A DNA stretch of 64,000 nt from Heptranchias perlo (lineage: Eukaryota): contig NW_027139559.1 of the NCBI RefSeq assembly GCF_035084215.1, positions 3,038,001-3,102,000 of the forward strand, read 5' to 3'. Both the position numbers and the translations under genes were made by a program. The notes beneath the pieces are model-generated. The model ran no database searches and was not told the origin of the DNA. It saw only the letters and a program-made list of their open reading frames with translations. How positions within the stretch are numbered: the first letter of the stretch is position 1; every line of letters starts with the position of its first letter. Of this stretch, positions 1 to 64,000 are shown piece by piece.

Positions 1-315
1 ACTCCGGGTCTCAGGTTTCTGAAAGAGGACAGAGCGGCGGGTCGGCTCCGGGACTCCATTGACTGTTTACTGTTAAATAAAAACAGAAAACTCTGCAAAC
101 AAATAGCAGAAATGTTTAGAGTCGCCTCTTCACTCGGCGCTGAAAACCCGCTTCTCGCCACAGTACATTTCAATCAGGAATTCGGGATCTCAATGGCGGG
201 TGCTCGTACCCAGAATACCCGGGAGCTGGAAAACGGCCTATTCATACCAGTGGAACCCAGCTCTCAGGCTCAGTATCAGTTTGTTGCCAGGTGCAATGTT
301 GTAAGGGGGTGCAGA

Positions 316-1168
316 CAGAGATCGAGGACCGGGGATCGATACAAACCACGATGGGGTGGGGCGGGGGTGGGGGGGAGATAGAGTGCGAGGGCCGGGGATC
401 GATACAAACCAAGGGGGTGGAGATTGAGAGCTAGGGCCGGGGATTGATACAAACCACGGTGGTGGAGACAGAGAGCGAGGGTAGGGGATCATTGCACACC
501 CCGGGGGGGTGGAGATAGAGAGCGAGGGCCGGGGATCATTGCACACCCCGGGGGGGGGGGGGGTGGAGATAGAGAGCGAGGGTCAGGGATCAATGCAAAC
601 CCCGAGAGGTGGAGAGAGTGAGCGAGGGTCCGGTATCAATGCAAACCCCGAGAGGTGGAGATAATGAGCGAGGGTCGGGGATCAATGCAAACCCCGAGAG
701 GTGGAGATAGAGAGCGAGGGTCGGGGATCAATGCAAACCCCGAGGGGTGGAGATAGAGAGCGAGGGTCAGGGATCAATGCAAACCCCGAGGGGTGGAGAT
801 AGAGAGCGAGGGTCAGGGATCAATGCAAACCCCGAGAGGTGGAGATAATGAGCGAGGGTCGGGGATCAATGCAAACCCCGAGAGGTGGAGATAATGAGCG
901 AGGGTCGGGGATCAATGCAAACCCCGAGAGGTGGAGATAGAGAGGGAGGGTCGGGGATCAATGCAAACCCCGAGGGGTGGAGATAGAGAGCGAGGATCGG
1001 GGATGAATGCAAACCCCGAGGGCTGGAGATAGAGAGCGAGGGTCGGGGATCAATGCAAACCCCGAGGGGTGGAGATAGAGAGCGAGGGTCGGGGATCAAT
1101 GCAAACACCGAGGGGTGGAGATAGTGAGCGAGGGTCGGGGATCAGTGCAAACCCCGAGGGGTGGAGAC
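316..1168. repeat. 46-bp G-rich minisatellite array
   Basis: Unit GAGGGTCGGGGATCAATGCAAACCCCGAGGGGTGGAGATAGAGAGC recurs with a 46-bp period (e.g. 716, 762); copies are more diverged at the left end. Confidence 0.95.
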
Positions 1169-1290
1169 ACACTCTTCGGAATCACAACTGTGGGTCTGAG
1201 GACCCAGAGCGCTCGGAACCCGTGCGTGTCCAGAGGGCGGCATCTGCGATGATCTCTCCCCAGTGATGGCACCGGCTTACCAGATAACCA

Positions 1291-1348
1291 GCCGCCATAT
1301 TGGAAGAGGATGTTGGGAAGGGTTCAGCGACCAGCACGGCGCATGTGC
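1291..1348. promoter_or_regulatory. YY1 and NRF1-like motifs, possible promoter of the zinc-finger gene unit
   Basis: GCCGCCATATT (1291-1301) matches YY1 GCCGCCATNTT; GCGCATGTGC (1339-1348) is one mismatch from NRF1 GCGCATGCGC; locally CpG-rich. Confidence 0.4.
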
Positions 1349-1361
1349 GGCCCACTTGCTA

Positions 1362-1684
1362 CAGGAACAAAGAGTGGGCGCGGATTCAGGGTCTCAGTGA
1401 CCAGGAGTAAAGTTTGGGCGAGGCTTCCGGATTTCAGTGATCAGAAGCAAAGCGTGGTCGGGGCTTAAGAGTCCTAGAAAACAGGAACGAAGAGTTGGGA
1501 GGCTTCAGTGTCCCACTAACCAGGAACAAAGCCTGGTCGTGGCTTCAGGATCCCAGTGGCCAGGAGCAAAGAGTGGGTGAGGCTTTAGGGTCCCAGTGAC
1601 CAGGAACAAATTATGGGCTGGGGTTCCGGGTCCCAGTGAGAAGCAATAAAGCCTGGTCGGGGCTTCATGGTTCCAGTGACCGGG
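1362..1684. repeat. 40-bp minisatellite, left diverged part
   Basis: Diverged copies of GGGCTTCAGGGTCCCAGTGACCAGGAACAAA...; same family as 3015-4367. Confidence 0.85.
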
Positions 1685-3011
1685 AAGGTGAAGTGAGAGT
1701 GACTGCCCTTGACATTAAGGCAGCATTTGACTGAATGTGGCACAAAGGAACCCGAGTAAAATTGAAATCAATAGGAATCGGGGGAGAACTCTCCAGTGAT
1801 TGGAGTCATACCTAGCACAAATGGAGATAGTGGTGGTTGTTGGAGCCCAATCATCTCAGCCCCAGGACATGGCTGCAGGAGTTCCTGAAAGCAGTATCCT
1901 AGGCCCAACCATCTTTAGCATTTTTTTATTCGTTCATGAGATGTGGGCGTCACTGGCAAGGCCAGCATTTATTGCCCATCCCCAATTGCCTTGAGAAGGG
2001 GGTGGTGATCCGCCTTCGTCAACTGCTGCAGTCCATGTGCTGAAGGTTCTCCCACAGTTGCTTCATCAATGACCTTCCCTGCATCATACGGTCAGAAATG
2101 TGGATGGTCGCTGATGATTGCACAATGTTCAGTTCCTTTTGCAGCCCCTGACATAATGAAGCAGACCGTGTCCGCATGCAGCAAGAACTGGACAACATCC
2201 AGACTTGGGCTCATAAGTGGCAAGAAACATTCGCGCTAGACAAGTGCCAGGCAATGACCATCTCCAACAAGAGAGAGTCTAACCACCTCCCCTTGACATT
2301 CAACAGCATTACCATCACCGAATCCCCTACCATCAGCATACTAGGGTTATCATTCAACAGAAACTTAACTGGACCAGCCATATAAATACTGTGGCTACAA
2401 GAGCAGGTCAGAGGCTGGGTATTCTGCGGCAAGTGACTCACCTCCTGACTCCCCAAAGCCTTTCCACCATCTACAAGGCACATGTCAGGAGTGTGATGGA
2501 ATACTCTCCACTTGCCTGGATGAGTGCAGCTCCAACAACACTCAAGAAGCTCAACACCATCCAGGACAAAGCAGCCCGCTTGATTGGCACCCATCCACCA
2601 CCCGAAATATTCACTCCCTTCACCATCAGCGCAACGTGGCTGCAGTGTGTCCCAAACACAGGATGCACTGCAGCAACTCGACAAGGCTTCTTCGACAGCA
2701 CCTCCCAAACCCACGACCTCTACCACCTAGAAGGACGAGGGCATAAGGCACATGGGAACAACACCACCTGCACGTTCCTCTCCAAGTCACACACCCTCCC
2801 GACTTGGAAATATCTCGCCGTTCCTTCAACGTCGCGGGGTCAAAATCCTGGAACTCCATTCCTAACAGCACAGTGGGAGAACCGTCACCACACGGACTGC
2901 AGCAGTTCAACAAGGCGGCTCACCACCACCTTCTCAAGGGCAATTAGGGATGGGAAATAAATGCTCGTCTTGCCAGTGACGCCCACATCCCATGAACGAA
3001 TAAAAATAAAA
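1685..3011 (+). mobile_element. 5'-truncated non-LTR retrotransposon (CR1/L2-like RT plus 3' tail), degenerate
   Basis: RT-like peptides GVPESSILGPTIF, MQQELDNIQTWAHKWQ and IYKAHVRSVMEYS; ends ...CCCATGAACGAATAAAAATAAAA. Confidence 0.85.
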
Positions 3012-3014
3012 CTA

Positions 3015-4367
3015 AGAGTATGCGAGGCTTCAGCGCCCCAGTGACCAGGAACAAATAGTGGGCGGGGATTTCGGCTGCCAGTGAAACGCAACAAATAGTG
3101 GGCGAGGCTTCAGGGCCCCAGCGACCAGGAACAAAGTACGGGCGGTGTTTCAGGGCCCCAGTGACCAGGAACAAAGAGAAGTATGGCCTTCAGTGTCCCA
3201 GTGACCATGAACAAAGTATGGGCGGGGTTTCAGGGTCCCAGTGACCAGGAACACAGAATGGGCGGGGCTTCAGGGTCCCAGTGAGCAGAAACAAATAGTG
3301 TGCGGGGCTTCAGGGTTCCAGTGGCTAGGAACAAATAGTGGGCAGTTTTTCAGCGTCCCAGTGACCAGCAGCAAATAGTGGGCAGGGTTTCAGTGTCCCA
3401 GTGACCAGGAACACATAGTGGCAGGGTTTCAGGGTTCCAGTGACCAGGAACAAATAGTGGGCAGGGTTTCTGTGTCGCAGTGAACAGGAACAAATATTAG
3501 GCAGGGTTTCAGGGTCCCAGTGACCAGGAGCAAATAGTGGGCAGGGATTCACTGTCCCAGTGACCAGGAACGCATATTAGGCAGGGCTTCATGGTCCCAG
3601 TGACAGTGAACAAATTGTGGACAGAGTTTCAGTGTCCCAGTGAGCAGGAACAAATAGTAGGCAGGGTTTCAGGGTCCCAGTGACCTGGCGCAAATAGTGT
3701 GCATGGTTTCAGTGTCCCAGTGACGAGGAATAAATAGTGGCAGGGTTTCAGGGTTCCAGTGACTGGGAACAAATAGTGGGCAGGACTTCAATGTCCCAGT
3801 GACCAGGAACAAATAGTGGGAGGGTTTCAGGGTTCCAGTGACCAGGAACAAATAGTGGGCAGGGTTTCACTGTCCCAGTGACCAGGAACAAATAGTAGGC
3901 AGGGTTTCAGGGTCCCAGTGACTAGGAACAAATAGTGGGCAGGGTTTCGGAGTCCCAGTGACCAGGGACAAATCGTGAGCAGGGTGTCAGAGTCCCAGTG
4001 ACCAGGAACAAATATTAGGCAGGGTTTCAGGGCCCCAGTGACGAGGAACAAATAGTAGGCAGGGTTTCAGAGTCCCAGTGACCAGGAACAAATAGTAGGC
4101 AGGGTTTCAGTGTCCCAGTGACCAGGAACAAATAGTAGGCAGGGTTTCAGGGTCCCAGTGACTCGGAACAAATAGTGGGCAGGGTTTCAGAGTCCCAGGA
4201 ACCAGGAACAAATAGTAGGCAGGGCTTCAGGGTCCCAGTGACCAGGAACAAATAGTAAGTAGGGGTTTCCGAGTTCCAGTGACCTGGAATAAATATTAGG
4301 CAGGGCATAAGGGTCCCAGTAACCAGGAACAAAGAGTGGGCGTGACTTCTGCTTCCCATTAACCTGG
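3015..4367. repeat. 40-bp minisatellite array, roughly 33 copies
   Basis: Unit AGGGTTTCAGGGTCCCAGTGACCAGGAACAAATAGTGGGC with an exact 40-bp period around 3901-4260. Confidence 0.97.
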
Positions 4368-4759
4368 AGAGAAAATCAGTCACACATTTATTGTATTCTC
4401 ACTCTGCACACAGTGGGTGTAGAACTGAACCCAACCAGAGTAGAGCGAGGGACAGAACTGGGAGTGGAGGAGAGGAATGTTGGAGATGGTGCGATAGGTT
4501 TGGATTTCAGCACAGGGAGGAGGGAGAGTGTGTGGGACGGGGATTTACAGCTTTGGGGGAACAAGAGAGGAAACATGTTCCATAGAAACTAGAATTCTGT
4601 GTTCTGAATTCCTATCCTGTATTTACAGTGATGACAGGGTATTAGAAGGGGAGGATTTGCAGACGGGAAAATTAAACCAAACATCACATCAAGCTCTGAC
4701 AGAGTCACCCGATTCATCAGGACCTGAATATCACCGGCCTTTGAATGTGGAAGAACAAA

Positions 4760-5250
4760 TGTTTCTCTGTTCTGTCTGTGTGAAAATGTTTCAAACATCA
4801 GTGTGACTAGAAAAGCACGGAGACAAAAACCCGAGTGAGAGTGTTCCAGTGCACTGACTGTGGGAAGAGCTTCAACCAGTTACAGAGCCTGAAAAAACAT
4901 CACACCATTCACAGCGGGGAGAAGCCGTACACGTGTTCTGTGTGTGGACGAGGCTTCAACCGATTGTCCGACCTGTAGAGTTACAGGTACAGCCGGACCA
5001 CGGAGAAGCCGTGGAAATGTGGGGTCTGCGGGAATGGATTCAATTAACCATTTGAGCTGGAAACTCATCATCAACGCAGTCACACTGGGGGGAGGCTGTT
5101 TACCTGCTCCGTGTATGAGAAGAGATTCACTCAGTCATCCCACCTAGTGAAACACAAGAGAGCTAAAACTGGAGAGAGGCCGTTCACCTGCTCCGTGTGT
5201 GGGAAGAAATTCACTCATTCATCACACGTCTCTGCACAGCCAGTTGACAT
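4760..5250 (+). pseudogene. C2H2 zinc-finger array remnant with stops and frameshifts
   Basis: [44 protein letters not shown], plus EKPWKCG and [15 protein letters not shown] fingers in shifting frames. Confidence 0.88.
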
Positions 5251-5879
5251 GTGACTGCAGGGGTTGGATTCTGCTTTTATTGTTGCTGTCAATCACATTC
5301 AAGATTGAATCATGTGCATTCTGGCAGTTGGGCTATGGATCTGCTGATGTTAAGAACCCCAATAACTGGGCTAGAGTTTAATATTATGATATCGGTCAAA
5401 TAAATCAGCTTTGCGTCAAACACACAGTGTGTGGAGTCCTTAATCTCTCCGGGATAAGAGGAGAATATTTGATGTCCTGATACTCATTTCCTGATATTGA
5501 GAAGAGCAATAGTTCCAACACCACTCTCTGTTTTCTGGCCTTTACCCAACTTCCTATCCATGTTGTTATGATCTGGAATTCGCTGCCTGAAAGGTGGTGG
5601 AAGAAGATTCAATAGTTACTTTCAATATGGAATTGGATAAGATGGATTTGCAGGGTTATGGGCTAAGTGGAGGAGACTGGGGCTAATTGGATCGCTCTTT
5701 CAATGAGCCAGCACAGACACGATGGGCTGAATGTCCTCCTTCGATGCTGCAACATTTATTTGATTCTTTCTATGATTCTATGATTCTCCCTGCGTCTTTT
5801 CTCCTCATGCCTCTGCGTAATATCATGGCACTTTTCTCTCGAGTGCTCAAGTTCGAGCTTTGTGTTGCTGGTGTCACTG

Positions 5880-8800
5880 CGGGGCATGCGGGAGGCTTAG
5901 AATTTCCTGGATCGCACGTTTCCCGAGGTGGTCACCCCACAGCTACAGAGAGTTCAGGAGGATAGTAAGTGGGTGGCCATCCGACAGCGTAGGAAGAGGC
6001 AGGCAGTTCAGGAATCCTCCTGGAGTGTGGCGCTCACGGACCGGTTTCAGTGCTGAATACCAGTGATGGTGACGCGAACTAGGGGAATCCAATCTCGAGC
6101 ACATCCACGGCACCGTGGGGCAAAGGACTACACAGTGGTGTGGGGGGGGGGGCACAGCCATGTATAGAAATGCACACAAATGATAAGTGATTGATAGTCA
6201 ATGGGATTGTCAGGCGTTTCTGCAACCGCCGACATGAGTCCTGCAGAGTGCTGTCTCCCCGGTCCCAGGGTAATGGACGTCAGGGAGAGGTTGCAGAAGA
6301 TTATGCGTCGGGGAAGGGGAACAGCCAGAAGTCGTGGTCCATGTTGCAATCAATGATATGGGAAGGAAAGGGGTTGAGTTCCTGCACACAGAGTTTCAGG
6401 AGCTAGGGAGGAAGTTAAAGAGCGGGACCTCATGTGTGATAATCCCTGGTTTACTCCCAATGCCACGTGCTAATGGGTATCGGACCAATGTCATCGTGAA
6501 GTGTTTAACTGGTGCTGTGGGTGAGGATTTAAACTAAATTGGCAGGAGGAGGGGCACAAGGATAAAGAATTAGAGAGGAGAAACAAGGTGCATAGAGGAC
6601 TGGGAAAGTCAAACAGCATTAGCATAAAGAGTAGTTCAGAAATAGGAGGGAGCATACAGGGGGCAACGTGAGGCAGACTAAGATGAGTTTTGAGTGCATG
6701 TGCGTAAATGCACGGAGCGTGGTAAATTCAGTTCGTAAGCTGCAGTCGCAAATTACCACGTGGGATTATGAAATAGTTGCAATTTGGAGGCCTGGCTCAT
6801 ACATATCAACTTATTATTTCTGGCTACAAGGTATTCAGGACAGGTAGGGAAGGAAGACTAGGAGAGAGGGTGAGGGGGCAGGGTTGATCAGTGATATTGT
6901 TACAGAACTGGAAAGGGGTGATATAGCAGAGGGTTCAAAGACAGAAACTATTTGGTTAGTATTGAGGAAAAAAGAGAAGATATTTCGATCCTGGGTGTCT
7001 ACTGTCGGCCAAAAAATAGTGGGAAGGAGATAGAGGAACAAATCTGCAGGCAAGTTGCAGAAAGGTGCAAGAAATATAGAGTAGTGACAATGGGGGACTT
7101 CAATTATCTTAGTTTCGTCTGCGAAAGTAACAGTGTAAAGGGAAAAGAAAGGGATGAATTTCTGAAATGTGTACAAGAGAACTTTTTGACCAGTATGTTT
7201 CCAATCCAATGATGAAGGAAGCAGTGCTGGATCTAGTACTGGGGAAGGAATTGGCGCAAATGGACCATGTTTCAGTGGGGGAGGATTTGGGAAACAGTGT
7301 TCATAATATCAAGAGGTACTTATGAAAAATGACAACGAACATGAAATGTGAAAATACTCAACTGGAGGTGGGCTCATTTCAGCGAGTTGAAAGGGGACGA
7401 GACACGTTCCCATTAGGGGGAATGGGGAAGCATCAAAAGCTAGAAACAGATGATTAAGGATATAGCGACTAAAAAGAAACATCAATAGGAGGCTGATGAT
7501 AAATGTTAGGCTCATAATACAGTGGAGAATCAAGCTGAATACAGGAAGTACAGAGAAGAACTGGAAAAGGAAATAAGACGGGCAAAGAATATGTATGAGA
7601 ATAGATTACCGGGTAACATAAAGTGGAACCCAAAAGTCTATTCTAAACATGTAAAATAAAAGGATAGTCAAAGGAAGGGTGGGGCCGATTAGGGAAAACG
7701 AGATCTTCTTGTGGAGTCCGAAGGCATGGCTGAAGTACTAAATGAGGAATTTGCATCTGTCCTCACCAAAGAAGAGGATGCTGCCAATGTTACAGTGCAG
7801 GCGGAGGTAGTAGAGCAATTTGAAAGGATAAAAATAGATAATGAGGAGGTACTTAAGAGGTTGGCAGCGCTCAAAGTAGAAAAGTTACCCGGTCCAGAGG
7901 GGATGCATCCTAATTTGTTGAGGGAAGTAAGGGTGAAAATTGCGGAGGCTCTGGCCACAATCTTCCAATCTTCCTTAGATATGGAGGCGGTGCGGGAGGA
8001 CTGGGGGATTACAAATGTTACACCCCTGTTCAAAAAATGGAAGAGGGATAAACCTGACAACTACAGACCAGTCAGTATAACTTCGGTAGTGGGGAAAGAT
8101 TCAGAGAGAATAATTGGAGACAAATTTAATTTTCATTTGGAAAAAGCATGGGCGAATAAATGACAGCCAGCATGGATTAGTTAATAGAAAATTGTGTTGT
8201 ACTAAATTGATGAAGTTCTTTGCTGAAGTAATGGAGAGGGTTGAGGAAGGTCGTACAGTTAATGTTGTGTATATGAACGTTCAAAAGGCATTTGATAAAG
8301 TGCCACGACATAGACCTTTTGCAAAATTAAATCCATTGGATTAAACGGGCAGTGGCAGCTTGAATAAGAAATTGGCTAAGGGACAGAAAGCAAAGAGTAG
8401 TGGTGAAATATTGTTTTTCAGACTGCAGCGAAATATATAGTGGTGTTCCCCAGGGGTCGGTAATATGACCACTGCAGTTTTTGATATATATTGATGACCT
8501 GCACTTGGGTATAGAGGGTATAATTTCAAAGTTTGCAGATGACACAAAACTCGGAAATGTAATAAACAGTGAGGAGGATAGTAACAGATTTCAGGAGGAC
8601 ATAGATAAACGGGTCAAATGGGCAGACACATGGCAGATGAAATCTAACGCGGAGAAATGTGAGGGGGTGTAGTTTGGTAGGAAGAATGAGAATAGGTAAT
8701 ATATATATATATATATATATATTCGTTCATGGGATGTGGGCATCGCTGACAAGGCCAGCATTATTGCCCATCCCTAATTGCCCTTGAGAAGGTGTTTGTG

Positions 8801-9045
8801 AGCCGCCTTCTTGAACCGCTGCAGTCCGTGTGGTGAAGGTTCTCCCACAGTGCTGTTTGGAAGGGAGTTCAAGGATTTTGACCCAGCGACGATAAAGGAA
8901 CTGCGATATATTTCCAAGTCCGGATGGTGTATGACTTGATACAAATGGTTCACTTTTAAAGGTTGTGCAGGAACAGAGAGACCTGGGGTGCACGTACACA
9001 AATCTTTGAAGGTGACAGGGCAAGTTGAGAAGGATGCGCAGTAAA
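5880..9045 (+). mobile_element. CR1 LINE, degenerate: ORF1 esterase remnant, endonuclease and RT
   Basis: VVVHVAINDMGR (SGNH-like), GVYCRP...MGDFNY (APE), NYRPVSITSVVGK and KFADD (RT); interrupted at about 8700-8938 by an antisense LINE 3' end with (TA)n. Confidence 0.88.
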
Positions 9046-11897
9046 AGGGTCTCCACACCTGCCATATTCCCATTCCTGCTCCCTAATGTAAAGCAGTCAG
9101 ATAACTATGTGGCCCTAGATTCTTCGAAACATTCCAAACTCATATTATTAGAGACATACACGTCTTCCAGTTGCGTTAGTATGTTTAGTTCTTCAATGAA
9201 TCGTGTGTCGAAGTGCACACTCCTGGCGAGACACCTGAGAGCTGCGTTTTGATAACCCGACGCCGACCCGGAAGCAGGTTCCGATCTCTGAAGGGAAATG
9301 ATGAACCAATTGGATCTTTGTGACAATCCGGCAATTTTTTTTTGCATATTCTTTTCCAAGATTATTATATTTAGCTTTCCAACTCGCAATGATATAATTG
9401 GACCTCACTGCCTCTGATTTCTAGTTCCCGATATTAATAAAGTACACAACACGGATTTACTTACAATACAGTAGTAGGACAGGCCTGAATATCCTCAATT
9501 TAAAACATGAATTAACTTATTTCAAAGATAGTCTGACTTCGTAATATGAGGTCCTGATATCACTGTAATAGTATATTGTTAACGTGTGCATTTTTAACTT
9601 TCAGTTAACACCCTGCTGCATTTCCTATGCCCTATGCAAGGGTATTCGATATTTAGGCAGGACAGGCAAAAAGGAAAAGGAGGTGGGGTGGCGTTGTTAG
9701 TAAAGGATGAAAACAGAACAATAGTGAGAAAGGATATTGGCTCAGAAAATCAAGATGTAGAATCAGTTTGGGTGAAGTTAAGAAGCACCAAGAGGCAGAA
9801 AACACTGGTCGGGTTGTCTATAGGCCTTCAAACAATAGTGGTAATATAAAGGATGGGAACAAACAGGAAATTAGAGATGCGTGTAACAAAGCTACTACAG
9901 TAATCATGGATGACATTAAGCTGCATACAGACTGGCCAAACCAAATTAGCAATAATATTGTGGAGGATGAATTCCTGGAGTATGTACGAGATTTTTGTTT
10001 TAGACAAGGACACTAAGGAGCCAACAAGGGAACAGGCCATCCTAGATTGGGTATTGTGCAATGAGAAGGGGTTAATTAATAATCTTGTTGTGCAGGGTCC
10101 TTTAGGCAAGAGTGACATAACTTGATAGGATTCTTCATTAAGACGGAAAGTGAAGTAGTCCAATCCGAAATTAGGGTCCTAAATCTAAACAAAGGAAACA
10201 ACGAAGGTATGAGGAGTGAGTTGGCTATGATAGATTGGGAAGCTTCATTAAAAGGCATGACAGTTGATAGACAATGGCTAACATTTAAGGAACAAATGCA
10301 TGCATTGCAATAATTATACATTCCGTTCTGGCACAAAAACACAAAAGGAAATGCGGCCCAATCATGGATAACAAAAGAAATTAAGGATAGTATTGTAGCC
10401 AAAGAGGATATAAAGTTGCCAGAAAAAGTAGCAAGACTGAGGATTGGGAGCAGTTTAGCATTCAGCAAAAAAGGACCAAAAGATTGATTGAGGGGAGAAA
10501 TAGAGTATGAGAGTAAACTTGCAAGGAACATAAAAGTGGACTGTAAAAGCTTCTACAAGTATGTAAAAAGGAAAAGATTAGTGAAGACAAATGTAGGTCC
10601 CTTGCAGTCAGAAACGGGAGAATTTATGATTGGGAACAAGGGAATTGGAGAGCAATTAAACAAATACTTTAGTTCTGTCTTGACGGAAGAGGACACAAAT
10701 AACTTCCCAGAAATGCTAGTGAACCAAGAGACGAGTGAGAAGGAGGAATTGAATGAAATTAGTATTAGTGAAAAAAATAGTGCTGGAGAAATTAATGGTA
10801 CTTAAAGCCGATAAATCCCCAGGTCCTGATAATCTACATCCCAGAGTACTAAAAGAGGTAGCCATGGTAAGAGTGGATGCATTAGTTGTCACCTTCCAAC
10901 ACTCTATACAGTGTGGAACAGCTCCTGCAGAATGGAGGGTGGCAAATGTAATCCCATTATTTAAAAATGGAGGGAGAGAGAAAATAGGGAACGACAGACC
11001 GGTTAGCCTAGCATCAATAGTAGGTAAAATGCGAGAGTCTGATATAAAGGTTGCGATAACAGGACACTTCGATACTATCAACGGAATTAGGCAAAGTCAA
11101 CATGGATTAATGAAAGGGAAATCATGTTTGACAAAGCTACTGGAGTTTTTTGAGAATGTAACTGGTAGAATAGATAAGGGAGAACCAGTGGACGTGGGTT
11201 ATTTGGATATTCAGAAGGCTTTTGACAAAGTCCCATGTGGAAAACTCAAAGCACATGGGATTGGTGGTAATATACTGGCATGGATTGAAAATTAGTCAAC
11301 ATTCAGGGAACAGAGAGTAGGAAAAAATGTTTTTTTTTCTTGGTGACAGGCAGTGACTAGTGGGGCACAGCAGGGATCAGTGCTTGGGCCTCAGCTATTC
11401 ACAATATATATATATCAATGATCTGCATGAGGGAACCAAATGCAATATTTCCAAGTTTGTGACGACACGAAACTATGTGGGATCGTGAGTTGTGAGGAGG
11501 ATGCAAAGAGGTTTCAAGGTGATTTAGACAAGTTGAGTGAGTGGCCAAATACATGGCAGATGCAGAATAATATGGATAAATGTAAAGTTATCCACTTCAG
11601 AAGGAAAAACAGAAAGGCAGAGTATTATTTAAATGGTGACAGATTGAGAAATGTTGATGTACAAAGGGACCTGGGTGTTCTTGTACACCAGTCTCTGAAA
11701 GCAAACATGCAGATGCGGCAAGCAGTTAGGAAGGCAAATGGTATGTTGGCCTTAATTGGAATGAGGATTTGAGTACAGGAGTAAGGATGTCTTACTGTAG
11801 TGATACAGGATGTGGAGATGCCGGTGATGGACTGGGGTGGACAAATTTCAGCAATCTTACAACACCAGGTTATAGTCCAACAGTTTTATTTAATTAA

Positions 11898-11934
11898 TCA
11901 CAAGCTTTCGGAGCTTACCTCCTTCGTCAGGTGA
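11898..11934 (-). ncRNA. Second copy of the minimal hammerhead ribozyme in the inverted arm
   Basis: Exact reverse complement of 12513-12549. Confidence 0.8.
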
Positions 11935-12512
11935 GTCGTTGGTGTTCAGACAGGTTAGCCACGGAAAACATTACATCCCAGTATACTGAATACCCAATAG
12001 GTCAGATTACACAGACAAAGAGAGAAAGAGACCCGGAAGGCAGAGAGAGAGAAAGAGAGAATTTACAGTTGTATTAAAAACAGATAACTTTTTTTCCCCG
12101 CTGGTCGGGGAACACTTCAGCAGTCAAGAACATTCAGCCACCGATCTTCGGGTAAGCGTTCTCCACGGCGGCCTTCGAGACACACGACAACGCAAAATCG
12201 TCGAGCAGAAATTGATAGCCAAGTTCTGCACCCATGAGGACGGCCTCAACCTGGATCTTGGGTTCATGTCACGCTACACATAACCCCACCAGCGGGAAAA
12301 AAAGTTATCTGTTTTTAATACAACTGGACATTCTCTCTCTCTCTGCCTTTCGGGTCTCTTTCTCTCTTTGTCTGTGTAAACTGACCCATTGTGTATTCAG
12401 TATACTGGGATGTAATGTTTTCCGTGGCTAACCTGTCTGAACACCAACGACACCTTTGATTGCTGTGACCGTCTCCCAGCCTAATATATGCTATGCGATT
12501 TTAGAACCTCAC

Positions 12513-12549
12513 TCACCTGACGAAGGAGGTAAGCTCCGAAAGCTTGTGA
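12513..12549 (+). ncRNA. Minimal type I hammerhead ribozyme motif in the Penelope pLTR
   Basis: TCAC-CTGACGA-A-GGAG(gtaag)CTCC-GAAA-GCTT-GTGA: intact CUGANGA and GAAA core, stem II, stem I TCAC/GTGA, palindromic AAGCTT helix III. Confidence 0.8.
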
Positions 12550-14227
12550 TTAATTAAATAAAACTGTTGGACTATAACCTGGTGTTGTAAGATTGCTTAC
12601 ATTTGTAGTTATACAGGACCTTGGTGAAACCACACCTGGAGTATTGTGTGCAGTTTTGGCCTCCTGACCGAAGAAATGATACACTTGACATAGAGCGAGT
12701 GCAGCGAAGGTTCACCAGACTGATTCCTGGGATGGCAGGACTGTCGTATGAGGAGAGATTGAGTCGAGTCGGCTTGTATTCACTCAAGTTTAGAAAAATG
12801 AGAGGGGATCTCATTGAAACAAATAAAATTCTGAGAGGGCTCGAGAGACTGGATGCAGGGAGGATGTTTCCCTGTCTGTGCGGTTTAGAATGAAGGGGTC
12901 ACAATCTCAGGATATGAGGTAGGACATTTAGGACTGAGATGAGGAGAAATTTCTTCACTCAGAGGGTGGTGAACCTGTGAATTCTCTACCACAGAAGGCT
13001 GTGGAGGCTAAGTCAATATTTAAGAAGGAGCTCGATAGATTTCTTGACACAAAAGTCATCAAAGGGTATGTGGAGAGAGCGGCAATATGGTATTGAGATA
13101 GACGATCAGCCATGATCATATTAAGCAAGCTAGAAGGGCCGATTGACCTAATCCTGCTGCTATTTTCTATGTTTCTATGTTTCTTTTTTTCCCACATACG
13201 AAATTCTGTGTTTTTTTCCGAACGTTGGCTCCACCAGTTCTGAAAGCACGCCTGGTCCGCACGGTTCCTATGGCTACATGTATTCTGTCTATTCTCGGTG
13301 TAATTGAGTTGTGCATTGGGACTCAGGAGTCCAAATTCATTGGTTTGCACCTCCCTCCTTTGCCAATTGCATTGAGTCACATGTCAGGAACCCTCGCATG
13401 TATGACGCATGACACTAATTATATTCTCAGGCCTTGCAACGGCACCAACGCCACCTCATTAATCCAGTCCGGTATGGTATTGTTCCGTTACATTTTATGA
13501 GCAGTTGGGAAATGTCCCCTTTCATGAGAAGGTCTTAGTGTTTCCGAAAAGTACTTTTATCTTACAATGAAGACTGGTTCTGACCAGTCAGTGGAATTCC
13601 AGCGTTAAAGTGAGAAACTACGGAGGCTCACGGCCCTTTCTGAAATTGGGCACTCAATCTAACTGGACACACTGGCGCAGTACTGAGAGAGTGCTGCATT
13701 GCCACAGGACTTTTTGATCAGACGTTAAACCGAGGCCCAGTAAAAGGTGGACAGACAAGTTCCTATTGGGGTAGATCAGAGATTCCCTCCCCACCTCGCA
13801 AATACCGAAACAGGATAGCTGGTCATTCATCTTAAAGTCTACATCATTAAAGCAATAGATAATATAGAAATGTATAAAGTGGTCACATGGAAGTGTCGGT
13901 GTGTCGCCCTCAGTGATACGGGCGCCAGCTCCCCAAGGGAACAAATTACTGACATGATTCTCTGAGGAGCTTATAACATCTGCAACAATTCTATCCTAAT
14001 CCTACACTTAATACATTCTCACTGGCAGTATCACTGTCCGTGCTGATCTATAGCCTGGAGATTACAGTTAGCTATATATTTATATATAATATATCATTCA
14101 AAAGTTTTCAATTAAAGGACATCGTTTCATACAGAGAATATGCAATCCTATATGGCTCATAATACTTGCAGGTAGATGCAGCGGGATTGAGCTGGTATAT
14201 AGTTATAGAGTTCCAAATATTCGAGTG

Positions 14228-14690
14228 GGAGGCGCTCGGTGATGGGCCGGGAGTGCACTGATGTGTTAGAAGTCGCTGGGAAGGGGGATGTGAGTGATTG
14301 GGACAGATTAGTCAGCGGCAGGACCTGATCAATGTCCTGCGGAGCGCTCGGTGATGGGCCGGGAGTCTACTGATGTGTTAAGGGTTGGTGGGAAGGGGGA
14401 ATGTGAGGGGCTGGAACAGATTAGTCAGTGGCAGGACCTGGTCAATGTCCTGCAGGGTGCTCGGTGATGGGCCGGGAGTGTACTGATGTGTTAAGAGTTG
14501 GTGGGAAGGGGGAATGTGAGGGGCTGGAACAGATTAGTCAGCGGCAGGACCTGGTCAATGTCCTGCAGGGTGCTCGTTGATGGGCCGGGAGTGTACTGAT
14601 GTGTAAATTGATGCTGTGAAGTGGGATGTGAGTGATTGGGACAGATTGGGTCGGCGGCAGGAACTGATCAATGTCTCGCAGGGCGCAGAG
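14228..14690. repeat. About 113-bp tandem repeat, 4 copies
   Basis: GCTCGGTGATGGGCCGGGAGT... starts at 14234, 14346, 14459 and 14572. Confidence 0.92.
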
Positions 14691-15121
14691 GATTTACAAT
14701 GATATCGCTGCCAAAAATACCACCAACACTCCGAATGACATTTCCTTCATTCTCAACTCCACTGACATGCTGTGAAATATAAGCAGCCGATTTATTGAAT
14801 CAGGTGTCTCTTCCCCGGTGACTCTCACCTGTTTATTACCAGGTCGTCATTTCAGTTCTCCTGACCCTGTACCAGTGGACATTTTGTCCTTTTCAAACAA
14901 CACTGTACGCTGCCACCTGCAATGATTTGGTTGTCGAAAACAAATATCTCAGTTCATTAATAATGTTTCCACACTTGAAACGGGCAATGAGCCTTTAAAG
15001 CATTGATCATTTGTGAAAGTCCTGCATAGTACAGCTCGGTACACAAAGGAAGCAAGCCAATTTCTTCAAACAGCGACTCCATGGTGGATATTACTGACGG
15101 TTAACACTCGACACCAAGTAC

Positions 15122-15585
15122 TGGCAGCAAAGTGTCAGCCGTGACTCTCTCACCCCTGGGGCAGAAGGTCATGGGTTTACTTCCTACTCCAGAGACTTGA
15201 GCTAAATACCCAGGCTCACCCTACCATGCAGTACTGAGGGAGTGCTGCACTGTCAGAGGTGCCGTCTTTCGAATATGATGTTAAATCGAGGCCACATCTG
15301 CCCTCTAAGTTGGACGTCAAAGATCCCAAAGCATTATTTCGAAGAAGAGCAGAGGAGTTCCCTCCGGTGTCCTGACAAATATATTTCCCTCAACCAGCAT
15401 CACTAAAACAGATGACCTGGTCATTATCACATTGCTGTTTGTGGGATCTTGCTGTGCGCAATTAGCTGCCGAATTTCCTACATTACAACAGTGGCTACAC
15501 TTGAAAAAAAGTATTTAATTGGCTGGAAAGCGCTTTGGGTCGCCCTGAAGTCGTGAACAGCGCTACATAAATGCAAATCTTTCCT
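15122..15585 (+). mobile_element. Shark SINE (DeuSINE/SacSINE-like) with L2-type tail
   Basis: Core GCAGTACTGAGGGAGTGCTGCACTGTCAGAGGTGCCGTCTTTC and tail AAAGCGCTTTGGG...GCGCTACATAAATGCAA; related copies at about 13650-13745 and 53845-54300. Confidence 0.7.
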
Positions 15586-17579
15586 TAGACGCTTTTCAAT
15601 AACATTTAGCACATGCCTGACAGCATTGATATCATAACCAGTAGCATTTGCATTATTCTCAAAACCAATCACCACTGAAATAAGCATTGATTTTCATACC
15701 TTTTAGAATTTAACCCTATCAAAGAGCATTAATCTATCCCTGAGATCAATGCAATAAAACCAAGGACTTTAATCCATATGAATCAGGATTAATCCCATTC
15801 ATATTTTCCTGGCGCATCCCATTCATCCCTGCTCCTAGCATTGCCGATATTCATACCAACATTCGCTAAACTATCTCCTCAGTCTCTCACAATATTGTTT
15901 GGTCCATTTGTCGATTTTTGCCATTTTTAAACATATGGAGCTTTCTGCAGATTTCAGCCTTGATATCATTATATTGCACCTTTCGCTGTTTCCTGATCAT
16001 CGCAATCCACCCCCTCCAAGTTTACATGGTTCAGAAGAAATATGACTAAAACTATCAATTTTGGTTGCAGCTGTTTGAACCGCTCAACACGGGCGGGTTC
16101 GCCCCGAATTTACATAATGACTTATGTTTTCATGTCTGCAGGAAATCAGAACTAAGAAGTCTGTCACAAGTGTTGCCTCACCCAAAAACGCCATTTATTA
16201 ATTCAATTTGTAAACTAATCGATTAAGCTGAAGTGAGATCAGTTAATGGACAGACAGCAAGAGTTGTTAATATGTGGCCTCACCTGTGTGTCGTCAAGTA
16301 CAAAGCCTGATTTAAGATCTAAGCTTTCGGCCGAAGTCCTTGTTATTTTGCTGCAAAACAGCACTCAGCTCGCAAAATGCAGGTCAATGGCCCATAACTG
16401 AGCACAGGTCCCATACCATTCATCTGTAGCGTCTCGTTATCTTGTGACCTGCAGCCGAATAAAAAAAGAACTGGTGCCGAGAAACATTTGAAATGTTGGG
16501 TCGTGGCTCTGCTGTGCGATTTGTTTGCAACGCTTTGACCTGTTCTCCAAGGTGATACATATTTTAATAATCATCAGTCTGTGCTTCACATCATTAAAAC
16601 TGACCGATCTGTTTTTAGACACTTGCTGAATAACATCGAATCGGTTTAGCTCCGAAATATTTGATGCACTTTTCGCAATCATTTCCCACGAAGAAACTGC
16701 AGACCCGAGCTGTTTAACAGACGGCTACTTATCTCTGAAATTATTTGCTCTTAAACATGTACTCGCTTTAAGATCTGATCCTGGTTGAAAAGTTGTAAGA
16801 GGAACTGAAACAGCAGGATTTGGGCCCGGATCTCCCCCTCTCAGCCATAACTTGAAATGTGTATCTTCCATACAGCTTAAAGCCCACTTACTTTAAACCT
16901 CGTGATAAGGAGAGAGAATAGAATAGCTTTCGATAAATGACATAATCTTATTCCGTATGTATCGCAAGCCGATTGTATTTTAATAAGTTGAGGAGGTTGT
17001 TCTGGACGGTGATTGATGCGAGGAACAGATGATGTTGAAGTAATGAGGTAATGGCGACAACGCACAACGAACGAGTCAGTTGCTTGTTTTAGTTCCCTAA
17101 CGATACGAAAACGTCAAGCTATTAGTGGCACCGGGGGGAACCCCGCCTGTGTGTTGCGGTGAAAGCCGTCGAAATTAATTGGCTGAACTGAAGTCAGTAT
17201 TTACTTATTAAAACCATTCGGATTGAACCTAGATCGATACTATTGATGGATTGATTTGTTTTATTATGTTATATTATAAAAATGTAAATATATTAGCACA
17301 TGTGTGAATGGAGAAATAAACCTCACTGTCCGGAGAAGAAGGAACATGCATTTCTATAACGCCTTTCACGGCCTCATGACGTCCCAAAGTGCTTCACAGC
17401 CAATGAAGTACTTTTTGAAATGCAGTCATTGTTGTGTAAGGAACATGTGGATGTTTATATTGCTCAAATCTCAACATTCCGGTTAAGAGACTACGTCGTG
17501 ATTCAATTGGACAGGCATTCCTTGATTTATATTGACGGAGGAACATTCAGATATCAAAAGTGTTCAGTGCAACTTAGAT

Positions 17580-19220
17580 TCATAGAATGGTTACAGCACA
17601 GAAGGAGGCCATTCGGCTCGTCGAGCCCGTGCCTGTTCTCTGCAAGAGCAATCCAGCTCGTCCCACTCCCCTGCCCTTTTCCCCGTAGTCCTGCAAATGT
17701 TTCCCTTCAAGTACTTATCCAATTCCCTTTTGAAAACCACGATTGGATCTGCCTCCACCACCCCCTCAGGCAGTCCATTCCAGATCATAACCACTCGCTG
17801 TGTAAAACAGTTTTTCCTCCTGTCGCCTTTGGTTATTTTGCCAATCACCTTAAATCTGTATCCGCTGCTTCTCGAACCTTCCACCAATGGGATCAGTTTC
17901 TCTCTATCGACTCTGCCTGGACATCAGGTGATTTTGAACACCGCTATGAAATATCCTATCAACCTTCTCTGCTGGAAGGTGAACAACCCCAGCTTCTCCA
18001 GTCTATACACATAACTGAAGTCCCTCATCCATGGAACCAAGCTAGTAATTCTTTTCTGCACCGCCTCCAAGTCCTTGACATCCTTCCTAAAGTACAGTCC
18101 CCAGAATTGGACACAATACTGCTGTTGTGGCGGAACTAGTGTTTTATAAAGGTTCATCATAACCTCCTTGAAGTTTGGAGATTCCCATAGCTCTGGCTAG
18201 GATAACACCGGGGTAAACAGAGACAGAGCTGGATACACAAAATCTTATGCATATTGTCGAGACAAGGAAGCCATGTTACCAGGAAACAGAAAATGAGCGG
18301 GAACATTGATAATGGCGTATGTAGATTATCATGGACAGGCCACACTAAACTGCTGGCAGGTTGCCAAATTGGCTGCTGAGGCAGAAAAAATAAGCAAACT
18401 CGCAGAGGCAAATACAGTCTATGTAAACCAAATTATACACCAGATCTCACCAAAATATTAACGTCTACAAATAGAAGAAGACTGCATAGACAACTAAATC
18501 ACAGAATCGTTGCAGCACAGAAGGATGCCATTCGGCCCATCGAGCCTGAGCAGGCTCCCTGTAAGAGCAATCCAGTTAGTATACCCAGCTCTTTTCCTGT
18601 AGCCCTGCAGTTTTATTTCTCTTCAAATATTTATACAATTCCTTTCTGAAAGCTGCGAGTAAATCTTCTTCCACCGTCCTTTCAGGCAGTGCATTCCATA
18701 TCATAACCACTCGCTGCGTAAAAAAGTTTTTCCTCACTTCGCCTTTGGTTCTTTTGCCAATCATCTTAAATCTCTGTCCTTTGTTTCCGGACCCTTCTGC
18801 CAATGGGAACAGTTTCTCTTTGTTTACTTTATTTAAACTCTTCATGATTTTGAACACTTCTATCGAATGCCCTCTTATCTTTCTCTGCTCCAAGGAGATC
18901 AACCCCAGCTTCTCCAGTCTATCCACGTAACTGAAGTCCCTCATTCCTCGAACCATTCTAGTAATTCTTTTCTGCACCCCCTCGAAGGCCGTCACATCCT
19001 TCCTAAAGGGCGATGCCCAGAATTGGACACAATACTCCAGTGTTTAATGAAGGCTCATCATAATCTGTTTGATTTTGTACTCTATGCCTGTATTTAAAAA
19101 GCACATGATTCCATATGCTTTTTTAACCGTTTCCTCAACCTGTCCTGCCACCTTCAAAGGTTTGCGCACTCATACCCCCAGATCTCTCTGTTCCTGCACC
19201 ACCTTTAGAATTGTACCACT
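17580..19220 (-). mobile_element. Two antisense CR1 3' fragments (about 17580-18170 and 18500-19220)
   Basis: ORF track peptides MMNLYKTLV..YCVQFW and RKNFFTQRVVMIWNALPE. Confidence 0.85.
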
Positions 19221-19679
19221 GGGCCACTGAATCATTATTCCTGAAATAAAGGTATTTATATTCAGCCATGGGAGCAAATGCCCTTACACTTGTTTATCTG
19301 CCTGCTTCACACTGTAGAAATTATGATATGCATTAGGCATCCAAGAACGAGGAATTCCATGGAAGGCGCAGCCAGGGTAAGCACATTGTGGAAAAGAGGG
19401 GAACATTCAGCATAAACATTGCTTTGGATTGATGTGGTTGTTGACACTGATGTTCGGGGTAATCAGTGCATGGGATGGCCCTAATTGTGTTGGTAAATAC
19501 AGGTAAGGTTAGCGTTAGTGCCAATATCAACAGAATACTGAGCAGACGCCTGCGGAGTGTGTCAGTGTTTCTGCCACTGGGACTGGTGATGACATTGCTG
19601 ATGTCATTGGGATAGAGGTCAGATATAAGTGAGAGAGGTATTCTACTCTCCTAACTCACCATTCCTTAGAAATCCCAAC

Positions 19680-22600
19680 TGCCTCTTTTATGATTCAAAG
19701 ATTTTGCTTCCACTGCCCCACCGGAAGACCATTCCCATGAGTGGCCATTCTTTGTGGAGAGAAGTGCTTTCTTACATCAGTCCTGAACTTTCCTTTTACC
19801 CGATTCCACCTGTTTCTTATTGACCTGCAGTCGTGGATTAACTTGAAGTAGAGCTCGGGTTTAACCTTTCCGCGTCCACTAATACATCCGCCTTCTTTAA
19901 AGTCCAAATAATCCACCCTTTACTGGTCTTAGCTCCGAACCCGGCCCTCTGACAGTAGAGATGACCTCAGTTGCCCTTCTTTGCACCGCTCCCAGGGCTT
20001 GGACCATTCTGCTGCGCCCCAATGTCCCGAATTGGAATCTGTATCCAAGGCGTGACTTGACCGGGTCACGATATAGCGTCAGCATGACAGTCTTTGAACT
20101 GTGCCTTACTGAGATGGCAATGTAGCCCAGCATTCCGTTTCCTTCATAAATATGGCTCTGTTCTCTACTATATTGCAATGGACCATTGTTCTGCTTTAGC
20201 ATCTGGCTGCAAATAATCGGCTGGATACAGACAGAAAGGAAAATCAGGTAGGGAGAATCTGTTAGTCAAGAAGGAGGAAAATCGGACGGGCTCCTTTACC
20301 AAGGAACGATTCTTTCCACCTGATTTTCCTTTTTCCGCTGGTGTTACTGTAGGCCCAGACCCTGAAGACACAAACCTACCCACCCCCAACCACCTCCATC
20401 TCTTTCAGCTTCTCCCTCATTGAGTTGCACACAATCAAGTAAGCTTGTTCTGCATTTTCCTTCCAATGTTAATTAGCTAAATGATATTTCATCTGTCGTA
20501 ATCCGGCCCACATTAAAATATTACTGAGGTTTTCACGTAAGCCACGGATTTTTCTATTAGAGTCCCTTCCTTTTATCAATGATTTGGACCAACTTACATG
20601 ACTTTCTGAATTGGGGCCACTTTAAAACTCAGAAAATGTAAAACTCTTGATGACCATCCCTGGGGGACTGCGTTCATCTTCCAAGCCCTAAATCAGTCCC
20701 CAAATTACTACCAGCTGCTTACCCTCATCAAGACAATGGCTTACCCATCTCCAGGTTTTACCAATGATAACAATGGAAAATAAAACCGAGCCAGGTGTAA
20801 AACAGGTTTTCGATTCGTTATCACCCGACATTCTCCCGGCAGTGAGTAAAAATTACTCGCCCCCCGTGAAGTTACAACACATTGTCATTCGGGATCGAGT
20901 GACTGAGCACGTGAACAAATATCAAATGTTCAGAGAGAGCCAGCACGGCTTTGTTAATGTAAGTCATGTCGGCCTAATCAAGTCGAATTTTATGAGGAGG
21001 TCACTATTAAGTTAGACGTGGAAGTTTCTGTGGATGTTTTCTGTATGGAGGGCCAGAAGGCGTTCGATCAGGTTCCACACAGGTGATTATTAGAAAAAAT
21101 AGGTGTGAACGGAATTGAAAATAGCCCTTTGACAAAGGTTGGAAATTGGATGGGAGATCGGAGACAGGGAGAGGGGATAACGGGTACGTTGTTAGATTGA
21201 GAGGATCTGAGAAGTGGTCTTCTCCAATGATCTATCTGTTTCTGGCTTCAACTTCTCACCATAGTTAATAATGCCTTGGGTGACGGAATGGAAATTTGTA
21301 TCTCCAAGTTTGCAGATTACACTAATTAGGAGGGATAGTTTGTAGTGCAGATGGGAGCAGGGTGTTGAAAAGGACATAGGCAGATTAAGTGAGTGGGAAA
21401 ATCTGTGGCAGATGGAGTTCAAGACACAAGAATGATGAATCGGAGAATTGTCTAAATCGTAGGAAGCTTGGAACTGTAGAGGCGCATAGAGATTTGGGAG
21501 TCCAAGTGCACCAATCATTAAAAGCTAGTAGACAGTTACAAGAAGTAATCGAAATGGTGAATGGAATGTTGGCCATTTCTCAAGGAGGGTGGAATACAAA
21601 GAGAAGGAAGTTACGCATCAGTTGTACAGACTCTTGATATAAGTCTCGGTGTCCCAGATAGAATAACTATAGTTAGCTATTAAAATATATATCCACATAT
21701 TTTTACACATTCTGGAATAGCTATCTAAGCTTAGGTCTGTAATATTCGAGACAATGCTTCATTAACCGTCCAGGAGAAGATATAAGAAATATGAAGTAGT
21801 AAGTATATCATGAATCAGTCAATAAGACGGAGGGGAGGAAACGGTATGAATACGCTTATGTTATGCATGCACGGGAAAGAGACAAGGCTCCAAATGCTCA
21901 ATCAAATGTGCAATGTCCAGAGTGCAAAAAAGAACCGAACACATCAAAGGCATGCACAACAAATGGTAGCAGCTAACCTCACCACTAAACGAGCTCACGT
22001 GTCAACAGTATACACACAGAACGTGATGACATATGGTACCCACATTACCTAATTAAACATGTAATAGATAAAACACACTGGAGCTCATGGGGAACTTCAA
22101 TTCTGAAGGATTCCTTGGTATGTGAGTATTGGTTTCGATATCGCACATGCACAGCGTGTAAGGGCTATTGTTTTATTATCTACTTGAGTTCGTTTGATAA
22201 CATTTATTTACCAGACGTTTCAGTGTTTCTTAGTCCTCGAAGAAATTTACCATTGTGGGGGAGTACAAAACTAGGGTAAATAAATATAATCGTAAATATA
22301 ATATTAAATCCAATAATGAATTCAGGAGAAACTTCTTACTCAGGCAGTGGTGAGAATGTGGAACTCGTTATCACAGGGAGTGGTTGATGTGAACAGCATA
22401 GATGCATTTAAGGGGAAACTGGATGAATTCATGAGCGAGAAAGGAATAGAAGGATATGTTGATCGGCTGAGTTCAAGTAAGTTGCGAGGAGGCTCGTGTG
22501 TATTATAAATACCGGCATAGACCATTTGGGCCGAATGGCCTGTTTCTGAACTGTAACATTCCATGTAATTCCATGTAATAACGGTCAATATCCCATTAGC

Positions 22601-25600
22601 CTTTTTGATTGATTTTTGTACCCGTTCAGCAGCTTTAAATGATTTGTACACTTGGATTCCCAAATCTCGTTGATCCTCTACAGTTCCTAATCTCTCAGTA
22701 TCTAGAAAATTCTCCGATTTATCTTTCTTAGTGACCTCCCACTTGCCCACATTGAAATCCATCTGCCATAGTTTTTCCCACTCACTTAATCTGTCTTAGT
22801 CGCTTTGTAACTTTCTGTTCCCACCCACACAACTTACTGTTCCTCATAATTAATGTCATCTGCAGACTTGGATATACAACTCCCGTTCCTTCATCCAAGT
22901 CATTAATAAAGGTGGTGAAACTTTGAGGCCCCAGAAAAGATCCCTGGAGCACATCACTTATCAGATCCTGTCAATCTGATTACACACCTTTTATCCCAAC
23001 TCTTACCTTTTCCCAATAATGTTTTGTATGGAACTTTATCGAATGCCTTCTGGAAGTCCGTTTAAATAATATCCATAGAAATACCCTTGTCTGGATCGGA
23101 ATAAAAGCTAATTTGATGGGGATGTGAATGGAACAAGGGCAGGTAAGCTCGAATAAAACTGACAAACAAAGAAATAGAACGGCAGTGGGAAATATTTAAA
23201 ACGGTGATCAATAGTTCCCCGGATAAATATATGCCTCTTAAAATCCAGAACCAAATACATATACAACAAATGAAAGGATGACAGAAGGGAATACGAAGAG
23301 CTTCGGAAAGAAATACAAGAACAATTAGGAGGCGAAAAACAACCACGAGATTAAATTGTCAGGGATATAAAAAATAAATACTAACGTATTCTATAGAAAC
23401 ATAAATAACAAGAGAAAAATCAGGATAGGAATAGGGCCACTAAGCGAAGGACACGATAAACTCAGTGGTAATGACAGCGAAATGGTAGTAATATTGAATA
23501 ATTACTTTGCCTCCGTATTTACCAGGGATACTAATAAGGTGGGCAGGACATTAGGAGAAGAGATCGAAAAAGCTATGAAAACAATTAAGATGGAAAGGAG
23601 GAGAGATAATTGATAACATAATCAAACTTAAGGAGAATAAGATCCCTGGTCCGGATGGATTGCATCTGCGATTGTTTTTAAAGATAGGGAAGAGATAGCA
23701 GAGGCGCTATTGCATGTCTGTAAGAATAGACTAGAAATAGGAATAGTGCCAGAAGGCGAGGGGACAGCTTATGTTAGTGCTATATTATTTTTTAAAAGGG
23801 ATAGAACAAGTCCAGGAAACGATAGAATAGTTAGTTTAACGTCGGAAGTAGGAACGATAATGGAATCTTTACTCAAAGATGAAATAGAAAGACATCTAGA
23901 GAATGAAATTATAATAAGGAAGATTCAGAAATGATTTCAGAATGGAAGGTCATGCTGACCAACCTTATTGAATTCCTTGAAGAAGTAACAGAAAGACTAG
24001 GCTAGGGTAATACAGTAAATGTAATATATTTGGATTTTGAAAAGGCCTTCGATGAGGTACAGCATTGTAGACTCATGGTGAAGGTCAGAGCATGTGGACT
24101 CAGGGGGCAGGTAGCAGAATGGATTGCAAATTGGCTACAAAACAGAAAATAGAGAGTAGGGGTTAAGGTTTGCTTCTCAGGCTGGCAAAAGGTGGGAACT
24201 GGTGTTCCACAGATATCGGTACTGGGACAACTGTTCTTCTCAATGTACATGAACGAATTTAATTCAGGAATCGGAAGTACACTTTCAAAATTTATAGGCG
24301 ACACAAAATTGGGATGTTTTAGTTAATACAAAGGAAGAATGCGTCAAAATGCAAAAGGACGTTAATAAACTCGCGAAAGTGTGTGTAATTGACAAATCAA
24401 TTTCAATATTGATAAGTGTGAGGTGATGCATTTTGGCAGGAAGAATAAGGAGACCACATACTGCTTGGATAGTAAGGGTTAAATAGGATAGAGGAGTCAA
24501 AGGATCGTGGGGTAAAGATACACAAATCACAAAAAGTAGCGACACGGGTTAATAAGGCTACAAAAAGGCAAGTCAAGCACTAGGGTTCATTTCGAGAGGG
24601 ATAGAATTGTAAAGCAGAAAAGTTACGTTGAACTTGTATAGAACCTTGATTGGACCACACTTGGAGTATTGTGCACATTTCTGGTCTCCATATTATAAAA
24701 AAGATGTAGACGCATTGGAGAGGGTGCAAAAAAGATTCGCAAGGATGATACCAGAACTGAAAAGATATCCTTATCAGGAAAGGCTGAACAGACTCTCTCG
24801 AGAAAAAAAGACTGAGGGGTGAACTGATACAGGTGTTTAAGATAATGATGGGGTTTTTAGAATTGATCAGGAGAAAATGTTTACTCTTGTCGGGGAGTCC
24901 TAAACTAGAAGACATAAATCTAAAATTGTCGTTAATAAATCCAATGGGGAATTCAGGAGAAACTTCTTTACCCGAAGAGTGGTAAGAATGTGAAACGCGC
25001 TACCACAAGGAGTAATTGAGGCATAGATGTATTTAAGGGTAAGCTGGATAAGCACATGAGGGGAAATGGAATAGAAGGGTATCGAGATAAGCTTGGATGA
25101 ATTAAGGAGGGAGGAGGCTCGTGTGGAGAATAAACGCCGGCACAGATCAGTTGGGGCGAATATCCTGTTTCTTTGCAGTAGTTTCGATTTAACTTGATAT
25201 GCTTTATTCATGGCCGCCTCAAAAAAATCATCCAGATGAGCCAGATGTCACTTACCCTTAACAAAGCCATGCTTGTTCTTTCTGAACGGCTGCTATTTGT
25301 TCACGTGCTCTTTCACTCTCTCTCTAATGAAAGACTCTGGTAACTTCTTCATAACTTATGTTAAACAGCAAAGTTTGCAGTTTCCTGGTTTCTCTCTCTC
25401 AGCCCTATTAAATAATAAAGTGACATTAGCAATTTCCAATCTAACTGCACAATTACCGAACCAACAAATCATAGAAAGATTATGACGAACGCTTCTATAT
25501 TTTCCTCACCTTCTTCCTTTAATTCCCTGGCCTGGAATCCATCCGGTTCAGGTGATTTATCTATCTTAAATCCCATTATTACCTCCATACCTTTTTTTTT

Positions 25601-28600
25601 TTACCAATATTGAATACAATGAGATATACCCCTTGATTTATTTTTAGTTTCTCTTCCAACACTGATATTTTATCCGCTTCCTGTACTGTGAACACGGACA
25701 CAAAGTGCTCGTTTAATAAATTCGCCATGAACTTGTTAACTATTACAGTATTAGTTGCATCTGTCTTTAATGGCTTGCATCTCACTGAGCCACACTCTTA
25801 TTCTTAATATATTCAGAAAATCATTTACTATTAGCCTTTATATTACTTGGAAGTTTTTCATTATTCCTTTTTTACAGCTATTAATATTTTCTTTGTGACC
25901 TTTTGTTGTTCTCTGTATTGTTCCCAGTCTGCTGGATTACAACTTTTCTGGGCATTGATGTAAGGTTAATATCCTACAACCGTGCTAGCAGTGAAACGTG
26001 TTTCAATAATTGTGCAGATCAGCTCAGTCAAGACAATAGGGAATCAATGAGTTGAAAAAGGGGGGAGTGGTCAGGTGAGGGGGAATTTAGAAATCTAAAC
26101 AGAAAAGTCAAGGCAATAGAGCAGTCGAGTGATTTGGGTAAAGAGAAGCAGAGTGTGACAGGAAGGGATAGAGAGTTTAACGGTAATCGCGCGTCAGTGA
26201 ATAAAGTCAAAGAAGGGAAAAAATGGTAAAAAATAAAATTAAAGGCGCTTTATCTGAATACATGAAACATGAAACATTCGTAACAAGATAAACGAATTCG
26301 TGGCACAAATAGGGATAAGTGGATTTGATAGCTTTTACAGAGACGTGGTTGAAAGGTGACCAGGATTGGGAACTAAATATTCCAAGGTAATTGACGTTTC
26401 GAAAAGACAGGCAGAACTTGGGATAGCCCTGATAATAAAGGATGACATAAGGACAGTAGTGAGAAAGGATCTTAGCTCGGAAGATCCGGAATTAGAATCA
26501 GTATGGGTGGAAATATGAAATAACAAGGGGAAGAAAACATTGCTGGGAATAGTTTATAGGCCCACTCATAGTAGCTATACCGTTTGACACATAATTAATC
26601 AAGAAATAAGATGAATTTGTAACAAAGGGAATGCAATAATCGTGGCGGACTTTAATCTTCATATGGACTGGACAATTCAAATTGGCAAAAGTAATCTGGA
26701 GGATGAGTTCATGGAATGTATTCGAGGCAGTTTTTTGAGAACAATGCATCATGGACCCAACCGGGGAACAGACTATTTTATTACAATCAGATGCGCAGTG
26801 GTGTGAAGTGTTTCGGGCTTTGCATTAGTTATGAAAGGGCCAGTGCAATGTTGGGGGTTAATGTGAAGAGTGCCCTCTGGGATGTATGATTGCAGCGGGT
26901 GAGATTGTCAATACAATAAATGAGAGTTGCAAAACCAGCTCCAAATGGCAGCACCAGTCACAGTATAACTACAGCTCAATAAGGAGCACGGTTTAAAGAT
27001 GCCCAAATTGTACATGTGGAACTCGTACACGCTTTATTCTAATATTACAAAGTATCTGCCCGAGGGAAGGAGCTCACGCAGCATCCCTTTGTCCCTGATC
27101 TTTAAGCAAGGTCCATGCGGCTGTGTCCCTCACTCAGGGAGCTGTAAATGCTGTAAATCACCCCACACATGTTGATCTGACACTGCTCCCTGTCGCAGCA
27201 TTGTACTCAGTGACTCCTCCTAGTTTTACTTCCTAAAAGTTATCTGAGAAACTCAGTCTATATGTCGCACGGGGCAGACCCGATCTTTGATATTAAGGCT
27301 CCGATAAGCACAGCAAATGGTTAATAATTGAGACTAGAACTGAAGAATATGAGCGGAGCAAACGAGTCCCTGTAACATTCCTCTTTCCACTACTTAACTG
27401 GGGAGTTCACCCGTTTAAAATAAACAAATCAAATTTTGTGCTAAAAAGGCGAACAGAGGAAACGCTTCCCAATGTTCAAAATGCTGATTCCCCAACGACA
27501 TCAACACGAAAATCAAGGTTGTGATGTCAGGTGGAATTAATGCTCATGATATCAGCAATCATAACTCTGACTGAGTTGATATCAGTAATAATCATAGGGA
27601 GCCAGCATGGAGTTGTAAAGGATATGTCACGCCTGAGGAATCTGATTGATTTTTTTAAAGAGGTGTCTAAAGTAGTAGACAGGGGAATATTTCTATGGCT
27701 GTTATTTATATGGACATCCAGAAGGCATCCGATAAAGCCCCTCATAAGAGACTGTTAGCTAAAGTTGAAGCTCGTGGAATTAATGGGAAATTATTGACTT
27801 TGTTAGGAAATTGTCTGAGGGGTAGCAGACAGAGAGTAGGGATAATGGGCAGGTACTCAAATTGGCAGTATGTGACTAGTGGTGTCCCACAGGGGCAGGG
27901 GTTGGGGCCTCAACTATTCACTGTAATTATTAACGACTTAGATGACGAGACAGAGAGCCACATATCCAAATTTGCCGATGACACAAAGACAGGCAAGATA
28001 ACAGTATGGATGGAAGCATAAAATTACAGAGAGATATTAATAGATTAAGTGAATGGGTAAAATTGTGGCAAATGGATTTCAATGTGGGCAAATGTGAGGC
28101 CATCCACTTTGGGCCGAAAAAAAAAATCAGAGTACATTCTAAATGTTGAAAAGCTCGAAACAGTGGAGCTCCAAAGAGACGGAGGCGTCCATGTGCAGAG
28201 ATCATTAAAATATCATGGACAGATACAGAACATAATCAAAAAGTTTAATGGAATTCTGGCCCTGATATCTAGAGGATTGAATATAAGGGGGTAGAATTTA
28301 TGCTACACCTAGAGAAAGCCGTGGTTAGACCACACCTGGAGAACTGTGTTCAGTTCTGGGCAATTCACCTTCGGAAGGACATATTGGCCTTGGGGGGAAT
28401 GCAGCGTAGATTTTCTAGAATGATACCTGGACTCCAAGAGTTAAATTTCGATGTGAGATTACACAAACTCGGGTTGTATTCCCTGTAATTTAGGATATTA
28501 AATGAGTGATTTGATAGAAGATTTCAAGATATTAAGGGGAATTGATAGTGTAGATCGGGAGAAACTATTTCCGCTGGTTGGGGAGTCGAGGACTAGGGGA

Positions 28601-28885
28601 CATAGTCAAAAAATTAGAGCCAGAACTTTCAGGAATGAAGTTAGGAAACGCTTCTACACGCAAAGGGTGGAGGAAGTTTGGAACTCTCTTCCACAAACGG
28701 CAGTTGATGATTGCTCAACTGTTAATTTAAAAGCTGAGATTGATAGATTTTTGTTAATCAAAGTGATTAAGTGATATGGGGCTAAGGCAAGTATCAGGAG
28801 TTAGGTCACAGATCAACCATGATTTCATTGAATGGCGAAACAAGCTCGAGGGGCTAAATGGCCTACTGCTGTTCCTAGGTTCCTA
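19680..28885. mobile_element. Patchwork of degenerate CR1 fragments on both strands (largest 23100-25190 + and 27590-28885 +)
   Basis: Repeated RT motifs (SGVPQG, KFADD, PHLEYC, FTQRVV..WN), interspersed with unclassified sequence. Confidence 0.75.
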
Positions 28886-29859
28886 TCTTACTAATTAGAT
28901 CCGAAATAATTGTCATGCTGTTAACTCTACATTGTTCCATTAATACTTCCATGTTGCCAGGTTAAGTAGATGACCAAGGTTATGAGTGACAACCTCCAGT
29001 AGATGACACATATTTTCATTGCATGATTGATGATTGTGGTGTGAATCGAATAACTGGGCCCTCGTTCCAGCGAATATCAATAACAAACAATTTGGATGGT
29101 AACGTCTGGGGAGATCATCGAGGAGTTTTTCCGCTCCGGGAGCGCGTATCGGATCATTGCCAGGCAGTGATTTACACCCCATGGAAATTAATGGTCGCAA
29201 AAACACGAGAGGGGTGCGCAATTTCACGGTTTGCACTCCGGGAATATATGTACAGGGCAGCAGCGGAAAATGCACCCTTTGACTTTTACAGAGAGACCAG
29301 TATCTGTAGAATAACTCCCCAAGTCGGCGCCGTGAGTGCCGGTAGACTCGGTTATCGTGGAGGGGTGAGAAAGAACCCGTCTCTCGTCTGATGGGAAATT
29401 TACACAATTCCAACGGGAATTTTGTTTGGTGCTTTTCAGGATGTAGTGCATGTTGTTTCAGTCAGATTTATTGCAGCTGGGGCCAAGTGTTCTGCCCATG
29501 AAGATAGACCAGCGGTGTCATCTCGAACAGACGATTGGACAGCTCCAGGCCAGATAACGGCTTTTAACAGATGAGAGCTGTTGTCGGACCTTCCAAACAC
29601 CAATAGCACCCGCACCATAAATTGTCAGGCAGTCCGTCAGATTGGACAATCCCCTTTCAACCAGCAGGGGTCCATGTTCGGCTCGATCTTATCGCTGGTG
29701 CACAAAGGTTGCATTGATTAAATGTTAAGCCGCTAAAGTCTCAATGTGAAGTAATTAAAAGCACAGATGACAGCAAGCGAGGAGAGTTATGGAATTCGCT
29801 TATGCAGCCAAAATATTACATAGAATGGGCTCCGCGGTCTGCACGTAATACACAGAAAT

Positions 29860-31370
29860 ATATAAAAGTTAGAACACGGAAACAGACAATTAGACTCAAG
29901 CAGACTGTGTCGCCGATTGCTCTCCAAACAAACGACGAGTTCTTATCACATTTACCCACCCCTTTTCCAGATCGCTAAAACCGCTTTTCTGCCTCCACCT
30001 GTCCAATCTAATTTTGAATGTTGACATAATTTATCTATGGGTTCTCGTCTTGACCCCTCAACCACTGGAAACAATCTGTTTCTATCTACCCTGTCCCATT
30101 CTTCAATCATTTTAAATATTAATATTATATCGTTCCATAATCGAAGTTGTTCCAACGAAGAAAGGCCCAATTTTCAAATCTATCATCATATTTATATTTC
30201 CTCACACGAAGCAGCATCCTAGTCAGTCTGTGTTGTAATATTCTTCCCACAGTGTGGAGCCCAATACTGCACACTGCATTGAAGCTGCATCCTAGTCAGT
30301 AGGTGCTGTAATATTCTTCCTATTGTCTGGAGCCCATTACTGCACACGGTCTTGCAGCAGCATCCTAGTCCGTCTGTGTTGTAATATTCTTCCTATAGTG
30401 TGGAGCCCAATACTGCACACAGTACTCTAACTGAGGTCTTATTAAGGTTTTATATCGGCTCATCATCACCTATTGGGTTTTATATTATGTGCCTCTTATA
30501 ATAAACCTAGAATTCCATTAGCTTTTCCATAGCATTATCAACCTGACGCGCTGCCTTTTATGTCCTGTAAACTCATATCCCCAAATCCCTCTGCTCTTCC
30601 ACAGCACTGTGCCTACTTCCATTCAGAGTATAATTGCTACTCTTGTCTTTATAAAAATGCATCAACTCACAATTACTGATATTGAATTCCATCTGCCACT
30701 TTTCAGTCCATTCCCCCATTTTATTAATATCCCTTTCCAGCTTCCTTTGGCCCTCTAAATAATTAACTATACTCCTATTTTGGGATCACGTTCAAATTTC
30801 GATACCACTTTCTCCAGTCCTAGATTCAGATCATTGGTATACGTGGTGAATGGAAGTGTCCCCAGAACCGAATTCTGTGGGATATCACTACCCAATTCCA
30901 ACTACTCTGGATATAGTGAGCTCTCTGAACCGAATCCTGTGGGATATCACTACCCACTTCCAACCACTCTGAATATAGTGAGCTCTCTGAACCGAATCCT
31001 GAGGGATATTAGTACCCACTTCCAACCACTCTGAATATAGTGAGCTCTCTGTGGGATATCACTACCCACTTCCAACCACTCTGAATATAGTGAGCTCTCT
31101 GTGGGATATCACTACCCACTTCCAACCACTCTGCATATATTGAGCTCTCTGTGGGATATCACTACCCACTTCCAACCACTCTGAATATAGTGAGCTCTCT
31201 GTGGGATATCACTACCCACTTCCTACCACTCTGAATATAGTGAGCTCTCTGTTTCCTCTCTTCTAATCTCTTTTAATCCAGTTTACCCTCCTCTCCTTAT
31301 TTCTATGCTCCATAATCTTGACATAATTTCCACTGTGGTAACTTGTTAAAGGCATTCTTAAAGTCCATGT
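29860..31370 (-). mobile_element. Antisense CR1 fragment containing an internal tandem amplification
   Basis: Minus-strand LEQLRL...FKMI..DRVDRNRLFP; RT segment around 30700-31370. Confidence 0.7.
30867..31252. repeat. 50/62-bp tandem repeat, about 7 copies
   Basis: GTGGGATATCACTACCCACTTCCAACCACTCTGAATATAGTGAGCTCTCT at 31051, 31101, 31151 and 31201; earlier copies carry an extra GAACCGAATCCT. Confidence 0.93.
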
Positions 31371-31811
31371 ATTTTGCAAACTGGATTAATAAAGGTCCAG
31401 AGGCCACAGCGCAAACCAAACTGCAGGTCCGGTGCTATTAATGCGGCTGATGCGAAGTTTGGGTTTCGTGGTTACCGCGGGGCGGCCGCTCCGTTTGTCA
31501 CCGTAAAAAATATATAGTAGTAATTATTTGAGAGAGCGCATTTTTGCTGTTTTCGATGGGTTGAACTGCCATATAAGTGCGGATATTATTCTTAATATAG
31601 CATTAAAGTGTCACCAAATTATTACACTGGGAGAAGTATGGAAGCACAATCGACGTGGATGCAAAGTTCCCAACAGAGTTCCCATGAAGCGTGTGCTCCA
31701 TATCTCCACTGATCTCTTCATGTTAATTGGATGAAGATTTCACTGGCGTGAGTGACTATGGATATAGGGGACATGATGCAACACATCACAAACCGCGAGC
31801 TATACTCACTG

Positions 31812-31867
31812 CTAATGGTCTCTCCCTCTGCCCTATGCAAATCAGCTCACGCTCTCGCGATTTATAA
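31812..31867 (+). promoter_or_regulatory. IgNAR V promoter: heptamer-like element, octamer and TATA
   Basis: CTAATGG 31812-31818, perfect ATGCAAAT 31835-31842, TTTATAA 31861-31867; about 95-150 bp upstream of the leader ATG. Confidence 0.8.
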
Positions 31868-31961
31868 GGACGGTGCTCAGATACACACGGTTACACAGCA
31901 CAGTCGGTGTTGAGGTCTGGAGTTGGCCCTGTTTAAAGTGTTCACTGCTGGTGAAGAAACA

Positions 31962-32004
31962 ATGAATATTTTCTGGGTTTCGGTCCTTTTAGCCTCGTTA
32001 CCGA
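31962..32004 (+). CDS. IgNAR: IgNAR leader exon
   Basis: MNIFWVSVLLASLP plus phase-1 donor A|GTAAGT; resembles the IgNAR leader type MNIFLLSVLLAxLP. Confidence 0.93.
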
Positions 32005-32144
32005 GTAAGTGCATTTTATTAAAGAGATTAAATATTCCTTTAATAAAACTGTGTGGCTGCCTCCAAATTGTGGAAATTTCCTTGCTTTTAACTCTTGTAT
32101 TGTTTCAGAGACGCGATGTATAAAATATATTTTTCTCCATTCAG

Positions 32145-32429
32145 ATGCCTTCAGTGGAAGAGTAGTCCAAACACCGACAACGGCAACGAAAGAGGCAGGC
32201 GAGTGGCTGACCATCAACTGCGTCTTAACTGATTCTGGCGCTGCTAAGTTTCATAGCGCAAGATGGTACCGGCAATATCCGGGTACAATAGACAAGGTAG
32301 ACATATCCATTGGCGGACGATTTGTTGAATCGTTCAACTGGGGAGTAAAGTCTTCTCTGCGAATCAACGACCTGACAGTTGAAGACAGCGCCACTTATTA
32401 CTGCAAAGCTTACTACGGACTTGGTGTAC
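32145..32429 (+). CDS. IgNAR: IgNAR V (VNAR) exon, unrearranged, with extended 3' end
   Basis: Acceptor TTCTCCATTCAG; (N)[29 protein letters not shown]...WYRQ...[10 protein letters not shown]...[25 protein letters not shown]; lacks the CDR2 strands, as VNARs do. Confidence 0.96.
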
Positions 32430-32467
32430 CACAGTAATGAATCTTGGATTCCCGTAACACATAAACT
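32430..32467 (+). other. V-side recombination signal sequence, 22-bp spacer
   Basis: CACAGTA - 22 nt - ACATAAACT. Confidence 0.9.
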
Positions 32468-32792
32468 GTACCCAAACCTCTTAAAACAAAGTTAATACAG
32501 GTTATTCTCCAGGTGGCTAAAAACTTCACGGTTAAATACTCACTGTCTCTGTCAAGCATTGGCTAATATATTAAAAACTTTGTCTATTAATTTAGGTGAT
32601 TGTTGTGTATATGTTATAATCATATTAATAATGGAACTTTGATATTTCTCCAGGATTGGGATAAGAGACTGAGAATTCTAAACATCTGCTGGGATCCCAA
32701 TATAAAGGCAATGATTTGAATTATATTTACTGTATCTTTCAATCAATATCTTGGACTATCTGAAGGGATTTCTGTGACATTTGTAGCAATGG

Positions 32793-32868
32793 ATTTCTTG
32801 TGCTGATCTGAAACGATGTGTGGCTGCAGTGACACACTGACACAGTGACTCGGGCCACGGCACAAACC
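32793..32868 (+). other. IgNAR: IgNAR D segment (32821-32840) with 12/12 RSS
   Basis: ATTTCTTGT-12-CGATGTG | TGGCTGCAGTGACACACTGA | CACAGTG-12-GCACAAACC. Confidence 0.88.
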
Positions 32869-33181
32869 TCTCCAACAGTTATTTGTTTTACTACTCGTGA
32901 AGATGACTGCTTAATGTGCTTTCTTCCTTATGGTTGTTACTTCATAAAGTTTGAAATCAATTCCAATTCGATCTTTGGTGATAATCTAGCTGAATTCCAT
33001 GATATTAAATCAAGGGATTATCTTTTTCAGTGCTACAGGAGTTCGCATTGCACATTGTAAATATCTGGTTCGACAGAAACTGACGGAAAATTAAGATAGG
33101 TTAATGACTGCAGTGTATTGGAAAGGTCATTGCATCCGTGTTGTTTTGGTGTATTTATTACCGCACCTTAATTTCAATGAC

Positions 33182-33220
33182 CCTTTTTGAAGGAGGCTGA
33201 CTGGGAGCTGAAAGACTGTG
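33182..33220 (+). other. J-side recombination signal sequence, 23-bp spacer
   Basis: CCTTTTTGA - 23 nt - GACTGTG. Confidence 0.85.
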
Positions 33221-33277
33221 GCATTTACGGTTACTGTTCCTCTATTGGAACTGGCACCGTGCTGACTGTGAACTCTG
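33221..33277 (+). CDS. IgNAR: IgNAR J segment
   Basis: IYGYCSSIGTGTVLTVNS plus G|GTAAGT; GxGT-VLTVN is a VNAR FR4 motif. Confidence 0.93.
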
Positions 33278-33949
33278 GTAAGTGACCTCTCTTGCTACTT
33301 TATCAATAAGATTTTGTTCAGAGAAGATATGAAGAATTAGCATTCTCGTTAAAATGCTCTTAAGTGCACAGGGCAATAGCCGAAACTGTTTTTGGAGGTT
33401 CGGTTAGCTTCGCTGTCAGTTTATTTGGTTTAAACTTAATAATCTTTTTCAAAAGTGATTATGCTCGAGAATAAAACGAACCTATGTTTAAATATATAAC
33501 AATCCTGTATTTAAATACATAACGAACCTCAAAACAAGCCTGTTTACCACCTATGGATCATTTAAGATGCTGATTTATATAGTTATGAATCTCGCCGGTG
33601 TGATAGTTTAAACAGTTAAAACACACCCAGCCTAGTGCTGTTATTCTCCTTAGTGAGGCGGCGCAGCATATCCCTAATATACATTATTTCTGATTCGAAG
33701 AATTAATAACATTCTGTGGCGAGGAAAGTTTGCTGCAAACAAGGAATTAATTCAACGTGTAATTTTATGAAATATTGAGTACGAATTACTTTCCCCCTCT
33801 AAAATCACCCCTTATTCAATTAAAAAAAAACTGTTAAATTAATACCGGTACCGAACCTTCGAATATATTGTCCATTCGAATCTTGACATTTGTGACCCTG
33901 GATTAACGGCGCATGCGTCACAGTGACCCAGACAGAAAACAAAATGATT

Positions 33950-34232
33950 GGGGGTGAAATTGGTCTGATCGAGGAGCGCGGAACGGGCGATAGCAAATCG
34001 GCCGCCCGTATACACCGCGTCAGATTTTCCTTTATATTGACTTGGAAAATATTCGGAATTTTCTTCCGATCAAACCAAGTAAAACGGACAGTGAAACTAT
34101 CCGAATCTCCAAAAGAGCTCGAACTATCGTTCTGTCAAATTCAGTGGAAATAAGGCCTGGCGGGGTGTAAAACAGGCCGCCGATTCGCAAGGATCCCGTG
34201 TCGCGTTACTGGCGTAGGACAATTTCATCTCC
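33950..34232. mobile_element. Possible MITE / non-autonomous DNA transposon
   Basis: Imperfect terminal inverted repeats GGGGGTGAAATTG ... CAATTTCATCTCC around a CpG-rich core. Confidence 0.4.
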
Positions 34233-34409
34233 TATACTGTAGGTCTGTGGGAGGCCTGTTTCCATGGAAGCCAGTCTCCTGGACAGTCGCATTTCGGACA
34301 ACAGAAACACTCTGTGTTTAAGATTGTGCCGAGTAGCAGAGAACATTGAAATTGCGGTGGGTTTGAGTGTGAGAAGTGAAATTCTCTTTTAATGTCTGTG
34401 TACAGAAAT

Positions 34410-34524
34410 AAATGTAAGGAGTCTTACAACACCAGGTTATCGTCCAAAAGCTGTTGGACTATAACCTGGTGTTGTAAGACTCTTTACATTTGTCCACCTC
34501 AGTCTATCACCGGCATCTGCACAT
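34410..34524. mobile_element. Tiny Penelope pLTR-end hairpin insertion
   Basis: About 38-bp inverted arms (34410-34491) of the same CTTACAACACCAGGTTAT family as 11811-12603; flanked by AGAAATAAA on both sides. Confidence 0.75.
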
Positions 34525-35040
34525 TATAGAAATAAAGTAAACATTATTGTATGCCTCGTGGAGAATCGTGAAGTCTTTGACTCACTGTTTATACATTTTA
34601 CTGTCCGTTTCCTTATTTAATTTGAAGAAACAATGTGATTGTTTGGAGCCTGAGTGTTGGTCTGATAGACTGGATATTCAGTCAGCATTTCAAAGAGAGG
34701 AGAATCCCAGAGCTGATGTGCAGAGTAAGGGGGATGTTTTTTGCCATTCCATGGTCCGGATATCGCTTGCCTGGAGATTGGACAGGTTAAGCGTCGGTGC
34801 AGATGATGGGAGGGGCGGGTCCGCATACCTGGGTACCAAGCGACACTGAATCCGAGAAAATATGTCCCTAAAAATCATAAAACATTGAAGTCGATCTACA
34901 TAATTCCATTAAATACCCCCTGGTCAGGTACAATATGGGTTAGGTAGAAAAGAAGAATGTGTTTGCATTTATAAACGCATCTTCCATGACCTCGCGACGT
35001 TCCAAAGCGCTTTACAGCCAATGAATTTGTCGAGCAAATC

Positions 35041-35990
35041 CCCCTCTACACTGTGTCATACAACACTCCCAGTTCAGGAGCACTAGGGGTCAGATAGAGG
35101 GTACAGCTCCCGCTACACTGTCCCACCAAACACTCCCAATGCAAGTACAGCACAGGATAGATACAGGGTAAAGCTCGCTCGAGAATGTCCCGTCAAACAC
35201 TCCCAGTTCAAGAGCAGTAGGGGTGAGACAGAGGATACAGCTGCCTCGCCACTGTCATACATCACTCCCAGTTCAAGAGCAGTAGGGGTTAGACAGAGGG
35301 CACAGCTTCCTCTACACTGTGTCATACAACACTCCCAGTTCAGGAGCACTAGGGGTTAGATAGAGGGTACAGCTCCCGCTATACTGTCCCACCAAACACT
35401 CCCAGTGCAAGTACAGCACAGGATAGATACAGGGTAAAGCTCGCTCGAGAATTTCCCGTCAAACACTCCCAGTTCAAGAACAGTAGGCGTTAGACAGACG
35501 GTACAGCTTCCTCTACACTGTGTCATGCAACAATCCCAGTGCAAGTACAGCACAGGATAGATACACAGTAAAGCTCCCTCTACGCTGTTAAAACAAACGG
35601 TCAGAGGGCAGGTACAGCACGGGGTTAGATCCAGAATAAACGTCCATCTACACTGTCCCATCAAACACTCCCACCGCAGGTACACGGTTAGATATAGAGC
35701 AAAGCTCCCTCCACAATGTCTATCAAATACTCCCAGGTCAGGTACAGCAAGGGTAAGATACAGAGTTACGCTCCCTCTCCGCTGTCCCATCAAACAATCC
35801 TAGAGCAGGTACAGCTCGGGTTAGATACAGAGGAAAGCTCCCTCTACACTGTCCCATCAAACACTCCCAGAGCAGGTACTGCACGGGTTCGATACAGAGT
35901 TGCGGACCCTCGACAGTCTCCCATCAAACACTCCCAGGGCAGGTACAGCTCCGGTTAGATAGAGGGTAAAGCTGCTCTACACTCTATCCA
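35041..35990. repeat. About 67-bp minisatellite in the J-C1 intron, about 14 copies
   Basis: Unit like CTACACTGTCCCATCAAACACTCCCAGGGCAGGTACAGCACGGGTTAGATACAGAGTAAAGCTCCCT; a higher-order duplication with about 266-bp period is visible. Confidence 0.93.
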
Positions 35991-36879
35991 TAGGAGAAGG
36001 TAGATTACCAACCTTACCGGATACCAGAGCAGATTACCTGAATGGCCCCTGACATGGAACCTGAGAAAATGTCCAGCATAAAGCTCCCAAAATGTGGCAG
36101 TCAGTAACATTGGAGAATAGTGTGTTTGAACGGGAGCAACGAGATGCAGATTGTACTAGAAACACTGGTGAAGCGAAAAGTTTCATCACAGACATAGAAC
36201 ACGGCACTTATCGAAAGGAAAAACCTTCTAAGAACAGAAGAATGTGCGCGGGCAGAAACTCCGATTGGTTCCTTTGCACGAATCCACGCAAATTGTTCTC
36301 CCATGAATTCCCTCCGAAAACAACTGATACTCCCCAGTTTAAATAATCCTAAATCTTGCAACTTTCTCTTCCGAAATCACAAGACCATCCACTTAATATG
36401 TACGTTCCACTAAACCAGATGTCAACTGGTTTATTAAAAACGGGTTAACCCCTCTCGTAGGATAGTCAAGCGTTAACCGTGGTTCCCTGAGACGGCCAAC
36501 AGTGATTTTTAGGGTTAATTTCCTTCCTTGCCTCCTCTGAGCGAAAACAAGGAATGAAGCAATAGTATTAATATCTCTGTCAATGGTATTCACTTCACCA
36601 CTATCATTGGGAGATCTTTTGATATAATCACCCAATTCACGCAAAGATTGCAAATTTAGTACTTGCATTCTGTCGCCGTTGTTCAGATAAATAACTTGTT
36701 CACTTCCACCTCGTAGTTTCGTTAATTCATCTTACATTGTTTCAAAGATGTGTATCATTGTTTTAGTTTTGTAAAGCATCTGAAGTTGTCCTTTGAGATG
36801 TATCTCTTTCTCTCTGACTTATCCATTTTTTCAGCAGCCATTATTTTCCAGGCTCTTGTAGGAATCCAGCCCAACCCTG

Positions 36880-39800
36880 CCAATCATAGAATCATAGAAT
36901 GATACAGCACAAAAGGAGGCCATTCGGCCCATCGGTCGTGTGCCGGATCTTTAAAGCTAGCCAATTAGTCCCACTCCCCTATTCTTTCCCTACAGAACTG
37001 CAAATGCTTTCACTGCAATTCATGATCGAATTCCCTTTTGAAAGTTATTATTGAATCTGCTTCTAACACCCTTTAAGGCAATGCATTCCAGATCTTTGAA
37101 ATTCTCTGCTTAAAAAAAAATCTCCTCATCTCGCCTCCAGTTGCTTTGCCAATGACCTTAAATCTGTGTCCGCTGGTTACCGATCCGCCTGCCACTGGAA
37201 ACAGTGTTTCCTTATTTACCCTTTCGAAACCTTTCATGATTTTCAACACCTCGATTAAATATCCCCTTAACCTTCTCTGCTCTAATGAGAACAACCCGAG
37301 CTTCTCTAGTTTCTCCACGTAACTGAAATCCCGCATCCCTGGTACCTGGTAAATCTCCTTTGCACCCTCTCTAAAGCTTTGATATCCATCTTAAAGTGTG
37401 GTGCCCAGAACTCGACACAATACTCCAGCTGGGGCCTAAGCAGTGATTTCTGAAGGTTTAACATAACTTCCTTGCTTTTGTACTCTATGCCTCTATTAAT
37501 AAAGCCCGGGATCCCGTATGCTTGTTTAACAACCTACTTAACTTCGCGTGCGACCTTCGAAGATTTGTGTGTATATACCCCGAGGTATCTCTGTTCCTGC
37601 ACCCCCGTTAATATTGTACCAGTTTGTGTATGTTGTCTCTCCTCATTCTTCCTACCAAAATGCATCACTTCCAACTCACTGCGCTAAATGTCATTCGCCA
37701 TGTGTTTGCCCATTTCATCAGTCCGTCTATGTCCTCCTAAAGTCTGTTAATATCCTCCACATTGATTTCTACATTTCCGAGCTTCGTGTCATCTTCGTGT
37801 CATCCAGGTCATTAATATATATCACAAAGAGCAGTGCTCCTAATACCGACCCCTGGAGAACACCACTGTATACTTCCCTCCAGTCTGAAAAACAACCGCT
37901 TACCGCTGCTCTCTGCTTTCTGTCACTTAGCCAATTTCGTATCTAGGCAGCCACTGCCCCTTTAATTCGATGGGCTTCAGTTGTGTTATGCTATGTTCCT
38001 TGCACATTGAAAATATATCTATTTGATTGTATATCTCACTATAAGACATTCAGAGCGAGAAACCTCTCTGGCCCGTTGCACTTATTGCGAATTTGGGTCG
38101 ACGCTTCGGAATGATTCATCATCTATTCATTTTAGTCATTGGCAAATTTTGAGGAACACATTCCAGAATGGCTGGAGCCTGATTTTAATAAATTAGCCCC
38201 AGCCTTCTAATCTTCAAGTGAAAACAATGTGTTCTGTATCTCGCTATGCTTCTTTCCAACCAACGTGAAACGGCCCTCTCCCAGCCGTTGGTTTATAAGT
38301 CCATTGACATTTGGATTGAGGGATTTTGAAAATGTTATTGAGGAAGTTGTGGAGAAGATTTTTCGGAAGTTCCTTGGATAAGTATAAATACTAAAGAGTA
38401 AAGTTAAAAATTGGAACCAACTAACCTAAGGATGGGATTAGATTAGAGATGTAAAAGGGAATCTTCTCCAGAAAGGTGAATGAATCGCAGATGTTAGACA
38501 AGGACTTAGTCTCGGTTTCTACAGAAAAGTGTGTCCGTGGGAATGGAAGTGTAGAGCGGGAGAGTGAGGTGCAATTAGATTGAATAACTAGAGATAAGTA
38601 AGGAGTGCTGAGAAGATTGTTGGAACTCATTCTATCCTCGAATGTTGAGAACAGACAAAAAGCAAATAGCAGATGCTCGGCCCACGAATATTCAAACATC
38701 CTAGGATGTGGAATTTGTGCCAGAGGACCGAGGTAAAATCTTTCTCAAAGAAGGGGAAAGGTTTACATAGGGTAAACGCGGGGCCGTCGGCTTACCGTCA
38801 GTGCTGGATCATCTTCTAGAGTCATATTACTGGAGAAAATTAACATTCACTTACAGAGGCATTGTTTCATTAAAGACAGCTAGCACGGATTTGTAGAAGG
38901 CAAGTTCTCCCTGATAAATTTAGTTTGACAGGTCTTCGAAGAACTCTACTCATTCCCATGTTTAATTCTGGTCACTGCACCCCAGGAAAGTTAGATTGGC
39001 CTTGGAGTGGGTCGACCGCAGATTCACCAGAATAATACATGGGACAAAAGGGTTAAAATATGAGGCAAGATTGAATGGATCAGGATTGTATTCCCTTTAT
39101 TATAGAAGATTAATGGGTGATCAAATTAATGTGTTTAAGATGACAAAATCATTTAACAGGGTAGATAGAGAGAAACTATTGACTTTGTTGGGGGAATGCA
39201 GAACAAGAAGGCATAACCTTAAAATTAATGCTATGTCGTGTCAGGTGGTTGAAACGATACCAAATAATGGGTTTGTTAATCAAGTAAAGTTGTTCATTTT
39301 CAATATTCGCAAAGGACTTTGCAGAGGAAGCACAACATTACATTATCAAGGAATATAAAAAAGGAACAGTAAAGTATTCTACAGACACATAAATAATCAA
39401 AGGACAGAGTTAGGGCCACAAAGGGAAGCACAAGATAAACTCGCAGGTAATGGGCAGCGACATGGCAGAAATATTGAATAGTTACTTTGCCTCAGTATTT
39501 ACCAGGGAGAATAATAAGGTGGGCAGAATATTAGAAGAAAAGATTTTTAAAAACATAAGACTTTTAAGATAGAAAATGGGGGAGATAATTGATCAACTAA
39601 GCAAGCATGGAGAGGATCAAACCCCTGAACCGTATGGATTTCATCGGCTCATAATAAAAGAAGCTAGGGAGGAGATAGCAGAGGCACCATTAGATATATC
39701 TAAAAATTCATTAGAAAGGGGAATAGTGCCACAAGACTGGTGGACAGCTAATGTGAAAACTATATTTTAAAAAGGAGATCAGAACAAGTCCAGGGAATTA

Positions 39801-42300
39801 TAGACCAGTTAGCCTAACGTCGGTGTTAGGAAAGATAATGGAATCTTTGCTCAAAGATGTAATAGAAAAACATCTAGAAAGCGAAAATAAAATAAAGAAT
39901 AGTCAGAAAGCAAAGCTATGCTTGACCAACCTTACTGAATGCTTTGACGAAGTAACAGGAAGGTTAGACAAGGGTAATTTAGTAGATGGAATATGTTTGG
40001 ATTTTCAAAAGACATTCGATAATGTAGCACATTGTAGATTCATGACTAATGTTAGAGCATGTGGAGTCAGGGGACAGGTAGCAGAATGGATAGCAAGCTG
40101 GCTACAAAATAGAACACAGAGAGATTGGTTCAAGGGTAGCTGCTCAGAATGGGAGAATTTGGGAAGTGGCTTTTCACAGGGATCAGTGCTCGGGCCACAG
40201 TTGCTGACAATTTATATTAACAATTTGGACTGGGAATCGGGGTGTGTGGTTCATACAAACGTAGAATATGTCAGGTTGCAAGAAGACATTATTAAACTTG
40301 AAGAATGGGCGTGTCATTGGCAAATTAATTTCAATATATGTAAGTGTGAGGTGGTGCATTTTGTTTCGGAGAATAAGGAGGACACATACTGCTTGGATAA
40401 TAAGAGTTAACATGGGGTAGAGGAGAAAAGGGATCTCGGGGTATAGCTATACAAATCAGTAAAAGAGGCGACGCATGTTAATAAGGCCATAAAAAGGCAA
40501 ACAAAGCAATGATTTTCATTTCTAGAGGAATAGAATTGAAAAGGAGTGACGTTTTGTTAAACTTGTATAGAATCTGGCTTTTACCACACTTGGAGTACAG
40601 TGCACAGTTGTGATTTCAATATTATAAAAAGATACAGAGGCATTGAAGAAGGTGTAAAAAAGATTCAAAAGGATGATACCAGAACTGAGAGAATATACCT
40701 GTCGGGAAAGATTGAACAGGCTGGGGCTGTTTTTTTCTGGTAAAGAGAAGGTTCAGGGGTGACCTGATTGAGATATTTAAGATAATGAAAGGGTTTGATA
40801 GGGTAGACGTGGAGAAAATGTTTCCACTTGTGGGGGAGTCCAAAATTAGACATCATAAATATAAGGTATCCAGTGGGGAATTCAGGAGAAACTTCACTCC
40901 CCGATGAGTGGTAAGACTGTGGAATGCGCTAACATAAGGAGTATTTGAGGTAAATAGCATCGCTGCATTTAAAGGGAGACTAAATAAATACACGAGGGAG
41001 AAAGGAATAGAAGGATATGCTGATGGGGTGAGATGAAGTGGGGAGGGAGGAGGCTCATGTGGAGCATAAATTCCGACATAGACATGTTGGGCTGAATGGC
41101 CTGTTTCTCTGCTGTATTCTCGATATAACTGGATGATTTGAGCAACCTCAGACAGTTTAGTTGATTGGGCAGGTCGATACCAGATAACACGCAACATGGA
41201 GAATATAAAGTGATAAATTTGGAGAGGAAGAATGTAAGAAAATATTCACTAAATTGCAACACTTTCAAAGTAGAAGAAGAACAGAGAGACATAGAGCTTC
41301 AGATTGATAGATCTTTAAATGTAGGAGGCTGTGTCAGCAAGGTTAGAGAGTAATAAAGCAAGGACATAACATTAGATTTATAAATCATTTGCTTAGGCCA
41401 AAGTTGAAGATTGTGTCCAGTTTCGGTGCCTTAATTTACGTAGGATGTCAAGGCCACGGAGAGGGGGCAGAAGAGATTCAACACGATTATGCAAAGGATG
41501 AGAGGCGTTAACTATGAGAAGAACATAACAACAACAACTTGCATTAAAATAGCTCCTTTAACGGAGTAAAACCGTCACAAGGCGCTTCACAGTAACGTTA
41601 ACAATCAAAATTTCACACCGAGCCGCATAAGGGATATTGGGACAAATGACCAAATGATTGCTCAAAGAGGTAGGTTTTAAGGAGCGTCTTAAAAAGGAGA
41701 GAGAGAATGAGAGAGGCGGAGTGGTTTAGCGAGGCAGTTCCAGAAATTAAGGCCTTGGCTGCTGAATGCACGGCCGCCAATTGTGCGGCAACGGAAATCG
41801 GGGATCGGCAAGAGGCCAGAATTCGTGGATCGCAAACATTTCGGAGGGTTGTGGGGCTGGAGAAGGTTCCAGAGAAAGCGGGGGGAGGGGCGATGCTATG
41901 GAGTGATTTGTAAACAAGGTTGAGAATTGTAGGATCGGTGGGTTGGGAACGGAGACAAACGTGGGCTCTTTTCTTGAGATCGAGAAAGTTAAGAGGCAGT
42001 AAAGTTTTAAGTGTTTTCGATAAGCTAAATTGAGAGAAACTATTTGCCGTGGTTGATAACAGGCGGGTATAAGTTTAAATGGAGATAAACGATTTGCCGT
42101 GGTTGATAACTAGTGGGTATTAGTTTAAATGGAGAGAAACTATTTACCGTGGGTTATAACTAGTGGCTATTAGTTTAAATGGAGAAAAACTATTTACCGT
42201 GGGTTATAACTAGTGGGTATAAGTTTAAAGGGAGAAAAACCATTTACCGTGGTTGAAAACTAGTGGGTATAAGTTTCAGATCATCAGCCAAAGATGAATG
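36880..42300. mobile_element. CR1/L2 fragments filling the J-C1 intron (36880-37980 -, 38300-41520 +, L2 3' end 41520-41940 -)
   Basis: RT motifs LDFQKTFDNV, SQGSVLGP and LEKLGLFSLEQRRLRG. Confidence 0.8.
42031..42277. repeat. About 50-bp tandem repeat of a LINE 3' segment, 5 copies
   Basis: GGAGAGAAACTATTTACCGTGGGTTATAACTAGTGGGTATTAGTTTAAAT repeated. Confidence 0.88.
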
Positions 42301-43365
42301 GAGATATTAGTAGATTTATTTTTATTATGGAGAGGGCTGTTAGGACACAGAACCTCCTACCAAAAACAAAAAAACAATGCTGTTTGCAGAATCATAGTAT
42401 CATTGGAGGTACAGCACAGGCCGGAGGCCATTCGGACCATTGTGCCTCTGCTCGCTCTTTGAAAGAGCTACCCAATTAGTCCCACTCACCTGCTCTTTCC
42501 CCATGGCCCTGTAAATTAGTTTTAAATAGGAAGTAGGCAAATATTTGAGAAACAAGGTATCGGGAAAGAAGAGGCGAATGGAACTGCGCACATCCGGCCC
42601 CTGATTATAGGTCCCTTCAGGTGAATAGATATAAAATCACAAGCCAAGCCAGGAATGTACAATTTCCCCATGTACACTCCCGCCGTGCGGCCTGGGCGGG
42701 CCCAGCGGAGTTTCTACTGCTAAGCGGATAGCTCTGACACAGAGCCCGCAGTGTCGCGATGGGCCGAAAGAATCCTTCTGTGCTGTAAAATATTTTAATT
42801 CGATCCCTCCCTCACCTGACATTACCAAAACCATTGCTGTCTCTGACCTCTGATGTTACAAACTCGTTGCTGCAATCGTCTAGAAATCCAAACAACTCCT
42901 TCCTTAAGAAACGCCGGTTGCAAAATATTCCTCGGTAAAGTGACGACATGAAACTGCTCCATCCCCAGGAAAATTAAAGCATGTTACTGGTAACAATAAT
43001 CGATGTACATTTAATATCTGACTGTCACTACACACCACTGCACAGTATCGATATTTTTTCGCATAGCACATTGATCATTATTCACTCCGAAATTAACAAG
43101 TGATAAGAACATTATTTGAATGTTCGTTCATGACCGGAACTCATTTATCCCAACACGCCCACTGTAATATCAGCTCATTTAAACCCAGCTTCAATGCATC
43201 CATGTGTGTTAAATTTGGCGGTGTCCGTGGCTGCGAGCAACGTGATATTGACTAGATAATCTGTTTTCGGTGTTGGTTGGGGAATAAGTATTGACCAGGA
43301 CTCGATATAAACGGTTTAATTGTCATTATAGAAGCGAGTAAGACTTTCTTTTTTAATTTTCTCAG

Positions 43366-43683
43366 TAAAACGTACTCCACCGATCATCAGTCTCCTCTAC
43401 TCTGCAAGTGACGAACTGACAGCAAAAGGTTTTGTGCATCTGGTTTGCCTCATCAGCGAATATCAGCCAGAAAGCATTGCAGTGAGCTGGCAGAAGAACG
43501 GGAACGCTGTACAATCGGGCTTTACAACCACATCCCCAATTAAAAATTTGAATGGAGATTTCAGCTCCAGGAGCATCCTTAAAGTCACCCTGCAGGATTG
43601 GAACAGCGGGTCTCTTTACAGCTGCCAAGTGTCCCATTCTGCAACCAACAGTAACCAGCGGAAAGACATTAGAAAAACATCAG
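43366..43683 (+). CDS. IgNAR: IgNAR C1 exon
   Basis: (V)KRTPPIISLLYS...FVHLVCLISEYQPESIAVSWQKN...YSCQVSHSATNSNQRKDIRKTS; 318 nt, AG/GT, phase 1. Confidence 0.96.
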
Positions 43684-44409
43684 GTGAGAAAATGCAACCA
43701 ATTCACAAGCTTGCACAGGTGAAACATGTTGACTTTCTTTCTCAGTATTGGATTAGTTGGGATGTTATTGTGATAATTTATCTGTGCCAGTTTATGGTGC
43801 AGTGAGACAGTAAAGATCATTGGGGATGTTTCAGCAGCAATGGCTGAGGTTCCTGAAGGTGCTCGCTGCCGGGCGGATGTTGCAAAAGGCATGACTATGA
43901 GATCTTGACAAATACATGAATATTATTCTATGGTCAGGGTAACACATTGATCAGCTCTTTCATGATATTGCAAGCAATTTACAAATAATTGTGATACATT
44001 CACCAGATCAATCCAGGTGAAACAGAAAGGAAACAGAACAGAAATGTATGTTTTACACACAAGGGATCAAACTTTAACAATGCGGTTCTGTTACTTTTTA
44101 CATTTGTGAGGATTTATTGTGTGTGATACTGGGTATCAGTACAAAAATGTGTTTAAAAAAATGAAACGGGTGAGAGACGGACGGAGATAGAAACGAGAAA
44201 GGCAGAGAGAGAGATGGACAGAGAGGGGGTGCTGTATAAAGATTGAACCTACAGATACGGACACAAAACCAACAATGAGCTGTTCTTCCTTTCAAAGATT
44301 TTGTTTAAACGATACGGGTAAGGGCCGGGGAATACGACTAAGTGGATAGCACATTCAGAGAGCCAGCAGACACGATGAACCGAATGGCCTTCTGAGCTGT
44401 CGAATTCAT

Positions 44410-44847
44410 TCAATCTTTCTCTCTTTCTTTGTCTCCCTCTCTCTCTCTCTCTCTCTGTCTGTCTGTCTCTCTCTGTGCCTCTCTCTCTCTGTTTGTATCT
44501 CTCTCTCCCTCTGGTGTCTCCCTATATCTGTCTCTCTCTATTTGTCCCTCTCTGTCTCTCTCTGTTCCTTTCTCTCTCTCTCTGTCCCCCTTTCTCCGTC
44601 TTTCTCTGTCTTTTTCTCTGTCCCTATTTCTCTTTCTATATATATATATATATATATATATTTCTCTCCCACCCTGTCTCTCTGTAACTGTCGTCCTGCC
44701 TCTCAGTTTTTCTTTTTCCCTGTCCTACTCTCTCTCTGATTCTCTCCATCAGTCCCTTTCTCTGCCTCTCTCCCTATCTGTCTGTCACGCTCTGTCTCTC
44801 TATGTCCCTCTCTCGCTCTATGTCTTTGTTTCTCTCTCTCTCTCTTA
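44410..44847. repeat. (CT)n-rich polypyrimidine tract with embedded (TA)n
   Basis: Direct inspection. Confidence 0.95.
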
Positions 44848-45057
44848 GCTTCGTTGAGTTGTACATAGTTTTGATTCGACTCAACATACGCGCAAACACC
44901 AAATTATTTTTAAAAATTCAATAATAATCAGTGAGAGACATATTCACATCATACCGTGTTATGGATTATCAATGAAATTGAAATCCTTGATAAATTTCCG
45001 AAACCATCAACACTAAATCATCGCCCCGATTCTGAATCTCTCGTTTCTCACTGACAG

Positions 45058-45360
45058 AGCTCACGGTATTTCTCAGAGATCCTTCCGTTGTCGAAGTTTG
45101 GATCAATAAAACTGCCACCCTGGTGTGTGAAGTGGTCTCTCCGGTTCCCACTGAGGTTACCATCTCTTGGACAGTGGGTGGAAAGATAAGGAATGAAGGA
45201 GTTCAAATTGAACCAGCTAAAAAGGATGGAAACCAGTACCTGACAATCAGCCACTTGACCAGCAGCGTGGCAGAGTGGGATAGCGGGGTTGAATACTCGT
45301 GTTCTGCACAACAGGGTCAATCATCTCCTCCGGTATTAAAACGAATCGGAAAGATAAGAG
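45058..45360 (+). CDS. IgNAR: IgNAR C2 exon
   Basis: (E)LTVFLRDPSVVEVWINKTATLVCEV...SWTVGGKIRNEGV...EWDSGVEYSCSA...KIR; 303 nt, phase 1. Confidence 0.96.
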
Positions 45361-45436
45361 GTGGGTAAAATATCTATAGACATGTCTTCGAATGGCAATG
45401 GATGGAACACTAACACTTATTGAACTTCCGTTACAG

Positions 45437-45754
45437 TCGAGCCAGTCAAACCAAAGCTCCGCCTCCTTCCTCCATCACCAGAGGAGAGTCAAAGTAGGAG
45501 CGCCCCGACTCTCACATGTCTGATAACAGGATTCTACCCTGACAACATAATCGTTTCCTGGGAGAAGGACGGAGCTGCTTTAAGCACGAACGTTACCAGT
45601 TTCCCCAGTGCTCTTGAACAGGACCTAACCTTCAGCACAAGGAGCAACCTCATTTTGCCTTCAGAGGAATGGAAGAAAGGATCAAGATACACCTGTATCG
45701 CCTCACATCCCCCTTCACAATCCGACGTGAAGGCGACCATCCGCAATCTGAAAG
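45437..45754 (+). CDS. IgNAR: IgNAR C3 exon
   Basis: (V)EPVKPKLRLLPPSPEE...LTCLITGFYPDNIIVSWEKDG...EWKKGSRYTCIASHPPSQ...IRNLK; 318 nt, after a 76-nt intron. Confidence 0.96.
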
Positions 45755-48700
45755 GTACGGACCGTTTTTCAAAATACATTTACACAATCAGTGATTTTTA
45801 CTTAAATCTCAGACCAAACTCGTACCACACACGCACTTGTGATCGGATCCCCATAGGTTACAGGTATAGCAAAATATATGGATATCAATGAATGCGCCTT
45901 TAATTCACAGACAGCAATTGGACGATAAAATGATCAGCACTCTGAATATGTTCGCCGCCACAAGCTATGTGAGGACCCAATGGTAAGAAGGGGCACGTTA
46001 AGGATCTCTTCAACCTCACTGCACGGTACCCTGGTGATTGTGGGCTTTCTTTAAACAGCAATATGCAGTAGCTAAAGACACTAAATCCACTTATCACCAG
46101 GCAGAGTGTTCCATACTATGTGGGGAGAAGACTTTGAGTGGCGTTTACTTCACTCTGCACTGCCTGGTTTAGGTTTAGCTGGACACTGAGTGGTTGCCAG
46201 CAGCGAATTTAAAGACAAAAAAGCAGCTAGTACTCAGGGGACGCAACCAATTGATGTGAGGAACTTTGTACATTTCATGTTTTCAAAGCTTCTGAACCGC
46301 CAGCGCTAAACGTCAGAGGAGACAGAAAGGTGTCAATTGACTGAACTCAATGATGTGACCTTCTGTTTCAATGAGTGTAAACTCCGCTCGTGTGATGAGT
46401 TTGTTTCATCTCTAATTGTTTTTTTCGATCAAATTGAAGAGTTTGCACAATAACCGGCCCAGCACCACCGTGCTAGGCGTGGAGAATCGTTCAAACCTCT
46501 GTCGATCTTAGGTTGGTTCCCCGATTACTGCTGAGTTCGTTGATCTCACCTGGTGGCGTTCGGGACCTTATAATCGAGCTTAGTGGCCCGCGATTCGTGA
46601 GGTGGCAATAGCGCATTGTTCTGCTCCTGGTCTCTGGTAAGTGCGTGTATGGTCATTCTGGGAACAACAAGATAGGAGTTGCCTGCGATGCCCTGACGAT
46701 ACAATAGCCTACTGATACTGCGTATGAGCACTCGCGAAGTATCGACCCCTGAGAATTGGATGAGGTACCGGACGTCGACCTATAGTTCACATACACGAGT
46801 GAGGAAAAGAGAGGATATAATAGCAAACCCGGCAATTAGACTCAAACTCGAGCTCCTCCGATTGGTAAGCTCCTGTACACTAGAATGGCCCTGTACAGTA
46901 AGAAGGTGCTGTGTTTCACCCCCGGATCTTCACTGAGTTAACTGATCTCAACTGGTATCTTTTTGGAAGTTCCGGTGGACTACGCACATCCGGGTTACTG
47001 TGGAGAAACCCGTTCTTGTCTCTTACTCGGTTCGGGGGAGACCTTGTTGAAGTCGGGGTGTTTACACCTCTGCTGAGGGCAGGATTGGACGGGGCTTTGC
47101 TGCTTTCACTGTAGAGTAGGCTGTTGATGCGCAGTCTTTCTGCTGATTCACGAAGAATGGCCACTTGAGAGATACTCAAGGCGACCTTCTCCAGTGAAGC
47201 TTGTACCGGAGTAGCAATAAAAACAGACATTTATATATCATCTTTAAGCGCCTCATACCATTTCACAGAGTTGTAAGGAAAACATAACCAAGTTAAATAA
47301 GGGAAGATTATGAGGCGTGACCAAAAATCTTGCTGGGTTTGAAGGAGGGTCTTAAAGTGGGAGCAGGAGGGGGAGAGGCGGGGAGGATTAGGTCGGAAAG
47401 TCCAGCGCGAGACCTGGGATCTAATCAAGGTATCACCACCTTCCTTATGAATGAAAAAGTGTTGTCCGTTTTGTTATTTCTTGTCCTATTCCCGGATCAG
47501 TGGAGTTCCACAGAATGATCAGCGGACTGAAGTTCATACAACACCGACATGGTTTATTTCAGCCACTCAGTGAATGAGAGTCAAAGTAAAAGATCATCGT
47601 TACAGCTACAAACGCCACACTTGTTGCTGCTATAAGAGCTTCCTTACGTTTTCACTCAATCTTTGGCTCCCTCAGATATCAAGGTTAAGTCCCTGAATTA
47701 TCCCTTTTGGTTATCGCTCGCTTCTGACTACTCCAAAAACGGTCTTTTTTTGATAAATTTGAAAATGTCAGTTGACTTTTCAGTGGATTATTCCATGAAA
47801 GCAGCAGCGGATCGACGCTAGAATCTTGTAGAGAAGTACAAATAATTACCATCCTGGAAAGCCGGCTCCATTAACCGAGAGTACAAAGGCCATTTTCCAG
47901 CGGTTGCCCAATTTATTATTAAATCTTCGATCATTCGTACTCTGCACAGACCCAGAAAGTTGATATTTCATATGTCCCCTGAATATCCAAGTGCATTTAG
48001 GTGTCTACTCAAATAGTGGCGGCATAAAGCCTAATGTGGACTTCCCAGAACAATGGTTTGTACAAATTTCACTCCATTTTCACTGGGATTGTTAGACGAT
48101 CATTAATAATATCCTGTAAAACGTACAGCAGAATTTTCCTCCAGTTCTGCTGCTCTGTAAACTGTTACACGATTCTCCCTGTTTGGGTTTGGTTCTAATT
48201 TTCCAATGTGGCATCGTATTGCCCTCAGGTAGAAGCCATGCATTAACAGACTTTTAAAATACCAGGAGGCGTCTGGGATGCTTCCTTACTTCGTTCGTTG
48301 GGAATCCAGGAATATATCCCAATTAGTACAGTTAAAATTAAAACTAAACCGAGTATGTTGTAAATCAGAAATTAGAACAGAAAGTGCGAGAAAAACAGAG
48401 CAGGCCCTTCAGAATCTGTAAAGATAGATGGTGTTGTATGATCCTTACTGAGAACTGAAACCACTCTCTGGAACTGTCTGACCTCCTCAGCCCCACGCTG
48501 TCCTTTCTGTGTAGAGATGCCTCAAAGTTGCTGACTATTTGCAGCATTTCCTGTTGTTATTAACGATATTATCCCGTCGGGTCTGCTCATCCAATGCGAA
48601 TCAAATGCTGTGACTTCCTTTGTAGCACACACTTTTTTCGCCTTTTAGTATATTACAGATCCCAGGTCGATCTTCCCCGAAACTAAAGTCGCCCATTGTC

Positions 48701-50182
48701 TTCATTTTAGAAGACTGAGGTGAAGATCTCATTGTTGCAATCAGACCATTTCCTTCAGTTGGAATTTCTGCTGCTTGTTGCTTCCAAATACCCCTGTGTT
48801 GAAACTCAGTTTACTGCTTCAACTTATGGAGATGATTCACCTTGTTACAACCAATCATCTATTTTCTTCTTACCCTCCTATCATTTCATTTTACTGTTAA
48901 AGGATGGTCATTTTTGGAAATGAGGTATTGCACAAACCCCTTCAGATAAGAGTGACCTAGTAACACACACTGTGAAATAAACCGCACTCATTTTATGAAA
49001 GGACGATAACCTACTGTGATTAAATCAGAGATCCCAGTAGACAAGTATATAGTCATATCTGAGAAGGTGGAAGGAGAGAGAATGGAAGTGATTGTAATCA
49101 GTCCGGTAACAGTTTTTATAACACTCCCCTCTGGAGCATTGGCATCATTGAGAGAAATGGAGCAATTTTAGTGTAAGATTACAAAACAGAGTTACAATAT
49201 TGGACATGTGCAATGGGCCCGTCACTTTGGTCCACTGTGGGGCGTTGGAAAGTTCAGAGTTGAAATCCCAGGTGAATATAATGAAGGCGGAGTCTATAAT
49301 TTTCAGGGCAATACATTAAGCTTTTATCGAGAACGCGGTGGGAGGATTCCTTAAGATTGTATCTCATGCATAAAGTAACGATTTCGACGCTCAGAGTGGC
49401 TCTTTTACTTTAAAACTGAAGGCATGCTCTCCCACTTTCTGGTAGTACTTCCGTTCCTGCTCTCAAGGTACGGATACTAGAGAAAACCTTCCCACTGTTA
49501 CTAGTGTAGATATAGAGCAGGACTGGACCAGGTATATCATCGTGAAATCATAGAATTCCTCACTTTACACTCTTCAAACGATGCCTCTTAAAACTCAACC
49601 TTCCAAAAGCGCTCCCTCCTCGGTCTGATTGGCAGTTTGTATTTCTCTACACTGTCTACCTTCTCTAAGTGAGAGAGCAAAATCGGTGCCAAATGACGCA
49701 GAACATCCGCAGATTGGTGCTGAGGGCACGTTTGCTTTCGCCGTTGATTTGATTGGTCGGTCCGAGACAATCTCATTTCAGACCCAAGCTTTCGAACTGG
49801 AAAAGAGAGGACCTTTATATGAGGTGTATTGGAACCCGCTACATACAGGCCACAGGGCAGCGTTTGACCTCCAGCATCAGTCAGTCTGAAGGGTGAAGGC
49901 TTGCATCACCAGAGCGGGCAAAAAGAGGTCCCCATTTTAAAACAGTCAGTTCTCGAATAGTGGAATGTTGGGATATATTGTGGAGGAAATCATTCAATGA
50001 AGCCAGAGGGACGGAAACAACGAGCCCAGATGGGCTCTGTCTTATTAGCTCAGCAGAAATAAGCTGAGAAAACTCATAACGGCCGACAGTAAGTATGATT
50101 TAACTTTTTGAATATGTTGCAGTCGTTATTACCCGTGGTTTCAACATGACACTTTGAAATTACCATTCCCTCTTCTTTCCAG

Positions 50183-50503
50183 AAGTATGTCATGGGACAG
50201 ACATTTCTGTCACCATACTGAACCCTTCTTTTGAAGAGATCTGGACCAAACGAACAGCGACCATTGTTTGTGAAGTCGTTTATAGCGATTTAGAAAACGT
50301 CAGCGTGTCCTGGCAAGTGGATGGGAGTCGGAGAACGGAAGGAGTGGAGACTCAGGCTCCTGAGTGGAATGGAAGTAAATCCACAATCGTTAGTAAACTG
50401 AAAGTCACCACGACAGAATGGGGCAGTGGGGTTGAATATTTGTGCTTTGTGGAAGACATTGAATTGCCAACACCAGTGAAAATCTCCACCAGAAAAGTAA
50501 AGG
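50183..50503 (+). CDS. IgNAR: IgNAR C4 exon
   Basis: (E)VCHGTDISVTILNPSFEEIWTKRTATIVCEVVYSDLENVSVSWQVDG...YLCFVEDIELPTPVK; 321 nt; N-terminal extra Cys. Confidence 0.96.
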
Positions 50504-50579
50504 GTAAGCACAGATAATATTCGTTCAGAGACTGACCCTACTCCATCAATGGTCGTTAAAGATCATTCATTTTCTACAA

Positions 50580-51280
50580 TAAGGATAGTGATAGACTTCA
50601 AGATGATATAGACAGGCTGGTGGAATGGGCGGACACATGGCAGATGAAATTCAACGCAGAAAAGTGTGAATTGATACATTTCGGTAGGAAGAAAGAGGAG
50701 AGGCAATATAAATTAAAGGGTACATTTCTAAAAGGGGAACAGGAACAGAGAGACCTGGGGGTATATCTGTCTAAATCGTTGAAGGTGGCAGAGATAGTTG
50801 AGAAAAAGATTAATAAAGCATACAGGAAACTGGGCTTTATAAATAGAGGTAGACAGTACAAAAGCAAGGAGGTTATGATGAATCTTTATAAAACACTGGT
50901 TCGGTCACAAATGGAGTAATGTGTCCAGTTCTGGGCACCGCGCTTTAGGAAGGATATGAAGGCCTTGGAAGGAGTGCAGAAGAGATTTAATGGAATGGTT
51001 CCAGGGATGAGGGGCTTCGGTTACGTGGTTGGACTGGAGATGCTGGGGCTGTTCTCCTTAGAACAGAGAAGGTTATGAGGATATTTGATAGAGGTATTCA
51101 AAATCATGAAGGACCTAAACAGTGTCGATAGAGAGAGACTGTTCCCATTGGCTGAAGGGTCAAGAAGCAAAGGACATAAATTTTCAGGGCTACGGGGATA
51201 GGGCATGGGAGTGGGACTAGCTGGATTGCTCTTACAGAGAGCCGGCACGGACTCGACGGGCCGTAACCATTCTATGATAT
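50580..51280 (+). mobile_element. CR1 3' fragment in the C4-C5 intron
   Basis: EWADTWQMKFNAEKCELIHFG...MMNLYKTLVR. Confidence 0.88.
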
Positions 51281-51631
51281 CATGAAATGCTCGTATAATT
51301 AGTGAAACATAATCCGGGATCCTGCCATTCACCCAACGGGTAAAGAATAGCGAGACAATTGCATGCGGTTTGAAACTGTTGTGTCCCAACAGATTCAATG
51401 TTATCCAAATATGAGATTCTCTCCAACTCTTTGCAAGCTAACATTAGGTCACAATGAAAACCACCAAAAGAAAGAACATTAAAGAAATCCATGGCCCCGC
51501 AGTGGGATGTGTAAACTTTCTCAGATAACAATTCCAAATGTCCAAAAGCGCATATTACCAGCAGACGGGAATGCGAAGTGAAGAAAGGACAAGAGACAGA
51601 CTCAGTTTAACAAATATTGTTCTCTTTCCAG

Positions 51632-52005
51632 TTGACGGAATGTATCCTCCGAAAGTCTACGTCCTGCCTCCATCAGCGGTCGAGATTGAAACTGAGAAGA
51701 CGGCAACCCTGGTGTGTTTAGCAACCGGCTTTTACCCTGCCGAGATTTACGTCGCGTGGTTGGCCAATGACACCCTTTTGGATTCAGGTTACACCACCCA
51801 ACCGGACACGGAGAAGGAAAGTGGTTCCAGCTCCATTGTCAGCAGACTGAGAGTCACCGCAGCGGAGTGGAACAGCGGGACCACTTACTCCTGTTTAGTG
51901 GGACACCCGTCTCTCACAATGAATTTACACAGAAGTATAAATAAATCTTACGGTAAACCTATTTTAGTTAATTTTCCATTTATTCTAGCCGACAGTTTTC
52001 AATAG
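51632..52005 (+). CDS. IgNAR: IgNAR C5 exon with secretory tail; internal donor after 51952 for the membrane form
   Basis: (V)DGMYPPKVYVLPPS...LVCLATGFYPAEIYVAWLANDTLLDSGY...YSCLVGHPSL...NKSY|GKPILVNFPFILADSFQ*; donor G|GTAAAC. Confidence 0.96.
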
Positions 52006-52331
52006 TGTACATAACCCCCCGTGGTTCAATAGCTTTTTTCTATAGAAGTGTTAGGGCTGTTATGTTCGAGCATCTGAGTCAGCGCGTCTCCCATTTATCG
52101 TGCGTCACAGTCACCGTCCAGTTCAGCTAACCATTGTTTAGATATTTCGCAAATCTGTGAAACTATATCAGTGAATGAAGGATAATTACGGTTAGAATCC
52201 GATAACGGTGAATAACCTTAATACCGCTTTATACAAGTTGCAATATTTTTGAAGATTCTTTGAAGGGTTTCGTGACGTTATTGGATAAACTGGAAATTAT
52301 GCTTTCGTATGTATGTGTCTCCGCAAATTAC

Positions 52332-52388
52332 AATAAATGCAGAATGAAAACCTCCTGACTTCCCGATTCGTTGTTTGTGTGCGTGTTA
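52332..52388 (+). terminator. Probable secretory-form polyadenylation signal
   Basis: AATAAA 52332-52337 followed by GT-rich TCGTTGTTTGTGTGCGTGTT. Confidence 0.7.
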
Positions 52389-52659
52389 TCTTCGAGATGA
52401 TGGTTTAAGCCTTGATCCAGAAATCTATGGTGTCCATTGTCTAATATTCCACCTGTGCAACACGTTTCCATTCCCCAACTTTTTACAAACACTCGTGATG
52501 CTTTTAATCAGGTTACATTCATTCTCATCATAATTAGAGTCTTCAGGGGCTGCTGTGGTTTACAATTAACCCATGAGGTATCAACCTGTGAATGGAATTA
52601 ATAAAGGTCGACAAACATCCGGTCACCCTTTAGAACGACAATTATTCACCAAGACTGGT

Positions 52660-53775
52660 AATTGCCTGGTTGCATTCTTATCTATCCAGTCATAGCTTGG
52701 GCATCTCCTGCAATGACTTCTCTTCCCGCTCCCACATCGTTACCTCTGGAGTCCCCCAAGGATTTAAATTTGGAAACTGCTATTTCTCATTTTCTGCTGC
52801 CCCTTGTCCACATCATTCGAAAACAAAATGTTTGATGCTTCATGTGTGCTGACGACACCCAACTGTAACTCACTAGCACCACTCTCGAGCCCTCCACTGT
52901 CTCTCATTTGTCACACTGCTTATCCGACATCCAGTACTAGATCCGCAGAAATGTCCTCAAATTAAATATTGGGAAGACCAAAGCCATTGTCTTTGGCCTC
53001 TACCACCAACTCTGTTCCCTAGTAACCGACTCCACCTCTCTACCTGCCCACTGTCTGAGGCTGAAGTACACTGTTTGCAACCTCGAGTTCCTAATTGACC
53101 CTGAGCTGAGTTTCCGACCCCAGATACTCTCCTTCATCATGACCGTCTACTTCCACCTCAATAACGTCGGCCGTCTCTGCCCCTACTCTCATCCATGCAT
53201 TTGTTACCTCCTGACTTGGCTACTCCAATGTTATCCTGGCCGGCCTCCAATCTTCCATTGTCCGTAATCTTGACATCATCCAAAACTCTGCTGCCCGTAT
53301 TATAACTCACAACAATTTCAGTTCCTCCATCACCCCTGTGTTCGGGGAACTACATTGGCTCCGGGTCTGGCAATGCCTCAATTTTAATATTCTTATCCTC
53401 TTGTCCTAATCCCACCGTAGCCACGCCCCTCCCTACCTCTGTAACCTCCTCCAGCCCTAGAACCCTCCGAGATCTCTGCGATCTTCCATTTCTGGCCTCT
53501 TGTGCATTCCCGATTTTCACCTCTCCACCGCTGGCGGACGTTCCTTCATCTGCCTTGGCCCTAACTTCGGAAATTCTCTCGCTAAACCTCTGCGACTCTC
53601 CAACTCTCTCTCCTTTTAGACCCTCTGTAAACCTGCCTCTTTATCCAAGCATTTGGTTACCTGTCCTAATATCTTCTTATGTGGCTTGGTATCAAATTTT
53701 GTCTGATTGCGCTCATGTGAAGCGCCTTGGGACGTTTTACTGCGTTAAAGGCGCTATATAAATGAACTTGTTATT
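52660..53775 (+). mobile_element. L2-type LINE 3' portion, degenerate
   Basis: VTSGVPQG, ADDTQL-like and IQNSAAR-like remnants; tail GTGAAGCGCCTTGGGACG...GGCGCTATATAAATG. Confidence 0.8.
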
Positions 53776-54929
53776 GTTCTTATATTGAGCTATTAATCCA
53801 TGCCATTGTAAAAGGTTTCATTGACTTTGGAACTATCCTCTTGTCAGTGTCGTGTCATCTTGGATCATTGACAGCTCTCTGGCTTCTGAATTCGAAGATT
53901 GTGGGTTCAAGCTCCTCTCCAGGACTTCGGCCCATAATCTAGGCTAACACTCCAGCACAATAATCATGGGGGTGCCGCATTGTCGAAGGTGTGGTGTTTC
54001 GGATGAGACGCTTCTCCTGGGCGCCGTCCGACTGTTCAAGTGGGTGTTAAAGATCCCATGGGAGAATGAAGGAGCAGCGAGCTCTCCCGGAGTGTGGGAC
54101 CCGTATTCCATCCTGAACCTACACGATATATAAAACAGACTAAGCGTCCCATTAACGACAGTGATGCTCTTAGGTCCTTGTTATGGGTTGATTGGCTGCG
54201 GGGTTGTTTATAAAAGTAACAGCGATTACACTTTAAAAAGTAATTATTTGGTTGTGAAACTTTTGGGACCTCCTGTGGGGGTGAAAGGCGATCTATGAAG
54301 TGGAACCATTGTTTCTTATCATCGTCGTCATTCCGGCTGATATCGCTTCAGTTGAAACACAGGTCAGGGAGAAACACAGATTCGGCCAATGGAAAGCTGA
54401 GCAACAGAGATGAAGAACCGTCTCAGAGAATCCCAGCCCACAGCGAGTCAGCTGATCCCATCCTTGCCACCAATAGTGGCGCTGCATTTTCTTCCCAAGA
54501 GAAAAAACAGTTCGTTAATTAGAATGTCCGGTTGAAACTTGATAAGTGCAGACGCCAAGCCTGAACCAATTGCCCAGGTTCGCGAACTGGTGGGCAGGGC
54601 GGAATCCAGGCCCATCCGCAAAGACTCACCACCTTCTGAAAGGGGGGAAGCAACTGGTCTCGCAAAAAAAGAGCAACATGCAGCAATTACACCAATCACT
54701 TAGACACGGTGCATTCTGTTAAGTTTCTGTTATACTTGGTATGCTGTGTGGGGCACAAAGCATGAGTCCAAACAGGTTAACCTTCGTGGTTTTGAGATCT
54801 GTCAGGTGAGGGAACGCTACACCTGGTGGCTAGGTTTTGGAAAATACGCTCACGTATCCAAATTTGCACAACTATCATGACTGGCCGGCGGAGAGCCAAG
54901 CTTGTGTTGCTGAATCTTGGTACCTCCAG

Positions 54930-55290
54930 CTGGAGGAGCCGCTGTTCTATGGGGTATCTTATCTATCCATGCTGGAGGATATCTTGGTGAGGTAGTGCAG
55001 CCGCCGTTCTATGGCATATCATCTCTATCCATGCTGGAGGATATCTCTGTGAGCTGATGGAGCCGCCCTTCTATGGGGTTTGGTATCTATCCATGCTGGA
55101 GGATATCTCGGTGAGTGGATGGAGCCGCCCGTCTATGGGGTATGGTATCTATCCATGCTGTGGGATATCTCGGTGAGATGGTGGAGCCGCCCTTCTATGG
55201 GGTATGCTATCTATCCATGCTGGAGGATATCTCGGTGAGTTGATGGAACCGCCATTCTATGGGGTAAGGTATCTATCAATGTTCGAAGAT
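54930..55290. repeat. About 62-bp tandem repeat, 6 copies
   Basis: GGAGCCGCCCTTCTATGGGGT...TATCTATCCATGCTGGAGGATATCTCGGTGAG repeated. Confidence 0.9.
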
Positions 55291-56770
55291 ACATCACTGT
55301 GCTGCGTATCTCACTCCGCAAATGACACATCCTTGATTCACTGGCCTCGACTTATGCCCAGCTGCACCTAGTTAGTGAGCAAATTGATGTGCTGCCCTTC
55401 TCACGGTGCCAATCTGTGAATCCCACAATACGGCATCAGATAATGCTAATGAAGTGCATTCGAAATCGGATAGCTCACCGGAGATTGAACTTTCGCTTTC
55501 ACATTTTAAACAGAAAGGACTTGCTTTGGAGTCGGTTTTACGCCCTAGCGTGTTGCTATTTAGATCACGTAGCATGTCAGTTCACTGTGGAAGAACACTC
55601 GTAGAGTGAAATCTATGATTTGTAAATAACCATACAAATTTGTGACAATATGACAAAGTTTACTCTGCGCCAGGTCAGTCACTACTGCGATTATGATGCT
55701 TTGAGTTTCAGAATCCAATCGCCTACACTCAATACAAATACAATGCCCCACCAACGCCCCACCCACCCCCCACCCCTCCCCCCCCCCCCGCCCCAAAATC
55801 TCGGCCAGGATTATCATAGCCCGACAGTCTACATGACCGGAGATTTGTCAGTGGTGACACATTCCGAAGTTTAAGGGAATTGTTAACTTAATTTTCAATT
55901 CTGGCTCTCATGGCCAAAACGTTAGGGATAAAGCTTCATATCGTGTTTTTATTACAGAGTATTAGTGGCACCATACTGGAATATACGCTGCGGTGTGTTA
56001 TAGATTCCACGAGATAATAATAATAGAGAAAACAAAAAATTGTACAAGAAATATATCAGGTCAGGAATACGAAACCTAAAAGTATGTCAGCGTCATCACC
56101 GTGAATCACAACTAAATCTAATGACAGTGATGCAGGTCTAACGACACTGTGTAGATGACAATGTGAAATAGTTTATATATAGTCCTATTTCCGAACGCGT
56201 CTGTATTTGCAAGTAACCTGTTACATAAAATGTCAGTAGGTGACGACCGTCGAATATAAGTGCGCTGATCAGACATAGTTGAATCTTTAGCCCGAAGTGT
56301 TTCCCTGTCCCCGCTTTACTGGCGATCTCTTATGTCAGTTTATGTGAGCCGCAAGAAATTTGGTCCTATAATCAGATCAACTTCTGTTCAGAATGGTATC
56401 GAGTTTCATTCTTTTACACAGAACTTCATTAATTTTATTGTTATCCGCTGCCAAAACAGAAAGTAAAGCTGTTTTATTCGCTGAAACGTAAAAAGGACGG
56501 ATATTTGTTTGCTGTATAAAATCAATTTCCTGTTCTGTATACAATATCTGAACTCTACTATCACTATAGGAGTAGCCCCATTGTTCTGAAAGTCACTGTA
56601 ATCGATATCGGGCTGGTTAATATGTTAGCTAGATTTTTATATTCCGTCAGTGCAAATTCAAATACACCATGTCCCTCGGGACTGCCGGTTTCATTTTATT
56701 GCAGCGCCTTTGTATCTATTCTGTTCTCAACATGAACACCTTTCTAACAATATCAATCTATTGGTTCTAG

Positions 56771-56928
56771 AAACCCCTCAAGTAAAGGACGATCCAGAAG
56801 ACCCCGAGGTAGAGGAAGAAGGATTAGAAAACTTATATGAGGATGGCAGCACGGCATCAACAGTGATCGCTTTCGTGATTCTGTTTATTCTCAGTATGCT
56901 GTACAGTACATTTGTAACCGTACTTAAG
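56771..56928 (+). CDS. IgNAR: IgNAR transmembrane exon TM1
   Basis: (E)TPQVKDDPEDPEVEEEGLENLYEDGSTASTVIAFVILFILSMLYSTFVTVLK|GTAATA; acidic spacer plus membrane-Ig LF..S..YSTFVT motif; phase matches the C5 internal donor. Confidence 0.93.
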
Positions 56929-57809
56929 GTAATATCATCTTTCAATAGCGCAGTGACATTGAGTAAATTCATTAGAAAGCTGAGTTAATACCTTAGATAT
57001 AACCTGGGTACAAATGATGAACAAAATATTCTAATACAAGCATAATGAGCATAACATTTTTAGATTGGACTCCATTACTCGTTCCTATGTGATTAACTGG
57101 CACATTTAATAAACCTCCTGAATATGATAACACCAGAGGAACGCAAGTATACGACAATTATTGGGACATATAAGCAGAATAATAAACCAATAATGGGAAG
57201 TATTACTTTGCATCTCGATTGTGGAAAGTTGGAAGCACACTAAAAGGGAAAGAGATTATCGAATGATTCCGAGTGATAATCCAGAAATAGTTAGCAATAT
57301 GGTGATAAAGAAGCATCCTGGGAATAGTGAGCGTGACGTATTTGAAGTCACCATCAAGTTTGCGAGGGAGAAAGGAGATCAGCAAACAAAGGTTTAGCAC
57401 TTAAACCTGGCTCACTGTGAAGATATGAGGAAAGCATTGACGGAGGAAGAATGGGATAAAATTTCAGTCGGTAAAACGATGGACAAATATTGCAATTGAT
57501 TGAAGAAAGTGATCAGCGAGCACAAAAATATATAACCCCATAAATGGAAATTCTAAATGAATGATGTAATTATGGTGAAAGAGAACAGTTCGGGCCAGAA
57601 TTGAACAAAAGGGGGAAAGTTTTGTCAAAGCGAAGACAATGGCAAGTTTGACAGCCAGGACTATTGTCAAAAACAAAAGGATATCATGAAATTATGAAAT
57701 GCAACGTCAGGTGGACAATTATTACAGTGGACATAAAGTATAATATTAAATATATTATCGGTACATCAAGAAAAAGAGAATGACAAAAGTGCAGATGGGA
57801 TTGTTACAT

Positions 57810-59710
57810 CGGAACACAGGAACAGGAGTAGGCAATTCAGCCCCTCGAGCCTGTTCCGCCATTCACTGATATCATGGACGATCTGTATCTCAACTCCATT
57901 TACCCGCCTTGGTTCGATATCCTTTAATACCTTTACCTAACAACAAACTGTCAAGCTCAGTTTTGAGATTTTCAACTTTGCTCGCCTCAACAGCTTTTTG
58001 GGGGAGAGAGTTCCAGATTTCCACTACCCTTTGTGTGAAGAAGTGCTTCCTGACATCACCGAGGGACGGATTAGCTCCAATTTTAAGACCATGCCCCCCT
58101 TGTTCTGGACTCACCCAACAGAGGAAGTAGTTTCTCTCTATCTACCCGATACAATCTTGTAATCATCCTAAACACTAAAACGCAAGAGGTACTAAATGAA
58201 TACTTCGCATCCGTCTTCATTAGAGAAGAGGATGCTGCCAATGCAGCAGTCAAGGAGGAGGTAGTAGCGACATTGAATAGAATAAAAAGATAAAGAGGAG
58301 GTCCTTAAAAGGTTGGCAGTACTCAAACTAGAAAATTCACACGGACCGGATGGGATGCATTCTCGGGTTTTGGGGGAAGTAAGGGTGGAAATTGCGGAGG
58401 CTCTGACCACAATCTTCCAATCCTCCTTAGATATGGAACGGTGCTAGAGGGCTCAAGGATTAAAAATGTTAAACCCTTGTCCAAAAAAGTGGAAGGGATA
58501 AACCCGGCAATTACAAGCTAGTCAGCCTAACGTCGGTGGTGGGGAAACTTTCAGAGACAATAACCCTGGCACTTGGATAAATATGAGTTCATAAATGAAA
58601 GTTGCGCCGGATTTGTTACAGGAAAATCGTTTTTGACTAACTTGATCGAGCTGAAGTGACGGAGAGGGTTGTTGATGTATATAAATTTCAAACGACATTT
58701 GATATAAAACCGCATAATAAACTTGTTAGCAAAATTTAAGCCCATGGGACAGTGGCAGCATGGATACAAAATTGGCTAAGGGACACAACACAGAAAGCAG
58801 TGGTGAACAGTCGTTTTTTGAGATTGCAGAGAATTATACAGTGGTGTTCCCCGGGGCTCAGTATTAGGACCACTGCTTTTATGATATATATTAATAACCT
58901 GGACTTCACTATACAGGATACAATTTCAAAGTTTGCAGATGACACGGAGCTCGGAAATGTAGCAAACAATATGGATGATAATAACAGACTTCAGGAGGAC
59001 ATGGGGGGCTGGTGAAACGAGCAGACACATGGCAGATAAAATTTAACGCTGAGAAGTTTGAAGTTTTGCATTTTGGTGGGAAGAATGAGGAGAGGCAATA
59101 TAAACTAAATGGTACAATTTTAAAGGGAGTGCGGGAAGGGAGAGGATTTTATGTATACACATATTTGAAGGTTGCAGCGCAAGCTGAGGAGGCTGTTAAA
59201 AAGTGTATGGGATCCTGGGATTTATTAATAGAGGCATGGAGTACAAAAGTAAGGATATTATGCTAAACCTTTATTAAGCACACGTTATGCGAGCTGGAGT
59301 ATTGCGTTCAATTCCGGGCAGCACAATTTAGGAAGGACGCCAAGGCCTTCGAGTGGGTGTAGGAGAGATTTACTATTATGGTCCCAGGGATGAGGGACTT
59401 CACTTATGTGGAGAGACTGGAGAAGCTGTCGTTGTTCCCCTTAGATCAGAGAAGATTAAGGGGAGATTTGATAGAGGTGTTCAAAGTCATGAACGGTTTA
59501 GATAGAGTAAATGAGGGGAAACTGTTTTCAAAAGGGTCGGTAACTACAGGACACAGATTCAAGGAGAAACAAAAGAGCCAGAGATGACATGAAGAAACAT
59601 TTCTTTTTACGCAGCGAGTTTTAATGATCTGGAATGCATTGCCTGAAAGGGTGGTGGAAACAGATTCAATAGTAACTTTCAAAGGGGAATTGGATAAATA
59701 CTTGAATGGA
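57810..59710. mobile_element. CR1 fragments (57810-58170 -, 58190-59710 +)
   Basis: KFADDTELG, WQIKFNAEKFEVLHFG, FFTQRVVEIWNSLP. Confidence 0.85.
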
Positions 59711-59739
59711 TAAAAAAACATATACATTTTATATATACA

Positions 59740-62360
59740 TGTGTTGAGATAAGAAATAAAAATGGGGCAGTCACACTACTAGGAGTGTACTATGGACCCC
59801 GAAGAGCGAAAGAGATATAGTAGAACAAATATGTAGGCAAATTTCTGAGTACAAAAATAAGAGCGCATTAATAGTAGGGGACTTCAACTACCCTAACATT
59901 AATTGGGATTCAAACAGTGTGAGGGGCAAAGAGGGCGCAAAGTTCTTGATCGGTGTGGAGGAGAATTTTTTCGCCAGTATGAGACACGCCCAACAAGAGG
60001 GGATGCAATTCTAGATTTCGTCCTGGGAAATGAAGATGGGCAAGTGGTTGAAGTGACACTGGGGGATCATATTGGGGATAATCATCACAATTCAGTTAGA
60101 TTTAGTATTATTATGAAAAAGGACAGAATTAAATCAGGAATAAACATTATAAATTGGAGGAAGGCAAATTTTACCGAACTAAGAGGCGATTTTGCAGAAG
60201 TGGACTGGACACAACTACTTGGGAAGAAATCAGTGGCAAGCCAGTGGGAGGCACTAAAAAGTGAAATTCTATGGGTACAATGCAGACACGTCCCCTCAAA
60301 GAAAAAGGGTGGCACTGCCAAACTTAGAGCCCACTGGTTGTCCAGAAGTATACGGGGCAAGATAAAACAGAAAAAAGAAAACTTATGACTGTCACAGAAA
60401 ACTAAATACTGCAGAAAGCCTAGAGGAGTATAGAAAGTACAGGGATGACGTAAAAAAGAAAATAAGGAAAGCAAAGAGAGGGCATGAAAAAATATTAGCA
60501 AGTAAGATCAAAGAAAACCTAAAGATATTTTATCAGTATATTAAGAACAAGAGGATAGCTAAGGAAAAAGGTGAGACCTATCAGGGATGATAAGGGTAAC
60601 TCGTGTGTAGAAGCGGAGGATGTGGGTAGGGTTTTAAATGAATATTTTGTCTCCGTATTCACAAAGGAAAGGGATGATCTGGACGTTGTAGTTAAAGAGG
60701 AGAGGGGTGAAATATTGGATAAGGTAAACATAACGAGGGAGGAAGTACTCGAGGGACTGGAATCCTTGAAAGTTGATAAGCCACCAGGACCGAATGGATT
60801 GTTTCCTGGGCTATTGATTGAAGCCAGGGAGGAGATAGCGGATGCTCTGAGGATCATTTTCCAATCCTCACTAGATACAGGGGAGGTACCTTAGGACTGC
60901 AAGACTGCAAACGTAGTACCATTATTTAAAAAGGTTACGAGGGAAAGGCCGAACAATTATAGGCCGGTCAGTCTTCCCTCGATGCTTGGCAAACTATTAG
61001 AATCAATACTAAGAGATAGGATTAACTGCCACTTGGAAAGGCATGGTTTAATTAGGGATAGTCAGCATGGATTTGTTCATGGAAGGTCATGCCTTACAAA
61101 TCTGATTGAATTCTTTGAGGCAGTGACAAGGAGGATTGATGAGGGAAGTGCAGTGGATGTTGTCTACATGGATTTTATTAAGGCATTTGACAAGGTCCCA
61201 CATGGCAGACTGGTCAGAAAGGTAAAAGCTCATGGGATACAGGGAAATGTGGCGAATTGGATCCCAAATTGTCTCAGTAACAGGAAACAAAGGGTAAAAG
61301 TTGATGGATGTCTTTGCCAATGGAAATCCGTTTCCAGTGGTGTGCCACAGGGCTCAGCGTTTGGTCCCTTGCTGTTTGTGGTGTATATTAATGATTTGGA
61401 ATTGAATGGAGCTGTCATGATTGGCACATTTGCAGACGACACAAAAATTGGCCATGTAGTTGACAGTGAAGTGATTAGCTGTGGAGTCCAAGAAGATATC
61501 AAGGGGTTGGTGGAGCGGGCGGAAAAGTGGCAAATGGAGTTCAACTCGGAGAATTGTGAGGTAATGTACTTAGGGAGGGCAAATAGTAAAAGGGAATACG
61601 CAGGAAACGGGAATATATTGAGAGGGGTAGAGGAAGTGAGAGACCTTGGAGTGCATGAGCACAGGTCCCTGAAGGTGGCAGTACAGATAGATAAGGTTGT
61701 GAAGAAGATATACGGAATGCTCTCCGTTATTAGCCGAGGTATAGAATACAAAAGCTGGGATGTAATGATGGAACTGTATAAAACGCTGATAAGGCCACAG
61801 CTGTAGTATTCTGCGCAGTTCAGGTCACCAAATTACAGGAAGGACGTCATTGTTCTGGAGAGAGTGCAGAGAAGATTTACAAGAATGCTGCCAGGGCTTG
61901 AAAGTTGCAGCGACGAGGAGAGATTGGATAGGCTGGGGTTGTTTTCCTAGGAGCAGAGGTGGCTGAGAGGAGACTTGATTGAGGTGTACAAAATTATGAG
62001 GGGCCGAGATTGAGTAGACAGGAGATACCTGTTTTCCCTAGCGGAGAGTTCAAGAACTAGAGAATATCGATTTAAGCTGATTGGCGGAAGGATTTGAGGG
62101 GACATGAGGAAAAACTTTTCACCAGAGGGTGGTGGGTGAATGGAATTCACTGACCGAATTGATGGTTGAGGCAGGGATCCTCAACGCTTTTAAAAAGTAT
62201 CTGGACCTGCACCTAATGTGCTGTAAGTTGCAGGGTTACGGACCGTGTGCTGGAAGGTGGGATTGGAATGGGTACCTGGTTGTTCTTCTGGCGGGCGCGG
62301 ACACGATGGGCCGAATGGCCGCCTTCTGTGCTCAATATTTTCTTTGTTTCTATGCTTCTA
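59740..62360 (+). mobile_element. Best-preserved CR1 ORF2 in the window (endonuclease end, RT and 3' tail), disabled
   Basis: ORF 60982-61806 has QHGFVHGRSCLTNL, YMDFIKAFDKVPH, SGVPQGS and FADD; in-frame stops on both sides. Confidence 0.92.
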
Positions 62361-62499
62361 CGGTTCTACAGGTTAAGAAGAAAGTGTAGGGCGGGGGGGT
62401 GGGAATAATTGGATAGATCTTTCAAAGAGCGGTCACAGTCACGACGGACCGAATGGCCTGCTCCTGTGCTGTACTGTAGTTTGATGCTATCATACCATG

Positions 62500-64000
62500 A
62501 ACTAGGTGTCCCCTTAATGTTCTATACAAGTCTAGTCCATGCAACCTGTCCTCATGGATTGTCCATTTTAGCCCCGGTATCATTCTGGTGAATCTGCGCT
62601 GCACCCCCTCCAAGGCCAATATATCCATCCTGAATTGCGGTGTTCTGAACTGAACACGATACTCCAGGTGCTGTATAACCAGAGCTTTATATTACTGTAG
62701 CATAACTTATATCCCTTTGTATTCCAGCCCCCTTTGAGATAAAAGCTAACATTCCAAAGGCCTTTTTAATTATGTTGTGTACCAGTCCACTAGCTTGGAG
62801 TGATTTCTGTACTTGGATCCCTAAATCTCCCTGCTCCTCCTCGGTTCCTAGCTTCTTACCATTTAGAAATTACTCTGATCTATCTTCCTTTAGTCCAAAG
62901 TGGATGACCTCTCACTTCCCCACGTTAAACTCCAACGGCCTCAGTTTTGCCCATGAAGGTCACTATGCAACGTTCTGATCCCATATCCACTATTTACTGT
63001 GCCACCTAACGGTGTTGTCAGCAAGCTTGGATATACGCCTCTCTATTCCTTCATCTAAGTCATTTATAATTGAAGTGAAAAGCTGAGAATCTAGAGCAGA
63101 TCTCCAGGGGACACGACGTGTAATATCCTGTGATGTGTCTCCTGCCTCCTAACCAGTACCCAACCTATGTCAATAGGTCTCTCCAATTGCACGTGCTCTC
63201 GTTTCCTTTTAAAAGAGATTGAGGGATGATAACGCTGGAGGATAAGGAAACGAAAAAAAAATAATATTTTGCTGCAGTCTTCGCGATGAAAATGGATCAT
63301 TTGATAAGTAAAGTTACATGGAACACAACAGGTTAGAAAGGATGGTATTAAAAAAATTGGTTTTAAATGTCAAAAAACATAACAAAGGACAAACTACTGG
63401 AATTGAAACCAGTCAAAATTTCCAGACAAGTCGGGTTTCATCTGCAAGGGTTTAAAAAATAGATAAGTCAACTGGCTGTACATTAGTTACAACCTGCAAA
63501 GGCTCGCTGGATTCAGATATCATAACAGGGAACAGAGAGACAGTAAACTTTGCACAATGAGTAAAAGGGGTAAATGAAAGTAACGAACGGCCAGTTAGTT
63601 TAACTGCAGCAGTACAAAGTTTCATATCATAGTATTATAATAGGTACAGCATAGCAGCAGGCCATTTGGCCCATCGTGACTGAAAGATCTCGCCAATTCG
63701 TCCCATGCCCCAGCTCTTTCCACATAGCACTGCAGTTTTTCCCTTCAAGTAATTAACTAATTCCCTTCATAAAGTTACCATTGAATCTGCTTCCATCACC
63801 CTTTCAGGCAGTGCATTCCAGATCATAACAACTCGCTGCGTAAAAATATGTTCCCTCATTTTGCCTATGGCATTTTTGCCAATCACCTGAAATCTCTGTC
63901 CTCTGGTTGCCGACCCTCCTCCCACTGAAAACAGTTTCTCCTTATTTACTCTATCAAAACCGTTCATGATTTTGGACACCTCTATCAAATCTCCACTTAA
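62500..64000 (-). mobile_element. Antisense CR1 fragments
   Basis: DILALEGVQRRFTRMIPG; IFTQRVVMIWNALPE. Confidence 0.75.

Follow-up and report, generated by a model that had tools for sequence, protein, structure and literature searches.

Type III IgNAR is an antibody of high neonatal expression and restricted CDR3. In the nurse shark, as its gene is described in the relevant part of PMC4622739, the cluster carries a germline D1-D2 fusion with a free V, which leaves three joins to be made and reduces CDR3 diversity, and its CDR1 has a Cys and a conserved Trp. In the bamboo shark, pre-joined D segments occur in three of the four complete clusters, the joined clusters being IgNAR2, 5 and 6, and IgNAR6 is juvenile-biased; the corresponding text describes joins between D segments, not V-D joins, and a conserved tail Cys (PMC8692893). 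Germline V-D joining is reported, in the sections of PMC5192425 and PMC4279169 devoted to it, for part-joined IgM clusters (VD-J and VD-DJ) and for nurse shark IgM1gj, in which a fixed V goes together with a modified constant region; this IgM is secreted mostly as a monomer or dimer. It is an old question whether germline joining provides sharks with useful antibody genes or only leaves behind by-products of germ-cell RAG activity.

The IgNAR cluster described here lies in a 64,000-nucleotide stretch of the Heptranchias perlo genome (the window) and is one copy of a five-copy subfamily with a germline V-D1-D2 join. On balance, we are inclined to regard this subfamily as a likely working class of restricted diversity and without covalent linkage, which exists beside ordinary IgNAR. 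The initial annotation compared the locus with type III IgNAR. The analogy holds only for partial germline joining, with fewer rearrangements and less CDR3 diversity, and type III as presented in PMC4622739 is otherwise different: here V, D1 and D2 are all joined and two joins are left, CDR1 has neither the Cys nor the conserved Trp, there are several copies of the joined gene, and most of the complete ones have no tail Cys. The locus shares several germline-joined clusters per genome with the bamboo shark, although the joins described there (PMC8692893) are of another kind and the tail Cys is kept, and it shares V-D joining with the part-joined IgM clusters and IgM1gj. The latter are, according to the same portions of PMC5192425 and PMC4279169, light-chain-paired IgM, unlike IgNAR, and IgM1gj is fully VDJ-joined and lacks one C domain. 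As joined and unjoined sisters are present in one genome and the join can be traced base by base, selection after the join is measurable.

The cluster has the IgNAR plan of V, D and J segments, five C exons, and secretory and transmembrane exons (Table 1). The same exon plan, RSSs and C domains are found in the ordinary type II IgNAR paralogues and in horn shark, houndshark and basking shark IgNAR (P0017, P0018, P0005), to which C5 and the tail are 71-75% identical. All six domains match Pfam V-set or C1-set. The leader, V, D, J, C1-C5, tail and TM1 are open and have AG/GT ends, as initially annotated, but the splicing is not phase 1 throughout, since TM1 ends in phase 0. The annotated octamer/TATA promoter is present, each C domain contains its Cys pair, Trp is present in the translations, and the heptamers of the four remaining RSSs are those of the unjoined clusters C402 and 5.54M. 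C4 retains its extra N-terminal Cys, which is the inter-chain bond site. A short exon-like stretch near position 62371 was rejected as TM2, the real TM2 being common to all nine clusters examined. The window copy is the only one of these nine in which the TM2 stop codon is lost, and its reading frame runs on to 105 residues, beyond the first polyA signal.

Table 1. Features of the joined IgNAR cluster (positions in the 64,000-nucleotide window unless otherwise given).
Feature	Position	Strand	Remarks
Promoter: octamer (31835-31842) and TATA-like box (31861-31868)	31835..31868	+	layout common to 11 of 11 clusters
Leader exon	31962..32004	+	GT..AG splice to 32145 in contigs of runs X2 and X3
VNAR V exon body	32145..32410	+	sequence and VNAR fold match
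Germline-joined D1 (32411-32417) and D2 (32418-32429)	32411..32429	+	in frame with V; alignment to unjoined clusters
22-spacer RSS, D2-derived	32430..32467	+	identical to D2 3' RSS of clusters C402 and 5.54M
D3 (32821-32840) flanked by two 12-spacer RSSs	32793..32868	+	
23-spacer RSS and J (33221-33277)	33182..33277	+	
C1 exon	43366..43683	+	open, Pfam match
C2 exon	45058..45360	+	open, Pfam match
C3 exon	45437..45754	+	open, Pfam match
C4 exon, extra N-terminal Cys retained	50183..50503	+	open, Pfam match
C5 exon, 3' end is GT donor of membrane form	51632..51952	+	open, Pfam match
Secretory tail	51953..52005	+	polyA signal at 52332
TM1 exon	56771..56928	+	
TM2 exon	G000:C1392:3105257 (L097), ~3.3 kb past window end		stop codon lost in this copy

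Alignment to the unjoined paralogues, which retain three free D segments, shows that the pre-joined start of CDR3 noted in the initial annotation is a true V-D1-D2 join. Both RSS-bounded spacers have been removed, the ends are trimmed by a few bases, N bases are absent, and the D1/D2 remnants carry one synonymous change. Clean loss of RSS and spacer, trimmed coding ends and little or no N addition are the features by which the pertinent passage of PMC2193156 recognizes a RAG-made germline joint, and all of them are found here; the same passage reports that germ-cell joins of shark light chains likewise show little TdT activity. RAG would have made the join a single time, in a germ cell, with duplication of the cluster following later. 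Two of the four junctions are left to rearrange. A B cell would need only two further joins, VDD to D3 and D3 to J, and about 20 CDR3 residues would therefore be inherited. The term 'semi-invariant', which had been applied to the locus, goes beyond the evidence: two junctions are still open to RAG and TdT, and a repertoire was not observed.

All five joined copies have the same D3 and J. D3 is extended by an 8-base tandem duplication and its Cys frame is the only stop-free one, and J exceeds the usual unjoined J by two codons and carries a new Cys. An additional D-J join as the origin of this J was rejected because the J RSS and flank are intact. Although both members of the D/J Cys pair had been counted as deviations, this is correct only for the derived J Cys, since unjoined D3 segments have a Cys in the same frame. 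The derived Cys changes on the joined lineage are the loss of the CDR1 Cys, which is kept in five of six paralogues and in P0017, P0018 and P0005, and the gain of the J Cys.

The V domain is of the VNAR type without CDR2: its best 21 PDB sequence matches are VNARs, the best 50 Foldseek matches of its model are VNAR structures or nanobody entries, and the best 10 of these have the VNAR fold with TM-scores of 0.73-0.80. The pLDDT of the V-only model is 74, as compared to 84 for an ordinary V (69 and 92, respectively, for residues 61-70). The annotated loop indels are an extra codon in CDR1 and the loss of a codon where HV4 ends, and several surface aromatics of the exon body are new. Replacement of the CDR1 Cys removes the CDR1-CDR3 disulfide of type II VNARs. 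The extra FR2 and FR4 Cys of type I are not found either, as there is no FR2 Cys, and the J Cys sits in the CDR3 part, four residues ahead of the first FR4 Gly. The V exon agrees with type IV (IIb) in having no non-canonical Cys, but J and D3 each encode one. The proposed type V, as outlined in PMC6576789, has a CDR1 Cys pair in addition to that in CDR3, and the joined V has no Cys in CDR1. Among types I-V, as described in the publications consulted, none matches the predicted CDR3-internal disulfide pattern. Loss of the CDR1 Cys would leave the Cys near the J start with the D3 Cys as its sole partner, and their pairing would favor a single D3 frame and tie CDR3 back on itself. Such a pattern could provide a new nanobody scaffold.

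The assembly contains 11 IgNAR V genes, and the five that share the join are near-identical. The join is found at four separate places on one 7.8-Mb contig, where the copies differ by 1-4% in their flanks. One joined copy is truncated and lacks all C exons. Across ~17 kb, the copy on C284 differs from the window hardly or not at all; it matches over 70 kb and in part 200 kb upstream, but not 350 kb downstream (the third probe is a repeat), and could be either an allele or a duplicate of the window copy. A single VDJ in the assembly, on a 36-kb contig, is fully rearranged and rich in N bases.

In the secretory tail, six residues are changed, the N-x-S sequon is lost and a stop codon has appeared just ahead of the terminal Cys; six of seven changes are derived on the joined side, where about two are expected (P 0.013). 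Hence, the tail lacks both the penultimate Cys and the N-glycan sequon of a polymer-forming Ig tailpiece, whose roles are known from mammalian IgM, as summarized in part of PMC12031937. The paralogues, P0017 and P0018 keep both. The two elements are absent together in three of ten tails, all belonging to joined copies, which makes three of the four complete ones. The remaining copy, at 5.80M, has a joined V with a normal tail, and therefore the join and the loss of the tail are separable. The initial description of the locus as non-polymerising is a fair inference for the former three and does not extend to the fourth. These three would release a simple two-chain antibody that forms no multimers through its tail. 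How IgNAR multimers form is unknown according to the discussion in PMC8692893, and natural tails with and without Cys on near-identical constant regions provide a ready comparison.

As initially claimed, the changes are concentrated in V (15-16%) and the tail (8 of 62 bases relative to the paralogues), as compared to 1-5% in the C exons, which are 95-99% identical in DNA to their same-genome paralogues. The introns of joined and unjoined clusters are ~10% divergent and there is no frameshift; noncoding divergence from the unjoined cluster C402 amounts to 493 of 4708 sites and is spread across the whole cluster. If half of this distance is assumed for neutral drift, ~3.5 stops or frameshifts are expected in L, V, J, C1 and C2, and none is seen (P ~0.03). 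All three indels in V and J are in frame (P ~0.008). In C1-C2, synonymous differences (12 of 161 sites) are in line with the intron rate, whereas nonsynonymous ones (17 of 454) are far below it (P 9e-8). The dN/dS of C1-C5 and TM1 is 0.49-0.59 (six comparisons, Fisher P 0.014-0.094), a value likely blurred by gene conversion: synonymous divergence in C3-C5 and TM1 is only 6 of 293, far lower than in introns, an indication of exon conversion, by which decay could be masked.

Analysis of V, polarised with four outgroup IgNARs, gives 16 joined-derived, 3 unjoined-derived and 4 ambiguous changes (P 0.004), and 9 of the 16 fall within the 23 loop positions (P 0.009). Counted as events, the V changes number 14 against 9.4 expected, a modest excess over neutrality (P 0.08), and several strike conserved framework sites. 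The plain dN/dS of V is 0.65-0.81, below 1, so the argument for positive selection comes from the polarity of the changes and their place in the loops rather than from the ratio. It is likely that selection remodelled CDR1, HV2 and HV4 toward a narrower ligand set.

Runs X2 and X3 belong to one sample of three runs, flagged only as probable RNA, with age and tissue not given; none of the runs listed as containing the sequence is recorded as RNA. A contig of run X2 covers 31914-31995 without mismatch. Run X2 contains a 212-base contig that is spliced from leader to V and matches the joined V without mismatch. Its depth is 7, as compared to 113-224 for ordinary IgNAR. Run X3 does not contain the joined V, and neither a VDD-D3-J junction nor a J or C1 of the joined type turned up in either run. 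Both contain unrearranged D-J spacer sequence of ordinary clusters, so the leader-V contig may be a sterile transcript. Protein searches in other species gave no orthologue and no V above 66% identity, and joined-type features were not seen among the IgNAR V sequences inspected from them; this absence is weak because the protein libraries are clustered and thin for sharks.

These findings support the initial proposal of a specialised subclass as opposed to a young pseudogene: there are five copies, the split is old, the frames are open, the change is focused on loops and a spliced transcript exists. Slow decay of a minor lineage, in which the join made the genes dispensable, V and the tail drift, the C exons are kept in order through conversion by functional neighbours, and only sterile transcripts come from the promoter, appears unlikely to us. 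It would account for the low synonymous divergence of C3-C5, the lost TM2 stop, the truncated copy, the lower model confidence of V, the premature stop in the tail, and the shallow leader-V contig with no junction seen in either run. However, V, J, C1 and C2 show no signs of recent conversion and yet are open with every indel in frame, the changes gather in loops instead of being even, the RSS heptamers are retained and five near-identical copies are present. That a rearrangement of somatic origin in a B cell, or a duplication in the assembly, was mistaken for germline is highly improbable and largely refuted: the rearranged VDJ on the 36-kb contig and the C284 copy speak for such an artefact, but the join recurs at separate places with diverged flanks and is free of N bases.

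We also give little credence to a working but ordinary adaptive variant, in which the join is neutral, the two junctions and hypermutation diversify the repertoire of adults broadly, and the altered tail has little effect since some sharks secrete IgNAR as monomers only. The junctions still to be rearranged and the 5.80M copy are consistent with it, as are the joined D segments of the bamboo shark and the lack of IgNAR multimers in nurse sharks, both taken from the comparative text of PMC8692893. However, the strong one-sided change in the germline loops and the tail, together with a Cys that has moved out of CDR1 and into J, suggests an altered function. Variable pieces that come two-thirds assembled, remodelled loops and a mostly absent tail Cys thus make a low-diversity, non-linked antibody, and not a dead gene, the likely product of the subfamily. 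An advantage of expression early in life is plausible only by analogy. A stronger version, which we hold only tentatively and consider rather doubtful, is an innate-like IgNAR whose join was fixed and spread to nearly half of the IgNAR V genes, with a positively selected, disulfide-stapled site bearing new aromatics and an independently rebuilt, monomer-only tail; it would be the counterpart of IgM1gj and recognize a conserved early-life ligand.

Germline hypermutation was rejected as the source of the V divergence. V does have an excess of tandem differences (20 of 39, P 0.007), but the leader intron, D spacers and J intron (8-12%) diverge no more than distant introns, and a regional mutator is therefore not supported.

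The joined subfamily, that is, the five IgNAR clusters with a germline V-D1-D2 join (that of the window, one copy on contig C284 and copies at 1.65, 5.80 and 6.79 Mb), is a real IgNAR variant of old origin, present in several copies and transcribed at least in part. The window carries one complete cluster on the + strand, with an octamer, a TATA-like box, a leader, V, one free D, J, C1–C5, a secretory tail and the first membrane exon (TM1). Its coding exons are all open with AG/GT ends, its domains match Pfam V-set and C1-set, and its V matches solved VNARs in both sequence and fold. The gene description in the initial annotation is confirmed in its open exons, splice ends, domains and promoter boxes, but it omitted the second membrane exon (TM2), which lies beyond the window.

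Locations of features in the window, on the 7.8-Mb contig that bears it (C1392) and on C284
Feature	Location	Observation
TM2 exon of window copy	G000:C1392:3105257, ~3.3 kb beyond window end	stop codon lost
C3, C4, C5, TM1	window 45437–56928	0.6–3.5% from ordinary clusters, synonymous sites included, amid ~10% introns
Tandem and simple repeats	window 30870–31250	upstream of promoter
Tandem and simple repeats	window 35030–36000	J-C1 intron
Tandem and simple repeats	window 44400–44850	C1-C2 intron
LINE-like insertion	window ~59000–62400	TM1-TM2 intron; in the three Cys-less copies, not in others (alignment gaps, intron lengths)
Unjoined cluster	C1392, 2458389	TGA stop in V, yet C exons intact
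Chimeric cluster	C1392, 5.79–5.83 Mb	joined-type from promoter to C3, ordinary afterwards, normal tail
Orphan joined VDD-D-J	C1392, 6.786–6.790 Mb	similarity lost 4.5 kb after V; no C exons within 38 kb
Young repeat	C284, 2001–4000 of retrieved stretch	at least 40 copies on many contigs, 98–100% identity over 2 kb

The pre-joined CDR3 start claimed earlier can be seen base by base in an alignment to an unjoined cluster. The end of V is followed by 7 bases of D1, 12 bases of D2 and then D2's own recombination signal (RSS) and flank; both spacers are absent, the ends are cut back by a few bases, no bases have been added, and the sole substitution is synonymous. A trimmed join without additions is consistent with the germ-cell joins of nurse shark light chains, for which the accessible text describes trimming and little TdT activity (PMC2193156). 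That the joint, D3 and J are common to all five joined copies points to a single join event that was duplicated later. Four of these copies are on the window's contig, and the one on C284 is possibly an allele. Among the six ordinary V genes, five retain eight RSSs around the usual V, D1, D2, D3 and J, and the sixth is a fully rearranged gene; C exons accompany 10 of the 11 IgNAR V genes. The rearranged copy on a 36-kb contig (C572) contains an in-frame VDJ with G-rich, N-like additions at its junctions and, judging by these, looks somatic, unlike the window join. At its 5' side it is 99% similar to the ordinary clusters C402 and 5.54M, and at its 3' side 98% similar to 0.80M and 7.44M. It may come from a B-cell clone that entered the assembly, and it may also be an inter-cluster rearrangement.

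Between the window and C402, 493 of 4708 noncoding sites differ, with 15 indels (3 of them multiples of three), and this gap of ~10% extends from the promoter to TM1. With the epaulette shark mutation rate of 7e-10 per generation (PMC10587355), our own arithmetic on another species' rate gives an age on the order of 75 million generations, which applies to the divergence of the two clusters rather than to the joining event. Reading frames were kept in L, V, J, C1 and C2 over that span, where ~3.5 disruptions are expected (P 0.03). A young pseudogene, proposed earlier as the contrary case, should have a dN/dS near 1. The ratio for C1–C5 plus TM1 is 0.49–0.59 over six comparisons (P <0.05 in three), but it is unreliable because the synonymous sites of C3–C5 and TM1 (6 differences in 293) are far more alike than the flanking introns, a pattern that suggests exon-limited gene conversion. 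In C1 and C2 the synonymous divergence matches that of the introns and the nonsynonymous divergence is well below it. The young-pseudogene case is not borne out.

Two (X2, X3) of three sequencing runs from one sample, all presumed to be RNA, were examined for expression. X2 yielded a 212-base contig (depth 7) that is spliced from leader to V, has no mismatch over CDR1 and HV2, and is matched by the copies in the window, on C284 or at 5.80 Mb. An ordinary J-C1 contig in X2 has a depth of 113, although contig depth poorly reflects level, and X3 contained ordinary IgNAR sequence only. No joined-type junction, J or C1, and no rearranged joined-type transcript, was seen in X2 or X3. Since unrearranged spacer sequence of ordinary clusters is present in the runs as well, the contig may be a sterile transcript.

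V and C changes were polarised with four other shark IgNARs as the outgroup. The joined type carries 16 derived V differences and the ordinary type 3, with 4 of ambiguous polarity; the corresponding counts for C1–C5 are 10 and 8. Nine of the 16 joined-derived V changes fall within the 23 positions assigned to loops (P 0.009), and the number of changed loop codons is above that predicted by neutral drift (8 versus 2.5 expected, P 0.002), both P values being indicative only because the author chose the loop bounds, based on VNAR numbering, after viewing the alignment. The excess over the whole V is weak (P 0.08). The CDR1 Cys, present in five of the six ordinary V genes, is absent in the joined type. 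The joined J has two extra codons and a gained Cys, and the joined D3 has 8 extra bases and lacks stops only in the Cys frame. From these sequences, CDR3 would be largely inherited and closed by its own D3-J disulfide. The predicted V-only structure has the VNAR fold with a confidence of 74, versus 84 for an ordinary V modelled likewise from an alignment richer in near-copies; the J strand is absent from both models.

A sequon (N-glycan site) and terminal Cys are found in 7 of 10 secretory tails, and the three tails without both all belong to joined copies. Of the seven tail codons that differ, six changed on the joined side. The occurrence of the loss in three copies and the clustering of six changes speak against local decay of a single copy. 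According to the accessible text on mammalian IgM, the tail Cys retains unpolymerised subunits and links them, the tail glycan controls how large the polymers become, and assembly is driven by the tail's hydrophobic strands (PMC12031937). By analogy, the Cys-less joined copies should therefore lack covalent multimers. Their tail is more hydrophobic than the ordinary one, and non-covalent association is possible. The earlier claim of a non-polymerising IgNAR fits these three copies but does not extend to the 5.80 Mb joined copy, whose tail is normal.

Of 9 clusters, the window copy alone has lost the TM2 stop; the other 8 retain it, even the near-identical one on C284. The resulting frame of 105 residues extends beyond the first polyA signal, and the kilobase around it seems to have been converted from a cluster like that at 5.80 Mb. 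The loss could reflect a private mutation or an error of assembly; if it is real, the membrane receptor of the window copy could be impaired, with the sister copies unaffected.

In the accessible portions of the papers concerned, nurse shark type III has D1 joined to D2 and carries Cys and Trp in CDR1, its dogfish counterpart shows no join (PMC4622739), bamboo shark IgNAR combines pre-joined D segments with a conserved Cys in the tail (PMC8692893), and V-D joins are known in IgM clusters (PMC5192425, PMC4279169). The openly accessible passages of the literature surveyed gave no V-D1-D2-joined or Cys-less IgNAR (cf. PMC12227049, PMC12907318, PMC6576789). The joined subfamily resembles type III and IgM1gj in its partial pre-assembly, and to this extent the analogy drawn earlier is sound; however, its V-D1-D2 join and lost CDR1 Cys place it outside type III. 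The subfamily probably has a restricted diversity and is probably secreted in unlinked form.

The V-exon search of the genome gave 17 matches, 5 at 99–100%, 6 at 73–76% and 6 at 44% identity, the last of which resemble NAR-TCR V genes, a label we infer. Those on contig C240 (three loci) have one free D each, and their V ends are several codons longer, perhaps representing additional germline V-D joins.

What the first reader, a model, noticed from the sequence alone, without database searches (positions are those of the whole stretch)
32821..33246. Germline-programmed cysteine pair inside CDR3, one from D and one from J, on a framework with no extra Cys
Seen: V has only the two canonical Cys. 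D (TGGCTGCAGTGACACACTGA) has one fully stop-free forward frame, GCSDTL; frame 1 has an internal TGA and frame 3 ends in TGA. The 57-nt J encodes IYGYCSS before IGTGT. A precise D-J join is in frame and gives G-C-S-D-T-L-S-I-Y-G-Y-C-S-S-I-G-T-G-T. Established: type I VNARs tether CDR3 to FR2/FR4 Cys, types II/III to a CDR1 Cys, and type IV (IIb) has none. Inference: this cluster makes a long CDR3 (up to about 24 aa), mostly germline-encoded and closed by its own disulfide, an architecture outside the standard types.
Basis: partly seen in the sequence, partly recalled or inferred. Interest (0 to 1): 0.82.

Follow-up and report, generated by a model that had tools for sequence, protein, structure and literature searches.

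The report
Shark IgNAR cluster with D/J cysteines
This is an intact shark single-domain antibody (IgNAR) gene cluster in which the only free D segment and the J segment each carry a cysteine codon, so many of its products should have a cysteine pair inside the binding loop; no rearranged transcript of this cluster was found, and antibodies with such a pair have already been reported as proteins.

Summary
The sequence observation is correct. Window 31835-56931 (+) holds one complete, unrearranged IgNAR heavy-chain cluster. It has an Ig octamer, a leader, a NAR-type V with only the two canonical Cys, one D flanked by 12-bp-spacer RSSs, a 57-nt J with a 23-bp-spacer RSS, five intact C1-set exons and a TM exon. 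D reads WLQ*HT / GCSDTL / AAVTH*. J reads IYGYCSSIGTGTVLTVNS.

First, the V end (YYGLGV) is a germline-fused D, so this is a reduced VD-D-J cluster. Second, a precise V-D join puts D in the AAVTH* frame and ends in a stop, so the Cys frame needs junctional editing.

My neutral junction simulation keeps the J Cys in about 100% of productive joins. It puts D in the Cys frame in 47-71% of them and gives exactly two CDR3 Cys in 39-90%. The 12/23 rule makes D obligatory.

The weak point is expression. RNA-like contigs from one animal show this V spliced to its leader, but every V-to-J joint comes from paralogous clusters with a Cys-free J.

CDR3-only Cys pairs are already described at protein level in dogfish and bamboo shark libraries, and type I already pairs a D Cys with a J Cys. 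Scan notes report the same pattern in another cluster of this genome (unchecked).

Verdict: a new germline variant of a known kind; the disulfide is inferred.

The parts
31835..31842 (+). Ig promoter octamer ATGCAAAT, followed by a TATA-like TTTATAAGG about 20 bp downstream
   Evidence: exact octamer, about 125 bp upstream of the leader ATG
31962..32004 (+). Leader exon (MNIFWVSVLLASLP, ends in phase 1), donor GTAAGT
   Evidence: The splice 32004->32145 (GT..AG) is present in RNA-like contigs of runs X5 and X6 with 0 mismatches.
32145..32410 (+). NAR-type V proper, up to ...YYCKA. It has only the two canonical Cys, no CDR1 or FR2 Cys, and is one codon shorter than solved VNARs at KS-SLRI.
   Evidence: Pfam V-set, 1.6e-09; VNAR structures, 1e-26 to 1e-20; alignment gap at KS.SLRI
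32411..32429 (+). V tail TACTACGGACTTGGTGTAC (YYGLGV plus 1 nt): germline-fused D sequence
   Evidence: table 7. In DNA run X1 and run X7, paralogous contigs have a 5' RSS (..GACTGTG) and a short D start running into sequence that matches from 32418 or 32423 onward, including the same downstream RSS.
32430..32467 (+). RSS after the fused V-D: heptamer CACAGTA, 22/23-bp spacer, nonamer ACATAAACT
32793..32820 (+). 5' RSS of D: nonamer (reverse complement ACAAGAAAT), 12-bp spacer, heptamer CGATGTG
32821..32840 (+). The single free D, TGGCTGCAGTGACACACTGA. Forward frames WLQ*HT / GCSDTL / AAVTH*; inverted frames SVCHCS / QCVTAA / SVSLQP.
32841..32868 (+). 3' RSS of D: CACAGTG, 12-bp spacer, nonamer GCACAAACC
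33182..33220 (+). J RSS: nonamer (reverse complement TCAAAAAGG), 23-bp spacer, heptamer GACTGTG
33221..33277 (+). J, 57 nt, (x)IYGYCSSIGTGTVLTVNS. The Cys codon TGT is at 33235-33237; donor G|gtaagt.
   Evidence: From 33246 on it is shared with paralog J segments seen in transcripts.
43366..43683 (+). C1 exon
   Evidence: C1-set, 1.8e-21; IgNAR C1 4q97, 8.7e-40; splice sites
45058..45360 (+). C2 exon
45437..45754 (+). C3 exon
50183..50503 (+). C4 exon
51632..52005 (+). C5 exon with secretory tail (..GKPILVNFPFILADSFQ*). Internal donor for TM splicing after 51952.
56772..56931 (+). TM1 exon (..ETPQVKDDPEDPEVEEEGLENLYEDGSTASTVIAFVILFILSMLYSTFVTVLKV); approximate boundaries

Best explanation
This is a structurally intact, promoter-bearing, unrearranged IgNAR cluster of reduced layout, VD-D-J-C1..C5-TM. 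The V was joined to upstream D sequence in the germline, so only two RAG joins remain: VD to D, and D to J.

The 23 | 12-D-12 | 23 spacer arrangement forces the single D into every rearrangement. The J carries a hard-wired Cys codon four codons before its G-T-G-T motif and 14 nt from its coding end. Practically every productive product therefore carries that Cys on a V framework that offers no partner.

The D supplies a Cys in its only stop-free forward frame. The stops in the other two frames enrich that frame among productive joins. Trimming 2 nt from the D 3' end in the AAVTH* frame also creates a junctional Cys codon (CACT+GC).

The expected main product is a long CDR3 of about 19-24 aa, largely germline-encoded, with two Cys separated by about 6-9 residues. 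I infer that these close the loop with an intra-CDR3 disulfide, by the same logic that makes type II clusters pair a CDR1 Cys with a D-encoded Cys.

Shown: the gene anatomy, the frames, the RSS logic, and V transcription with leader splicing. Modelled: the frame and Cys frequencies. Inferred: that the cluster rearranges productively in B cells, and that the two Cys bond to each other.

The confidence of 0.45 is for the whole statement including the inferred disulfide. For the anatomy alone it is about 0.95.
For: Anatomy and intactness:
- One V, one D and one J with compatible RSSs.
- Ig octamer, and all exons open with splice sites.
- V is a VNAR by comparison with solved structures. C1 matches IgNAR C1. 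All five C exons are C1-set.

Transcription:
- Leader-V splice seen in RNA-like contigs, with a 247-nt V stretch at 0 mismatches.

Germline V-D fusion:
- Supported by paralogous free-D contigs in the DNA run.
- Even DNA depth of about 33 across V, the intergenic stretches and J (table 8).

Neutral junction simulation over six trimming/N-addition settings:
- J Cys kept in about 100% of productive joins.
- D in the Cys frame in 47-71%.
- Exactly two CDR3 Cys in 39-90%.
- Median Cys-Cys spacing 6-9 residues.

Precedents:
- Non-canonical Cys encoded by D define the VNAR types (PMC6312525).
- VD-J and pre-joined D configurations are known in shark Ig and IgNAR clusters (PMC5192425, PMC4279169, PMC8692893).

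Unchecked lead: scan note s1-883478 reports the same D-Cys/J-Cys pattern in another cluster of this genome.
Against: - No rearranged transcript of this cluster was found. All V-to-J joints in the three RNA-like runs leave V at 32408/32410 (right after CKA, without the YYGLGV tail) and enter J at 33246 or later. The sequence in between belongs to paralogs (J ..YYQYYDG[AT]GT), and none shows this D or the J 5' half.
- The exact-match V contig has depth of about 138, against 10^4-10^5 for paralog V sequence in the same run. An exact-match contig in run X7 reads through the V RSS (32418-32456). What is seen may therefore be sterile germline transcription.
- All runs come from one sample, and contigs drop rare variants.
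- The V is odd for a NAR V (Trp in GEWLTINC, one codon missing at KS-SLRI), and the secretory tail lacks Cys and an N-glycosylation sequon.
- A precise V-D join gives the non-Cys frame with a stop.
- Disulfide connectivity is untested. I could not fold a joined V-D-J because joined sequences are not accepted by the tools.
Confidence: 0.45

Rival explanations
1. The cluster is a marginal or decaying paralog. It is transcribed from its V promoter only as sterile germline RNA and contributes little or nothing to the antibody repertoire. On this view the J Cys codon is neutral divergence, and the D Cys is the ordinary Cys-rich content of NAR D segments.
For: - No rearranged contig uses this D or the J 5' half, although IgNAR transcripts are very deep in run X5.
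- An exact-match read-through of the V RSS is seen in X7.
- V depth is about 1% or less of paralog V depth.
- The FR1 Trp and the one-codon deletion are unusual next to solved VNARs.
- The secretory tail has no Cys or sequon.
- Sterile transcripts of unrearranged shark Ig loci are known (PMC5192425).
Against: - All coding segments of the cluster that I examined (leader, V, D, J, five C exons, one TM exon) are open, with usable splice sites.
- All four RSSs keep the critical CAC/GTG ends and correct spacers, and the octamer is exact.
- A paralog whose J-flanking RSS region still lays on this stretch at 90% identity or more has a J whose 5' coding part is 7 nt shorter and differs in 4 consecutive codons. 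That looks like more than drift.
- Scan notes report the same Cys pattern in another cluster (s1-883478, unchecked).
- Contigs cannot show absence.
Confidence: 0.3
2. The cluster is functional, but the J Cys does not pair with a D-encoded Cys. It stays free, bonds to an N-region Cys, or forms an inter-domain or inter-chain bond. D frame usage would then be unconstrained, and the product would be effectively a type IV/IIb-like VNAR with an odd Cys.
For: - In the neutral model 7-57% of productive joins have only the J Cys.
- VNARs with a Cys in only one of CDR1 or CDR3 ('type IIb') make up about 41% of a bamboo shark naive library (PMC12865624). Odd Cys counts are therefore tolerated.
Against: - In types I-III the germline non-canonical Cys are matched by CDR3 Cys (PMC6312525, PMC6576789).
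- The D's stop pattern enriches the Cys frame without needing any selection.
Confidence: 0.15
3. The V-D fusion, and hence the 'one D' layout, is not inherited. It would be a partial somatic rearrangement from lymphocyte DNA captured by the assembler. The true germline cluster would then be a canonical V-D-D-D-J whose other D segments could supply or remove Cys.
For: A follow-up on another IgNAR locus of this genome could not exclude this kind of artefact (scan note s1-882807). I did not see a listed DNA contig spanning 32409-32455 at 0 mismatches (the table is truncated).
Against: - DNA contig depth is flat at about 33 across V, intergenic DNA, D and J.
- An exact contig, 32418-32456 in X7, covers part of the tail and the V RSS, though not the V/fused-D junction at 32410/32411.
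- Scan notes report at least three more clusters with the same V(+D)-D-J layout (s1-883181, s1-882675, s1-883187). This fits an inherited, duplicated structure.
- Germline VD-J joins are a known shark feature (PMC5192425, PMC4279169).
Confidence: 0.05

Closest known systems
Nurse shark type I IgNAR (VNAR with FR2 and FR4 Cys bonded to two CDR3 Cys)
   Same: A Cys near the G-x-G-T motif that would pair with a D- or N-encoded CDR3 Cys (PMC6312525; that FR4 is J-encoded is my inference). The type is set by the germline placement of non-canonical Cys.
   Different: No FR2 Cys here (..FHSARWYRQ). The J Cys lies 4 residues before the first Gly of G-T-G-T, so it is inside CDR3 and not in FR4. Only one extra disulfide is possible. 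There is one free D instead of three.
'Atypical type 1' spiny dogfish NAR V (binder P4BH8), and the even-Cys CDR3 class of bamboo shark naive libraries
   Same: No FR2/FR4 Cys, two Cys inside CDR3, and a proposed intra-loop disulfide (PMC2213646). About 15% of bamboo shark naive sequences have an even CDR3 Cys count (PMC12865624).
   Different: Those are protein or library observations, and P4BH8 comes from a semi-synthetic CDR3 library. No germline source was given. Here one Cys is fixed in J and the other is in the only open frame of an obligatory D.
Partly germline-joined IgNAR clusters (nurse shark type III with D1-D2 fused; bamboo shark IgNAR2/5/6 with pre-joined D)
   Same: Fewer rearrangement events and a more germline-determined CDR3 (PMC4622739, PMC8692893). 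VD-J joins are known for shark Ig in general (PMC5192425, PMC4279169).
   Different: Here the fusion involves the V end itself (V-D), which leaves one D. The type III hallmarks, a CDR1 Cys and an adjacent Trp, are absent.
Type IV / IIb VNAR (e.g. spiny dogfish E06, PDB 4HGK)
   Same: It is the closest solved V framework (E 9.9e-27), and the V segment has only the canonical Cys pair.
   Different: Type IV is defined by having no non-canonical Cys at all. This cluster's J puts one into nearly every product.

Membership tests
IgNAR heavy-chain cluster | NAR-type single V domain | tested here: met
   phmmer against the PDB: the top 31 hits are all VNARs apart from one non-VNAR construct, with VNAR E-values from 1e-26 to 1.5e-18. 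Pfam V-set 1.6e-09.
IgNAR heavy-chain cluster | Five C1-set constant exons, plus a secretory tail and a TM exon, downstream of one V-(D)-J | tested here: met
   Five C1-set exons. C1 matches IgNAR C1 4q97 at 8.7e-40. Splice sites, tail and TM1 found. Paralog transcripts splice J to a C1 that begins like this one.
IgNAR heavy-chain cluster | Three D segments (V-D1-D2-D3-J; four rearrangement events) | tested here: not met
   Only one RSS-flanked D lies between V and J. The V end carries fused D sequence. The literature allows 'up to three' D segments and pre-joined forms (PMC5192425, PMC8692893).
IgNAR heavy-chain cluster | RSS spacers compatible with ordered joining within the cluster | tested here: met
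   V 22/23; D 12 and 12; J 23. Direct V-J joining is disallowed by the 12/23 rule.
VNAR type I | Cys in FR2 (just before WYR) and in FR4, each bonded to a CDR3 Cys | tested here: not met
   FR2 reads ..HSARWYRQ with no Cys. The J Cys is 4 residues upstream of G-T-G-T, not adjacent to it.
VNAR type II / III | Cys in CDR1 (type III also has an adjacent invariant Trp) bonded to a CDR3 Cys | tested here: not met
   CDR1 reads [13 protein letters not shown], with no Cys and no Trp.
VNAR type IV (IIb) | No non-canonical Cys anywhere in the domain | tested here: not met
   The germline J encodes a Cys that was retained in about 100% of simulated productive joins. This was tested on the germline only, not on an expressed protein.
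CDR3-only Cys pair VNAR ('atypical type 1') | Exactly two non-canonical Cys, both in CDR3, forming an intra-loop disulfide | tested here: inconclusive
   The germline potential is shown: 39-90% of modelled productive joins have two CDR3 Cys. No rearranged transcript was found. The disulfide cannot be tested with these tools.

The most novel reading that the evidence does not exclude
This cluster, and the sibling reported by the scan at +3.68 Mb, would define an inherited fifth VNAR class. It would be a semi-invariant, VD-prejoined IgNAR whose long CDR3 is mostly germline-encoded and closed by a D-Cys/J-Cys disulfide, that is, a hard-wired knob-like loop independent of the framework. It might have been borrowed by gene conversion from the long two-Cys J segments that the scan noted at NAR-TCR loci of the same genome.
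Probability: 0.2. Interest if true: 0.75.

Novelty: new variant of a known kind. Interest (0 to 1): 0.5.

Why it matters
VNAR types are defined by where the germline places extra cysteines, and those types decide loop shape, stability and which epitopes can be reached.

A cluster that fixes one Cys in J and offers the partner in an obligatory D would be a germline route to a self-closed CDR3 on a plain, type IV-like framework. That would give a natural template for disulfide-constrained loops that do not depend on CDR1 or framework Cys, which is useful for VNAR engineering and humanisation.

It would also add a case of germline V-D joining in IgNAR, next to the known D-D joins. This bears on how RAG activity in germ cells reshapes shark Ig clusters.

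If the cluster turns out to be silent, it is only a curiosity of a large multigene family.

Tried and rejected
1. NAR-TCR instead of IgNAR. Rejected: the exons downstream are five C1-set domains, with C1 matching IgNAR C1 plus a secretory tail and TM. There is no supporting TCR-delta V.

2. Further hidden D segments between V and J. The RSS scan of 31900-33400 found only the four expected RSSs. It also found a weak CACTGTC site at 32541 without a partner RSS, and a cryptic CACACTG/22-bp site overlapping the D 3' end.

3. A second cluster in the window. None found.

4. Word-based protein search with the V domain. It gave 1 candidate and no hit, so that collection appears to hold no VNARs. This says nothing about relatives.

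5. A 20-aa J query against the PDB. The only hit was an unrelated Fab heavy chain with ..YGYCDVWGTGT.., which is uninformative.

6. Findings index searched with this J region's DNA (33190-33285).

7. The original NAR papers (Roux 1998, Diaz 1998, Hsu 2006, Criscitiello 2006) are not held. The canonical NAR spacer pattern and the NAR-TCR J sequences therefore could not be checked against primary sources.

8. Not done on purpose:
Exons were searched one by one. The junction simulation built joins only inside the script and printed only counts.
- The large HMMER search was not spent, because 50%-identity clustering would collapse VNARs and hide the CDR3 detail.

Full report
**What is there**

The stretch lies inside a single, complete, unrearranged immunoglobulin heavy-chain cluster on the + strand.

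- An exact Ig octamer, ATGCAAAT, sits at 31835, followed by a TATA-like TTTATAAGG.
- The leader exon (31962-32004, MNIFWVSVLLASLP) is spliced GT..AG to the V exon at 32145. RNA-like contigs of runs X5 and X6 carry this splice with no mismatch.
- The V exon (32145-32429) is a V-set domain. Its best matches among solved structures are shark VNARs: 4hgk_C at 9.9e-27, 7spp_C at 4.5e-26, 2i26_N at 6e-25.
- About 10 kb downstream lie five intact C1-set exons: C1 43366-43683, C2 45058-45360, C3 45437-45754, C4 50183-50503, and C5 plus secretory tail 51632-52005.
- C5 has an internal donor at 51952 for a TM exon at about 56772-56931.
- C1 matches the solved IgNAR C1 domain 4q97 at 8.7e-40.
- The cluster is therefore IgNAR, not NAR-TCR. 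No second V or J exists in the window.
- The rest of the window is largely LINE-type reverse-transcriptase debris.

**Checking the observation**

- The V has exactly two Cys, in ..LTINC.. and ..ATYYC...
- Between V and J there is exactly one RSS-flanked D, 32821-32840, TGGCTGCAGTGACACACTGA. Its forward frames are WLQ*HT, GCSDTL and AAVTH*.
- J (33221-33277, 57 nt) reads IYGYCSSIGTGTVLTVNS before the G|gtaagt donor.
- A precise D-J join in the GCSDTL frame is in frame; the junction codon AGC gives Ser.
- The RSSs are convincing:
  - after V: CACAGTA, 22/23-bp spacer, ACATAAACT;
  - before D: a 12-bp-spacer RSS ending ..GTG at 32820;
  - after D: a perfect CACAGTG, 12-bp spacer, GCACAAACC;
  - before J: a 23-bp-spacer RSS ending at 33220.
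- With 23 | 12-D-12 | 23, V cannot join J directly, so D is obligatory. That statement rests on the established 12/23 rule.

First, the V does not end after YYCKA. It continues with TACTACGGACTTGGTGTAC (YYGLGV plus one base).

- In the DNA run X1 and in run X7, contigs from paralogous loci show a 5' RSS (..GACTGTG) followed by a short D start. That D start runs into sequence matching this window from 32418 or 32423 onward, including the same downstream RSS (table 7).
- The V tail, together with the RSS that follows it, is therefore the 3' part of a D that was joined to V.
- DNA contig depth is flat at about 33 across V, the intergenic stretches, D and J (table 8).
- Scan notes list at least three more clusters of this genome with the same V(+D)-D-J layout (s1-883181, s1-882675, s1-883187; unchecked), as well as canonical V-D-D-D-J clusters (s1-883223, s1-883253).
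- Together these points favour an inherited join, a known peculiarity of cartilaginous-fish Ig genes (PMC5192425, PMC4279169). It is also known for D-D joins in IgNAR (PMC4622739, PMC8692893).

Second, the V tail leaves one extra base. A precise V-D join therefore reads D as L-AAVTH-stop, not as GCSDTL. With no trimming and no N addition anywhere, no productive product arises. 'Germline-programmed' is thus too strong as written, because the Cys frame needs a net +1 or -2 nt at the V-D junction.

**How strongly the layout favours a Cys pair**

I simulated joins with exponentially distributed trimming (mean 1-5 nt) and N addition (mean 1-6 nt) at both junctions. Only counts were printed. Among productive products:

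| Measure | Result |
|---|---|
| J Cys codon retained (it lies 14 nt inside J) | about 100% |
| D read in the Cys frame (the other two frames carry stops) | 47-71% |
| Exactly two CDR3 Cys | 39-90% |
| Only the J Cys | 7-57% |
| Median residues between the two Cys | 6-9 |
| Mean CDR3 length | 19-24 aa |

Part of the two-Cys fraction comes from the AAVTH frame. Losing 2 nt at the D 3' end removes the stop and creates a TGC codon across the junction.

These are model numbers with assumed parameters, not data. They do show that the cluster is biased toward a Cys pair even before any selection. Because the V framework offers no partner, the functional logic matches type II clusters, where a germline CDR1 Cys is matched by a D-encoded Cys (PMC6312525).

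**Expression**

This is the weak point. The three runs guessed to be RNA (X5-X7) come from the same sample as the DNA runs and are available only as contigs.

- They contain this V at 0 mismatches, spliced to its leader (247 nt; depth about 138 in X5).
- Paralog V sequence in the same run is 10^4-10^5 deep.
- An exact-match contig in X7 reads through the V RSS (32418-32456). Some or all of the signal may therefore be sterile germline transcription, which is known for shark Ig loci (PMC5192425).
- Every V-to-J joint leaves V at 32408/32410, directly after CKA and without the YYGLGV tail, and enters J at 33246-33255.
- The loose ends and in-between letters show paralog J segments (..YYQYYDGTGT, ..YYQYYDGAGT) and paralog CDR3s, one with no Cys and one with a single Cys.
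- No contig shows this D or the J 5' half in a joined form.
- Contigs drop rare variants, so this is not proof of silence.

One further observation: a paralog whose J-flanking RSS region still lays on this stretch at 90% identity or more has a J whose coding 5' part is 7 nt shorter and differs in four consecutive codons (Y-Q-Y-Y-D here Y-C-S-S-I). The J 5' half has thus changed more than its flank. That hints at conversion or selection rather than drift, but the evidence is thin.

**Comparison with what is known**

- By strict definitions this cluster fits none of them. It has no FR2 Cys and no FR4-adjacent Cys (not type I), no CDR1 Cys or Trp (not types II/III), and a J Cys that excludes type IV.
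- The protein architecture itself is not new:
[quoted passage not shown] They called it atypical type 1; it came from a semi-synthetic library (PMC2213646).
  - A naive bamboo shark library has about 15% of sequences with an even CDR3 Cys count, said to allow intraloop or interloop bonds (PMC12865624).
  - About 30% of 1.2 million nurse shark VNARs fit no classical type (PMC6312525).
  - A horn shark 'type V' has also been proposed (PMC6576789).
- In type I, one of the two extra bonds already links a D- or N-encoded CDR3 Cys to the FR4 Cys (PMC6312525; FR4 is J-encoded by definition).
- In the papers I could search, I did not find a germline basis of this kind: a Cys fixed inside the CDR3 part of J, together with a single obligatory D whose only open frame has the partner, on a V-D-prejoined cluster.
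- The primary NAR germline papers were not available, so I cannot exclude an earlier description.

**Verdict**

| Question | Assessment |
|---|---|
| Observation | Confirmed |
| That this is an intact, reduced IgNAR cluster with the stated germline Cys codons | About 0.95 |
| That its main product is a VNAR with an intra-CDR3 D-Cys/J-Cys disulfide | About 0.45 |
| Class | New germline variant of a known kind |

Interest is moderate. It would rise if repertoire data show productive use with an even Cys count, and if the sibling cluster reported by the scan (s1-883478, unchecked) conserves both codons.

Exons were examined one by one.

Noticed in passing
window 32411-32467: The V exon ends with D-derived sequence (TACTAC + GGACTTGGTGTAC) followed by the 23-bp-spacer RSS. 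In paralogous loci the same sequence follows a free D. This is a germline V-D join, leaving a VD-D-J cluster with two rearrangement events instead of four.
   Followed up: partly
window 51953-52005: The secretory tail reads ..GKPILVNFPFILADSFQ*. It lacks both a Cys and an N-x-S/T sequon (NFP is not one), so the tail-mediated multimerisation signals described for shark Ig tails (PMC8692893) are missing.
   Followed up: partly
window 32833-32870: The last 8 nt of D contain a second heptamer-like CACACTG. With a 22-bp spacer and the nonamer-like ACAAACCTC, this forms a cryptic 23-type RSS overlapping the real 12-type RSS. It may be a relic of a 12/23-flanked ancestral D.
   Followed up: no
window 32300-32360: The V is one codon shorter than all solved VNARs at ..GVKS-SLRIN.. 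(HV4/FR3 border) and has Trp where they have Ser (GEWLTINC against GESLTINC). These are private marks that could serve as specific primers.
   Followed up: partly
window 33221-33245 against paralog contigs: Paralog J segments seen in transcripts read ..YYQYYDG[A/T]GT and are 7 nt shorter. This J differs in four consecutive codons (YCSSI against YQYYD), while a paralog's upstream RSS flank still lays on this stretch at 90% identity or more.
   Followed up: partly
window 7700-12900, 27700-28800, 39800-40400, 58750-61800 and others: There are many fragments of LINE-type reverse transcriptase. Three tested ORFs gave Pfam RVT_1: two clear hits (1.1e-24 and 2.7e-11) and one below Pfam's cut-off (3.8e-4). 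They lie on both sides of the cluster and inside its introns.
   Followed up: partly
window 44429-44848: A CT-rich simple repeat, translating as SLSLSL.., lies in the C1-C2 intron.
   Followed up: no
window 33278-43365: The J-C1 intron is about 10 kb and the C3-C4 intron about 4.4 kb, whereas C2 and C3 are only 76 bp apart.
   Followed up: no
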